In this document: positions 1 to 64,000 of the stretch, piece by piece
Layout of the letters: each line of letters begins with the position of its first letter
Numbering within the stretch: position 1 is the first letter of the stretch
Assembly: GCA_964016885.1 (NCBI GenBank)
Contig: OZ024756.1
Span: 20,150,001-20,214,000 of the forward strand
DNA length: 64,000 bases
Source: Eledone cirrhosa
Lineage: Eukaryota
Reading direction: 5' to 3'
Program-made: the position numbers and the translations under genes
Notes under the pieces: model-generated
Told to the model about the DNA's origin: nothing
Seen by the model: only the letters and a program-made list of their open reading frames with translations
Database searches by the model: none

Positions 1-215
1 ATTTTTGTGGTAATTACTTTATTTCACATAATTATCTCACATAATATCGAATCTATGGGATTTGGGGATTATTTACTTTGAGAACAATACCTTAACATCA
101 GTACGAGTGGCCAGTTATAGCCGGTTTGAACAGATAGAGGTGAGAGAATTCTGGCTAGATACGGCCAGTTTAAATGCTAAAAGGTTAAATGTAATATAAA
201 AAAAAAATGACTCAC

Positions 216-324
216 TCTCTTTTGGCTTTGAAATCAATTGTTCAAAAGCCCTTGCTGAAGCAATCATCATGGGTTTCTGGGAAGGTATCATCTGTTCGTC
301 AATGGTGTTATAGAAGTGAGCAAC
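216..324 (-). CDS. DYNC2H1: DYNC2H1 coding exon 10 (VAHFYNTIDEQMIPSQKPMMIASARAFEQLISKPKE); gene continues beyond window start
   Basis: Homologous to VAHFYNSIDQQMIQSQRPMM. Acceptor aacAG, donor GTGAG, 109 nt, phase 0 to 1. Confidence 0.93.
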
Positions 325-366
325 CTGTTGATAACATAATGAAATAAATTATTATAATATCTTACT

Positions 367-917
367 TTCAAGCTTACTTTTGGGAGGCTCCCGTACAGCT
401 CTGAGTTCTTCATCCTCAGTGTATACTGATTAATGTTCAGAGCCATCCTCAGCATTTTCGTGTAGCACCCATCCACTATCTGAGTGAGTTTCTTGGTCAG
501 TGTCCAAGTCTCAGACCCGTACAGCAGCACAGACCCCACTACAGCAACGAATAGACGGATCTTCAGGTCTTTACAAAGGTCCGACTTCCACACCGATCTC
601 AAGCTGTGGCACGCCGCCCAAGCTTTGTTCTTCCTCTCAACCACATCATCTTCGAAAGTGACACAGAGGAGACTGAGGTTAGCTGGACATGCTCACCGAC
701 ATCCAGAGTTGACACTGCACTCAGTGCTCCTGTGGGAGCCCCTGCATGGACACACTGGAAGAGGAAGATGGAGGTTAGCATATGCTGATGCCCTAAGGAC
801 AGACACTGGTCTGTTGGAGACGCAGGACATGGCAGCGATAATGAGGGACAGAGACCGCTGGAGAGAACTCGTCCATGGATCTCGGGAATTTTACCCGCCC
901 TAGATATATATATATAG
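367..917. mobile_element. 5'-inverted RTE-clade LINE 3' fragment with 11-bp TSD
   Basis: Minus part encodes SVLLYGSETWTL...LPKVSLKV and plus part continues KVTQRRLRLAGH...DRDRWR. (TA)n tail. aatatcttact occurs at 356-366 and 918-928. Confidence 0.85.
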
Positions 918-1235
918 AATATCTTACTATGTCAGCTTTTCTCTCCCTTCTCTACTAACTCTTCCAGCATGGTGGGAGGAGGGGGATGTAAAATGGTGAT
1001 GACATACACATACACACAATCATCTCCCCTTCCTCCTCCTCCTCTGTCTTCTTCCCCTCCTCCTCCTCCTTCAATCATCACCACATTCACTGTTTGGTTT
1101 GGTTTTCTCTGGCCAGGTGCCCTCCTTAATGCAACCACTTTACAACTTTACAACCATTTTATTTAGATAAAAAGATAGTTTTTTGGTGTATGTAACATGT
1201 GTGGTAAATAAACATATATATATATATATATATAG

Positions 1236-1615
1236 GCACATGGGTTAGTGGTTAGACCATTGGCCTTGCAATCGAAAGGTTGTGAGTTCAATTCTCGGAC
1301 TAGGTGATGTGTTGTTTCCTTGAGCAAGACACTTTATTTCACATTGCTCCAGTTTACTCAGCTGTAGAAATGAGATGATAGGGACTGGGGTCCCTATCAT
1401 TCCACTGCAAAGTGGTTGTGGAGGTGCCACAGCAAAAAAGCACCCAGCCCACACTGTAAAGTGGACATGTAGGAGCCATGGAAAAAAAGCACCCAGCACT
1501 CACTGTAAATGAGGTTGGCGTTAGGAAGGGCATCCAGCTGTAGAAATCAAGCCAGAATCAGTTCCCGTCCCACCCTTGCAAGCAGGGAAAAGCAGACGTA
1601 AAATGATGATGATGA
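1236..1615 (+). mobile_element. tRNA-derived SINE with CORE-like segment and (GAT)n tail; near-identical copies at about 44395-44750 and 52045-52430, related ones at about 27463, 49290 and 58020
   Basis: A-box-like tgggttagtgg, B-box-like gttcaattc, segment ccttgagcaagacactttatttcacattgctccag, and multiple dispersed copies in the window. Confidence 0.75.
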
Positions 1616-2017
1616 TATACATATACACCAGGTCTGATCACAAAGGAACCAAACTCCCACTGTCACTGCCTCCATCTCTCTCACTCTCCTCATCTCTCAC
1701 TATTATGAGCAAATGGATGGCGAAGGAGACGTGCCACTGGAAGAGCCATTCCAGCTCGCGAGGTTCACACCTGCAGGTAGCCACTTCTGTGCTGATGGTG
1801 GTGAGTAGGTACGTGGCACTAGGGCCAAGGACACCAGAAGAAGTCTTCACTGTTTTGCTGGGAGTTATTTTCCACTCAATTCAATTGTCAAATTCCACCA
1901 TTGGCTTCTAATTATGTGATGTTTGAAGACAAGAGAATCTGGATGCCCTCATGGCAACGATGAATTAGTCCTGATACATTAACCCTTTAGCATTCACCTT
2001 ATTATATATATATATAG

Positions 2018-2201
2018 GGCGGTGGATTGGCAGTATAGGTAGAGGGTCGGACGCCATGCTTTCCAGCATAGTTACGTCCCTTTACGATCTGAGTTCAAAT
2101 CCCGCCGAGGTTGACTTTGCCTTTCATCCTTACGGAGTCGATAAAATAAAGTACCAGTAATGCACTGGGTAATTTGCTGGCCTTGTGCCTAAAGTAGAAA
2201 C

Positions 2202-2204
<3 letters not shown>
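2018..2204 (+). mobile_element. Second SINE family (ggcggtggattggcag...gagttcaaatcccgccgaggttgactttgcctttcatcc...aaataaagtaccagt); copies at about 2710, 4940, 5860, 20820(-), 40080(-), 61605 and 62765
   Basis: Repeated dispersed homology with B-box-like gagttcaaatcc. Confidence 0.7.
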
Positions 2205-2255
<51 letters not shown>

Positions 2256-2484
2256 TGTTATACTGTTTTATTTTCACAGTAAAGACTTTATTGTGCATAA
2301 TCATCCCACATAATTTCAAATCTATGAGATTTTGATATTATTTATTTTGAGAACAATACCTTAACGTCAGTATGAGTAGCCAGTTACAGATGGTTTGAAC
2401 AGAAAGAGGTGAGAGAATTCTGGATTCAACCAAAAGAAGAAACAAAAACAAAGTGAAAGAGGAAAGAATGGAAAATATATTTAC

Positions 2485-2674
2485 CTGCTTCAAAACAATT
2501 CCATGTTTATAGAATTTTTCAGCAGTTTTAGCGACCTCTTGAATACCCCTAGGGATTGAAAAGCCCAGGGCTGAGAGCATCCGAACTTCTCGCAGAAGTG
2601 TCACCAGCCTCTCATCGAAGTTTACTTTCAGTTTTTCGTCCTTGTATTCCATGATACAACCATTTGTAACAAGG
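2485..2674 (-). CDS. DYNC2H1: DYNC2H1 coding exon 9 (LVTNGCIME...RLVTLLREVRMLSALGFSIP...VLKQ)
   Basis: LLREVRxLSALGF motif of the dynein heavy-chain tail. Acceptor ttcAG, donor GTAAA, 190 nt, phase 2 to 0. Confidence 0.95.
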
Positions 2675-2919
2675 CTGAAGATAGACATAGATGGGGATTG
2701 TTATTATTATCGGTAGAGCGTCAGACACCATGCATTTCGGCATAGAGTTATGGCCCTTTACGTTCTGAGTTCAAATCCCACCAAGGTTAACTTTTCCCTT
2801 CATCCTTACGGGGTCGATAAAATAAAACACCAGTAATGCACTGAGGTAATTGCTGGCCTTGTGCCAAAAGTAGAAACATTATTATTATTATTATTATTAT
2901 TATTGTGCATCATTACTGT

Positions 2920-3080
2920 TTTACCGAGCACAGCTCTGTGTGCCTCGGGTATGTGTAGTGTAGTTTTTGCTGATGTTTCTATTGTATTGGTAGTACTTTT
3001 TGTAATATGTGTGCAGTGCCTAGTAGTGCTATCTTTTGTATGCTGCATATATTTGTAAGTCCTGGGATTTTGGCTATGTA
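2920..3080 (-). mobile_element. 3' remnant of a restriction-like-endonuclease non-LTR element (R4/CRE-like)
   Basis: Minus-strand IQKIALLGTAHILQKVL resembles the C-terminal QKxxLLGTAxILRKVL motif. Adjacent to (TTA)n. Confidence 0.5.
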
Positions 3081-3967
3081 TTTAAAAAATTTTTTTTTTT
3101 TACCATTCCTAGAGCACCTATTATTATAGGTATTGTTTCTATTTTCAGTTTCCACATTCAAGTTATTTCTATCTCTCGATCTTCATATTTGGAGAATCAT
3201 TATTATACCAGTAATACACTGGAGTTAATTTAATCGACTTTCGACTCCCCTTCAAATTCCTGGCCTTGTCTCTAAAGTAGAGAAAATTATTATAATCATT
3301 ATTATTGTTAGTAACTGAGCACCATGTAGAGACAGGAGTCGGGCCCCTAAACAGTTCTTGTCCTTCATCAAAAGCCTTGGGATATCCGGCATCATAGGCA
3401 GTGCCCAAATTTCTACCATCACTAGCACTGTCAGAATCCTACTGATCTGAGGCCAATTAACATGCCTCACCCTTGTTTGGCAAGCTTTCTATGGCTGGAT
3501 GCCGTTCCTAACCCCAACCGCTTTACAGCATGTACTGGGTACTTTTATTGTGTAGCTCACTAGCCCTAGGGAGATTGTCGTGCCCTTTACATAACTAAAG
3601 GGTCCTCCCAACCCTTTGTTTGGAAAGTTTTCTACGGCTAGATGCCCTTCTATCACCAACCACTTTATAGCATGTATTGGGTACTTTTATTGTGTAGATC
3701 ACCAGCCCTAGGGAGGTTGCCGTGCCCTTTACATAACTAAAGAGTCCTCCCAACCCTTTGTTTGGCAAGTTTTCTATGGCTAGATGCCCTTCTATCACCA
3801 ACCACTTTACAGCATATACTGGGTAACTTTTATTGTGCAGATCAGCAGCCCTAGGGAGGTTGCCGTGCCCTTTACATAACTCATGTATATATTTTCAGTG
3901 CATAAAAGTCGAATAATTCAGTTTACATACATTGTTTATAATAAACAAGATTTTCTTACTGCCTTAC

Positions 3968-4143
3968 CTGAGAGGTTGACTACGGTTGTTGATCATGTCT
4001 GACATTTGGTCTGACCAGTCTTCAAATTGGTCCTGGCGCCAGGACTTTAACTCAGTCAATGTTTCATCAGCAATCCTCTTGAAGGCTTGGTAATTACTCA
4101 AGTCATGTAAGACAGAATTGGTCATGTTTCGGTTATCTTCCAC
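3968..4143 (-). CDS. DYNC2H1: DYNC2H1 coding exon 8 (VEDNRNMTNSVLHDL...WRQDQFEDWSDQM...QPL)
   Basis: Read manually. Homologous to QEQFDDWS. Acceptor tttAG, donor GTAAG, 176 nt, phase 0 to 2. Confidence 0.92.
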
Positions 4144-4217
4144 CTAAATTAAGATCAAGCGGAACAGTGAGTCACGTCACATTGAAAGAGCTGTTGTGGA
4201 TGTTGTGTAAGACTTGA

Positions 4218-4433
4218 CTTAACTCTTTAGCATTTACATTACTCTATATTTTCTATTGTATTTTCATGGTAAACACTATTTTTACATAATATCAAATCTA
4301 CGAGATTTTGATATTATTTATTTTGAGAACAATACCTTAACATCACTATGAGCACCCAGTTATGGCAGGTTTAAACAGAAAGAAGTGAGAGAACTCTGGC
4401 CGGATATGGCTGGTTTAAATGCTAAAGAGTTAA
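4218..4433. mobile_element. About 220-bp TTAA-flanked piggyBac-type MITE (family 1); copies at about 1-187, 1979-2420 (interrupted), 28300-28499, 38065-38279, 49080-49290, 49608-49809, 56180-56395 and 61950-62164
   Basis: ttaa-c(c/t)ctttagcatt ... aatgctaaag(a/g)g-ttaa terminal inverted repeats. Many copies, no ORF. Confidence 0.75.
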
Positions 4434-4517
4434 AGGTTGGTGGAATAGCAGATTTATTTGTAGTGACAGGTAAATTGCTGTGAGGTGTTTAGCTTATGTT
4501 CCTTTTGTTTCTATGGT

Positions 4518-4700
4518 CAAATGTCACTGAGGTCAAATCCCACCTAGGTCAAATGTCACTGAGGTCAAATGTCACCTAGGTCAAACGTCACTGAGGTCAA
4601 AAGTCACCGAGGTCAAATGTCACAGAGGCCAAATCTCACTGGGGTCAAATGTCACCAAGGCCAAATGTCATTGAGGTTAAATGTCACTAAGGTCAACTTC
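4518..4700 (+). repeat. About 19-bp tandem repeat (ggtcaaatgtcactga) grown from the internal segment of a family-2 SINE
   Basis: About 9 diverged copies running into aacttcacctttcatc SINE sequence. Confidence 0.65.
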
Positions 4701-5196
4701 ACCTTTCATCTTTCTGCAGTACCAGAATAAAGTTGATTAAGTCAAACCCCAGTACATGATTGGTACTTTATTTTATTGACATCCCCCACCCCCAACTCCC
4801 AGAAGAATGAAAGGCAGAGTTAACCTCTGCAGGATTTGAACTCAGAACATAAAAAGCCAAAATAAATATAGCAAAGCAAAGCATTTTGTCCAATTCTCTA
4901 ATAATCCTGCCAATCCACCACCTTGGAATTACTTGCAGTGGATTGGCAGAATCAGTAGAGCACCGAAGACCATGCTTCGCAGCATAGTTATGTCCCTTTA
5001 TGTTCTGAGTTCAAATCCCGCCGAGGTTAGCTTTGCCTTTCATCCTTACGGGGGGGGGGGGGTCAATAAAATGAAGTACCAGTCACACACTGGGTTCGAT
5101 TTAATCGACTTTCCCCTCCCTTGTGCCTAATTCAGAAACCATTATAATAAAATATTTTTAAAATATTGGAAAGATTAAGTGAAAGAATCAACTTAC

Positions 5197-5350
5197 CCTT
5201 CCTTCAAGCTGTCGCACATATATGACAATGTTGACAATATCAGGTAGGTTTTTACCTTTGGGAACTTTGGGGTTTTTGGCATTAGTGCGAGCATTAAAGT
5301 CTTCCATGATCTGTTTGATGTTGCGAGTTAACTGTGCAAGGAGAGTTTCA
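5197..5350 (-). CDS. DYNC2H1: DYNC2H1 coding exon 7 (ETLLAQLTRNIKQIMEDF...GKNLPDIVNIVIYVRQLEGR)
   Basis: Read manually. Homologous to ETLLARL..GKNLSEVVNSIVWVRQLE. Acceptor tacAG, donor GTAAG, 154 nt, phase 2 to 0. Confidence 0.92.
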
Positions 5351-6330
5351 CTGTAAATACACACAGTTTCAGTCAGGGGATTAGTAATTTTAAAAACACA
5401 TAGGAGATTAGTAATATTTTTAAAAAGATGAGATTCGTAATTTAAAAGAAAACAGGGGATTAGTCATTTAAAAACAAAACATTCTACAAGATCACCTTTT
5501 ACATTGAAAAAAATTCTAAAATCTCTACATATTTTTGATGTTGAAAAAAGAATCTCCACTCTAGCATTGAAGCCCCCACCCCCACCCCACCACCACCACT
5601 TTTTGATAAAAAAAAAAAATGGTAGCATAAGAATGACACAAGATATTCTGCTCTGGATTAGTTTCTTAGATTATTCTTTTGATGAAGGGATTTATTCCCG
5701 AAATATTAAAGACTATTAAATAACTCCAAGGTAACATTCCAACATCTTTGGTATCATTGGGTTGGTAATCCTGTGATAGACTGGCATCCTGTCCAGGGAG
5801 AGTCTTGTACTCAGTCGTTTAAAAGCAAGGGGATAAGCATGGCCTGATGAGCCTTCGTGGTGGATTGGCAGTATTGGTAGAGCGTCGGACACCATGCTTT
5901 GGATCATGGAGTTACTCCCTTTTATGATCTGAGTTCAAATTCCGTCGAGGTTAACTTTGCCTTTCATCCTTACGGGGTTGATAAAATAAAGTACCAGCAA
6001 TGCACTGGGATAATTGCTGGCCTTGTGCCAAAAGTAGAAACAATTATTTTTTTAACATTTAATACACCACCCACTCTAGGATTTGAACTCACGATTTTAT
6101 GATCCTGAGCAAAACACACCATCTAAGCCACACACCATCTCTGATACATAATACACAGGCAAAAGACTATATATTTTTAACAAATGACCATATAATCCTG
6201 TGGTAACTTATACAATACATGTCTGAATATAAAGTTTAATTCTTTTTTTATAACTTTTATGAATTTTTATAAAGTTATTTACATATTGATTATTGGCAAA
6301 AATTGTAAATAAAATTGGATGACGAAACAA

Positions 6331-7445
6331 GAGAGTCACACCAGGTAGAGCCACTACTGCTCCGAATTGAGAGACCACAGCTCTGATACTATGGACATGT
6401 GGTTAGAATGTCTCAGGATAGAATCACTGGACAGATTTGTAGCTTGGAGATCAGAGAGTCACACCAGGTAGAGCCACTACTGCTCCGAATTGAGAGACCA
6501 CAGCTCTGATACTATGGACATGTGGTTAGAATGTCTCAGGATAGAATCACTGGACAGATTTGTAGCTTGGAGATCAGAGAGTCACACCAGGTAGAGCCAC
6601 TACTGCTCCGAATTGAGAGACCACAGCTCTGATACTATGGACATGTGGTTAGAATGTCTCGGGATTGAATCACTGGACAGATTTGTAGCTTGGAGATCAG
6701 AGAGTCACACCAGGTAGAGCCACTACTTCTTCGAATTGAGAGACCACAGCTCTGATACTATGGACATGTGGTTAGAATGTCTCAGGATAGAATCACTGGA
6801 CAGATTTGTAGCTTGGAGATCAGAGAGTCACACCAGGTAGAGCCACTACTTCTTCGAATTGAGAGACCACAGCTCTGATACTATGGACATGTGGTTAGAA
6901 TGTCTCAGGATAGAATCACTGGACAGATTTGTAGCTTGGAGATCAGAGAGTCACACCAGGTAGAGCCACTACTTCTTCGAATTGAGAGACCACAGCTCTG
7001 ATACTATGGACATGTGGTTAGAATGTCTCGGGATTGAATCACTGGACAGATTTGTAGCTTGGAGATCAGAGAGTCACACCAGGTAGAGCCACTACTTCTT
7101 CGAATTGAGAGACCACAGCTCTGATACTATGGACATGTGGTTAGAATGTCTCAGGATAGAATCACTGGACAGATTTGTAGCTTGGAGATCAGAGAGTCAC
7201 ACCAGGTAGAGCCACTACTTCTTCGAATTGAGAGACCACAGCTCTGATACTATGGACATGTGGTTAGAATGTCTCAGGATAGAATCACTGACAGATTCGA
7301 CGAGCAAAACCAACTGGCAGAAGACCCAGGGGTAGACCCTGAGCGAGATGGTTGGATAACGTCCATGAGCTTGGCTTGTTATGCTTGGGGGATCCAGTTG
7401 GAGAGGGTTGTTTCTGGCAGGACCTGCTGGAAGGAGTGTGTAAGG
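6331..7445 (+). repeat. About 8 x 123-bp tandem array of an RTE-LINE 3' segment, followed by the LINE 3' end
   Basis: Period measured 6331 to 6454. Unit encodes a disrupted LLLRIERPQL*YYGHVVRMSQDRI. Confidence 0.85.
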
Positions 7446-7467
7446 ACTCTGCTCCCATGGCCCTCTC

Positions 7468-8137
7468 AAGAAGAAGAAGAAGGCAAAGAAGAAGAAGAAG
7501 GCAAAGAAGAAGAAGAAGAAGAAGAAGAAGGCAAAGAAGAAGAAGAACAAGAAGAAGGCAAAGAAGAAGGCAAAGAAGAAGAAGGCAAAGAAGAAGAAGG
7601 CAAAGAAGAAGAAGGCAAAGAAGAAGAAGGCAAAGAAGAAGAAAGCAAAGAAGAAGACAAAGAAGAAGAAGGCAAAGAAGAAGGCAAAGAAGAAGAAGGC
7701 AAAGAAGAAGAAGAAGAAGGCGAAGAAGAAGAAGGCAAAGAAGAAGAACAAGAAGAAGGCAAAGAAGAAGAAGGCAAAGAAGAAGGCAAAGAAGAAGAAG
7801 AAGAAGGCAAAGAAGAAGAAGAACAAGAAGAAGGCAAAGAAGAAGAAGAAGGCAAAGAAGAAGACAAAAAAGGCAAAGAAGAAGAAGAAGGCGAAGAAGA
7901 AGGCAAAGAAGAAGACAAAAAAGGCAAAGAAGAAGAAGAAGGCGAAGAAGAAGGCAAAGAAGAAGACAAAAAAGGCAAAGAAGAAGAAGGCAAAGAAGAA
8001 GACAAAAAAGGCAAAGAAGAAGAAGGCAAAGACGAAGAAGAAGGCAAAGAGGAAGAAGAAGAACAACAACAAGAAGAAGGCAAAGAAGAAGAAGGCAAAG
8101 AAGAAGAAAGCAAAGAAGAAGGCAAAGAAGAAGAAGA
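7468..8137 (+). repeat. (GAA)n/GGCAAA compound simple repeat at the LINE tail
   Basis: Purine-rich gaagaagaaggcaaa array. Source of the spurious 235-334 aa ORFs. Confidence 0.9.
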
Positions 8138-8844
8138 GACATTGGATGATTCTTTTTGATACACCCTGTACACTATTCAGTAATCTCAGAAAACATTCAA
8201 TGTTTGCCAACCTAAACAAATAACAGAATTATTATTCATTAATAAATATGAAACACATAAATAATATATAAATATAAATTAATTAATATATTTTTAATAG
8301 TTATTTTAACAAATGATAAATGAATAAATATTTTTGTTTTAAATAATAAAATCTAAAAGCAAACAAATATATAAAAGTATTAAAAAACAATTAAAAAAAA
8401 AAATTAAAAAAATAAATTAATAAAATACTTTTTACATAATGAATAATTGTTTTTTTCTTAAATGATAAATAAATGAATAAATAAATATATAAATATTTAA
8501 AAAAAACATTTAAAGCGAACAAATATATCAAATATATATATATAAAATTATAAAATTATAAAAAATATATATAAAATTATTAAAAACAATAAATAAAAAT
8601 CTTTAAAAAAATAATAAATAATAAATATTTTTAAAATAATAATTAAATAATATTTATTATAAATATATATTTTAAAAATATATACCTATTTTTTAAATAT
8701 ACAAATATTTCTAAAACTTAATAAAATAATAAAATTTTTAAAAATGTGAACAAATGAAATAAAATAAATAAATAAATATTTAGATAGATAGCTAGATAAA
8801 TAGATAGATAGATCTATAAATAGATAGATTTGATAGATAAATAA

Positions 8845-11360
8845 CTTTCTATTTATTTGCCACCAAGGCATCAAAGATTGGGACAAATACAAGGGGGGGG
8901 GGGGGTGATTACATACATTTCAAAGGACGTGTAAAAATATAACAAATAAAATTCAACAATCGAAGTCCTCAATAGGGAGGGGGCATTGACGTAGGTCGCA
9001 CCAACCCTCTATAGAATGTTGAGGTTGAGTCTCCAATGATTGCCGGGTCCGCTTGCCAGAGGGCTGTGAGCGCCTGGGCACATTCAATGTGCCAGTCGCC
9101 CATTTTTCTCGGTCTTTGCTTGACCCAGGATTGCAGCTTGGTGAGTGAGACGAGTCTCGGAAAGGCTCGCCTCACAAAAGGGGCCCACACCGGCTGACCG
9201 GCGAGGAATACCTGGAGATGCCGTAGACTTAATGCGTGTCCACGCATCATCAGCTACGGCATCCCCAGCCCTCCGTTCGAAGGGTGTTGACAGCAGATGG
9301 ATCTTCTCACCAAAGGGGTCCACTTCTTCCAAAGGAATCGGAAGAGCGCACACTCCGTTTTGGCGAGCGTTTTCGCTGGGCAAGGCACGACGGTCAAGCG
9401 GTAATAGATGATGGATGCTATATAAGTGTTCGCCACCTCCGCTCGACCTTTCAGCGATAGTTTGCACTCGGCCCACTTCTGAGCGAGTGCAAACACCCTG
9501 CCGGTTACCTTGTCCCAGTTTTTCTCCACCTGGAGGTCCGGTCCGAACCAGACCCCGAGCAGCTTCACCGGTCCCTTCGTCCAGCGTCCGACGACGCCGT
9601 CGGAGGGCATCAGTTTCCTCTCCACGTTCCGAGTTGCAAACCGACGGACTTGTCCCGGTTCAGCTTGGCTCCTGTAAACCTTTCGTATTCCTCCAGTAAG
9701 GACGTGTAAAAATATAACAAATAAAATTCAACAATCGAAGTCCTCAATAGGGAGGGGGGCATTGACGTGGGTCGCACACAGCCCCCCAAAAAATGTGCAA
9801 CCCTCCTCCTCAGGAGCACAAAGAGCGGGTGCTCCCTTCCTCTCCTCTTTCTTCTCCTCTCTCATCCGCTCAGGTTCAAGGATCACGCGTCCATCCTGGT
9901 CCTTCAAAGACCGAATTGTGGACTTGTTTCCACTTTTTGCCTCTGCCACTTGGGCCCAGCTAACAGCTTTGGCTCCCTCGTTACCCAGAGCACGTATTTT
10001 ACTCCCGACAACGCAGCCGTCGTGTTTCGCGTGAAAGAACTGGTCTAAGGCCATTCTTGATGCCAGCACACCGGCCACGTTGCCACACCCAATGGCCTCT
10101 TCTACTCTATCTATCAATTCCCTTTCAGTTCTATTCCTATCTGATGCTAATTCCTGACTAAAACCTATCGATTCTATTCTAATTTGTCTCTTGAGAGCCC
10201 CACCACCTGCTGTTGACTATTGCCCCCGTCAACCGCTGCTTAACTAGAGTGCTAATCCGCTTACTGTAAGCTTTGTTTGTCGGTAAGGACAAGTTTAGCT
10301 TCAAGTAACCGGGTCCTTGTCTATGGGTTCTATCAAGGTTGACCACTCCGGTCACCAACTTGTGATCCGAATAGTCAACCATGAACATTCGTGGACAGCT
10401 TAATATGTCCCTATCCTTATTTCTAACTAGGAACCTATCTAGATACGACCTAGATGTTCCGCTGCGATTAGTCCACGTCCACAGTGGCACAGTCGGAAAA
10501 GATAGATTTGATAGATAGATAGATAGATTTCTTTATTAGCCACAAGGGCGCACAAGAAAAGGGGACAGAACAAAGACATGCCGGGGATTTTACATACAAT
10601 CGTGTAAAAAAATATAAAACAAACAAATATAACAATCGAAATCCCCAATAGGGGGGAGGCGCCACAAATGGGTTGTTTAATACCCCATCGATAGAACAAT
10701 CCCCAACTTCAGGAACGTGTTGTGCAAGTGACCCTTTCTTCCTTTTGCTCTCTTCTTCAACCTACAGGCTTATATACAGAGAAGGCCCAATCACTCGGGC
10801 CATTTTTGCCATAGATAGATATATAAATAGATAGATAGAGTTTATAGATAGATATGTTTCTATTTATTGCCACGAGGGCGCAAAAGAAGGGGACAAGTAC
10901 AAAGGGGGGAGTTTACACAAAAGAACGAGTAAAAAAAACAAATAACAAATATAAAATTAACAATAAAGTCCTCAATAGGGAGGAGGCGTTTTGGAGGGTC
11001 GCACACACCCCCGAAAAAGTGTGCAACCCTTCTCCTCAGGAGCACAGAGAGAGGGTGCTCCCTTGTTCTTCCATCTTTTTCACCTACAGGCTGATATAGA
11101 AAGAAGGCCCATTCACACGGGCCATTCTCGCCACTTTCACCCAGCTTTCATAAAACTGGCTGGGGTGCAGCACCTCTCTCTCCATCCTGATCCTTCTTCT
11201 GAAATGATATTGGAAGAAAAGGACCAGTTGTTGGCCAGAGAGAAAGGTGTCTGACCTCAGTCCTTTCAAATGCGTCCATCATACAACCTCTTTCACCATG
11301 GCGATTACACACAGAAACACCGCCTCTCCTTCATTTTTGAAGGGGGGAGGCGTTATAATG
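8845..11360 (-). mobile_element. Cluster of Tx1/L1-clade LINE fragments (APE endonuclease, RT, C-terminus and at least four 3'UTR segments) interleaved with (GATA)n
   Basis: WTWTN..SYLDRFLV..SDHKLV (APE C-terminus). VKLLGVWFG..NWDKV..LSLKGR..GGLG (Tx1/L1 RT C-terminal region). Repeated 3' end gccytkgtggcaaataaa. Confidence 0.85.
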
Positions 11361-11654
11361 ATAGATAGATAGATAGATAGATAGATACTTAAAAATAATA
11401 AATAAATTCATCACAATTGATGAAAAATAAAAATAAAAACATTTTCTTCTTCACCATTCAGCAACTTGTGGTCCTAAATTCTCTCTCTCTCTCTCTCACT
11501 GCCTCTCTCTCTCACTTTCTCTCTAAATATCATGCTTGAGGTTCTAAATTCTTGCTCTCTCTCTCTCTCTCTAAATATCACCATCATCATCATGTTCCTT
11601 GTGGTTCTAAGTTATTTCCCTCTCTCTTTCTCTTTCTAAATATTATCATCATGG

Positions 11655-12443
11655 GGAGATAATCGGGAAAAGGTGAGGTAAGCGGGAAAAGGGGGAGGTA
11701 AGCGGGAAAAGGGGGAGGTAAGCGGGAAAAGGGGGAGGTAAGCGGGGAAAGGGGGAGGTAAGCGGGAAAAGGGGGAGGTAAGCGGGGAAAGGGGGAGGTA
11801 AGCGGGAAAAGGGGAGGTAAGCGGGAAAAGGGAGAGATAATCGAGAAAGGGGGAGATAATCGAGAAAGGGGGAGATAATCGAGAAAGGGGGAGATAATTG
11901 AGCAAGGGAGGAGATAATCGAGGAAGAGATAATCGAGCAAAGGGAGGGGAGATAATCGAGCAGGGGGGGGGGGATAATCGAGCAAAGGGGGAGATAATCG
12001 GGAAAGGGGGAGATAAGCGGGGAAGGGGGAGATAATCGGGGAAGGGGGAGATAATCGGGGAAAGGGGAGATAAGCGGGAAAAGGGGAGATAACCGAGAAA
12101 AGGGGAGCTAACTGAGAAAGGGGGAGATAATCGAGCAAGGGGGAAATAATCGAGCAGGGGGAGATAATCGAGAAAAGGGGAGATAATCGGGAAAAGGGGA
12201 GATAAGCGGGAAAAGGGGAGATAAGCGGGGGAAAAGGAGATAAGCGGGGAAAAAGGAGATAAGCGGGAAAAGGGGAGATAAGCGGGAAAAGGGGAGATAA
12301 GCGGGAAAAGGGGAGATAAGCGGGAAAGGGGGAGATAAGCGGGAAAATGGGAGATAAGCGGGAAAAGGGGAGATAATCGGGAAAAGGGTAGATAATCGGG
12401 AAAGGGGGAGATAATCGGGAAAAGGGTAGATAATCGGGAAAAG
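11655..12443 (+). repeat. Purine-rich minisatellite of about 21 bp (ggggagataatcgggaaaa / gaggtaagcgggaaaa)
   Basis: About 37 diverged tandem copies. Confidence 0.85.
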
Positions 12444-12834
12444 TACCTTCTCTCTCTCATTCTATCCCTCTCTCTCTAAATATCATCATCATCATGATGT
12501 TCCTTGTTGTTCTAAGTCCCCTCTCTCTCTCTAAATATCATCATCATCCTTGTGGTTATAAGTCCTCTCTCTCTCTCTCTAAATATCATCATCATCATCC
12601 TTGTAGTTCTAAGTCCCCTCTCTCTCCCTCCCTCTCTCTCTAAATATCATCATCATCATCAACCTTGTGGTTCTAAGTCCCCTCTCTCTCTCCCCCTCTC
12701 TCTCTGTCAATATCATCATCATCATCACCACCATCATCAACAAACAGCTGTTTCAGTATCATGTCCACATCATAGACATATTTAGTCTTGCCAGAGTTAC
12801 AATTGTGGTAGAGTGGTAGAGATGGCTATAGAAA

Positions 12835-13458
12835 ATGGTGCGGTGCAGTGTGATGCAGTGTGGTTTATGGGAGTGGTGTGGTGTAGTGTGGTGTGGTTTA
12901 TGGGAGTGGTGTGGTGTAGTGTGGTGTGGTGCAGTGTGGTTTATGGGAGTGGTGTGGTGGGGTGTGGTGCAGTGTGGTGTAGTGTGGTTTATGGGAGTGG
13001 TGTGGTGTAGTGTGGTATGGTGTAGTGTGGTGTGGTGCAGTGTGGTGTAGTGTGGTTTATGGGAGTGGTGTGGTGTATGAGAGTGATGTGGTCTATGAGA
13101 GTGGTGTGGTGTAGTGTGGTGCAGTGTGGTTTATGGGAGTGGTGTGGTGTAGTGTGGTTTATGGGAGTGTTGTGGTATGTGGTGTGGTGTGGTGTGGTAT
13201 GTGGTGTGGTGTGGTGTGGTATGGGGTGTGGTGCGGGGCAGTGTGGTATGTGGTGTAGTGTGGTGTGGTGTGGTATGGGGTGTGGTGCGGGGCAGTGTGG
13301 TTTATGGTGTGGGGTGGTGTGGTGTGTAGTGGTATTTGGTGTGGTATGGTGCAGTATGGTTTATGGGGGTGGTGTGGTATGTGGTGTGGTGTGATGTGGT
13401 GTGGTATGTGGTGCAGTGTAGTGTGGTGTGGTGCAGTGTGGTGTGGTGAGGTGCAGTA
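12835..13458 (+). repeat. (GTGTG)n-derived low-complexity repeat
   Basis: Direct inspection. Confidence 0.85.
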
Positions 13459-13552
13459 GTGTTGCCCAATACAATGGGGCTGTTTACTGAAATGATATTT
13501 TCACCATGAGGGGGAGGGCAGGGAGAGGGGGGTATAGGGAGAGAGAGAAGGG

Positions 13553-13604
<52 letters not shown>

Positions 13605-13914
13605 ACAATCCACTTCATGGATCGCAATAATTGTTTTTGTATTTCCAAATGAAACATGATTCCGGATAATTAGAATTAGTATTGAATGACTCATCATCAT
13701 CATTACCAGCAACATCATCATTATCACCACCATCATCATTATCATTACCATCATCACATCACCACCATCATCATCACCATCATCACCATCATCATCACTA
13801 TCACCATTTAACGTCTTGCTTTCCCTGCTAGAAAGGACTGCATAGTGTGGGCAAGAGGAGAGAACTAACATGCAGAAGATGAGAGACCTTCTTAGAGAAG
13901 AGAACTAACATAAA

Positions 13915-15895
13915 GAAGGAGAGACCTTAACAATAGAAATATCATGAGATGTGCGCTAACATAGAGGAGAGATCTTGACAATAGAAATATCATGAGATGT
14001 CTGCTAACTCAGAGAGGAGAGACCTTAACAATAGAAATATCATGAGATGTGCGCTAACATAGAGGAGAGATCTTGACAATAGAAATATCATGAGATGTCT
14101 GCTAACTCAGAGAGGAGAGACCTTAACAATAGAAATATCATGAGATGTGCGCTAACATAGAGGAGAGATCTTGACAATAGAAATATCATGAGATGTCTGC
14201 TAACTCAGAGAGAGACCTTAACAATAGAAATATCATGAGATGTGCGCTAACATAGAGGAGAGATCTTGACAATAGAAATATCATGAGATGTCTGCTAACT
14301 CAGAGAGGAGAGACCTTAACAATAGAAATATCATGAGATGTGCGCTAACATAGAGGAGAGATCTTGACAATAGAAATATCATGAGATGTCTGCTAACTCA
14401 GAGAGGAGAGACCTTAACAATAGAAATATCATGAGATGTGCGCTAACATAGAGGAGAGATCTTGACAATAGAAATATCATGAGATGTCTGCTAACTCAGA
14501 GAGGAGAGACCTTAACAATAGAAATATCATGAGATGTGCGCTAACATAGAGGAGAGATCTTGACAATAGAAATATCATGAGATGTTTGCTAACATAGAGA
14601 GGAGAGATCTAACAATAGAAATATCATGAGATGTCTGCTAACAGAGAAGGAGAGACTAACAATAGAAATATCATGAGATGTCTGCTAACAGAGAAGGAGA
14701 GACTAACAATAGAAATATCATGAGATGTCTGCTAACAGAGAAGGAGAGACTAACAATAGAAATATCATGAGATGTGTGCTAACATAGAGGAGAGATCTTA
14801 ACAATAGAAATATCATGAGATATCTGCTAACATAGAGGAGAGACCTTAACAATAGAAATATCATGAGATGTGTGCTAACATAGAGGAGAGACCTTAACAA
14901 TAGAAATATCATGAGATGTGTGCTAACATAGAGGAGAGACCTTAACAATAGAAATATCATGAGATCTGTGCTAATATAGAGGAGAGACTAACAATAGAAA
15001 TATCATGAGATGTGTGCTAACATAGAGGAGAGATCTTAACAATAGAAATATCATGAGATCTGTGCTAACATAGAGGAGAGACCTTAACAATAGAAATATC
15101 ATGAGATGTGTGCTAACATAGAGGAGAGACCTTAACAATAGAAATATCATGAGATGTGTGCTAACATAGAGGAGAGACCTTAACAATAGAAATATCATGA
15201 GATCTGTGCTAATATAGAGGAGAGACTAACAATAGAAATATCATGAGATGTGTGCTAACATAGAGGAGAGATCTTAACAATAGAAATATCATGAGATCTG
15301 TGCTAACATAGAGGAGAGATCTTAACAATAGAAATATCATGAGATGTCTGTTAACATAGAGAAGGAGAGATCTTAACAATAGAAATATCATGAGTTGTCT
15401 GCTAACATAGAGAAGGAGAGATCTTAACAATAGAAATATCATGAGATGTGTGCTAACATAGAGGAGAGATCTTAACAATAGAAATATCATGAGATGTCTG
15501 CTAACATAGAGGAGAGATCTTAACAATAGAAATATCATGAGATGTCTGCTAACATAGAGGAGAGACTAACAATAGAAATATCATGAGATGTCTGCTAACA
15601 TAGAGAGGAGAGGCCTTAACAATAGAAATATCATGAGATGTCTGCTAATATAGAGAAGGAGAGACTAACAATAGAAATATCATGAGGTGTCTGCTAACAT
15701 AGAGAGGAGAGACCTTAACAATAGAAATATCATGAGATGTCTGCTAACATAGAGGAGAGATCTTAACAATAGAAATATTGTGAGATGTATGCAGACATAG
15801 AGAAGGAGAGATCTTAACAATATATATATCATGAGATGTATGCTAACATAGCATAGAGGAGAAGAGATCTTAATAATAGAAACATCATGAGATGT
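13915..15895 (+). repeat. About 48-bp minisatellite (aacaatagaaatatcatgagatgtgtgctaacatagaggagagacctt), about 40 copies, with a 48+50 dimer in the first third
   Basis: 16-aa periodicity in spurious ORFs. Alternating gtgcgc/gtctgc variants from 13920 to 14560. Confidence 0.9.
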
Positions 15896-16262
15896 AGAAC
15901 CTGGTTTAGTGCGAATCGTCAGAGGATATCAGCTTTCTGCTAGCTAAATCTCAGGTGGTATTTTCCATATTGGCAACTGTGCCAGACCTGTCACCAGGCT
16001 TTGGTGCTCAGGAGATAGGAGAGGATTAGAAGGGCTTGAGAACCTTCTGGAAAAGGTATTTAAATTACCAATAATTCTAAGGGGTAACTTTTACTAGAGC
16101 AATAACTAGAGGGGCTAACTTGAGCATTGGTTAAGCAGAATTGAAATTTAAAGGAGGAGTATGGAATATATTTCCAGAGAAGTAACAGTAAAATATTCCA
16201 TAAGATAAAGTTTATTATATTATAAAATGGTAGGAAACTGAATAAGAGAGAGGGGGTAATAT

Positions 16263-16299
<37 letters not shown>

Positions 16300-16699
16300 A
16301 ATAAAGTAACGAAAGAGAGAGAGTGAAAGTAGCGAAAAAGAGAGAGAGAGTAACGAGAGAGAGAGAGTGACAAAAAGAGAGAAAGTAACAAGCGAGCGAG
16401 CAAGCAAGAGAGAGAGAGAAAGAGAGAGAGAAAGTGAGAGAAAGAGAGAGAACTTAGAACCACAAGGATGGTGATGATATTTAGAGAGAAAGAGAGACAT
16501 AGAGAGCGGGAGAAAAAAAGAGAGATAGATAGAGAGAAAAAGTGAGAGAGGGGAGAGAGAGAGTTATGAAATCAATGTAATAACAATAACAGCAGCAGCA
16601 GTTTGGTAGATAACAGAAGAATGATTGCTATCTTTATGCAAACAAGGTAATTACCGTTTCCTTCTGAGAATCTTATCAAGAATATTACTGTTATACACA

Positions 16700-17336
16700 T
16701 ACAAATACATACACACACACATTTAATATATATATATGCTAGTGCGTGTGTATGTGCATGTATATATATATACACACACACACACACATTTAATATACAT
16801 ATATGCTAGTGCATGTGTATGTGCATGTATATATATATATACACACACACACACACATTTAATATATATATATATGCTAGTGCGTGTGTATGTGCATGTA
16901 TATATATATATACACACACACACACACATTTAATATACATATATACTAGTGCGTGTGTATGTGCATGTATATATATATACACACACACACACACATTTAA
17001 TATACATATATGCTAGTGCGTGTGTATGTGCATGTATATATATATATATATACACACACACACATTTAATATATATATATGCTAGTGCGTGTGTATGTGC
17101 ATGTATATATATATACACACACACACACACATTTAATATATATATATGCTAGTGCGTGTGTATGTGCATGTATATATATATACACACACACATTTAATAT
17201 ACATATATGCTAGTGCGTGTGTATGTGCATGTATATATATATATACACACACACACACACATTTAATATATATATATGCTAGTGCGTGTGTATGTGCATG
17301 TATATATATATATACACACACATATATATATATATA
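16700..17336 (+). repeat. About 68-bp compound microsatellite unit, about 9 copies
   Basis: Repeating gctagtgcgtgtgtatgtgcatg(ta)n(ca)n tttaat. Confidence 0.85.
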
Positions 17337-19329
17337 GGAACCAGTAAGAGCCCTCTCTTCTGTGAGGCTCAGCTATTTGAGATCAGCCCTCACCACCTCT
17401 GCCTAGGTCTTTCTTGGTTTACTTCTTCTGAGGTTTCCCTCCACTGTGATTATCTAGCACTTCTTCACCCAGCGATTATTATCCATGTGCATCACATGTC
17501 CATATTAACGCAGTCTTCTCTCTTGCACACTACTTCAGATTCCTCTTAAATCCAATTTCTCCCTCAGTTCATCCAAGCTCTGCCTTTCTCTCACATTTAC
17601 ATTGCATTTCTAACAAAGCATGGTTAGAAATGCAATGTCTTACTGGTTCTATTACCCACTCTACTACCCTAAGTATTGAGTACTTTGGTGCGTTATGGTC
17701 CACCTGGTTCCTTACCACATTTCCTTCGTTATATATATATATATAATAAATATATATATATATATATATTCTAACCCATGCTAAATGATGATGATGATAT
17801 ATATACATACACATATACATACACCTATATATATATATATACACTGTAAAGTGTTTGTGTAGGCGTCATGCCAGAAAACACCCAGTACTCACTGTAAATA
17901 AGGTTGGTGTTAGGAAGGGTATCCAGCTATAGAAACCAAGCCAGAATCAGTTTTGTATGAGCAAGACATGGTCACCTGACCTAGAATTGCCCGCAACAGA
18001 ACAACTCATCTAAGCCATGCTAGCATGGCAAAATGGACACAAAATGGTGATGATGATGATATATATACATATATATCATCATCATCGTTTAACGTCCATC
18101 TTCTACGCTAGCATGGGTTAGACGGGAGTTGTCCGAATTTGAGGCAAGGTTGGTCGGGTGACCATGTCTCGCTCATATAGGACTATCCGGCAGATTTTCT
18201 ACGGCTGGATGCCCTTCCTAACACCAACCACATTTACAGTGTGGACCGGGAACTTTTTACCGTGTTACCTACACGACCACATTACAGCGTGGACTGTGTG
18301 TTTTTTGTTGTGACACCTACACGATCTCAATCTCATTTTCTGATTTATTTGGACTGGATGTTGTGGTACCAACTTTACAGAGAGAGGGTGGTGTTGGTGG
18401 GAGTGGGAGGATGTATATATTATATATATACATATATACATGATGGCTGCCAACTCGTTTTCGAGTACGGCGACTACTTTATATCCATGTAGGAGAACCC
18501 CTACCGATACGCTGAATCAGTGTGACTTTTTAGTCCAGCCAGAGATCTCCAGATATAAAGCAATGCCTGTGCCGTGAAGCTTTTATAGTGAGCAAAGGCA
18601 CAGCACAAAGCCAGTCCCACTCTCTTAACCAAGATGATATTTACCAAAAAGAAGAACAAGTCAACATCATTGGATACCATCAGGGTTGCAGGTGTCATGT
18701 CAGAGTTTTCCTTCTCCTAGAATTCTGCCTTAACAAAGGCTAAAGGGTCATCTCTCCCGGATGTACATACATACATACATACATACATATATACATACAT
18801 ACATACATATATATATATACACACCTATACACACATGTATGTACATCATCATCGTTTAACGTCTATCTTCCATGCTAGCATGGGTTTAGACAGGCAAGAT
18901 TGGTTGTCTTGCTCGTATATACTGTCTGGCAGGTTTTCTATGGCTGGATGCCCTTCCTAACACCAACCACGTTTACAGTGTGGACTGGGAGGTTTTTACC
19001 GCGTTACCTACACGGCCATATTACAGCGTGGACTGTGTTTTTTTGTAGTGACACCTACACAACCTCATTTATTTCGAACTGGATGTTGTGGTACCAACAT
19101 ATCTTTACAGAGAATGGGATGGTGTTGATGATAAACACATATAGACATATATATATATATGTATACAAACACACATATACATATTTATATATTTTATCCT
19201 TGTCTTGATTTACTGCTGCTATCACAGGTAAAAAACAATATCAGCCTGATATACTGTTGTTGCTTTCTGACACAAATTGATTATTTGGAAACAATAACCA
19301 CCCCTGCATGTTATAATAAAATATCTACT

Positions 19330-19975
19330 TCTTCTTTGCCCACTTATTCCTAAAAGGGTTGTGGAGGCAGAGTTGGCAAATACTCCCTCCAGTGGGTCCT
19401 GTCAGAAGCAACAGTCTACAAGTGGTCTGGCTGGATCCTCAAGCAAGACCAGCCAAGGATGTTATCCAACCCTCTTGCTCAGGGTTTACCCCTTGGTCTA
19501 TTGCCAGTTGGTTTTGCCTGTAATATCTGTCCAGCGATTCTTTCCTGAGACATTCTAACCACATGCCAATAATATCAGAGTTATGATTTCTCAATTAGGA
19601 GAAGTAGTGGCTCTACCTGGAGTGACTCTTTGATCTCCAAGCCACAGATCTGTCCAGTGATTCTTTCCTGAGACATTCTAATGACATGCCCATAGTATCG
19701 GAGCTGTGATCTCTCAATTTGGAGAAGTAGTGGCTCTACCTGGAGTGACTCTCTGATCTCTGAGCTACAGATCTGTCCAGCGATTCTTTCCTGAGACATT
19801 CTAATGACATGCCCATAGTATCGGAGCTGTGATCTCTCAATTTGGAGAAGTAGTGGCTCTACCTGGAGTGACTCTCTGATCTCTGAGCTACAGATCTGTC
19901 CAGCGATTCTTTCCTGAGACATTCTAATGACATGCCCATAGTATTGGAGCTGTGATCTCTCAATTCGGAGAAGTA
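19330..19975 (-). mobile_element. RTE-LINE 3' fragment containing about 3 x 123-bp tandem units
   Basis: ORF 19581-20060 repeats a 41-aa unit LLLQIERSQLRYYGHVIRMSQERIAGQICSSEIRESLQVEP. Confidence 0.8.
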
Positions 19976-20322
19976 ACAGATAATAAAATATGATATAATA
20001 TAAAAAAAGGAAAACATGATACAAAATAAATGGGAGCAATGAGTGTGTAAAAATGTTCATATAATTGTAGGAATCTCAAACGTGGAAATAGCTGTCAAAC
20101 AGCCAGATGCTATGATGCAGGTGATCAGGTTAAAATATACCCTCTTATGAACTGAAGAATGGTCAGAACAGTCAGAGAAGAAGAGAGAGAGGGAGTGAGA
20201 GCAAGGGAGAGAACAAAAGGAAACCATATGATGAGAGATGAAGAAGAAAATAATATATAATATTTCAAGGGCGGTGCCCCAGCATGGCCTCAGCCGGATG
20301 GCTGAAACAGGTAAAAGAGTAA

Positions 20323-20511
20323 TATACAGTTAAATACCATTATAACGAAATTCACGGGGTATAAAAAAAAAAATTGTTCTAACGAAAAATTCTTTATGAG
20401 ATCGACCAAAACAAATCAAGCGTTTGTTATTAACCTGAGGATTGAATAAAATTTTGTTACACTGAAAAATTTGTTACAATGGTATTTGTTATAACAGAAT
20501 TTTACCTGTAT
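20323..20511. mobile_element. TA-flanked Tc1/pogo-type MITE; inverted copy at about 24805-24983
   Basis: tacagttaaatacc...aattttacctgta ends and a second homologous copy. Confidence 0.55.
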
Positions 20512-21181
20512 AATAAAATGAAGTAAAGTGAAAATTATATGGTGCATGTGTTTCTTTCTATTGGTAATATTGGCAACATGACCATCCCTAAATATAATAA
20601 TATTGGTTTCAACACACGATTTCACATCAAGAATCTTGCAGAACAAACGAATGTATGTATGGTCCTGTAACTCCTGATAGAGTCGTAAGGGCATCATATT
20701 GACATACAGCGTTTCTTGGGTATTTTAATCCTGGCGGAGCCCATCTCCAGATCTGAGTACAGCAGATTTCTTCCAGAGAAAGATAGAAAGTGAGAGAGAG
20801 ATATAGAGGAAGAATCCACCCCAGTACTAGACTGGTACTTTATTTATTGACCTTGAAAGGATAAAAGGCAAAGTTGACCGTAGTGGGATTTGAACTCAGA
20901 GAGCCAGAACGAATACCATAAAGCATTCTATCCGACGATTTAAAGACTCTGCCAATGCATTGCCTGCAGAAGAAATACATATATGTAAAATAATATAAAA
21001 GCCTCCAATCTAGAATTATAGCAAAATTGAATAAGAAAATCCAACTAGAGTCGATATAAAATTTCTGCAAAGTGTGTAAAAGAGATTGAGAGATATAAGA
21101 AGAATATTTTATTAGTTATTAGTTCAGTTGGAATAATCAGATACTAGTGTGTTAGATTTGATTAAATAACAATAAGTTTAC

Positions 21182-21255
21182 CGTTGTGACAACATCTCCT
21201 TGCTGATTGCAGGCCTTCTTATCAGAGCTTCATAATGGTGGAACTCCCACAATAG
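21182..21255 (-). CDS. DYNC2H1: DYNC2H1 coding exon 6 (LLWEFHHYEALIRRPAISKEMLSQR), absent from the ORF track
   Basis: Read manually. Homologous to LLQAFLKYKELVKRPTISKELMLER. Acceptor tatAG, donor GTAAA, 74 nt, phase 0 to 2, which fits both neighbouring exons. Confidence 0.9.
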
Positions 21256-21786
21256 CTATAATAATGAGAAGTTGGATAATGGAATGTATTGTGTAAACAA
21301 ATGAACAAATGAATTAGATGTGTTTTCACAGAGAGATCTAGTTTTGAACTGTCCAACCCATGCCAACATAAAAAATAAGTGCAACATGATGACGACAAAG
21401 TATATCAATATATATATAGATAGATATAGATTTGTGGTCATGTTGGTGTTAAAAAAAACAAAAAAAAAACAGTCCACACTGTAGAGTAGTCGTGTAGGTG
21501 TTCACAACAAAAAGCGTCCAGAACACATTATAAAGTGGTTGTGTAGGTGTCACAACAAAAAGCACCCAGCCACATTGTAAAGTGGTCATGTAAGTGTCAC
21601 GACAAAGAGCACCCAGTACACACTGTGTAATTATATATATATATATATATATAAGTTTAAAAGATATATTTGACTCTCTCTCTCCATATATGTTTTAAAT
21701 TTGTATAATTGATGCTCTGAACCAAGATCAAGCGAGCTTTTTTATTGAGAAACATGATCTTCATACATTTAATATGTATTGATACC

Positions 21787-23830
21787 TTCTTCTTCTTCGC
21801 CCACTTATTCCTGAGTGGATTGTGTGGGCAGTGTCTTCAAACACTCCCTCCAGCGGGTCTTGTCAGAAGCAACCATCTCCAATTGATCCAGTTGGATCCC
21901 CAAGTAAGACCAGCTTAGCTCATGAATGTTATCCAAGCATTTTGCTTGGGGTCTACCTCTGGGTTTCCTGCTAGTTGGTTTTTGCCTCTAAAATCTGTCC
22001 AGCGATTCTTTCCTGAGACATTCTAACCACATGCCCATAGTATCGGAGCTCTGATCTCTCAATTCAGAGATTCTTTCCTGAGACATTCTAACCACATGCC
22101 CATAGTATCGGAGCTCTGATCTCTCAATTCAGAGATTCTTTCCTGAGACATTCTAACCACATGCCCATAGTATCAGAGCTGTGATCTCTCAATTCAGAGA
22201 TTCTTTCCTGAGACATTCTAACCACATGCCCATAGTATCAGAGCTGTGATCTCTCAATTCAGAGATTCTTTCCTGAGACATTCTAACCACACGCCCATAG
22301 TATCAGAGCTGTGATCTCTCAATTCAGAGATTCTTTCCTGAGACATTCTAACCACATGCCTATAGTATCAGAGCTGTGATCTCTCAATTTTGAGATTCTT
22401 TCCTGAGACATTCTAACCACATGCCCATAGTATCAGAGCTGTGATCTCTCAATTTTGAGATTCTTTCCTGAGACATTCTAACCACATGCCCATAGTATCG
22501 GAGCTGTGATCTCTCAATTCAGAGATTCTTTCCTGAGACATTCTAACCACATGCCCATAGTATCAGAGCTGTGATCTCTCAATTCAGAGATTCTTTCCTG
22601 AGACATTCTAACCACATGCCCATAGTATCAGAGCTGTGATCTCTCAATTTTGAGATTCTTTCCTGAGACATTCTAACCACATGCCCATAGTATCAGAGCT
22701 GTGATCTCTCAATTTTGAGATTCTTTCCTGAGACATTCTAACCACATGCCCATAGTATCAGAGCTGTGATCTCTCAATTTTGAGATTCTTTCCTGAGACA
22801 TTCTAACCACATGCCCATAGTATCAGAGCTGTGATCTCTCAATTTTGAGATTCTTTCCTGAGACATTCTAACCACATGCCCATAGTATCGGAGCTGTGAT
22901 CTCTCAATTCAGAGATTCTTTCCTGAGACATTCTAACCACATGCCCATAGTATCAGAGCTGTGATCTCTCAATTTTGAGATTCTTTCCTGAGACATTCTA
23001 ACCACATGCCCATAGTATCAGAGCTGTGATCTCTCAATTCAGAGATTCTTTCCTGAGACATTCTAACTACATGCCTATAGTATCAGAGCTGTGATCTCTC
23101 AATTTTGAGATTCTTTCCTGAGACATTCTAACCACATGCCCATAGTATCAGAGCTGTGATCTCTCAATTCAGAGATTCTTTCCTGAGACATTCTAACCAC
23201 ATGCCCATAGTATCAGAGCTCTGATCTCTCAATTCAGAGATTCTTTCCTGAGACATTCTAACCACATGCCCATAGTATCAGAGCTCTGATCTCTCAATTT
23301 TGAGATTCTTTCCTGAGACATTCTAACCACATGCCCATAGTATCAGAGCTGTGATCTCTCAATTCAGAGATTCTTTCCTGAGACATTCTAACTACATGCC
23401 TATAGTATCAGAGCTGTGATCTCTCAATTTTGAGATTCTTTCCTGAGACATTCTAACCACATGCCCATAATATCAGAGCTGTGATCTCTCAATTTTGAGA
23501 TTCTTTCCTGAGACATTCTAACCACATGCCCATAGTATCAGAGCTGTGATCTCTCAATTCAGAGATTCTTTCCTGAGACATTCTAACTACATGCCTATAG
23601 TATCAGAGCTGTGATCTCTCAATTTTGAGATTCTTTCCTGAGACATTCTAACCACATGCCCATAGTATCAGAGCTCTGATCTCTCAATTTTGAGAAGTAT
23701 TGGTTCTACCTGGAATAACTCTCTGATCTCCATGCTATGCACTCTACCGAGTAATGTTATGCTGAAGACCCCTCGGAGGAACCTCATTTTGGCTACTTAT
23801 TTTGGCAATCTTATCCTTTTGGTCATTACT
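21787..23830 (-). repeat. RTE-LINE 3' fragment with internal 65-bp tandem array of about 26 copies (22005-23695)
   Basis: 22071 to 22201 spans two units. Same LINE family flanks both sides, with a (TTC)n tail at 21787. Confidence 0.88.
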
Positions 23831-24314
23831 CAGTGTAATTCTCAGGGAGATTCAGCATAAGCTTAACACTCTAACCACAAAGCCATGAGATTTTTACATT
23901 TCAAAGACCCCTCGGAGGGACCTCATTTTGGCTACTTGTTTTGGCAATCTTATCCTTTTGGTCATTACTCAGCATAATTCTCAGGGAGATTCAGCATAAG
24001 CTTAACACTCTAACCACAAAGCCATGAGATTTTTACATTTCAAACAAAGTCATTTTTCTAGCGAATATTTCTTCCTAAAAATTAAAATTCAGAAATTAGT
24101 ATTAAGAAATAAGTATAATTTTGTTTTTTTATTGGTTTTTGTGTGTATGGAGAGGGGGCGGGGAGGGGATATATCAAAATTATTTCATAATTAAAACACA
24201 AAACAATACAATTTGATTTTTTATTGTTAATTATATTATGGAAACGACAAAAATTAAAATCAATCTTTTTTCAGATTTCATATATTTCATTAATTAAGTT
24301 ATTTTGATGTCAAT

Positions 24315-24588
24315 TAACCTGTTGACTGCTGCGTATATTTTACACAGCTACAGTTGCTGTGCCAGGTTTTTTTTTCTCAGTAAAATGACTATTTTTTAAA
24401 ACAAACATTTATTAACAACACAAATCTGAATGATTGACAAACATCACATCAATAAACTAGTAACGCCATCTAGCTCTGAAGTTATGAACTGTTGGAAACG
24501 AGTTCATAACTGTGAAGTTATGAACTGTTGGGAAAGGAATTCCAACATGTTAGGATGAGTTATCTCATCTACAGCACTGAAGAGGTTA
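24315..24588. mobile_element. TTAA-flanked piggyBac-type MITE (family 2); copies at 39118-39789, 55387-55742 and 62446-62725
   Basis: ttaa-cctgttgactgc ... gcactgaagagg-ttaa imperfect TIRs. Four homologous copies. Confidence 0.75.
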
Positions 24589-25326
24589 AAAGAAATTGTT
24601 ATTGAATGAAAAATACATTGTTGTGGCACCTACAAGACCACTTTACTGTGTAGACTGGGTGCCTTTTATCGTGATACCTATATGAGCACTTTATAGTGTA
24701 GGCTAGGTGCATTTTATCTTGACACCTACATGACCACTTTACACACACACATACACACACACATATATATATATATATACACATGTATGTATGTATATAA
24801 ATATATACTGGTAAAATTCCATTAAAACAAATTTTTCAGTATAGCAAAATTTTTCTCAATCCCCAATTTAATAACAATCAAACCTTAGATTTGTTTCGGT
24901 CAATCTCGTTATAAAGAATTTTTCGTTACAACAAATTTTTTTTTATACCCTGTGAATTTTGTTACAATGGAATTTCACTGTATATATATATTATTTTTGT
25001 GAATTTTGTTACAATGGAATTTCACTGTATATATATATTATTTTTGAAAAGCATTTAGAAATGCGCAACCGGTAAAAACTTAAAAACTTAAAACCACAAC
25101 TGAATACTAACCCATACAATTACTAATACTCTTTTATTTCTAATTAAACCATTTTTCAACTGTGAACAATTTGTCAGCATTTTCTATTCCGTTTACCAAT
25201 ATACATATATATATATGTAGGAGGTGAGTTTTATTGTAGTACAATAAAGCAATGCAGATATCGGATAAGAAGCACTCTACAGTTTGTAGGACTGGAGTAT
25301 ACATAATATATAAGATAATATATAAG

Positions 25327-25512
25327 ATAATATATAAGATCAAAAGATGGTTAAAGGAGTTCCATGTATTTTATTATGCGCATTTCAAAAACAAACATCA
25401 TCATGCAATATTATTATAACACAAATATTATTGCATGATGATGTTTGTTTTTGAAATGCGCATAATAAAATACATGGAACTCCTTTAACCATCTTTTGAT
25501 CTTATATATTAT
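25327..25512. repeat. Inverted repeat with 84-bp arms and 18-nt loop, made of two truncated family-A hammerhead cassettes
   Basis: Arms 25327-25410 and 25429-25512. Sequence also present as a direct copy at about 26435-26612. Confidence 0.85.
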
Positions 25513-26560
25513 ATATATATATATATATATATGTATATAGTCTAACCCATGCTAGCATGGAAGATAGATGTTATGAGGATGATGATGATTCATGCATGTA
25601 TGTATATATGTGTGTGTGTGTGTCTATATCATCATCATCATCATTTTACGTCCACTTTTCCCTGCTTGCAAGGGTGGGACGACCATCTCATATTTGTTTT
25701 TTCTTTTGTATATCTTGGACTACATTATTCAATTCCATTTTTTTCTCTATTTCTTTCTTTTTACAAGATAGTAATGTGTGACTTGACAGGGAGACCTGGT
25801 TGATATTTCTATCAGATCAAAAATCCATGTAGAGTCTCCCTCATTTGGCTTGACAATGACAATGACAACGATGATTAAAATGATGGTGATGAAAATAATA
25901 ATTATAAAGAGAATAATGATGATGATGATGATGATATGGAAAACAATAGATTTATAACAGAATTTTACTGACAAAAACAACAAAACAATATAACAGCTTA
26001 ATCTTTTGTTTTTTTCTTTTAGTTTCATATTGTAGTTATTATTATTATTATTATTATTGTTGTTGCTGTTCTTTTACATTCTACCAGCATGTTGCCATTC
26101 TTCATGGCAAAACAAAAGCTCTCATCTTGGCAACAATAAGAATCGTTCTGGCACTTCCATTTTTAAGTAGTCTATGAGACAATTATTTTCTTGAGCGAGA
26201 TACAAGTGACAAGACGCTGTCTACAGAATAACTAGCAATTCCCATCACATTTCATTTCTCTCCAGATCAGGTGCTCAGACCAGCAACTTCAAGACAAGAA
26301 GACTACAAGTCTTTGATTGGTCTATCAAATAATTTCTTCTCCAATGAGTGCTTGTCTGTTATGATACATTACCAGGCAGAGTTGAGCAACAACAGAGAGA
26401 TTTATTCTGATATATATATATATATATATATAATGTAGGAGGTGAGTTTTATTGTAGTACAATAAAGCAATGCAGATATCGGATAAGAAGCACTCTACAG
26501 TTTGTGGGACTGGAGTATGCATAATATAAGATCAAAAGATGGTTAAAGGAGTTCCATATA

Positions 26561-26627
26561 TTTTATTATGCGCATTTCAAAAACAAACATCATCAAGCAA
26601 TAATATTTGTGTTTTCATCAGATAAAA
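26561..26627 (-). ncRNA. Minimal type-I hammerhead ribozyme motif (family A)
   Basis: UUUUAU-CUGAUGA-AAACACAAAUAUUAU(UGCUUG)AUGAUGUUUGUUUUU-GAAA-UGCGCA-UA/AUAAAA. Intact core, 6-bp stem I, 15-bp stem II with one mismatch, palindromic stem/loop III, AUA cleavage triplet. Confidence 0.8.
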
Positions 26628-26837
26628 CAGGAGAACATGATATGAAGGCTAAAAAACACTTGTTGATAGTGCAGTTTTAAATCAACATATGAAAAGTGGT
26701 TTTAGATTGATGTGTGATATTGGGAAAAATATTTTATTTAGAGAGGGGGGGAGAGAAAAGGATGAAAAGGGAAGGAGATGAGAGGGAGAGATGGGTGATA
26801 GAGAGAAAGAGATAGTTTTTATAACCGAGAGAAAATT

Positions 26838-26871
<34 letters not shown>

Positions 26872-27045
26872 AATTTTCTGTGTGTGAGAGAGAGTTGCGT
26901 GTGTTTGAGGGAGAGACTTGTCTGTGTTTTTATGTATGTGTGAGAGTTGCGTGTGTGTGTGTATGAGAGTTATCTGTGTGTGTGCATATTGTTGGGGGTG
27001 GGGGGTGGGGGGTATGTGTGTGAGAGAGAGAGTAGTCTGTGTTGT

Positions 27046-27079
<34 letters not shown>

Positions 27080-27214
27080 ACCTTGTACTTAGAAGTTAGA
27101 AAATGAATACCTACACACACATGTACATTTTATTGGCCACCTTGCAAAATATCAGACATTTGGCTAGGGGTAGTGCTGGGGGTAAGTATGTATGTGTTGA
27201 GGTTCAATTGTTAA

Positions 27215-27430
27215 ACCCCCTTTTCAAGTAAATCCCTTTGTGCCTCCCCATGCATATCCCAGCGATTCTGCCACAGATTGAAGCACATCAGAAATGCTTT
27301 CAACTCCACCGTGGCAGTCCTCAAGGTGCCCTCTCGGCTCTCAAGGTGAGAACCTTTCAGTGATATCTTCATTTTAGAGAATAACCAGAAGTCATAAGAA
27401 GACCATATCAGGAGAGTGGGGAGTCTAGTG
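27215..27430 (-). mobile_element. Decayed mariner-type transposase C-terminal fragment
   Basis: YDFWLFSKMKISLKG...CFNLWQNRW resembles the mariner DFxLFxxLK..W..RW motifs. Confidence 0.6.
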
Positions 27431-27689
27431 AATAAGCAAAATGCCTTTCTTTGCCAAAGTGGAGGCATGTGGCCTAGTGGTAAGGGTGTTGGACTTACAA
27501 TCATAATGTTGTAGGTCCGATTCCTTGACTGGGTTATGTGTTGTGTTCTTGAGCAAAACACTTCATTTTGCATTGATCCAGTATACTTTGCTCAAAATGA
27601 ATACCAGCAATAGCTGGGGGTTTAATCCTGCGATGGACTGGCATCATGTCTACGAGATAGTCTTGTACTCTCAGTCACTTAACACCGTC

Positions 27690-28200
27690 TGACACTATTC
27701 GAAAACTAAAAAAACAACAAGGCGCCTGGAGAAGATGGTATTCCTGCTGAGATTTTTAAACACTCTACCGACATAATAGCCATAGCCCCGCCCCTTCACA
27801 AAATCATTGTCCATGTCTGGGAATCCGAAAGCCTCCCCCAAGACTGGAGCGACACTGTTCTGCTTCCGTTTTTCAAGAAAGGCGATAAACGCTGTTGCAG
27901 CAACTACCGCAGTATAAGCCTAATCGACATTGTTGCTAACATATTCACTACCATATTACTAAAGCGATTTCAAAATCAACGAGATTCACGCACAAGGCCA
28001 AATCAACGCAGTTTTCTTACTGGTCGAGGGTGTACAAATCAGATTTTCACGCTGTGTCGGGTGCTTGAGCATCGCTGGTCTTATCAGCAGAATACCCTCG
28101 TCTGCTTCATAGATTTTGCCGCTGCATTTGATTCAGTCGATCATGGAGCCCTTTGGAAGGTTATGCATGCAGATGGTATGCCACCGAAACTCCTTAACAC
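27690..28200 (+). mobile_element. RTE-clade LINE reverse transcriptase fragment
   Basis: KAPGEDGIPAE, KKGDK..CSNYRSISL, GRGCTNQIF, FIDFAAAFDSV motifs. Confidence 0.85.
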
Positions 28201-28851
28201 CACAGAAACCAGAAGCATCAGCCTCTTGACTCTGGACATAGTTTAGACTTTTTTCTTTGTCAAGAAACTTTGGATCAACTGTGATGAGTGAGCTGGGGCT
28301 TAACCCTTTAATGTTCAAACCGGCCAGAATTCTCTACCTCTTTCTGTTGAAACTGGCTGTAACTGGCTGTATTGTTCTCAAAATAAATACTTTCAAAATC
28401 TCATAGATTCGATATTATGTGAGATAATTATGTGAGATAAAGCCTTTACCATGAAAATATAATAGTAAATATTGAGTAATGTGAATGCTAAAGGGTTAAA
28501 ATGATGCAACTCCCAGTGTTGCAAACAAGTCCCTTAGATCAGGTCTCTTGTACTGAACTGCATCATGAGGACATCGGAGGACTCCCTGATAGTACTCCTT
28601 CGTAACTCTTTGGAAAATAAAGATAATATGGGGTTACACAACCCAGTCCAGGAATCAAACCCATGACATTATGATCGTAAATCCAACACCCTTACCACTA
28701 GGCCATGCATCTCCACCTTGGCAAAGAAAGGCATGCAATTATAATTTTGCTTGACCAAGGTTAACGTAGTACTAAACAACAACAACAACAACAACAACAT
28801 CAATGTCAACAAAATGAAACTCCCGTTGATAACAATAAAGCATTTGGTTAC

Positions 28852-29100
28852 CTGTTGTAAGTTTCCCTCGACGTCTTGAACGCGGTGTTTCAGGACTGAG
28901 GCAACTTTCTGCTCAATTGGTGCCAGGACTCTGTTGAACTGTACCACGGCAGCATCCCAAAGAGGTTTTGTGTACGGGTTGTAGAGGATGGGGTTGAGTC
29001 CAGTGAAGGGTCGGAACACCTGTGACATTTTCAGCTCTTGCTGCTCCTGGGAGCTGAGCAAATGAGTAAGTTGCTCGTGGATCGAACGCAAAGTCAGGAC
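28852..29100 (-). CDS. DYNC2H1: DYNC2H1 coding exon 5 (VLTLRSIHEQL...PFTGLNPILYNPYTKPLW...NLQQ)
   Basis: Homologous to PFTGLNPVQYNPYTEPLW. Acceptor cacAG, donor GTAAC, 249 nt, phase 0. Confidence 0.95.
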
Positions 29101-29699
29101 CTGTGAATATCATATAATTATATAATGTAGACAAACAAAGTAAAACCTACTACAGTCAGTAGGCATCTCTAACAAAATACACCCCCGTCCCACCACCCCC
29201 ACCCCATCCACACCGCCCCTTTCAATGTAAAGTTATGTTGGTGCCACAACATCCAGGCTGAAACAAATGAGATCGTGTAGGTATCATGACAAAAAAACAC
29301 ACAGTTCACGCTGTAATGTGGCTGTGTAGGCAACACGGTAAAAACCTCCCAGCCCCACACTGTAAATGTGGTTGGTGTTAGGAAGAGCATCCAGCTGTAG
29401 AAAACCCACCAGACAGTCCTATGCGAGCAAGATAATCACTCTTGCCTCAAGTGGGAAAACCCCCGTCCAAACCCATGCAAGCGTGGAACACGGACGTTAA
29501 ACGTTGATGATGATGATGATGATGTAGATATATCATCATCATTATCATCATCATCACCACCATCATCATCACCACCATTACCACCACCATCATCACCATC
29601 ATCACTGTTTAACGGCCAAGTTGTCCCGATGTGAGACAAGCCAGATCAGATGACGATGTCTTATTCACACAGAACTGTTTCTGGCTTGGTTTCTACAGC

Positions 29700-29733
<34 letters not shown>

Positions 29734-29773
29734 GCGTGCGTGTGCGTGTGTGCGTGTGCGTGTGTGCGCGCGC

Positions 29774-29806
<33 letters not shown>

Positions 29807-30157
29807 TGTGTGCGTGTGTGTGTGTGTCTGTGTGCGTGTGTGTGTGTGGCATGGACGAGTTTAGAGTGAAATTGTATATAAGAGAAATAAACTGTAATGT
29901 GCAGGAGAGAAGACTGCACTGGTATGGACATGTGATGCACATGGAAGATGACCGCTGGATGAAGAAATGCCAAGTAATCCCAGTGGAAGGAAGACACAGT
30001 AGAGGAGGACCACGAAAAACATGGGCAGGGGTTTGTTGAGAGCTGACCTCAGATTGCTGAAGCTCACACAGGAGATGATGAAGGACCGTGACAAATGATG
30101 GAGAGATGCTGTGCTGAAGAGGACCAGTCCCACCCTTGCAAGCAAGGAAAAGCGGAC

Positions 30158-32460
30158 TTAAAATGATGATGATGATGATGAATTTTGATGAGTATGTATC
30201 TGTGTGAGCTTATGTGTGTTAAAATGATGATGATGATGAATTTTGATGAGTATGTATCTGTGTGAGCTTATGTGTGTTAAAATGATGATGATGATGAATT
30301 TTGATGAGTATGTATCTGTGTGAGCTTATGTGTGTTAAAATGATGATGATGATGAATTTTGATGAGTATGTATCTGTGTGAGCTTATGTGTGTGCGTGTG
30401 AGCTTGTGTGTATATCTGTGTATGTATCTGTGAGTGAGTGCTTGTGTGTGTGTGTATGTATCTGTGAGTGAGTGCTTGTGTGTGAGCTTGTGTGTGTAGC
30501 TGTGTGTGTGATAGGAATTGTGTAGTATATGTGAGTGAGTGTGTGTGTTGGCGCAGTATATGTAAGTGCATGTGTTAGTATGTATGTGTGATAGGAATTG
30601 TGTAGTATATGTGAGTGTGTGTGTATGTGTGTGATAGAATGTTATTAGGTGAGCTAACAGAGGGGGAACAGTGTGAGAGAGAGTGTGTGTGTGTGTGTGT
30701 GAGAGAGTGAGAGAGTGTGTGTGAGAGGGAGAGTGTGTGAGAGAGTGTGTGAGAGAGTGTCTGAGAGAGAGTGTGTGAGAGAGTGAGTGAGAGACAGTGA
30801 GTGAGAGAGGGTGAGACAGAGTGAGTGAGAATGAGAGAGTGTGTGAGAGAGTGTGTGAGAGAGAGTGAGAGAGAGCGAGAGAGTATGAGAGAGAGTGCGA
30901 GAGAGAGAGAGAGTATGAGAGAGTGTGTGAGAGAGTGTGTGAGAGAGAGTGAGAGAGTGTGAGAGAGTGTGTGTGAGAGTGTGAGAGAGAGTGTGAGAGA
31001 GTGTGTGTGAGAGAGTGTGTGTGAGAGAGTGTGAGAGAGTGTGTGAGAGAGTGTGTGAGAGAGAGTGTGAGAGAGAGTGCGAAAGAGAGAGAGTATGAGA
31101 GAGTGTGAGAGAGTGTGAGAGAGAGAGTGTGAGAGAGAGAGTGTGAGAGAGTGTGAGAGAGAGTGTGAGAGAGAGTGTGAGAGAGTGTGTGAGAGAGTGT
31201 GTGTGAGAGAGTGTGAGAGAGTGTGTGAGAGAGTGTGTGAGAGAGAGTGTGAGAGAGAGTGTGAGAGAGAGTGTGAGAGAGAGTGTGAGAGAGAGAGTGA
31301 GAGAGAGAGTGAGAGAGTGTGTGAGAGAGTGTGTGAGAGAGAGTGTGTGAGAGAGTGTGTGAGAGAGAGTGTGAGAGAGAGTGTGAGAGAGTGTGAGAGA
31401 GAGAGTGTGAGAGAGAGAGTGTGAGAGAGTGTGTGAGAGAGTGTGTGAGAGAGTGTGTGAGAGAGAGTGTGAGAGAGAGTGTGAGAGAGAGAGTGAGAGA
31501 GTGTGAGAGAGAGTGTGAGAGAGTGTGTGAGAGTGTGAGAGAGAGGATTATGTAAGGAGATAGTGTAAATGAAGGAATTATAGAAGACATACATGTGTCT
31601 GTGTGAATGTATGTATGCATGTATATGTATGTGTGTATACATGTATATGCATGCATGTGTATGTGTGTATACATGCATGTTTGTGTGTATGTATGTACGT
31701 GCATGCATGTTTGTGTATGTATGTATATATGCATGCATGTTTATGTGTGTGTGTGTGTATGCATGTATATGCATGCATGTTTGTGCATGTGTGAGTATGC
31801 ATCTATATGCATGCATATTTGTGTGTATGCATATATATGCATGTGTATGTGCATGTGTAAACAGGCATGTGTATGTATATGCTTGCATGTGTGTTTAGGC
31901 AGGTATGTGTCTGTGCATACATATGTGTATGTATGCATGCATGCATGTGTGTGTGTAGGTATGTACATATGTATGCATGTATGTGCATCTGTATGTATAG
32001 GTAGACGTGTGTACGTATGCATGCATATGTGTGTGTAGGCAGGCATGTATATGCATATATGCATATGCAAACGTCTCTGCATGTAGGTATGAATGTGTGT
32101 ATGCAAGCAGGCATACATGTGTGTACATGTGCATATGCATGTGTGTGCAGGAATGCAGTTGCATGTACATGTGCATATAGGTAGGCATGCATCTGCATGC
32201 ATGCATGTGTGTATGCAGGCACATGTGCTTATGTGTGCATGTATGCATGCATATATGTATATGCATATGTGTGTGTATGCAGGCATATATGTATATGCAT
32301 ATGTGTGTGTATGCAGGCATATAGGTATATGCATGTGTGTGTGTATGCAGGCATATATGTATATGTATACATATGCATGCACGTGTGTGTGAATGTATGC
32401 ATATACAGGTGTGTATGCATGCATACACAGTTGTGTGTGCATGTAGGCTGGCTGTATGTG
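30158..32460 (+). repeat. About 4 x 57-bp repeat followed by (GAGAGTGT)n and (ATGC/GT)n microsatellite fields
   Basis: Direct inspection. Source of the 437-485 aa spurious ORFs. Confidence 0.85.
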
Positions 32461-32599
32461 TCTAAGCAGCACATTCTAATGTGCTAAAAGATTACGTGCG
32501 TATAAATGCATAGATAACTTTAATTTCCCATGTGTTGAAAATCAAATAAGTATATTTGGATAGCTAAATATTGAATTCTGCATCAGAATAATGACATCA

Positions 32600-33655
32600 T
32601 ATCTAGAGAGAAATTTATCTCTCTTATCTGTTTAATACTAGAGAGAAGAAAGACATACAAGTACCAGACTATAAGGTATGGAGGAGGTCAAAAGATAAAC
32701 ACATCTCATCAGCTTAATATTACAGGAACTAAAGACATACAAGCACAAGAATATAATGTATGTTAGAGGTCATCAAAAGATCAGTTCATCTTATCTGTTT
32801 AATACTTAGGAACTAAAGACAAACAAGCACCAGATCAAGGTATGTTGGAGCTCAAAAGATCAGTTCAACATATCTGTTTAATATTCAGGAACTAAAAACA
32901 TACAAGCACCAGAATAAGGTAAGTTGGAGGTCAACAAAAAATCAGTTCATCGTATTAAACCCAGGAACTAAAAGCAAACAAGCACCCGACTAAGGTATGT
33001 TGGAGCTCAAAAGATCAGTTCATCTCATCTGTTTAGTACTCAGGAACTAAAGACATATAAGCACCAGACTAAGGTATGTTGGAGCCCACAAGATCAGTTC
33101 AATGTATCTGTTTAATACCCAGGGACTGAAGACAAACCAGCACTAGACTAAGGTAAGTTGGAGGTCAACAAAAGGTCAGTTCATCTTATGTTTAATACTA
33201 CAGGTACTAAAGACATACAAACACAACACTAAGGTAAGTTAGAAGTCAACAAAAGATCAGTTCATCTCATCTGTTTAATACCCAGGAATTAAATACATAC
33301 AAGCACCAGACTAAGGTATGTTGGAGCTCACAAGATCAGTTCAACATATCTATTTCATACACAGGGACTAAAGACAAACAACCACTAGACTAAGGTAAGT
33401 TGGAGGTCAACAAAATGTCAGTCCATCTTATCTGTTTAATACTCAGGGACTGAAGACATACAAGCACTAGACTAAGGGAAGTTAGAGGTCAACAAAAGGT
33501 CAGTTTATCTCATCTGTTTAATACTACAGGTACTAAAGACAAACAAGCACCACACTAAGGTAAGTTAGAAGTCAACAAAAGATCAGTTCATCTCATCTGT
33601 TTAATACCCAGGGACTAAAGACATACAAATACCAGACTAAAGGAAGTTAGAAATA
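32600..33655 (+). repeat. Diverged minisatellite of about 80 bp, about 13 copies, with extra copies at about 34365-34520
   Basis: Recurrent gatcagttcatc..tctgtttaatac..ggaactaaagacatacaagcaccagactaaggta. Confidence 0.8.
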
Positions 33656-35296
33656 TCAATTCAAAAATATAGCAAGAGGCTGGGTGTTATGAGTTTTTTT
33701 TAAATTTATTTCTTTATTTTCACCTTATGTTTTATAATGGCTGGATTTCAATACATCAAAACATAATTTATTTACACCTTTTTAAACTCCTTTACTCCCA
33801 ACTATGCACTAGGGTGGGGATAACTGAGAAAGACCTAGACTGAGATTCAAAGATGCTGCAAAAAGGAATCATCATCATCGTTTAACGACCATCTTCCATG
33901 CTAGCATGGGTTAGACAGTTTTATTCCATTTGATGCGTGAATGGTCGGGAGACTGTGTCTCACTCGTATGGAAGTGTATCTGGCAGGTTTTGTTTTACAG
34001 CTGGATGCCCTTCCTAATGCCAACCACATTTACAGCATGGACGTTGTTGGTGTTAGGAAGGGCATCCAGCTGTAAAAAAAAAAAAACCTGCCAATATGAA
34101 TTGGAATGGAATTGATTATAACAAATGGCCAACTCTAGCAAAAAAATAAAACGACCAGAATGGAGAAAGATTATCAAGTTATGCTAAAGCGAAGAACAGT
34201 CATAGTTACGTTGGCTGACTGCTTTATGATGATGATGATATATTCTGAATCTATATTTTACAGCCAGATACCCTACCCAATACCAACACTTTTAGCCCCC
34301 TTTTACGACATGTAGTGATGTAGTGAACCTATTCTAAACATTTCACCATTATTTATATGTAAGAACAAGCACCAGACTATAAGGTATGCTGGATATCAAC
34401 AAAAGATGAGTTCATCTTATCTGCTTAATACTAGAGGAACTAAAGACAAGCAAAAAGTTGGTTAAGGTATGTTGGAGCTCAAAAGATCAGTTCATCTTAT
34501 CTGTTTAATACTCGGGAACTATCTGTTTATATCTGCTAAAGTATGAGGAAATACCCTACCCAATACCAACACTTTTAGCCCCTTTTTATGACATGTAGCA
34601 ATGTAGTGAACCTATTCTAAACATTTCACCATTATTTATATGTAAGAACCTTTGTTAAGTTATGTTCCAAACACCAGCTTCATCATTTTTACGTTTGTTG
34701 TACTGTTCATGTTTTGGCAGGTTTTTTTTTCTGGCTGTATGTCCTTCCCATCACCAACCACCTTATACTGTGGACTGGGTGCATTATTCATGCCATCAAC
34801 ACTAGAGAGGTTGTCTTACTGAACTCAACAGTCCTCTCCGCTCTGTGTTAGTTTTTATTTGGAGTGTCTACTCTCCTAGATGTGTTGCCTTCACTATGGC
34901 TTATGGAATCCATGTCTAGCAGGCTAAATGATGAGAAAGTTAATTATCTCTCCAAATTCTTGATTATTTTTGAAAATATTTGGAAATTATAAGCAGTGTT
35001 TTTAGAAATATAAAAGAGTTAAATTGTTTTATTCAGTTCTCTCTCTGTGTCCTGTTTCTCCCACTCTTTTTCTCTCTTTTTTTTTTGTCTGCATGTCTGC
35101 ATCTCTCTTTATCTCACCCTGTCTGTTTTTCTATATATCTCTATCCCACACTTTCTGTCTATTTCATACTGTCTATCTGTCCCCCTTTCTATCTACCTAT
35201 CTCACACTCTCTATATATATTACTCTAACTGTGTCTCACCCTGCCCCCCTCAACTCACCTTATCTATTTATCTATCAATCTAACTATATCTCACCC

Positions 35297-35388
<92 letters not shown>

Positions 35389-35821
35389 ATCTCACACTGC
35401 CTCTCTCTCTCTCTCCCTACCTATCTATCTATCTCTATTATGACATATATATTCTATATCTCAATTGATTAACTATAGCAACCACTCTTTACACCCCCTC
35501 TCTTTCTTCATCTATATCTCACACACACTCTCTCTCTCTCTCTGGATATATATATATATCATGATATCTGTCTCTATCTGTGTCTCTCTTATTCCCTATC
35601 AATCTATCTATCTATCTATCTATCTATCATTCTATATATATATATCATGCTATCTTTATATCTCATCCTATCTCTCTCTATCTATCTATCTCTCCCTATC
35701 TATCTATCTATCTATATATATATATATATCATGCTATCTTTATATCTCTCCCTATCTATCTATCTATCTATATATATATATATATCATGCTATCTTTATA
35801 TCTCTCCCTCTCTCTCATTCC

Positions 35822-35872
<51 letters not shown>

Positions 35873-35874
35873 CC

Positions 35875-36075
35875 TCTTCGGGGGGGGGGGGGGGGCGACC
35901 CCCCAAGGCGCCTCCTCTCTATTGAGGATTTTGTTATAAATTTTATTTTTTGTTATATTTTATTTTATTTTTATATATTGTTATTGCCTCCTCCTTATTG
36001 AGGACGCCTTTTTGTGTAAACTCCCCCCTTTGTACTTGTCCCACTTTTGATGCCCTGGTGGCAAATAAAAGAAAC
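35875..36075 (+). mobile_element. 5'-truncated Tx1-like 3'UTR inserted in (TATC)n
   Basis: Homologous to the 3' ends at about 8850 and 10860. TATC repeats on both sides. Confidence 0.75.
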
Positions 36076-36524
36076 ATATCTATCTACCTCTCCTATGATA
36101 TATTTATTCTATATATCTCAATTGATTAACGATATAGCAACCGCACTTTACAGGTATCCAACACACTGTTTTCATATTTGTTGTTTTTCTCCTCACTGTC
36201 ATACATTAACAAAAGATATTTGTATATTTTCAGGTTTCCCTTGTTGTGGATCTCGTGTTCTTCTTTAATCATTGTTCAATGCCCAACATTTGTAGAACTA
36301 TTAACTCTGAGATGCCACCTGCATCATTGACCCTTTAAATTCCATATATCTAATTAAATAAAATGTATGTTAGCTAATTAATTAGTTAATTAATTAATTA
36401 ATTAATAAATAATTAATTATTAAAGTTGAATGGAATTAATTAAGTTGAATGGAATTATTAAAAATATTAATTATCTCTGGGTTTTATATTGAATAATAAT
36501 AATTATGGTCATGCACATGTCAGG

Positions 36525-37925
36525 ACAAAATACACCCCAGTCCATGCAGTAAAGTGGTCGTGTAGGTGTCACGATAAAAAGCACCCAGTCTACACTGTAA
36601 AGTGGTTGTGTAGGTATCATGATAAAAAGCACCCAGTCCACGTTGTAAAGTGGTTGTGTAGGTGTCATGATAAAAAGCACCCAGTCCACGTTGTAAAGTG
36701 GTTGTGTAGGTGTCATGATAAAAAGCACCCAGTCCACGTTGTAAAGTGGTTGTGTAGGTGTCATGATAAAAAGCACCCAGTCCACGTTGTAAAGTGGTTG
36801 TGTAGGTGTCACGATAAAAAACACCCAGTCTACACTGTAAAGAGGTCGTGTAGGTGTCACGATAAAAAGCACCCAGTCCACGTTGTAAAGTGGTCGTGTA
36901 GGTGTCACGATAAAAAACACCCAGTCTACACTGTAAAGAGGTCGTGTAGGTGTCACGATAAAAAGCACCCAGTCCACGTTGTAAAGTGGTCGTGTAGGTG
37001 TCACGATAAAAAACACCCAGTCTACACTGTAAAGTGGTCGTGTAGGTGTCACGATAAAAAGCACCCAGTCCACGTTGTAAAGTGGTCGTGTAGGTGTCAT
37101 GATAAAAAGCACCCAGTCTACACTGTAAAAAGGTTGTGTAGGTGTCACGATAAAAAGCACCCAGTCCACGTTGTAAAGTGGTTGTGTAGGTGTCATGATA
37201 AAAAACACCCAGTCTACAATGTAAAAAGGTTGTGTAGGTGTCACGATAAAAAGCACCCAGTCCACGTTGTAAAGTGGTCGTGTAGGTGTCACGATAAAAA
37301 ACACCCAGTCTACACTGTAAAGAGGTCGTGTAGGTGTCACGATAAAAAGCACCCAGTCCACGTTGTAAAGTGGTCGTGTAGGTGTCACGATAAAAAACAC
37401 CCACTCTACACTGTAAAGTGGTCATTTAGGTGTCACGATAAAAAAGCAATCAGTCCACGTTGTAAAGTGGTTGTGTAGGTGTCATGATAAAAAGCACCCA
37501 GTCTACACTGTAAAAAGGTTGTGTAGGTGTCACGATAAAAAGCACCCAGTCCATGTTGTAAAGAGGTCGTGTAGGTGTCACGATAAAAAGCACCCAGTCC
37601 ACGTTGTAAAGTGGTCGTGTAGGTGTCACGATAAAAAACACCCAGTCTACACTGTAAAGAGGTTGTGTAGGTGTCACGATAAAAAGCACCCAGTCCATGT
37701 TGTAAAGTGGTCGTGTAGGTGTCACGATAAAAAACACCCAGTCTACACTGTAAAGAGGTCGTGTAGGTGTCACGATAAAAAGCACCCAGTCCACGTTGTA
37801 AAGTGGTCGTGTAGGTGTCACGATAAAAAACACCCAGTCTACACTGTAAAGTGGTCATTTAGGTGTCACGATAAAAAAGCAGTCAGTCCACGTTGTAAAT
37901 GTGGTTGGTGTTAGGAAGGGCAACC
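36525..37925 (+). repeat. 45-bp tandem array of about 30 copies derived from an internal SINE segment
   Basis: Unit aaaaagcacccagtccacgttgtaaagtggtcgtgtaggtgtcacgat. Array ends in SINE sequence gtggttggtgttaggaagggc. Confidence 0.9.
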
Positions 37926-38319
37926 AGTCATAGAACCAAACCAAAGGAGTGAGAAAGGGATATAGAGGAAGAATTTACCCCAGTACTAGACAGGTACTTT
38001 ATTTATTGACTTCGAAGAAGATAAAAGGCAAGGCTGACTTCAGCGAGATTTGAACTCAGAGACGTTAACCCTTTAATGTTCAAACCGGCCAAAACCGGCC
38101 AGAATTCTCTACCTCTTTTTGTTGAAACTGGCTGTAACTGGTCACTCAAACTGATCTTAAGGTATTGTTCTCAAAATAAATACTTTCAAAATCTCATAGA
38201 TTCGATATTATGTGAAATAAAGCATTTACCATGAAAATATAATAGTATATATAGAGTAATGTGAATGCTAAAGGGTTAACACAGAGCTGGGACAAATACT
38301 ACAAAGCTTCTCTTTGACA

Positions 38320-38845
38320 TTCTAACAACTCAGCCAATTCTTTGCCTCCAGCAATAATACGCATGAATGGTCCCGTAATTCCTGAGTCTAGGGCACTTTT
38401 AAACCCGGCAGAGCCCATCTCCTCTCCAGGTCTAACAGTCTAACAACTCAGCCAATTTTCCCCTTCCAGCAATAATATACATGTATGCAAGGTCCCGTAA
38501 TTCCTGAGTCTAGGACACTTTTAAACCCGGCAGAGCCCATCTCCTCTCCAGGTCTAACAGTCTAACAACTCAGCCAATTTTCCCCTTCCAGCAATAATAT
38601 ACATGTATGCAAGGTCCCGTAATTCCTGAGTCTAGGACACTTTTAAACCCGGCAGAGCCCATCTCCTCTCCAGGTCTAACAGTCTAACAACTCAGCCAAT
38701 TTTCCCCTTCCAGCAATAATATACATGTATGCAAGGTCCCGTAATTCCTGAGTCTAGGACACTTTTAAACCCTGTGGAGCCCATCTCCTCTCCAGGTCTA
38801 ACAGTCTAACAACTCTGCTAATTTGCCACCTCCAGCAATAATATA
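38320..38845 (+). repeat. 122-bp tandem repeat, about 4 copies
   Basis: Period 38441, 38563, 38685. Confidence 0.85.
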
Positions 38846-39269
38846 TACAGTGAGAAAAAAAAAAAAAGAAATTCTATCGGCTGATGGCTCATATAATTCT
38901 TATCATTTCATCAACAAGTATAACTAATGTATGTTTTATCTTACAACCACACATTTTATTCTACTTCAGTATTTTATTACTCCTTCATTAAATATGCAGA
39001 CACTAGCATACTTCTTGTTATCATATGTATGGCATCTCAGAATTATTTAACTTCTAAATAACTCTGTCTTGCTATGTCAACAAATATACATTTCCAGATA
39101 TTTATGTTAGTGATTCATTAACCTGTTGACTGCTGAGTATATTTAACACAGCTTCAGTTGCTGTGCCGGGTATTATTTTTTAGTAAAATGACTAATTTTT
39201 TAAACAAACATCTATTAACAACACATATCTAAATGATTGACAAATGTCAATAAACTAGTAACCCCATCT

Positions 39270-39700
39270 AACTTTGAAGTTATGAACTGTTGGAAATGAG
39301 TTCATAACTTTGAAGCTATGAACTGTTGGAAACGAGTTCATAACTTTGAAGCTATGAACTGTTGGAAACGAGTTCATAACTTCGAAGTTATGAACTGTTG
39401 GAAACGAGTTCATAACTTTGAAGCTATGAACTGTTGGAAACGAGTTCATAACTTTGAAGCTATGAACTGTTGGAAAAGAGTTCATAACTTTGAAGCTATG
39501 AACTGTTGGAAACGAGTTCATAACTTTGAAGTTATGAACTGTTGGAAACGAGTTCATAACTTTGAAGCTATGAACTGTTGGAAACGAGTTCATAACTTTG
39601 AAGCTATGAACTGTTGGAAACGAGTTCATAACTTTGAAGCTATGAACTGTTGGAAACGAGTTCATAACTTTGAAGTTATGAACTGTTGGAAAAGAGTTCA
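39270..39700. repeat. 36-bp hairpin-unit tandem array of about 12 copies inside a family-2 MITE
   Basis: Unit tttgaa-gttatgaact-gttggaaacg-agttcataac with an internal 10-bp inverted repeat. Confidence 0.88.
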
Positions 39701-40774
39701 AACATGTTAAGATGAATTATCTCATCCATGGCACTGGAATACAAACATGTTAGGACGAGTTATCTCGTCTACAGCACTGAAGAGGTTAACTCTTATGTAT
39801 GTAAATGTGAACCCATGACTCCTGAAGGAGACATAGGGGTGTTGTTGTGACATTTGGCAGGTCTTGGGGATTTTAAACCTGGTGGAGCCTCATTCTCACT
39901 TTAGGTCTGAACATAGCTGATTTCTTCTAGAGAGAGAACAGGAGAGGGAGAGAGAGGGTGAGGGTGGGGGAAAGGAAGAGGGAGGGAGTGGGAAAGAGAG
40001 AAAGAGGGAGAAAGAGAGAGAGAGAGGGAGCAGGGAAAGAGAGAGAGGTGGAAGTGGGAAAGAGATATAGAGAAAGAATTGAACCCAGTATTAGGCTAGT
40101 ACTTTTTTATCGACTGCAAAAGGCTGAAAGGCAAAGTTGACCTCAGTGGGATTTGAACTGAGAGAGCAAAGAGCTGGAACTAATATCACAAAGCATTCTA
40201 TCCCACACTAATGACTCCATTAAATCTTAACATCCTGCAATGATTTAGCAGGAAATATCTAAAATCAGGTTTGTTAATACCTTTATTAGTGGACAGATCA
40301 TTAAAAAAATATTATACATGACAAAAAAGAACATTACAAGAAATCTCATATGTTATAAAATAAATAGGATGTGTTTGGGTTTCAATATGTAAACTAAACG
40401 TCTAATTCTGGTTTCTAAAAAAGTCAAAGGAGACAGCCTAGAAAAATTACCGATTTTCCAACCCCCATTTATTATATGGGTCCCAAGAGAAGCTGTAAAA
40501 CCATACTTACACTATGTCAAGAATGGAATATATGAGCAAGACATGGTTCTTCAATCTGTCTAATTTTTTACTGTGATGACCTGCCTAACTCATGACAACA
40601 TGCAAATCATCATCATCATTGTTTAATCCTTTAACATTTACATTACACTATATACACTACGGTATTTTCATGGTAAAGACTTTATCTCACATAATATCGA
40701 ATCTATGAGATGTTGATATTATTTATTTCGAGAACAATATCTTAACATCAGTATGTGTGGCCAGTTACTTGCCA

Positions 40775-41398
40775 AGTTCTATGTTGAGTGTGAAAGATAG
40801 TTATATAGACTTATGACCAGGTTCTATGTTCAGTGTGAAAGATAGTTATATAGACTTATGACCAGGTTCTATGTTCAGTATGAAAGATAGTTATATAGAC
40901 TTATGACCAGGTTCTATGTTCAGTGTGAAAGATAGTTATATAGACTTATGACCAGGTTCTATGTTCAGTGTGAAAGATAGTTATATAGACTTATGACCAG
41001 GTTCTATGTTCAGTATGAAAGATAGTTATATAGACTTATGACCAGGTTCTATGTTCAGTGAGAAAGATAGTTATATAGACTTATGACCAGGTTCTATGTT
41101 CAGTGTGAAAGATAGTTATATAGACTTATGACCAGGTTCTATGTTCAGTGTGAAAGATAGTTATATAGACTTATGACCAGGCTCTATGTTCAGTGTGAAA
41201 GATAGTTATATAGACTTATGACCAGGCTCTATGTTCAGTGTGAAAGATAGTTATATAGACTTATGACCAGGTTCTATGTTGAGTGTGAAAGATAGTTATA
41301 TAGACTTATGACCAGGCTCTATGTTCAGTATGAAAGATAGTTATATAGACTTATGACCAGGCTCTATGTTCAGTGTGAAAGATAGTTATATAGACTTA
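40775..41398 (+). repeat. 45-bp minisatellite, about 14 copies
   Basis: Unit accaggttctatgttcagtgtgaaagatagttatatagacttatg. Confidence 0.9.
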
Positions 41399-41634
41399 GA
41401 GAGAAAAAAACAAATGAAGAGATGACATTTTCTACTGACATTCTTGGAAACATAAAAATCTCAGCAGAAGATACATAAAAAATGACAAATAAATAAACAA
41501 GAATCTGTGTTACATGTTGTGTGAATGAGTGTATTTATTACCATTAATGTAACGCAGCTGTATTTCCTTAGATATAATAGGCAGAGTAGAGAGAGACAGA
41601 TGAAGCAGAGGAATTTTGTACTTTTCTTTGCAGA

Positions 41635-42858
41635 CAGACACATTCACATATACACTGACATATGTACACTCTCTCACACAAACTCACACATACACACTAA
41701 CACACACATTCACACTCTCACACATACACACTAACATGCACATTCACATATACACTCACATATGCACACTCTCACACACCAACTCACACATACACTCACA
41801 TATGCACACTCTCACACCAACTCACAGATACACACTGACACATACATTCACATATGCGCACTCTCACACAAACTCACACATACACACTGACACATACATT
41901 CACATATGCGCACTCTCACACCAACTCACACATACACACTGACACATACATTCACATATGTACACTCTCACACATACACACTGACACATACATTCACATA
42001 TGCACACTCTCACACATACACACTGACACATACATTCACATATGCACACTCTCACACAAACTCACACATACACACTGACACATACATTCACATATGCACA
42101 CTCTCACACACAAACTCACACATACACACAAACTCACACATACACACTGACACATACATTCACATATGCGCACTCTCACACTAACTCACACATACACACT
42201 GACACATACATTTACATATGCACACTCACACACACATTCACATATTCACTCACATATGCACACCCTCTCACACAGAAACTTACACACACTCACACATCTA
42301 CACTCACATATGCATACAAAGTCATACACACTCACAAACTCTCACACACATTCACATATACACTCATATCCACACACAAACTCACACTCTCACATATACA
42401 GACACACACTCACACATATACAGACAGACACACTCACACATATACACAGACAGACACACACTCACACATATACACAGACAGGCAGACTCCCTCACACTCA
42501 GAGACCCTAACACACACACACTCACACACAAATATGCATACTCACACACATAGACACACACACATGCACATATACACACAGACACCATACAAACACACAC
42601 ACACACATATACACACAGACAGACACTGCCTCACACCTTGAGACACTAACACTAACACACAAATCCTCATACACACACACACAAACTCTCACACACATAC
42701 ACACACATACACACACAAGCACTCACACACACACATACACACAGACAGACACACTGCCTCACACCTAGAGACACTAACACTAACACACAAATCCTCATAC
42801 ACACTCACACACACAAAACACTAACACAAACACAAACACAACCACTCACACACTCACA
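41635..42858 (+). repeat. (CA)-rich compound microsatellite
   Basis: Direct inspection. Confidence 0.85.
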
Positions 42859-43009
42859 GTGAAAAAATTAAAAACCTCCTTCAACTATGTTTTGATTTAT
42901 CAGGTGTTGTTTTTTTTATAGGTTTCACCTCTCTCTGATATGTTTATATAATGGTGACCTTTCATATATAACATCCTACTTCATCATTGGGTGTCTACTT
43001 TATATATCA

Positions 43010-43217
43010 GCATGGGTTAGACAGGTCCTGTACTTCCTATACTAGCATGGGTTGGACAGGTTATCATAGCCCCTATATTGGCATGGGTTAGACAGGTCCT
43101 GTACTTCCTATACTAGCATGGGTTGGACAGGTTATCATAGCCCCTATATTGGCATGGGTTAGACAGGTCCTGTACTTCCTATACTAGCATGGGTTGGACA
43201 GATTATCATAGCCCCTA
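43010..43217 (+). repeat. 71-bp tandem repeat, 3 copies
   Basis: catgggttagacagg at 43011, 43082 and 43153. Confidence 0.85.
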
Positions 43218-43530
43218 TGGTGGTGTATAGAGTGGTGGTGTGTATATATGGTGGTGTATATATGGTAGTGAATATATATATATATATATATACATATATG
43301 TAAGTATGCATGTATACGTACATACATATATGTATACAGACGTACAGTAGCATGCACATATATATATATATACATATGCATACAGGTACACATACATATA
43401 TGCACGTATCAGTTTAGCGGCGCTTATTATAACGTCGCTTTGTTCGTTTGTAAACAAACTGAACAGCCTGAATTTATGCCATACGGTGTTAAGGCAACCA
43501 CGTCACCTTTTTGTTCAACACTGACACAGG

Positions 43531-43575
43531 AACGATGTACTAGTTTCAAGCTTGTTAGCTATCATCAGCACCGTT
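43531..43575 (-). ncRNA. Minimal type-I hammerhead ribozyme motif (family B, sense to DYNC2H1)
   Basis: AACGGUG-CUGAUGA-UAGC(UAACAA)GCUU-GAAA-CUAG-UA/CAUCGUU. 7-bp stem I, intact core, palindromic ACUAGU stem III, GUA triplet. First stem II pair is U.U. Confidence 0.75.
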
Positions 43576-43782
43576 TACCCATCTGCCAGATAGTTGAACG
43601 TTCGAAAGTATATACTCACTAAGAGTGAGAAATGAAATTTCGTTTTCATTTTGTTTCAATTTATCGTTTTCGGTATGCCTGACCGATTTAACTCACTCAA
43701 TATGCAAATTAGGCTGCTCAGCCGTTAATTTTCATAAGGAAAGTATATACTTTCGAACGTTCAACTATCTGGCAGATGGGTA

Positions 43783-43827
43783 AATGGTGCTGATGATAGC
43801 TAACAAGCTTGAAACTAGTACATCGTT
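43783..43827 (+). ncRNA. Minimal type-I hammerhead ribozyme motif (family B, inverted copy)
   Basis: AAUGGUG-CUGAUGA-UAGCUAACAAGCUU-GAAA-CUAG-UA/CAUCGUU. Differs from the other copy by one C/U change that keeps stem I paired as U-G. Confidence 0.72.
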
Positions 43828-44186
43828 CCTGTGTCAGTGTTGAACAAAAAGGTGACGTGGTTGCCTTAACACCGTATGGCATAAATTCAGGCTGTTCAGT
43901 TTGTTTACAAACGAACAAAGCGACGTTATAATAAGCGCCGCTAAACTGATACGTGCATATATGTATGTGTACCTGTATGCATATGTATATATATATGTAT
44001 ATATATATATATATGTGCATGCTACTGTACGTCTGTATACATATATGTATGTACGTATACATGCATACTTACATTTAAGTAAGTGCCATACTAAGAGTGA
44101 GAAATGAAATTTCGTTTTCATTTTGTTTCAATATATACATATATATATACATATATATACATATATACATACATATATATACATAT

Positions 44187-44249
<63 letters not shown>

Positions 44250-44306
44250 TATATACATACATAGATACATATATATATATATATACATATATACATATAT
44301 ATATAT

Positions 44307-44352
<46 letters not shown>

Positions 44353-44824
44353 GTATATATATATATATCACTATTATATATACGCTACCATATATCTTGC
44401 AATCGAAAGGTTGTGAGTTCAATTCTCAGACCGGATGATGCGTTGTTTCCTTGAGCAAGACACTTTATTTCCCATTGCTCCAGTTTACTCAGCTGTAGAA
44501 ATGAGATGATAGGGACTGGGGTCCCTATCATTCCACTGCAAAGTGGTCGTGGAGGTGCCACGGAAAAAAAGCACCCAGCACTCACTGTAAATGAGGTTGG
44601 TGTTAGGAAGGGCATCCAGCTGTAGAAATCAAGCCAGAATCAGTTCCCGTATGAGCAAGGCATGGTCAGTCGACCGGACACTGCCCACAACAGGACAACC
44701 CGTCTAACCCATGCTACCATGGAAGAACGGACATAAGATGATGATGATGATATATATATATAGTGGTGTATATAAGAAATGTTGTTCTACAGTTAATTCA
44801 TTTGTAAGTTTGTAAATCACTGAC

Positions 44825-45057
44825 CTCTTTTATTCTGTCTGCGAGCTGTGAAAGGTCAGTCGGAACAAATTTGATTCCATCCCATGGATGGGGAGTGTAC
44901 CGTTTCCATAAGTGGACAGTGAAAGACTCACAGATGTTAATCCAAGTCTCACAGATGGTAATGCCAGACTGAAGAACTTGGCAGATGTTAGAGTAGTAGC
45001 CATACCAAATGTCTTCATCGGCCAGCTTCTTCTTCACATAGCAGGCAATAGAGGAAG
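44825..45057 (-). CDS. DYNC2H1: DYNC2H1 coding exon 4 (ASSIACYVKKKL...WKRYTPHPW...RIKE)
   Basis: Homologous to the WQRYVPHPW segment. Acceptor tttcAG, donor GTCAG, 233 nt, phase 1 to 0. Confidence 0.95.
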
Positions 45058-45281
45058 CTGAAATTGGTTTAAAATACACATATATATATATATAGTAACA
45101 ATAATAAATTTGAAGATTAAAATCCAAAGAGGGCTCGCTAAGGATAAATACATATCAAATATACAAGAACTCTAGAGCAAATATTTATTAAAATAACAGA
45201 TTAAAGTTTAAGCAAAGAATCTTCAGAAGATCCCGTTCAGGTTGAAAGCAGCGATTCTTTGCTTACACTTTAATCTGTTAA

Positions 45282-45336
<55 letters not shown>

Positions 45337-45517
45337 CATACACATAGATATATATATATATATATATATATATACTTAGGTTAATAGGAGTTAGGTATTG
45401 TATACCCGTGTCCCATTAAGGTATTGGCAGCATAATAATTAGCTCTATGCTTTGGAGCAGAGCCGTATATATGAAAAAGAACACAAGAGCGTCTACAACA
45501 TCAAAAGATTTTTATTG

Positions 45518-45563
45518 GCTTACAATGTTTCTTCCTTACGTAACCGTAGGATTCGTCAGAGCT
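45518..45563 (-). ncRNA. Degenerate type-I hammerhead ribozyme motif (family C)
   Basis: GCU-CUGACGA-AUCCUAC(GGUUAC)GUAAGGAA-GAAA-CAUUG-UA/AGC followed by AAUAAA. Core intact, stem I only 3 bp, A.A at the base of stem II. Confidence 0.6.
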
Positions 45564-45889
45564 ATAAAAGGGGTTTGATTGGTGTTATGGACTCTACCAA
45601 CCAAACATTCAAGAACAAAGAGTAAAGAGAGTAAAGAGCAAAAGTTGGGGACGATAAGTCTAATTTTGGTGCGGGAGGGTGGGGTGTATATATATATATA
45701 TGTGTATGTGTATATATATATACATATTATATTATATATATATGTATGTGTATATATATATGTATATATATATATATATATAGTAATAATAATAAATTTG
45801 AAGACTAAAATCCAAAGAGGGCTCGATAAGGATAAATATATATCAAATATATAAGAACCCTAGAGGAAATATTTATATATATATATATA

Positions 45890-45970
45890 TACATGGTGCC
45901 CCCAAAAATGTATACACACTTCAACAGCATTCTAATCAATATGTGTATACATTTTTGGGGACACCCTGTG
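45890..45970. mobile_element. About 80-bp TIR-only Tc1/mariner-type MITE
   Basis: tacatggtgcccccaaaaatgtatacaca ... tgtgtatacatttttggggacaccctgtg. Confidence 0.65.
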
Positions 45971-46047
45971 TATTAAATGAAAAAAATTGAACATTGGAAA
46001 ATAACGAAGATATTCTTTCTAAACAAACTAATATGTTCTCCACCTGC

Positions 46048-46950
46048 CACACACACATATACACATACACACAGGCACACACACATACATACACACAGAC
46101 ACAATATACACACAAACATAAATACACACAGGCACACATACATACACACAGACACACATATATACACACAGGCACACACACATACATACACTTAGACATA
46201 CACACAGACACAATATACACACAAACATAAATACACACAGGCACACATACATACACACAGACACACATATATACACACAGGCACACACACATACATACAC
46301 TTAGACATACACACAGACACAATATACACACAAACATAAATACACACAGGCACACATACATACACACAGACACACATATATACACACACATACATACACT
46401 TAGACATACACACGGACACAATATACACACAAACATAAATACACACAGGCACACATACATACACACAGACACACATATATACACACAGGCACACACACAT
46501 ACATACACTTAGACATACACACAGACACAATATACACACAAACATAAATACACACAGGCACACATACATACACACAGACACACATATATACACACAGGCA
46601 CACACACATACATACACTTAGACATACACACAGACACAATATACACACAAACATAAATACACACAGGCACACATACATACACACAGACATACATATATAC
46701 ACACAGGCACACACACATACATACACACGCGCACAGACAAACATAAATACACACAGGCACACATACATACACAGACACACATATATACACAGACACACAT
46801 AAATACACACAGGCACACACACATACATACACACACAGAGACATACACACACACACACATACACACAAACATAAATACATACAGGCACACATACATACAC
46901 ACACACACACAAACATAAACACATACACGCAGACACACACATACAAACAG
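46048..46950 (+). repeat. CA-rich compound tandem repeat with a unit of about 109 bp
   Basis: Recurrent cacttagacatacacacagacacaatatacacacaaacataaat. Confidence 0.8.
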
Positions 46951-47155
46951 ATAGATACACTCATCACTGTCATTGTTATTTACTCTGATCCTCAAATGAT
47001 ACTGCCAATACGCCCCCCCCCCATCCATATCTAGGAATATTAAATCAATCCTAGTATATGACTGGTACTTTACCTTGTTACCCTCACCTCCAACCCCATC
47101 CCAGAAGTATGTAAAGCGAGGTTGACTTTAACATGGCTTGAACCAGCATCTGAAG

Positions 47156-47450
47156 CAGGCATGGGCAACCTTTTTCGAGAAGTAGGCCGCATGATATGAT
47201 ATGGGTCATCACCAGACGAGCCGCAAGCGCTAATTTACATTCGCTAATTTACATTAAAAAAAGGGCAGTAACTCAGGTTGCTTTGATTTGTTTCTTCAGA
47301 ATTCATACATGTTGCTTTCCTCGATCATAAAAATGATAGAAAGATAAATTACGACTGAAAAGTTGGGGTAAAACAATCTGAAAGATTTCACTTAGGTGAC
47401 CTAGGTGAGCCATTCAGAAAGCTCCGCAGGCCACAGGTTGCCCACGACTG
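47156..47450. mobile_element. hAT (Charlie-like) MITE, 295 bp
   Basis: TIRs caggcatgggcaacct / aggttgcccacgactg. Flanking 8-mers atctgaag and gtctaaag match 6 of 8 and resemble the NTCTAGAN target preference. Confidence 0.75.
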
Positions 47451-50345
47451 GTCTAAAGAGCTATATCTATATATCACAAACATTTATATACCACACTGTA
47501 AATGTGGTTGGTGTTAGGAAGGGCATCCAACTGTAGAAAACCTGCCAGACAGTCCTATGCGAGCAAGACAATCACTCTTGCCTCAAGTGGGAAAACCCCC
47601 GTCCAAACCCATGCAAGCGTGGAACACGGACGTTAAACGTTGATGATGATGATGATGATGATGATTTCCCCCAATCCTCTAATGATTCTGTGGAAAGATT
47701 ACCTTGTACAGAATCATCATCATCATCATTGTTGTTTTAACATCCACTTTACCTGCTAATAAGATTTGCTGGCCACTGCCATCATGCCACCTATGAGGCT
47801 GTGTCCCCATTAGTGCTTTGGAAACCACAAGCAGTCACTAATAACAGGGGGCGCAAGCTCTCCTATCCCGATGTCATCTCCAGAGATTCTGGTATTGAAA
47901 TCCAGGATTTAGTAACGGCAATGAATGACTGACCCACGTGGAGATCAATTGTTGAGTCGATCTTGGCTGAGGCCACCAGATGATGATGAGAAAGGGTTGG
48001 ATGGGTCTACATAGAGCAAGGCTACTGATCTGTGTCTCGCATTCTACCGCGTACACAGAAGAGGTTGTCATGTCTTTGACACAACTGAGGGTTCTCCCAG
48101 CCCTATGTTTAGCAAGCTTTTTATGACTGGATGCCCTTCCTATCACCAACCACTTTACAGTGTGTACTAGGTGTGTTTATCGTGTAGATCACCAACACTA
48201 GGGAGTCTGTCATGTCCTTCACACAAGTAAGGAGTTCTCCCAAACCTATGTTTGGCAAGCTTTCTATAGCTGGATGCCCTTCCTAACACCAACCACTTTA
48301 CAGCTTGTACTAGGTGTGTTTATCGTGTAGATCACCAACACTAGGGAGTCTGTCATGTCCTTCACACAAGTAAGGAGTTCTCCCAAACCTATGTTTGGCA
48401 AGCTTTCTATAGCTGGATGCCCTTCCTAACACCAACCACTTTACAGCTTGCACTTGGCGCGTTTATTGTGTAGATCATCAACAGTGGGGAGATTGTCATG
48501 TCCTTGACATGACTGAGGGGGTCCTCCCAACCTTTTGTTTGGCAAGCTTCCTAAAACCAACCACTCTACAGCATGTACTGGTTTGTAAAACTCAATTCAG
48601 AACTGAATTTCAAAGTCTATCAGGAGAGTATTAATCGCTTGCATGAAACTGATGGTTTAAGTAATAAACTGGTGACTCATATTATATGTTGTTAGCTGTA
48701 TGGTGTTATAAAGCTGATGACACAGCCAGCTGGTCATCATCACCATTTAACATCCATGTTTCCATGCCAGTTGATATTTCAGTAAATTATTTACTGGGTG
48801 ACTTTAGTCATCTCAGGTCACATAAGGGTCAATATCTACAAACTCATTATAAAAGAAAAGAAAAAAAAACTACATCGACACAACAATGAAGGCGGTGGAT
48901 TGGCAGAATCAGTAAAACCTTGGAAAATAAAAAAAATCTTAGGTCTGTTTCAAGCCCGGAGGCTCATCAGGCTGGTGTTTATCCCAGTTTCCATGGCATC
49001 AGGCAACTGAGAATACAAGACTCCCCCCTGGACAGAATGCCAGTCCATCACATTGGCCGGTTTGAACATTAAAGGGTTACCCTTAATGTTCAAACCGGCC
49101 AAAACCGGCAAGAATTCTCTACCTCTTTCTGTTGAAACTGGCCACTCAAACTGATGTTAAGGTATTGTTCTCAAAATAAATACTTTAAAAATCTCATAGA
49201 TTCGATATTACGTGAGATATTATGTGAGGTAAAGCCTTTACGATGAAAATACAATAGTATATATATAGTAATATGAATGCTAAAGGGTTAAACCCCCAGC
49301 TATTCTTGATGGTACTTATTTTCAGCTGAGTATACTGGAGCAATGTGAAATGAAGTGTTTTGCTCAAGAACACAACACACAACCCAGTCCAGGACTCAAA
49401 CCCACAACATTATGATTGTAAGTCTAACACCCTTACCACTATTGCCAAGCAATATTTCTTCAGGCTTTTTACATTCTGAGTTTGAATACCATTGTGGTCA
49501 ATCTCAACTTAGCTTTTCATCGTTCCAGGGTCAATGAAATAAAGTACCACTAATGGAGGAGAGTGGGAAGGTTTGAACCAAGAATCTTGTGCCAGTGAAG
49601 GAAACATCTTAACTCTTTAGCATTTAAACCAGCCTTAACCAGCCAGAATTTTCCCACCTCTTTCTGTTCAAATCAGCCATAACTAGCCACTCATAAGGTA
49701 TCATTCTCAAAATAAATAATATCAAAATCTCAGAGATTCCATATTATGTGAGATAAAGCCTTTGACATGAAAATATAACAGTAGAGTAATGCCAATGCTA
49801 AAAGGCTAAACTACTCAGCCATAATTATTATATACCCATGCCAAATTTTTATAAACCAATTTGCCAGAAGAATAAAAAAAAAAGGGCTTCCCTCCCCACC
49901 ACCACAAAAAAACAAAAAAAAAACAAATGTACCGCATTTCCCAGCATCAAAGACGCTACATTTTTCAGAAAATAAGTCTCAAAAATCTACCATGCGTCCT
50001 GGAGGCAAAAGGTTGTTTATCATTTATTTCAAGTTTTTGGTTGTCAAAATTAGGGTCTGTCCTCGAGAACGAAAGGGTCTTCAGCACCGGGGGGGGGGGG
50101 GGGGGGGAATACGGTAGCTTCCCTCCCCATGAAAAAAAAAGACCCTTCCCACCCCACCACCTCAAAAAAACAAATGTAGATTCCCTCTCTATCAAAAAAG
50201 GGGCTTCCCTCCCCACCACCATCACCACAAAAAACAACAAAAAAACAAATGTAGATTCCCTCCTCATAAAAACACATAATGGTGGCTTCCTTTCCTCTTC
50301 ATCAATAAAAAACCCAACAAATAACCAAAGTGATCTTAAACTAAC

Positions 50346-50615
50346 CTATCACATCCATTAAATGTCTCATTCGGTTTTCTGAATAAACAGGTTCACAATC
50401 CGTCTGTTTCCAGACATCATCCAGGACATCCTGGGTTGTTTCAATCAGTTCAAGAACATTTTGCATTTCCAGGCAGTCTAAACCATTGCCATAATCCTTG
50501 CAGATTGGTTGGAACAGTTCCTGGAAGTACTTGGCTCTTTCTCGCTCCTCCGTAGACTGGCTTGAAAGGACTACATCGGACCAAAACTGAAATTCATCTT
50601 CGGGGGTGATGATTC
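50346..50615 (-). CDS. DYNC2H1: DYNC2H1 coding exon 3 (GIITPEDEFQFW...ETTQDVLDDVWKQT...RMRHLMDVI)
   Basis: Matches the recalled human ILTPSDEFQFW and ETTQDVVDDVWRQT segments. Acceptor atcAG, donor GTTAG, 270 nt, phase 1 to 1. Confidence 0.95.
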
Positions 50616-51893
50616 CTGATAAAATGGAAGAGAACATTTAGATTAACTGACATTTTTTTAGATTTATCTTTATTCTGGTGATCTACACAATAAATCCACC
50701 CAGTACACTCTGTAAAGTAACTGCTGATAGGAAGGGCATCCAGCCCCAGTCACTCTGTCTCGTCTTTTGGTAAGAATGAAATCTATCTAGCTGACATGCT
50801 CACCTGATCTATAGGTGATTAAGTGGTTGTCTCACTTTTTGAAGTTCGTGTTACAGATAAATAGGTCATTTGTGTCTCAGAATTGCAGCAGTCTGAAACC
50901 TTCCTTGTTTCTAGCACCAAACCCATAACCCCATGGATCCTGTCGAAGCCCTCACAGTGTTGCCCAATATGTCCTGTTAAAGTCTCCTGCAATGAGTATG
51001 AGGTTGCTATCGTTTATTTCAGAAGTAGTGTGCATTAGGGACTCATAAAACCTGTATTTTAGTATGTCTGGCAGTCAATATTGATGTATGTAAGCAGATA
51101 TAATTGTCATGGTTGTTCTATTTAGTACAAGTCTAAGTTTAATATTCTGTCATTTATTCTATTTACAGCAATTATTTTGTTTACTCAATTTTCTGCTGCC
51201 AATATCCTTACTCCACCCAGCCCGTCATCATTTCCCACCCAGGAAAATTTGTCGCATTGTTTCTTGCCCATGAAAAATCTAGCTGACATCCCCCCTCCAT
51301 CTAGTCTTATATACACAGCACACATCAATTTTATTTTGTTCAAGCATCTCTACAATCTCTCCAGATCTTCCTTTTATTGTGCCTACATTGATGGTGCCAA
51401 CTCTGAAGTTATCAAGTTCAATGGAAGAGTGAGAAGAAGAAGAAGAAAACTTGGTAGGGGATGTGAGGGATGAGTTGGCATTGCTTTCCCATATCTGAAA
51501 TAAAGAAGAGCTATTGCATGGTCATCCAGAGCAGGTTGGTGGGTTCATATTCATCATTAGAAATGCTCCAGCTTAGTAATCCATATGCCATACAGAACAA
51601 ACAACAGGCCCATAACAACTGTACTAGAAGTAGTAGTGTCTATTGCAATAGAGATATATTAATTTATATCTCTATAAAGTTCACTGCCTTTAATACATAA
51701 ATATCTCAATGCCAGGATAAGATATATTAATAAATTATCCACTGAGTAATAAAAAATATTAAATTTAAGCCAAAACTCATTTTTGGGGGGATATAAGCCA
51801 AATCAACTGAAAAAAAGTCAGTTTTGACTTATATAATGCCCTGACCATGGGCTCTGGAACCCCAAGATATTGGAAGAATTTAATGAAAGGAAA

Positions 51894-51940
<47 letters not shown>

Positions 51941-53304
51941 TATAATAAACAACATAAGGCAATTATTCCATTTACCAGTGGTTTCTTAAAAGTGGTTTCT
52001 TAAAAATATTACTTCATTTACACATATATATATATATATATATGGAGGCACATGGCTTAGTGGTTAGAGCATTGGCTTGCACGAAAGGTTGTGAGTTCAA
52101 TTCTCAGACTGGGTGATGTGTTGTTTCCTTGAGCAAGAGACTGTATTTCACATTGCTCCAGTTTACTCAGCTGTAGAAATGAGATGATAGGGACTGGGGT
52201 TCATATCATTCCACTGCAAAATGGTCGTGTAGGCGCCACGGAAAAAAAAGCACCCAGCACTCACTGTAAATGAGGTTGGTGTTAGGAAGGGCATCCAGCT
52301 GTAGAAATCAAGCCAGAATCAGTTCCCATATGAGCAAGACATGGTCAGCCGACCGGATACTGCCCACAACTGGACAACCCGTCTAACCCATGCTAGCATG
52401 GAAGAACGGACGTAAAACAGTGATGATGATAATGATATATATATATATAAATATATTCAAAATTAAATTAAGGGTTGTCATGTCTGAGACACATGCGCCA
52501 TATCCACTGCAGAATAAGCTCAAAGATTCCAATGAATAGATCCGAGCATTTTATATCGATTAGAAATTGATTGACATATATATATATATAAAATAAACAT
52601 ATGAAACAATCACAGTGATTGTTTCATATGTTTACTTTATATATATGTCAATCTATTTCTAGTTGATATATATATATATATATACACCCTCGTCCCACCC
52701 CATCCACACCGCCCCCTTCAATGCAAAGTTATGTTGGTGCCACAACATCCAGGCCGAAACAAACGAGATCGTGTAGGTGTCACGACAAAAAAACACAGTC
52801 CACGCTGTAATGTGGCCGTGTAGGCAACACGGTAAAAACCTCCCAGTCCACACTGTAAATGTGGTTGGTGTTATGAAGGGCATCCAGCTGTAGAAAACGC
52901 GCCAGGCAGTCCACGCTGTAATGTGGCCGTGTAGGCAACACGGTAAAAACCTCCCAGCCCCACACTGTAAATGTGGTTGGTGTTAGGAAGGACATCCAGC
53001 TGTAGAAAACCCGCCAGATAGTCCTATGCGAGCAAGACAACCACTCTTGCCTCAAGTGGGAAAACTCCCGTCCAAACCCATGCAAGCGTGGAACAGGGAC
53101 GTTAAACGATGATGATGATGATGATGATGATGATATATTTATATATATAGTCACTTCAATAGGGGCTTCTGGTAATTCACAGAAATGCTGAAGAGTTTGA
53201 TTGCCAGCCAAACTAATTATTTGTTGTCTCAAAAACAATGGCCGTCTCCGGAACTGAGGTTCAACAACCCAATTATATCATTGAGAAAACTATTAATTTG
53301 AATA

Positions 53305-54195
53305 TATTACACACACATACATATAAACATATACTCATGCATGCACATACACACACACATACACACCCATGCACACCACATACATGCACACATACACACC
53401 CATGCAATCCACATACACACCACATACATCGACACTCATACACATGCATGCACATATACACACACATACATATATGCACACACACACACATGTACCATGC
53501 ACACCCTATGCATATGTATGAGCACATAAATAGACACACATACACACACACACACACACATATATACACACACACATGCCCATGTATGAGCACATAAACA
53601 GGCACACACATACATATACAAGCACACACACAAACATACACACACAAACATACACACACGCCCATGTATGAGCACATAAACACACATATACAAGCACACA
53701 CACATACACACACAAACATACATACACTCATGCCTATGTATGAGCACACACACATAAACTCACACACATATATACACACATACATATACACACATGCCTA
53801 TGTGTGAGCACATAAACACACACTCACACACCTACACAGAACTAAAATACCAGTACCACAAAATTTTATTTTTCTAATACACACCACACTTGTGTATGTG
53901 TGTGGTGTGTATGTGAACATGTGTGTGTGAGTGTGTGTGTGTGCGTGTATGTGTATGCATGTGTGTGAGTGCATGTGTGTATGCTTGTGTGCATGTATGT
54001 GCATGTATGTGTGTGCACATGTGCATGTGTGTGTATGTATGTGTTCATGTGTGTATGTGTGCATTTTTATGTATGTGTGTATGTATGTGTGCATGTGTAT
54101 GTATGTGTGTGTGTATATGGGTGTATGCATGTGTATGTATGTATGTGTGTGTATATACGTGAGTATATATGTATGTATGTGCGTGGACACAGACA
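53305..54195. repeat. (CA)n-rich then (TG)n-rich microsatellite fields in opposite orientation
   Basis: Direct inspection. Confidence 0.8.
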
Positions 54196-54519
54196 CAGGT
54201 GAATGGTCAAACAGCAGTTCATTTCACAATCAGATCAGTAGATTCAGTTTTTGATCCTTTGCCATAACCTCAGATCAACCCATGCTTTGTAGAGCAATAT
54301 TTGGGAGGCAGAGACTGTTTGGAAGCCTGTCTGATTGACTATACCTGTAATTTAAAGAGCCAGTTGTGACATAAACTGTATCATACTGAATCATCGTCAT
54401 TACTGTTTACTGTCTGTTTTTCCATACTAGCATGGGTTAGATGAGTCGTCCAGGTTATGAGACAAGTCTGGCCATTTGACTGCGCCGAACCTTGCTCAAA
54501 GAGAACTGTATTTTGGCTT

Positions 54520-54940
54520 TCTGTAACCATGGCGACATGACTTGAATGCTTTCTGTAACCATGGTGACATGACTTTGAATACTTTTTGTAACAATGGCGA
54601 TATGATTTGACTGTTTTGTGTAACCATGGTGACATGACTTGAATGCTTTGTATAACCATGGCGACATGGGGTTAAATATTTTGTGTAATCTTGACAACAT
54701 GACTTGGATCTTTTGTGTAACCATGGTGACATGTGTTTAAATACTTTGTGTAGCCATGGTGACATGACTTGAATGCTTTGTGTAACCATGGCAACATGAG
54801 TTTAAATTTTTTGTGTAACCATGACGATATGATCTGATTACTTTGTGTAACCATGGCAACATGATTTGAATGCCTTGTGTAACCATGGTGGCAAGAGTAT
54901 ACACATATATACGCTATGTAACTATGGTGACATGATTTAA
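54520..54940 (+). repeat. Diverged minisatellite of about 32 bp (tgtaaccatggtgacatgacttgaatgcttt)
   Basis: About 12 copies. Confidence 0.8.
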
Positions 54941-56725
54941 ACCTCTCATCCAGCTTTAGATTAGTTGTCGTTGACGAAGTAAATTATGCAAAAAAAAGAA
55001 AAAGACCTGAATCAGGTTGTTAGGCAACGCAACGCCACTAACTTAGTTAATTCTGTCTCTAACACTATTTAATGATTTCTTTCACACACACACACCCCCA
55101 TCCCATCCACCCACCCTACCCCCTGCTAGTTTTTCATTCCAACCAATTCAGCAGAGAAATGATATCCATGGCATCTCTCTTGTATTCAAGTTAATATTCT
55201 GCTGTGTATTGTTTTCATATTATAATATTTTCTGTCGAAAGCATTGTTTCCTTTCATAATTGTTATAATTTCATTCTCATAACATATGTCTTCAGCAACT
55301 GTAAAATGTTCTTGTGCAGTCAAGTCTTAAATATTTAGAAGATGTTTTCTTTTTTTAAGGTTTATCGTCACCATCTTCATCATTGTTTAACCTGTTGACT
55401 GCTGCATATATTCTACACAGCTACAGTTGTTGTACAGGTTTTTTTTTGTTTTCAATAAAATGACTATTTTTTTAAACAAACATTTATCAACAACACATAT
55501 CTGAATGATTGACAAACATCACATCAATAAACTAGTAACCCCATCTAGCTCTGAAGTTATGAACTGCTGGAAACGAGTTCATAACTTTGAAGTTATGAAC
55601 TGTTGGAAACGAGTTCATAACTTTGAAGTTATGAACTGATGGAAAAGAGTTCAAACATGTTAAGATGAGTTATCTCGTCCGTGGCACTGGAATGCATACA
55701 TGCTAAGATGAGTTATCTCATCTACGGCACTGAAGAGGTTAACAACGATTTTCCCCTCCTGTTAGCAAGCGTTGGACATGTCGCCACAGACTGGTCAGTA
55801 TTTAAACTGACCTTAAAACCTCCAGGTGGGTTGGGGGGGGGGGGCAAGATATACAATCCCACACACTCTAACCAAGTACATTTTATTGTAGCACCTATAC
55901 TAGGGATGTCTAAATTAAAAGAAAAAAATTGGGTCACATGCTCATGACTTTTTTTTTTTTGCTGGGGTCTCCAAGACTAGTGAGAGAGGAAATGGTATGG
56001 AAGAAACCACAACATATTGGTTTCTGTAGAAAGAAGCAGTTCATAAAGATTTAGAATCATCCCTAAAACAGAGACCTGGTTTAAATTCTTGCAATACAGT
56101 ATATTCTACTAAAGAAACCTAATGGCCAGGTGGTGGTGTTAAACTCGGTGGTGGTGTTAAACTAGGTGGTGGTGATGGTGTTAGCCCTTTAGTATTTACA
56201 TTACTCTATATTTACTATTATATTTTCATGGTAAAAGCTTTATCTCACATAATATTGAATCTATGAGATTTTGATATTATTTATTTTGAGAACAATAACT
56301 TAACATAAGTATGATCAGCTGGTTACGACCGGTTTAAACCGAAAGAGGTGAGAGAATTCTGGCCGGATATATCCAGTTTAAAAGATAAAGGGTTAAACAA
56401 AGTAGTGATGGTGTTAAACCAGGTGGTGGTGTTAAATCTACCTTCTAAGAACAGGTGTGGTTTTATCCAACAGGTTTCCATACAGTTTCCTTGACTCAAT
56501 TTTATAGAAGAAACTTCCTCAAGATACAGCTCAGGGGGTTTGAACCAAGAACTCTATAGCTAATAAATTACCTTGCAGTTCTAAACATATCTCTCTGATC
56601 CTGCACTGAGTCTAAATATTTTCTAAACATTTTTCTGCATTGATAAAATATTAACTAATTTGACAGTCTAAAAACGAATGCCACAAATTATAAAGTAGAA
56701 GTAGTATGTATAAAATAAACCTAAC

Positions 56726-57035
56726 CTCCAAAGTTGTTTTCATCCAGATACCCATCCTTTTTGTCTCCAGAATCAAGATTCTGTTTTCTCATAGAAGATT
56801 TCAAGCCAGTCATAAGTTCAGCAAGCAGTTTTTGGAGTTGTGGATCCATCTTTTGGTTCCATTTGGTATCCTCAAGGAATATGGGGGCATAGAGGTTTTT
56901 GACAACATGGTATAGTGTACTGAACGGTGAATCAATAACGGATGACATACAAATGTTTTTGTGCAGGTTATCAGGAGTGATGACTTCCGGTCGTAGTTTA
57001 AAGAAGATTAAAACCTCAGAAGCTAGTTTATCAAT
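56726..57035 (-). CDS. DYNC2H1: DYNC2H1 coding exon 2 (IDKLASEVLIFFKLRPEVITPDNLHKNI...DPQLQKLLAEL...NNFG)
   Basis: Diagnostic FFKLRPEVIT motif. Acceptor tacAG, donor GTTAG, 310 nt, phase 0 to 1. Confidence 0.95.
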
Positions 57036-57257
57036 CTGTATTGAAACAAATAGAAAAGACATTTCATCTCAACTTAACCTTTAAAGTGCTGTGGGTGACA
57101 AATTGCAACTAGAGCAATCTCCCCTTACTACATAATGTTAAATTTATTAAAATTCAGTGTGTTGAAGATTAAACATGTATTTTATCAAATAAAATCTGTT
57201 ATGTGAGTTAAATCAAATGTAGCAGAAACTGATTATAAATTAGCTTAAAGCGAGCTT

Positions 57258-58025
57258 CAATTATGATTAATTTTAAAGTTAGTATTAATTATAATCTAAT
57301 TTAAACTTAGTATCAATTATAATTAATTTTAAAGTTAGTATTAATTATAATCTAATTTAAACTTAGTATCAATTATAATTTAATTTTGAAGTTAGTATCA
57401 ATCATAATTTAATTTAAACTTAGTATCAATTATAAATTAATTTAAAGTTACTATCAATTATAATTTAATTTAAAATTAGTATCAATTATAATTAATTTTA
57501 AACTTAGTATTAATTATAATTTAATTTAAACTTCATATCAATTATAATTAATTTTAAACTTAGTATTAATTATAATTTAATTTAAACTTCATATCAATTA
57601 TAATTAATTTTAAACTTAGTATTAATTATAATTTAATTTAAACTTAGTATCAATTATAATTTAATTTTAAAGTTAGTCTCAATTATAATTTAATTTAAAC
57701 TTAGTATCAATTATAATTTAATTTTAAAGTTAGTCTCAATTATAATTTAATTTTAAACTTAGTATCAATTATAATTTAATTTTAAAGTTAGTCTCAATTA
57801 TAATTTAATTTAAACTTAGTATCAATTATAATTTAATTTTAAAGTTAGTCTCAATTATAATTTAATTTTAAAGTTAGTATCAATTATAATTTAATTTTAA
57901 AGTTAGTCTCAATTATAATTTAATTTTAAAGTTAGTCTCAATTATAATTTAATTTTAAAGTTAGTCTCAATTATAATTTAATTTAAACTTAGTATCAATT
58001 ATAATTTAATTTTAAAGTTAGTCTG
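57258..58025 (+). repeat. AT-rich minisatellite of about 28-29 bp (aattataatttaattttaaagttagtmtc)
   Basis: About 27 copies. Confidence 0.85.
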
Positions 58026-58881
58026 TCTCAAACCTGGAGGCTCATCAGGCTAGTGCTTATCCTGGTTTCTGTGGTGTGAAGCTACTGAAAGTACAAGACT
58101 GTCCCCTGGACAGGACGCCAGTCCATCACAGGGTTAAACCCCCAGCTATTGTTGGTACTCATTTTCAGCTGAGTATACTGGAGCAACGTGAAATGAAGTG
58201 GTCTTGCTCAAGGACACAACACACAACCCAGCCCAGGAATCGAACCCATGACAATAATATATATAGAGTGATATAAATGCTAAGGGGTTAAGTTATTTAC
58301 AGTAGTTTCCCCACTTGTCACTTACTCCAAGAACCCCCCCACCAACCTCATCAATCAACACTTACTCCCCCCCCCCCACACTTCCAGCTCCCAACTCACA
58401 TACCTGTTCAAGTTATTTGTCACCTACTCCAAGACCCCAGCCCCGCCAGTCCATCATTCGAGACTTAGCCCCCTCCGCCCCCACCCCAATCCAAGCTTAC
58501 ATACCTGTTCAAGTTAATTTTCACCTGCTCACTCTCTCGTCACCTACTCCAAGATTCCGCCCACCCCTCCATCACTCAACACTGCCTCCCACTACTCCCA
58601 GCTTCCAACTCACATCGCTCACTTCCCATATCCTTGTCCAGCCATTCCAACACGGAAAGACAGTTGTACGTTGCAATATACTGCTAAGATGTCATCCTTT
58701 AAGACAGTGCCGAATTTACCATTGTGTTTAGGTGTGCTTAAGCACAGGGATCCGTTCGCCAGGGGGCGCCCATCTTCCGCCCCAAAAAATATTTTTTTGC
58801 CTCCTTCAGGGCCCAAGTAAGGGACCTCATAACTTAACTTGCTCAGGGCGTCATTTGTCCTAAATCTGGCACTGCTTTAAG

Positions 58882-60562
58882 TCCACCCTCCTTCTCAACC
58901 CTTCTGTTGCCAAACATGTAGCCTACCTATCCACCCACCCTCCTTCTCAACCCTTCTGTTGCCAAACATGTAGCCTACCTATCCACCCACCCTCCTTCTC
59001 AACCCTTCTGTTGCCAAACATGTAGCCTACCTATCCACCCACCCTCCTTCTCAACCCTTCTGTTGTCAAACATGTAGCCTACCTATCCACCCACCCTCCT
59101 TCTCAACCCTTCTGTTGCCAAACATGTAGCCTACCTATCCACCCACCCTCCTTCTCAACCCTTCTGTTGTCAAACATGTAGCCTACCTATCCACCCACCC
59201 TCCTTCTCAACCCTTCTGTTGCCAAACATGTAGCCTACCTATCCACCCACCCTCCTTCTCAACCCTTCTGTTGCCAAACATGTAGCCTACCTATCCACCC
59301 ACCCTCCTTCTCAACCCTTCTGTTGTCAAACATGTAGCCTACCTATCCACCCACCCTCCTTCTCAACCCTTCTGTTGCCAAACATGTAGCCTACCTATCC
59401 ACCCACCCTCCTTCTCAACCCTTCTGTTGTCAAACATGTAGCCTACCTATCCACCCACCCTCCTTCTCAACCCTTCTGTTGTCAAACTTGTAGCCTACCT
59501 ATCCACCCACCCTCCTTCTCAACCCTTCTGTTGCCAAACATGTAGCCTACCTATCCACCCCACCCTCCTTCTCAACCCTTCTGTTGCCAAACATGTAGCC
59601 TACCTATCCACCCACCCTCCTTCTCAACCCTTCTGTTGTCAAACATGTAGCCTACCTATCCACCCACCCTCCTTCTCAACCCTTCTGTTGTCAAACATGT
59701 AGCCTACCTATCCACCCACCCTCCTTCTCAACCCTTCTGTTGTCAAACATGTAGCCTACCTATCCACCCCACCCTCCTTCTCAACCCTTCTGTTGCCAAA
59801 CATGTAGCCTACCTATCCACCCACCCTCCTTCTCAACCCTTCTGTTGTCAAACATGTAGCCTACCTATCCACCCACCCTCCTTCTCAACCCTTCTGTTGT
59901 CAAACATGTAGCCTACCTATCCACCCACCCTCCTTCTCAACCCTTCTGTTGTCAAACATGTAGCCTACCTATCCACCCACCCTCCTTCTCAACCCTTCTG
60001 TTGTCAAACATGTAGCCTACCTATCCACCCACCCTCCTTCTCAACCCTTCTGTTGACAAACATGTAGCCTACCTATCCACCCACCCTCCTTCTCAACCCT
60101 TCTGTTGCCAAACATGTAGCCTACCTATCCACCCACCCTCCTTCTCAACCCTTCTGTTGCCAAACATGTAGCCTACCTATCCACCCACCCTCCTTCTCAA
60201 CCCTTCTGTTGCCAAACATGTAGCCTACCTATCCACCCACCCTCCTTCTCAACCCTTCTGTTGCCAAACATGTAGCCTACCTATCCACCCACCCTCCTTC
60301 CTTCTCAACCCTTCTGTTGCCAAACATGTAGCCTACCTATCCACCCCACCCTCCTTCTCAACCCTTCTGTTGCCAAACATGTAGCCTACCTATCCACCCC
60401 ACCCTCCTTCTCAACCCTTGTTGCCAAACATGTAGCCTACCTATCCACCCCACCCTCCTTCTCAACCCTTCTGTTGCCAAACATGTAGCCTACCTATCCA
60501 CCCCACCCTCCTTCTCAACCCTTCTGTTGCCAAACATGTAGCCTACCTATCCACCCACCCTC
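58882..60562 (+). repeat. 52-bp minisatellite, about 32 highly homogeneous copies
   Basis: Unit ccaccctccttctcaacccttctgttgycaaacatgtagcctacctatccac. 59091 to 59351 spans five units. Confidence 0.92.
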
Positions 60563-60719
60563 TTTCTCTCTCTCATTCTCAAACACCTGTCACTGCCTTC
60601 TTAGTCTGGCTGAGGACACCATGAGTGTCTTAGCATCAAAAGGTGGTAGTGCTGGTGCCACAGTAGAATTCACTGTCCTCCTCCTCTTCCTTGTTGGAAG
60701 GGTCATGGGGGGCGGGGGG

Positions 60720-61340
60720 AAGTCTCCTAACACATCTTCCAGAGGACCCAATCAGAAGCAACTATCACCAATTAATCCAGGAGACCAACTGATCTCAAGA
60801 ATATTATCCAACCATCTTGCATGAAATCTGTCCAGTGATTCTTTCCTGAGAAATTCTAACCACATGTCCATAGTGTCGGAGCTGTGATCTAACCACATGT
60901 CCATAGTGTCGGAGCTGTGATCTAACCACATGTCCATAGTGTCGGAGCTGTGATCTAACCACATGTCCATAGTGTCGGAGCTGTGATCTAACCACATGTC
61001 CATAGTGTCGGAGCTGTGATCTAACCACATGTCCATAGTGTCGGAGCTGTGATCTAACCACATGTCCATAGTGTCAGAGCTGTGATCTAACCACATGTCC
61101 ATAGTGTCGGAGCTGTGATCTAACCACATGTCCATAGTGTCGGAGCTGTGATCTAACCACATGTCCATAGTGTCGGAGCTGTGATCTAACCACATGTCCA
61201 TAGTGTCGGAGCTGTGATCTTTACCTGGAGTGAATCCCTCATTTCTGAGCTACGCACTGTATCAAGTAACGTTACTCCAAAGACCCTTTGGAGGAACCCC
61301 CATTTCAGCCACTTGTATTCAGTAAATGTAATCAGGGAAA
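60720..61340 (-). repeat. RTE-LINE 3' fragment with internal 33-bp tandem array of about 11 copies (60856-61219)
   Basis: Unit encodes SQLRHYGHVVR. LINE sequence continues on both sides (KWGFLQRVFGVTLLDTVRSSEMR...; ISQERITGQI). Confidence 0.85.
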
Positions 61341-62188
61341 ACTGTATACATTTGACCATGTTTGCCCTTACGGAATCCTCCATGTGTGCTCCTTGGATTT
61401 TGTGTCAAATTTCAAAATTCATTGTTTTTACCAAATTGTTATCATTATAAATCCTGACAATGTTAAGCTTTGCCTTTCATCTTTACAGGGTCAATGAAAT
61501 AAAGTACCAGTAATGTACTGGGGTCAATTTAATTGCTTTTCCCCTCCCCTAAAATTGTTGGGCTTGTGCCTAAATCAGAAACCATGAATTTATGTCTGAT
61601 TGTGCAGGTGGTGGATTGGCAGCAATCGGTAGAGCGTCGGCCACATGCTTTGCAGCATAGAGTTACAACCCTTTACATTCTTAATTCAAATCCTTTTGAG
61701 GTTAGCTTCGCCTTTCATCCTGACGGGGTTGATAAAATTAATACCAGTAAGGCACTGGGGTTCATTAAACTGACTTTCTCTCCCCAAAATTGTTGGCCCT
61801 GTGTCTAAATCAGAAACCATGAATTTGTCTGACTTTTTTGAGATAATTTATAATTGGTGTTAACTTTTAGAGAATTCAATATTGATGCTAACTTCAAAAT
61901 TAAATTATAATTGATGCTAACTTTGAAATTGTGGAGGCACATAACCTTCACAATTTCTCTATATATACTATTGTATTTTAGTGGTAAAGGCTTTACCGCA
62001 CATAGTTATCTCACATAACGTCAAATCTCTGAGATTTTGATATTTTATTTATTTTGAGAACAATACCTTAACATAAGCATGAGCAGCCAGTTATGGCCAG
62101 TTTGAACAGAAAGAGGTGAGAGAATTCTGGCCAGATATGGCCAGTTTTAATGCTAAAGGGTTAAACAGGTAATCATTTGTTATCTTAC

Positions 62189-62374
62189 ACTATTGTTGAA
62201 TAGTATTTCCTTGGATTTGTTTTTCAAGTAACAAGACAAGATAGTCGTATTCTCATCATCAAGAAAGTTATTAAGAGATTCATTCTGGTACAAGACATTG
62301 CTGTCTTCCGCCTGGACATTGAAGTGATTAGCCACAGAAGTCAGTAGAAATTCTTTACGGGAATCTCCAGCCAT
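62189..62374 (-). CDS. DYNC2H1: Cytoplasmic dynein 2 heavy chain 1, first coding exon (MAGDSRKEFLLTSVANHF...LNNFLDDEN...FNNS)
   Basis: Translation resembles the vertebrate DYNC2H1 N-terminus as recalled (RKLFIFTT..INNFLDDGN). ATG at 62374, donor GTAAG at 62188, phase 0. An acceptor-like cttcaatAG lies 5 nt upstream of the ATG. Confidence 0.9.
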
Positions 62375-64000
62375 GATTTCTATTGAAGAAGAAATAAGAA
62401 AATAGAAAAAAAAAACAGAACATGAGCAAAACACATCAGTTTATATTAACCTGTTGACTGCCGCATATATTTACACAGCTACAGTTGCTGTGCCGGGTAT
62501 TATTTTTCAGTAAAATGACTATTTTTTTAAACAAATATTTATTAACAACACATATCTGAATGATTGATAAACATCACATCAATAAACTAGTAACCCCATC
62601 TAGCTTTGAAGTTATGAACTTTTGGAAAAGAGTTTAAACATGCTAGGATGAGTTATCTCATCTGTGGCATTGGAATGCATACAAGCTAGGATGAGTTATC
62701 TCGTCTATGGCACTGAAGATCTTAATAAATAATAAAGAAATCATGCTTAAGGTTTAAAGATAAGCAGTGGATTGACAGAATCGGTAGAGCCTTGGACAAC
62801 TTGCTTTGCTGCATAGAGTTATGTCCCTTTACATTCTGAGTTCAAATCCCACCAAGGTTAAGTTTTGCCTTTCACCCTTACCATTTAACATCTATTTTTT
62901 CCCTGCTAGCATGGGTTAGGCGAGTTGTCCTGTTGTGAGACAAGCCAGATCAAATGACTGTGTCTTGGTCAAACAGAACTGTTTCTGGCTTGGTTTCTAC
63001 GACTGGATGTCCTTCCTAATGCCAACCACATAAAGTACTAGTAATGCATTGGAGTTGATTTAATTGACTTTCTTCTCTTCCCCACAAATTGTTGGCCTTG
63101 TGCCTAAATCAGAAACCATTATTTAAGGTGTAGAAGAACAGCAATGGATTGGCAGTATCGATAAAGCATCAGTCAAAATGTTATGCAATGTTTAGTTATG
63201 GTATCAAAAGACTGGTGTAGTGGTTCTGAGAACAATGCAGTTTTGCAGATGATCAATGCAAATTGACAATGGAAAGGCATTCCTGCTCGAGAAGAGAACT
63301 ATTGACCTTCAGAAGAAGCAGTGACCCCTGATTGTATTCAGCAACGGAAACAAATATGAAGTACACCAAATCCAATGCTCCTAGGAGCGGCCTTGGTTCT
63401 TCTTATTTGCGAGTGTAAACTCAACCAGATTAGATTAGATTAGTAATGGCTTTTTGTGTTTAAAACCTATCATGGTCAACTTTGCTTTTTATCCATCCGG
63501 GGGTCAATAAAATAAAATAACAGTCAAGTACTGGGGTCAGATATGTTCAACTGTAGCCTTGTGCCAATGTTCATCATCATCATTGCGACCACAATCGAAC
63601 AAAGTCTCTCCACAAGTACCAGTCATGTACTGGGAGGTCTTTTCTTCCTCTATATCTCTTTTTCCTTTACTTCGACTCTCCCTCTCTCTCTCTCTCCCTC
63701 ATTTTCTGGAAGAAATCATCCATGTTCAGACCTGGAAAGTGGATGATCTTACAAGGTTTAAAAATGCTCAAGAAACATCGTATGCCACCACGGCGTTCCT
63801 ACAACTCTATAAAGAGTTAAGGATCCATACACACACACACACATACACACACACCCACACACACATACAAATATGACATCGGCATGATTTGATCCCAGGG
63901 GTTAATGGGACGAAGCTAATTAACGATCAGCTGTTTGCCATCTACACACACACAAATAAAAAGAAGAAAATGCCGAAGAAGTTTCGTTTGTGAGAAAAGC

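What the first reader, a model, noticed from the sequence alone, without database searches (positions are those of the whole stretch)
25040..53290. Intronic hammerhead-ribozyme cassettes from several families next to (TA)n tracts (Penelope-like/retrozyme relic system)
Seen: four hammerhead cores (CUGAnGA...GAAA...UH with closing stem I) at 26561, 43531, 43783 and 45518 in three unrelated flanking sequences, plus decayed copies at 25.3-25.5 kb and 53.2 kb. Each lies in a short non-coding island adjacent to (TA)n, often duplicated or inverted. Known: Penelope-like elements and non-autonomous retrozymes carry minimal type-I hammerheads with very short, often palindromic stem III that can cleave as dimers. 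Inference: this genome hosts several small ribozyme-bearing, TA-associated retroelement families. No RT or GIY-YIG ORF for them is visible in this window.
Basis: partly seen in the sequence, partly recalled or inferred. Interest (0 to 1): 0.85.

Follow-up and report, generated by a model that had tools for sequence, protein, structure and literature searches.

The report
Hammerhead-bearing Penelope ends and a retrozyme
The four self-cutting 'hammerhead' RNA motifs in these introns are real: two are the cut-off ends of a known group of jumping genes that insert into TA repeats, and two belong to one insertion of a protein-less 470-base repeat whose ends suggest it likely borrows such an element's enzyme, although RNA cutting and circles remain untested.

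Summary
All four cores are real type I hammerheads (strict scan 3 hits against 0.015 in shuffles; the fourth has a bulged stem I). They lie in introns of a DYNC2H1 gene and belong to three repeat families, which are young and abundant, not relics. A (9,795 exact k-mer matches) and C (793) are 5'-truncated 3' ends of Hydra-clade Penelope-like elements. Elsewhere in the genome they sit behind RT + GIY-YIG ORFs with the clade's motifs, and two A copies are open over 821 codons. B (10,333) is an ORF-less 468-480 bp tandem non-LTR retrozyme with a sister family (10,748) showing compensatory stem changes. A, B and C each end at two fixed points next to (TA)n. Head-to-head insertions carry one short and one tailed end (A 11 of 12, B 8 of 9), the Penelope signature. 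Units within one B insertion are nearly identical, which fits rolling-circle copying. The 25.2-25.5 kb copy is a truncated A foldback; 53.2 kb is not confirmed. B's partner, cleavage and circles are not shown. The scan reported the same system on other pieces of this genome. Known kinds, new families.

The parts
26433..26830 (-). Family A: 5'-truncated 3' end (about 400 bp, tailed end) of a Hydra-clade PLE, between two (TA)n tracts
   Evidence: 96% identical to the 3' end of the full element in L103; TA tracts at about 26410-26432 and 26841-26868
26559..26629 (-). Type I hammerhead of family A (long stem II, palindrome AUGCGCAU at stem III, site UA)
   Evidence: 9,795 exact 31-mer matches genome-wide, 0 for the reversed control
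25214..25507 (.). Family A head-to-head foldback: tailed arm 25214-25415 (-) and short arm 25418-25507 (+), both truncated within stem II; no complete ribozyme
43298..43616 (-). Family B retrozyme, inverted 5'-truncated arm ending at the short end next to a TA-rich tract
43531..43575 (-). Type I hammerhead of family B, inverted arm (palindrome ACUAGU)
43618..44131 (+). Family B retrozyme, direct arm: one full unit of about 474 bp plus terminal repeat (tailed end), followed by a 250-bp (TA)n tract
43783..43827 (+). Type I hammerhead of family B, direct arm
   Evidence: 10,333 exact 37-mer matches, control 0
45372..45687 (-). Family C: 5'-truncated 3' end (316 bp, tailed end) of a second Hydra-clade PLE, between (TA)n tracts
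   Evidence: 98% to L061 pLTR; ORF follows the pLTR in L061, L062, L063
45511..45569 (-). Type I hammerhead of family C (bulged stem I, ACAUUGU at stem III)
   Evidence: 793 exact 26-mer matches, control 0
53185..53225 (+). CUGAAGA plus hairpin without GAAA; not confirmed as a hammerhead
50344..50619 (-). Host gene exon (approximate limits), cytoplasmic dynein 2 heavy chain 1
   Evidence: E 9e-23 to DYNC2H1 chain 6rla_A
28850..29101 (-). Host gene exon (approximate limits), DYNC2H1, downstream in the protein of the 50.3 kb exon
   Evidence: E 1.5e-23 to 6rla_A

Best explanation
The cassettes are insertions of three abundant repeat families into intronic (TA)n tracts: two are truncated 3' ends of Hydra-clade Penelope-like retrotransposons, and one is a protein-less tandem retrozyme that is likely copied by such an element's enzyme. 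Shown: family membership, RT-GIY-YIG ORFs upstream of the A and C hammerheads, two fixed 3' ends per family abutting (TA)n, and one short plus one tailed end in head-to-head insertions. Inferred: the PLE endonuclease cuts both strands of a TA tract, and reverse transcription is primed twice, at two internal sites 55-95 nt apart on the RNA. The two cDNAs stop early and are joined, giving the foldbacks. The hammerhead lies about 45 nt upstream of the short end in A and C, so it is the part that survives 5' truncation. For B, tandem transcripts would self-cleave as dimers through the palindromic stem III, circularise, and be reverse-transcribed round the circle to give arrays of identical units. 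The single window copies are predicted to be inactive as monomers.
For: Hydra motifs in intact A ORFs (L102, L103, 821 codons) and in C ORFs match section 11 of PMC8557442, whose supplement lists an Octopus Hydra family with (TA)n target and HHR. Ends: A 28 of 30 at two points, 25 of these 28 followed by a TA run and 2 running on into the next unit; C 27 of 29. About 0.75% of window positions are followed within 6 nt by (TA)5+. One short plus one tailed end: A 11 of 12 pairs, B 8 of 9 with one unclear, B2 3 of 3 with both ends read. B differences over about 170 nt: within insertions 0.73 (same strand, n=89) and 0.38 (inverted, n=76; 56 pairs from one array, the other 20 average 1.45), against 6.5 between insertion representatives (n=253). 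B-clan hammerhead: 6 of 13 pairs with double changes, 91.5% of cells paired, covariation above all 500 shuffles and all slid controls. B monomer folds at z -7.4, or -3.9 without its TA-rich arm; B2 at z -4.9 with similar hairpins. Palindrome duplexes are -10.5, -4.8 and -2.3 kcal/mol for A, B, C.
Against: No cleavage, circle or transcript was shown. No autonomous element with a B-like end was found in the 203 loci held, and B shows only a weak version of the RCUC...GAGY hairpin seen past the short ends of several Hydra-type families. One 20-unit B stretch (L112) averages 5.5 differences within the array, and three inverted pairs differ by 4-7. In the predicted B circle, stem III has probability 0 and active-register stem I 0.03-0.14: this fits dimer-only cleavage but also no cleavage. 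In the anole PLE, hammerhead cleavage was not needed for insertion in vitro and no RNA ends were seen at the site (PMC11167929). Only 1 of 9 Xenopus retrozyme dimers cleaved (bioRxiv 2026.07.22.740005). Covariation rests on few independent lineages, and the tool warns that relatedness inflates it.
Confidence: 0.8

Rival explanations
1. B is copied by PLE machinery from linear read-through transcripts of already homogenised tandem master arrays; no RNA circle and no ribozyme cleavage is involved.
For: Long arrays exist as possible masters (31 B2 units on one strand at C1:5.74-5.75 Mb; arrays in L070 and L112). Hammerhead mutants of the anole PLE still insert.
Against: Different insertions carry different haplotypes while units within most insertions are near-identical, inverted arms included. 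The core and stems are conserved with compensatory changes across B, old B and B2, which implies selection on the ribozyme fold.
Confidence: 0.3
2. B is mobilised by a non-Hydra TA-targeting PLE (Naiad or Neptune).
For: Naiads prefer (TA)n and Octopus Naiads are listed. A fragment I read as Neptune-like from recalled motifs lies in L051. No B-Hydra sequence homology was found.
Against: PMC8557442 describes cephalopod Naiads as long-inactivated remnants, while B is young. Intact, young Hydra ORFs are present, and B follows the same end rule as A.
Confidence: 0.25
3. B is a DNA satellite spread by slippage and recombination between TA tracts; the hammerhead is incidental.
For: The unit holds an internal TA-like tract, and some long arrays are internally diverged.
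Against: Dispersed insertions start and stop at two fixed points with the one-short-one-tailed rule, and the RNA fold covaries.
Confidence: 0.05
4. The motifs are domesticated intronic ribozymes that regulate DYNC2H1, like the amniote HH9/HH10 motifs (recalled).
For: Three of the four cores lie on the pre-mRNA strand; B gets weak HH9 scores.
Against: Each is a young copy of a family with 800-10,000 matches. Stem III is 2 bp, and the B pair would form a 259-bp duplex in the pre-mRNA.
Confidence: 0.03

Closest known systems
Hydra clade of Penelope-like elements, including Hydra-1_Obim (Craig et al. 2021, PMC8557442; passages, section 11, supplement part 2 of 59 and supplement search hits seen)
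   Same: RT plus C-terminal GIY-YIG, RW, DKT, CxCX5C linker, no CCHH, CxxC/CxH, type I HHR near the 3' end, (TA)n target, inverted 5'-truncated copies, tail at one end.
   Different: The A and C hammerheads differ in sequence from the listed Hydra-1_Obim motif. Elements are longer (about 3.7 kb for A and 4.6 kb for C, against generally under 3 kb), with long 3' UTRs and tails of about 90 nt against 30-40 bp. Copy numbers are very high.
Metazoan non-LTR retrozymes (Cervera and de la Pena 2020, PMC7229834, passages seen; Li et al., bioRxiv 10.64898/2026.07.22.740005, parts 1-3 of 5, supplements not seen)
   Same: ORF-less, low-GC tandem units with one type I HHR each and a highly self-paired monomer; PLEs proposed as mobilisers.
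   Different: The 466-480 bp unit is above the 150-450 bp range given in 2020 but within the 51-972 bp range of 2026. Insertions show PLE-type ends in (TA)n. No pLTR homology to a partner was found, and circles are not shown.
Minimal PLE hammerheads (Cervera and de la Pena 2014, PMC4209133; parts 1-2 of 4 read)
   Same: Hammerheads in pLTRs, mostly as solo truncated copies and as opposite-strand pairs 100-700 bp apart, with palindromic stem III and a dimer model.
   Different: These have a 2-bp stem III with a 2-4 nt loop and 7-10 bp stem I, closer to canonical metazoan type I than to stem-III-less minimal motifs.
Poseidon PAc of Anolis (Frangieh et al. 2024, PMC11167929; parts 1-2 of 4 read)
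   Same: Two internal RT start sites bracket the 'tail'; AT-rich target cut on both strands.
   Different: Different clade. No strand difference in start site was seen in vitro, whereas genomic pairs here carry one of each end.

Membership tests
Hydra-clade PLE (families A, C) | Single ORF, RT followed by C-terminal GIY-YIG endonuclease | tested here: met
   A: 821-codon open frames in L102 and L103. C: 724-codon frame in L061 with a frameshift before the EN; EN part read in L063. Assigned by motifs; Pfam gave no RT or EN hit.
Hydra-clade PLE (families A, C) | RWK-type motif and DKG changed to DKT | tested here: met
   A: RRLRWT and SDKT; C: KRIRWR and SDKT. RW is kept; the third residue is T or R, not K.
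Hydra-clade PLE (families A, C) | CxCX5C linker; no CCHH; CxxC and CxH around conserved E and N | tested here: met
   CNCRIKNKC and CNCRRSSNC; one C between the GIY and YIG boxes; CNLCLNE...NRR...CLH and CDLCLLE...NRK...CQH
Hydra-clade PLE (families A, C) | Canonical type I HHR near the 3' end | tested here: met
Hydra-clade PLE (families A, C) | Insertion into (TA)n | tested here: met
   empty sites not examined
Hydra-clade PLE (families A, C) | Generally under 3 kb | tested here: not met
   About 3.7 kb (L103) and 4.6 kb (L061) because of long 3' UTRs; a descriptive, not diagnostic, trait in the paper
Hydra-clade PLE (families A, C) | RT phylogeny groups with Hydra references | not tested
   Reference sequences were seen only as text in the supplement; they share visible blocks with A and C, but no tree was built
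Naiad PLE | N-terminal GIY-YIG, DKA | tested here: not met
   EN is C-terminal and the motif is DKT
Non-LTR retrozyme (family B) | Tandem units of a few hundred bp, one type I HHR per unit | tested here: met
   468-480 bp units, dimers to 15-20+ units
Non-LTR retrozyme (family B) | No coding capacity | tested here: met
   Longest ATG ORFs 39 and 74 aa in a multimer; no PLE ORF joined to B in the loci held
Non-LTR retrozyme (family B) | Highly self-paired monomer | tested here: met
   z -7.4; -3.9 without the TA-rich arm
Non-LTR retrozyme (family B) | Self-cleavage in vitro | not testable with these tools
   Only conservation and covariation
Non-LTR retrozyme (family B) | Expressed as unit-length linear and circular RNA | not testable with these tools

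The most novel reading that the evidence does not exclude
Families B and B2 are active circular-RNA parasites that a Hydra-clade PLE enzyme copies by rolling-circle reverse transcription, primed twice from the two strands of a cut TA tract at two structurally defined RNA sites. With more than 20,000 copies and intact young Hydra ORFs in the same genome, this would be a ready in vitro pair for the open question of how animal retrozymes are mobilised and what PLE hammerheads are for.
Probability: 0.4. Interest if true: 0.62.

Novelty: new member of a known kind. Interest (0 to 1): 0.35.

Why it matters
PLE-driven mobilisation of animal retrozymes has been argued from co-occurrence and pLTR homology (PMC7229834; bioRxiv 2026.07.22.740005). 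Here the retrozyme's insertions carry the PLE footprint itself: TA target, inverted truncated arm, and one short plus one tailed end. They also map the two likely priming sites, and intact candidate enzymes are at hand, so the idea becomes directly testable. The kinds of element are published, including a Hydra family with HHR and (TA)n target in Octopus. Five literature searches listed no paper describing these families, and an Octopus vulgaris repeat annotation had no occurrence of hammerhead, ribozyme or retrozyme in its main text (PMC13282606). Subscription papers, repeat databases and bioRxiv supplements were not seen.

Tried and rejected
Whole-window Rfam scan: no hammerhead among the 150 listed of 215 matches, which were microsatellite-driven miRNA hits. 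DNA search with family A returned nothing because common words are skipped; a pattern search then gave 9,795. My first guess from recalled N-terminal motifs, Naiad, was rejected by domain order. Pfam and PDB did not recognise the PLE ORF; 18 unnamed homologues at 29-38% identity were found. Expression: no RNA holder listed, which is no evidence either way. Four contig-only runs of unknown kind were laid on B: one gave 4,395 contigs, two gave single near-unit-length contigs (486 and 470 nt) at low depth; not interpretable, and whether those runs also hold family A stays open. The Hydra element near the C4 B array (L111) has its own, different hammerhead and ends, so it was not taken as the partner. 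A search for B's tail hairpin outside B found nothing, nor did two of the short B motifs in the Craig supplement; the third hit only ORF sequence. The genome-wide count of B short ends (2,397, control 955) is too noisy to use. The alignment was out of register and one search used mis-set columns; both were discarded in favour. The 53.2 kb motif was rejected.
Full report
Observation. The four cores are present at the stated places: 26559-26629 (-), 43531-43575 (-), 43783-43827 (+), 45511-45569 (-). A strict type I scan found three of them, against 0.015 per window in 200 local dinucleotide shuffles. The fourth has a bulge after three stem I pairs and appears in the loose list of 12. Folding gives stems I and II for each, with unremarkable z-scores (-0.4 to -1.7). 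Rfam gives only weak HH9 hits for B and none for A or C. The 53.2 kb site lacks GAAA and is single-copy, so it is not confirmed. The host is DYNC2H1 on the minus strand, so three of the four cores are on the pre-mRNA strand. The 3.0-Gb genome is likely an octopod; I infer this from repeat content and earlier scan notes and did not test it.

Copy number. Exact k-mers give 9,795 matches for A, 10,333 for B and 793 for C, with 0 for reversed controls. The best 40 B and C matches are 97-100% identical. A pattern for B-like cores excluding B gave 10,748 more, mostly a sister family B2 with a 466-469 bp unit. A scan of the 173 loci then held, plus the window, gave 76 distinct hammerhead sequences in well over a dozen families.

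A and C are Hydra-clade PLE ends. Full A elements in L102 and L103 have 821-codon open frames followed by about 1.1 kb of 3' UTR, the hammerhead and a tail. C elements have the ORF directly behind one pLTR and a second pLTR downstream. The proteins show RW, DKT, a C-terminal GIY-YIG with a CxCX5C linker, no CCHH, and CxxC and CxH around E and N. These are the features given for the Hydra clade in PMC8557442 section 11, whose supplement lists Hydra-1_Obim with (TA)n preference and a different hammerhead. No tree was built. The window holds only 3' fragments: 400 bp of A, 316 bp of C, and an A foldback at 25214-25507 truncated inside stem II.

B is a non-LTR retrozyme. It occurs as monomers to long tandem arrays of 468-480 bp units with no ORF over 74 aa. 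The monomer folds strongly (z -7.4; -3.9 without the TA-rich arm), and B2 folds into similar hairpins. Across 10 B-clan hammerheads, 6 of 13 pairs show changes on both sides, above all 500 shuffles in covariation score and above slid controls. Few independent lineages underlie this.

Insertion anatomy. Each family ends at two fixed points. A: 28 of 30 ends lie at two sites about 90 nt apart, 25 of them followed by TA runs. C: 27 of 29 (24 short, 3 tailed). B: two sites about 57 nt apart. In head-to-head insertions one arm has the short end and the other the tailed end: A 11 of 12, B 8 of 9 (one unclear), B2 3 of 3 with both ends read. The window's B insertion and A foldback follow the rule. 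This is the tail-at-one-end pattern of PLEs, and in the anole PLE the tail lies between two internal RT start sites. Units within a B insertion are mostly near-identical while insertions differ (0.4-0.7 against 6.5 differences; 1.45 for inverted pairs outside the largest array), with exceptions: L112 at 5.5, and three inverted pairs at 4-7.

Mechanism. Shown: the anatomy above. Inferred: a PLE ribonucleoprotein cuts both strands of (TA)n and primes two cDNAs at the two sites; these truncate and join. The hammerhead, about 45 nt upstream of the short end in A and C, survives truncation, which explains the solo and inverted cassettes. For B, tandem transcripts would cleave as dimers (palindromes AUGCGCAU, ACUAGU and ACAUUGU form duplexes of -10.5, -4.8 and -2.3 kcal/mol), circularise, and be copied round the circle. 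Stem III is absent in the predicted B circle. Against: no RNA evidence here, no B-like end on any coding element in my loci, cleavage dispensable for anole PLE insertion in vitro, and only 1 of 9 Xenopus retrozyme dimers cleaved. My odds: A and C as Hydra ends 0.93; B as a PLE-mobilised retrozyme 0.8; Hydra as the partner about 0.65; circle as the template about 0.6.

Comparison and novelty. Hammerheads in PLE repeats (PMC4209133), Hydra PLEs in (TA)n including Octopus (PMC8557442), and tandem non-LTR retrozymes with PLEs as proposed mobilisers (PMC7229834; bioRxiv 2026.07.22.740005) are all in print. What is new is the families, their abundance, and the PLE footprint on retrozyme insertions. 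Earlier notes of this scan describe the same system on other pieces of this genome and in other genomes. I reached my reading before seeing them and treat them as leads only; their shared-hairpin lead held for Hydra-type ends but only weakly for B. Verdict: real, well explained, new members of known kinds; interest 0.35.

Noticed in passing
Other copies (L166, L153) show a non-canonical CAGAAGA-hairpin-GAAA motif.
   Followed up: partly
window 20330-20650 and 24814-24975: Two diverged (82%) copies of a repeat with CUGAGGA...GAAA but weak stems. The downstream part of the 20.4 kb copy is 75-77% similar to the tail of a hammerhead-bearing family (L064, L144); possibly a decayed PLE end.
   Followed up: partly
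L012:347-812 (-); G000 C1:5.738-5.752 Mb: Sister retrozyme family B2 (466 bp), with one insertion of 31 units on one strand plus an inverted arm and the same end rule.
   Followed up: yes
L103, L061, L111, L047, L138, L004, L053, L063: A hairpin of the form RCUC...GAGY lies a few bases past the short end in several Hydra-type families; B has only a minimal look-alike. Judged by eye, no control.
   Followed up: partly
L111:7632-8594 (-), L064:4326-4949 (+), L063:3720-4605 (-): At least three further Hydra-type families with CxCX5C linkers; different families pile into the same TA tracts.
   Followed up: partly
window 43358-44000: The inverted B arms would form a 259-bp, 99% duplex in the DYNC2H1 pre-mRNA, a possible A-to-I editing substrate (inference).
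   Followed up: no
window 43618-43967: Two public runs with other organism codes hold single near-unit-length contigs (486 and 470 nt) with the 6-nt deletion seen in the C5 array; run kind unknown.
   Followed up: no
window 6330-7297, 13917-15895, 22000-23689, 36536-37905, 39269-39700, 40772-41398: Many minisatellites, several apparently built from pieces of common SINE/LINE sequence; LINE-like ORF fragments at 288-692, 9254-10532 and 27710-28246 (names recalled).
   Followed up: no

Follow-up and report, generated by a model that had tools for sequence, protein, structure and literature searches.

A hammerhead ribozyme motif in a DYNC2H1 intron of Eledone cirrhosa, probably the tail of a young and abundant Penelope-like retroelement

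Introduction

Ultraconserved intronic hammerheads, which lie sense in their host introns, occur in few copies and are conserved across species, are known from amniotes. The hammerhead motif described here, located in a 64,000-nt stretch of the Eledone cirrhosa genome (the window; contig OZ024756.1, positions 20,150,001 to 20,214,000), likewise lies sense in a host intron, that of the dynein gene DYNC2H1, but it is young and one of about 20,000 copies.

Hammerheads are also found in the pseudo-LTRs of Penelope-like elements (PLEs), where a palindromic stem III is designed to pair between the two halves of a dimer (Cervera and De la Pena 2014, PMC4209133). In that study, cleavage of a single minimal hammerhead (min-HHR) from an S. 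mansoni PLE was undetectable and dimers cleaved at a low level; the dimer model is given likewise in a review (PMC6765202). The motif at hand shares with these hammerheads the type I topology, a palindromic 15.2-16.2 region and a predicted need for a dimer, while its family shares a hammerhead in both terminal repeats with an RT/GIY-YIG frame between them, a length of about 3–4 kb, thousands of solo truncated copies and close opposite-strand pairs (PMC4209133).

Among PLEs with a C-terminal endonuclease, the Hydra clade is described as having (TA)n targets and, close to the 3' end, a canonical hammerhead in sense orientation (Craig et al. 2021, PMC8557442), both of which recur here. Non-LTR retrozymes of metazoans (Cervera and De la Pena 2020, PMC7229834) resemble the present family in their type I hammerheads, weak palindromic helix III, AT-richness and thousands of copies; whereas the retrozymes are described as non-coding tandem units of ~300 bp, the motif studied here lies at the end of a protein-coding element. 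Mollusc retrozymes carry type I hammerheads (PMC7229834), and 235 Rfam hammerhead hits are reported for the giant squid (PMC6962438). Our literature search, whose coverage stopped short of most subscription papers, Repbase and most supplements, found no paper describing this hammerhead family, which may already be catalogued there.

The hammerhead motif

The motif comprises the following parts:

26559..26629, minus strand: type I hammerhead motif, with a stem I of 8 bp, the core, a stem II of 15 bp and a palindromic stem III
26615..26621, minus strand: core box CUGAUGA (C3 to A9)
26627-26622 with 26566-26561, minus strand: stem I, six A-U pairs; eight pairs if extended, one of them G-U
26579..26614, minus strand: stem II, 3 bp, a C-U mismatch, 12 bp and a 4-nt loop; pair 10.1-11.1 is A-U
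26567..26578, minus strand: GAAA box (26578-26575), palindrome and A17
26575-26568, minus strand: self-complementary AUGCGCAU, the stem III region

The hammerhead core is present in full (C3-U4-G5-A6-N7-G8-A9, G12-A13-A14, A15.1-U16.1 and H17), helices I (8 bp) and II (15 bp) can form, with open ends in helix I, and an AUA cleavage triplet places the predicted cut at 26567|26566 on the minus strand. A preliminary description of this DNA had reported here a complete minus-strand core, a 6-bp stem I and a self-complementary stem III region, and each was located as described; the 15 pairs of its AU/GU-rich stem II were also recovered (11 A-U, 3 G-U and 1 G-C), divided into 3 + 12 by the C-U mismatch, which it had not mentioned. 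A type I descriptor gave three matches in the window (a total only) versus one across 200 block-wise dinucleotide shuffles. The 67-nt motif folds no better than its own shuffles (z = -0.94), and a search of the whole window with Rfam at the gathering score, hammerhead models included, matched 0 families. Judged from its sequence, the hammerhead motif in the dynein intron is confirmed as real.

With 15 bp, the predicted stem II exceeds in length those of the published hammerheads compared, which have 7–8 bp in S. mansoni (PMC4209133) and 3–7 bp in the Hydra-clade families of File S2 (PMC8557442); stem I, at 6–8 bp here, is a further difference from the hammerheads of PMC4209133. With so long a stem II, a loop contact of the standard kind between helices I and II is doubtful. 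Two further departures from the hammerheads of PMC4209133 are that A9 is followed by 10.1 with no unpaired base between them in the predicted fold, and that the dominant subfamily has A-U in place of the G10.1-C11.1 pair, a pair that the paper terms highly conserved.

The host intron

The assignment to DYNC2H1 rests on these features:

28852..29100 (about), minus strand: DYNC2H1 exon preceding the host intron (match to human DYNC2H1 at E 3.4e-21; splice sites from sequence)
21182..21255, minus strand: predicted next DYNC2H1 exon, 74 nt
28851-21256, minus strand: host intron, given the predicted next exon, 7,596 nt

The predicted exon was top-ranked in a scan of splice sites and composition, its phase fits both neighbours, and further minus-strand exons match Pfam DHC_N1. 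Because of the exon match, the predicted next exon and the DHC_N1 exons on the same strand, the hammerhead is taken to be intronic and sense, in agreement with the preliminary description. A search for partners covered 264 kb, made up of the window and 200 kb downstream and containing most or all of DYNC2H1; the 3' part of the gene falls within this stretch, as judged from a same-strand match to Dynein_C at C17:19.98 Mb. The 264 kb hold one complete sense copy of the hammerhead family, the window copy itself, and one complete antisense copy ~150 kb away; no second complete sense copy was found in them.

The dynein introns contain other repeats as well. RT-like LINE frame fragments, seen in translations only, lie in other introns (window 8970-10530 and 290-690, both minus strand), related tandem arrays of 123-nt and 65-nt units occupy 6330-7297, 19525-19975 and 22000-23689, and many other minisatellites are present.

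Copy number and insertion at this locus

Copies were counted in the 3.0-Gb genome by exact pattern search, with reversed patterns as controls. The core and palindrome together gave 19,889 exact matches (9,968 + 9,921), of which 18,075 were counted when stem I was also required to be exact, and 1,057 copies are identical to window 26545-26643 (99 nt); each of the three reversed controls gave 0. A domesticated hammerhead would be expected at low copy number, and 1,057 identical copies are at odds with that. Among the matches listed, many form tail-to-tail pairs, ~170–200 nt or a few kb apart, an arrangement described for Penelope-like elements (PMC8557442).

At the locus itself, the insertion and its borders are as follows:

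26431..26831, minus strand: 5'-truncated 3' end (pseudo-LTR and ~90-nt tail) of a Hydra-like Penelope-like retroelement, ~400 nt
26411..26430, no strand assigned: (TA)n tract at the 3' junction of the element
26841..26868, no strand assigned: (AT)14 tract immediately upstream of where the element is truncated at its 5' end

Over 424 nt the window copy shares 96.2% identity with a full-length element (L035) at the latter's 3' end, and over ~400 nt it is 97–98.5% identical to four other copies (L084, L077, L034 and L083). Recent insertion accounts for its good preservation; the preliminary description had singled it out as the best-preserved hammerhead, and intact it is, but its youth, evident from the 1,057 identical 99-nt copies, explains this. 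Family-wide, loose read ends confirm that members often end at the equivalents of 26521-26524 and continue into (TA)n. At the 5' junction of the element, an inverted repeat of 11–12 nt surrounds the (AT)14 tract (window 26830-26880) and may be an insertion trace.

Eight of 11 listed sequencing runs were checked for an empty site, and the insertion was bridged in 0 of the 8: the contigs of one run (X1) end at microsatellites, three (X5-X7) lack coverage of the dynein exon, and in four (X4, X9-X11) the unique flanks at both junctions are uncovered. A pile of read ends at 26576 in runs X9-X11 was considered as a ribozyme cut and rejected, the data being RAD-seq DNA.

The parent Penelope-like element

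Twelve stretches around paired matches were fetched, and four of them contain a long open frame of the family: 775 residues in L031, 808 in L032, 821 in L035 (800 from the first Met) and 738 in L041. L033 and others of the fetched stretches contain broken or partial frames. In L031 and L032 the frame is flanked by two same-strand repeats, 3,940 and 3,709 nt apart, respectively, and in L035 an inverted 5'-truncated copy adjoins the 5' end. The hammerhead is located in the pseudo-LTR, sense to the RT/GIY-YIG frame, in L031, L032 and L035, and these three, together with a foldback pair in the window (25199-25507), display the pseudo-LTRs, partial tandems and inverted 5'-truncated copies that make up the element structure.

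The protein carries the motifs DKT, MGASD, YRDD, a CxCX5C linker, CxxCxxE and N...CxH, as well as IYECKI...YFGST, a GIY-YIG-like strand pair; GxK[FY] and CX2-5CxxC were not found in it. A homolog search returned 25 proteins with 31–42% identity and a single, uninformative name, and eight relatives, namely seven of these 25 database homologs and L032, were taken into the motif alignment. Atlas neighbours score 0.95–0.98, and some members carry HTH_animal, GIY-YIG or RVT_1. Since Pfam matched 0 families on three element frames and a PDB sequence search returned no hit below E 0.88, the basis for the RT/GIY-YIG call is the motifs, the homologs and the Atlas neighbours, by which the frame is read as a single ORF with an RT and, at the C terminus, a GIY-YIG endonuclease, as in Penelope-like elements.

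By its motif set, the element would belong to the Hydra clade: DKT, CxCX5C, and CxxC and CxH around E and N are all present, and, as described for that clade, there is neither GxKF/Y nor CX2-5CxxC (PMC8557442). It differs from that clade in having RWT (L035) or RWI (L032) at the position of RWK, which is retained in four of the seven aligned homologs, and in its unit of 3.7–3.9 kb, Hydra-clade units being generally <3 kb, a tendency and not a strict rule (PMC8557442). Compared with the entries for Hydra-1_Obim of Octopus bimaculoides in Files S1 and S2 of that paper, pseudo-LTRs are clear here and none are listed there, and the hammerhead sequences differ. Two other identities were discarded: the Neptune clade, a first guess, on the absence of CX2-5CxxC and the presence of Hydra motifs, and a non-LTR retrozyme, on the finding that the family flanks an 800-aa frame and not short non-coding tandem units.

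Conservation of the fold and subfamilies

For an alignment of 44 copies, 43 of 58 distinct variants were combined with the window copy, and variants with truncated flanks, with indels or identical to the window were left out. Of 1,078 cells, 95.8% are paired, versus 36–62% when the partners are slid, with helix I at 98.6% and helix II at 93.7%; core and stem III had been held constant by the patterns used for the search. Two-sided changes occur in only 3 of 25 pairs, a number reached in 181 of 500 shuffles, and go back mostly to one inherited change. Together these figures lend modest family-level support to selection on the fold.

Pair 10.1-11.1 is G-C in 22 of the 44 copies, A-U in 18 and G-U in 4. 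The G-C form makes up 756 of the 19,889 genome matches, and the A-U form dominates the matches listed. Median flank distance is 0.114 among 30 G-C copies and 0.057 among 29 A-U copies, the latter chosen for an exact stem I; because its copies have diverged more from one another, the G-C subfamily is read as older, which suggests that the A-U subfamily is the younger. The window copy, with A-U at this pair, belongs to the subfamily that lacks the conserved G10.1-C11.1 pair.

Partial copies 1.1 kb downstream

Two fragments of the family lie about 1.1 kb downstream of the motif in the same intron:

25199..25415, minus strand: sense partial copy of the element end, starting inside stem II, with the palindrome (25383-25376) and tail, without CUGAUGA
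25418..25507, plus strand: inverted partial copy, the other arm of a foldback, antisense in the pre-mRNA, without CUGAUGA

The 5' strand of stem I is missing from both; the sense fragment has preserved its palindrome together with the opposite, 3' strand of that stem. Lacking CUGAUGA and the 5' stem I strand, the fragments could not catalyse the cut at 26567|26566, and the sense fragment would be at most a substrate, with a predicted cut at 25375|25374. They form a near-perfect foldback of 88–89 bp (window 25327-25512) with a predicted energy of -133 kcal/mol. When 1,511 nt are folded together, the palindrome of the sense fragment is predicted to pair with the antisense arm at P 0.998 and with the full motif at P about 1e-12. 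The antisense arm is also complementary to the full hammerhead (duplex -136 kcal/mol) and would be inhibitory to it. As a structure within a sense intron, the foldback is likely double-stranded RNA and a possible substrate for A-to-I editing or small RNAs.

Weighing the possible readings

With a probability of about 0.85, we read the motif as the hammerhead tail of a young, abundant Penelope-like retroelement that lies in a (TA)n of a DYNC2H1 intron and is likely inert there. Observation extends to the motif, to its position within the terminal repeat of full-length elements, to how many copies there are and to the absence of any complete sense partner in the vicinity. In a parent transcript running through both terminal repeats, 3.7–3.9 kb apart, the two AUGCGCAU palindromes would pair to give 8-bp stems III, and the double hammerhead would cut after each AUA, releasing an RNA of unit length that includes the entire RT/endonuclease frame; in L031 the distance from cut to cut is 3,940 nt, and the ATG lies 215 nt past the upstream predicted cut. 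Short ends like the window copy would remain where reverse transcription at (TA)n targets stopped early. At DYNC2H1 there would then be a lone copy without a stem III, its neighbouring fragments sequestered or inhibitory, and slow intronic cleavage, if any, would probably be no block to splicing. Intronic hammerhead cleavage left splicing efficient and a fast HDV ribozyme abolished it in work cited second-hand from PMC2995048.

That the lone copy slowly cleaves itself as a monomer, with a 2-bp stem III closed by a GCGC loop, nicking few pre-mRNAs and affecting splicing little, seems unlikely, although its core and AUA triplet are intact, stem II is predicted to form (P 0.92–0.98) and invertebrate type I hammerheads with helices III of 2 bp and a tetraloop have been described (PMC7229834). 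Both pairs of the monomer stem III, which encloses 4 nt, are A-U; the predicted P(A15.1-U16.1) is 0.002 and the predicted probability of the active fold 3e-5 in the isolated motif, stem I has a pairing probability of 0.0003 in 361 nt of native context, and folding prediction yielded no stable helix III for the monomer. The absence of the G10.1-C11.1 pair and the undetectable cleavage of the single S. mansoni min-HHR (PMC4209133) also count against monomer cleavage. A palindromic stem III being the published dimer design, a partner would be needed, and on this point the preliminary description, which had called for a second copy, is borne out: two copies would form a stem III of 8 bp where one forms two A-U pairs, and the active dimer is predicted at -32.7 kcal/mol against -10.6 per monomer, energies that are equilibrium predictions with co-transcriptional order, proteins and tertiary contacts outside the model.

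Such a partner might act in trans, with RNA from an active element or another intron supplying the enzyme strand through the palindrome and stem I to an extent that would depend on element expression. Some 20,000 potential partners and an active dimer ~11.5 kcal/mol below two monomers speak for this, but just 16 pairs, mostly A-U, would hold the strands together, a non-catalytic dimer fold at -33.7 kcal/mol is 1 kcal/mol more stable than the active one, published dimers are weakly active even in cis (PMC4209133) and the intron is presumably short-lived, and we consider trans cleavage at this site very unlikely. A bolder proposal is that the ~20,000 self-complementary hammerheads are genome-wide cut sites at which expressed element RNA cuts sense intronic copies in trans. 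In that case, the change from G-C to A-U in the younger, far commoner subfamily and the length of stem II would be marks of selection for a ribozyme that is weaker, relies on a partner and can be tolerated by a gene-rich genome; this, too, is a long shot. The preliminary description had looked to a cis partner instead, suggesting that the partial copies stabilise stem III and let intron cleavage control DYNC2H1 conditionally. The fragments do exist, and the sense one, with its palindrome and 3' stem I strand, could pair as substrate with the full motif as enzyme at -22.6 kcal/mol (pairing alone). The cut would, however, fall at the fragment's own site and not at 26567|26566, the fragment is held in a foldback whose other arm is transcribed first, and both fragments are ordinary ends of a young repeat. 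Because the fragments lack the core box, are locked in the foldback and would be cut at another site, the cis model finds no support; it had also missed that the motif belongs to a set of about 20,000 retroelement ends, and we regard it as extremely improbable.

A second hammerhead family

The window contains a second hammerhead family, represented by a tail-to-tail pair at 43568 (minus strand) and 43790 (plus strand) in a repeat spanning about 43330-44110. Its hammerhead has a 4-bp stem II with a U-U base, a palindromic stem III (ACUAGU) and a GUA triplet, and it gave 12,476 genome matches (control 0). Many copies stand in same-strand tandem arrays whose units of 473–541 nt have (TA)n inside them and in which no long frame is convincing (L111, L112). 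These sequence features suggest a non-LTR retrozyme or else a non-autonomous derivative of Penelope, and the family appears to fit the retrozymes better than does the family of the DYNC2H1-intron motif. It has natural cis partners, and activity and circular RNA would be likelier here than from the motif at 26559-26629. Its sense copy (43568, minus strand) is also inside the DYNC2H1 transcription unit, and the antisense mate comes earlier in the transcript. A possible third, decayed family is represented at window 45559 (minus strand) by a hammerhead-like string consisting of CUGACGA, a hairpin and GAAAC...GUA, with a stem I of about 3 bp.

Implications

For the regulation of DYNC2H1, the motif is most likely of no consequence. 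The role of the hammerheads of Penelope elements is a stated open question in both PMC4209133 and PMC8557442, and for that role the family described here would be a handy test case, with its full-length copies bearing long frames and its G-C, G-U and A-U subfamilies. Its copies are also numerous enough that the depletion of sense versus antisense copies in introns could be gauged, which would indicate whether solo copies cut host transcripts.
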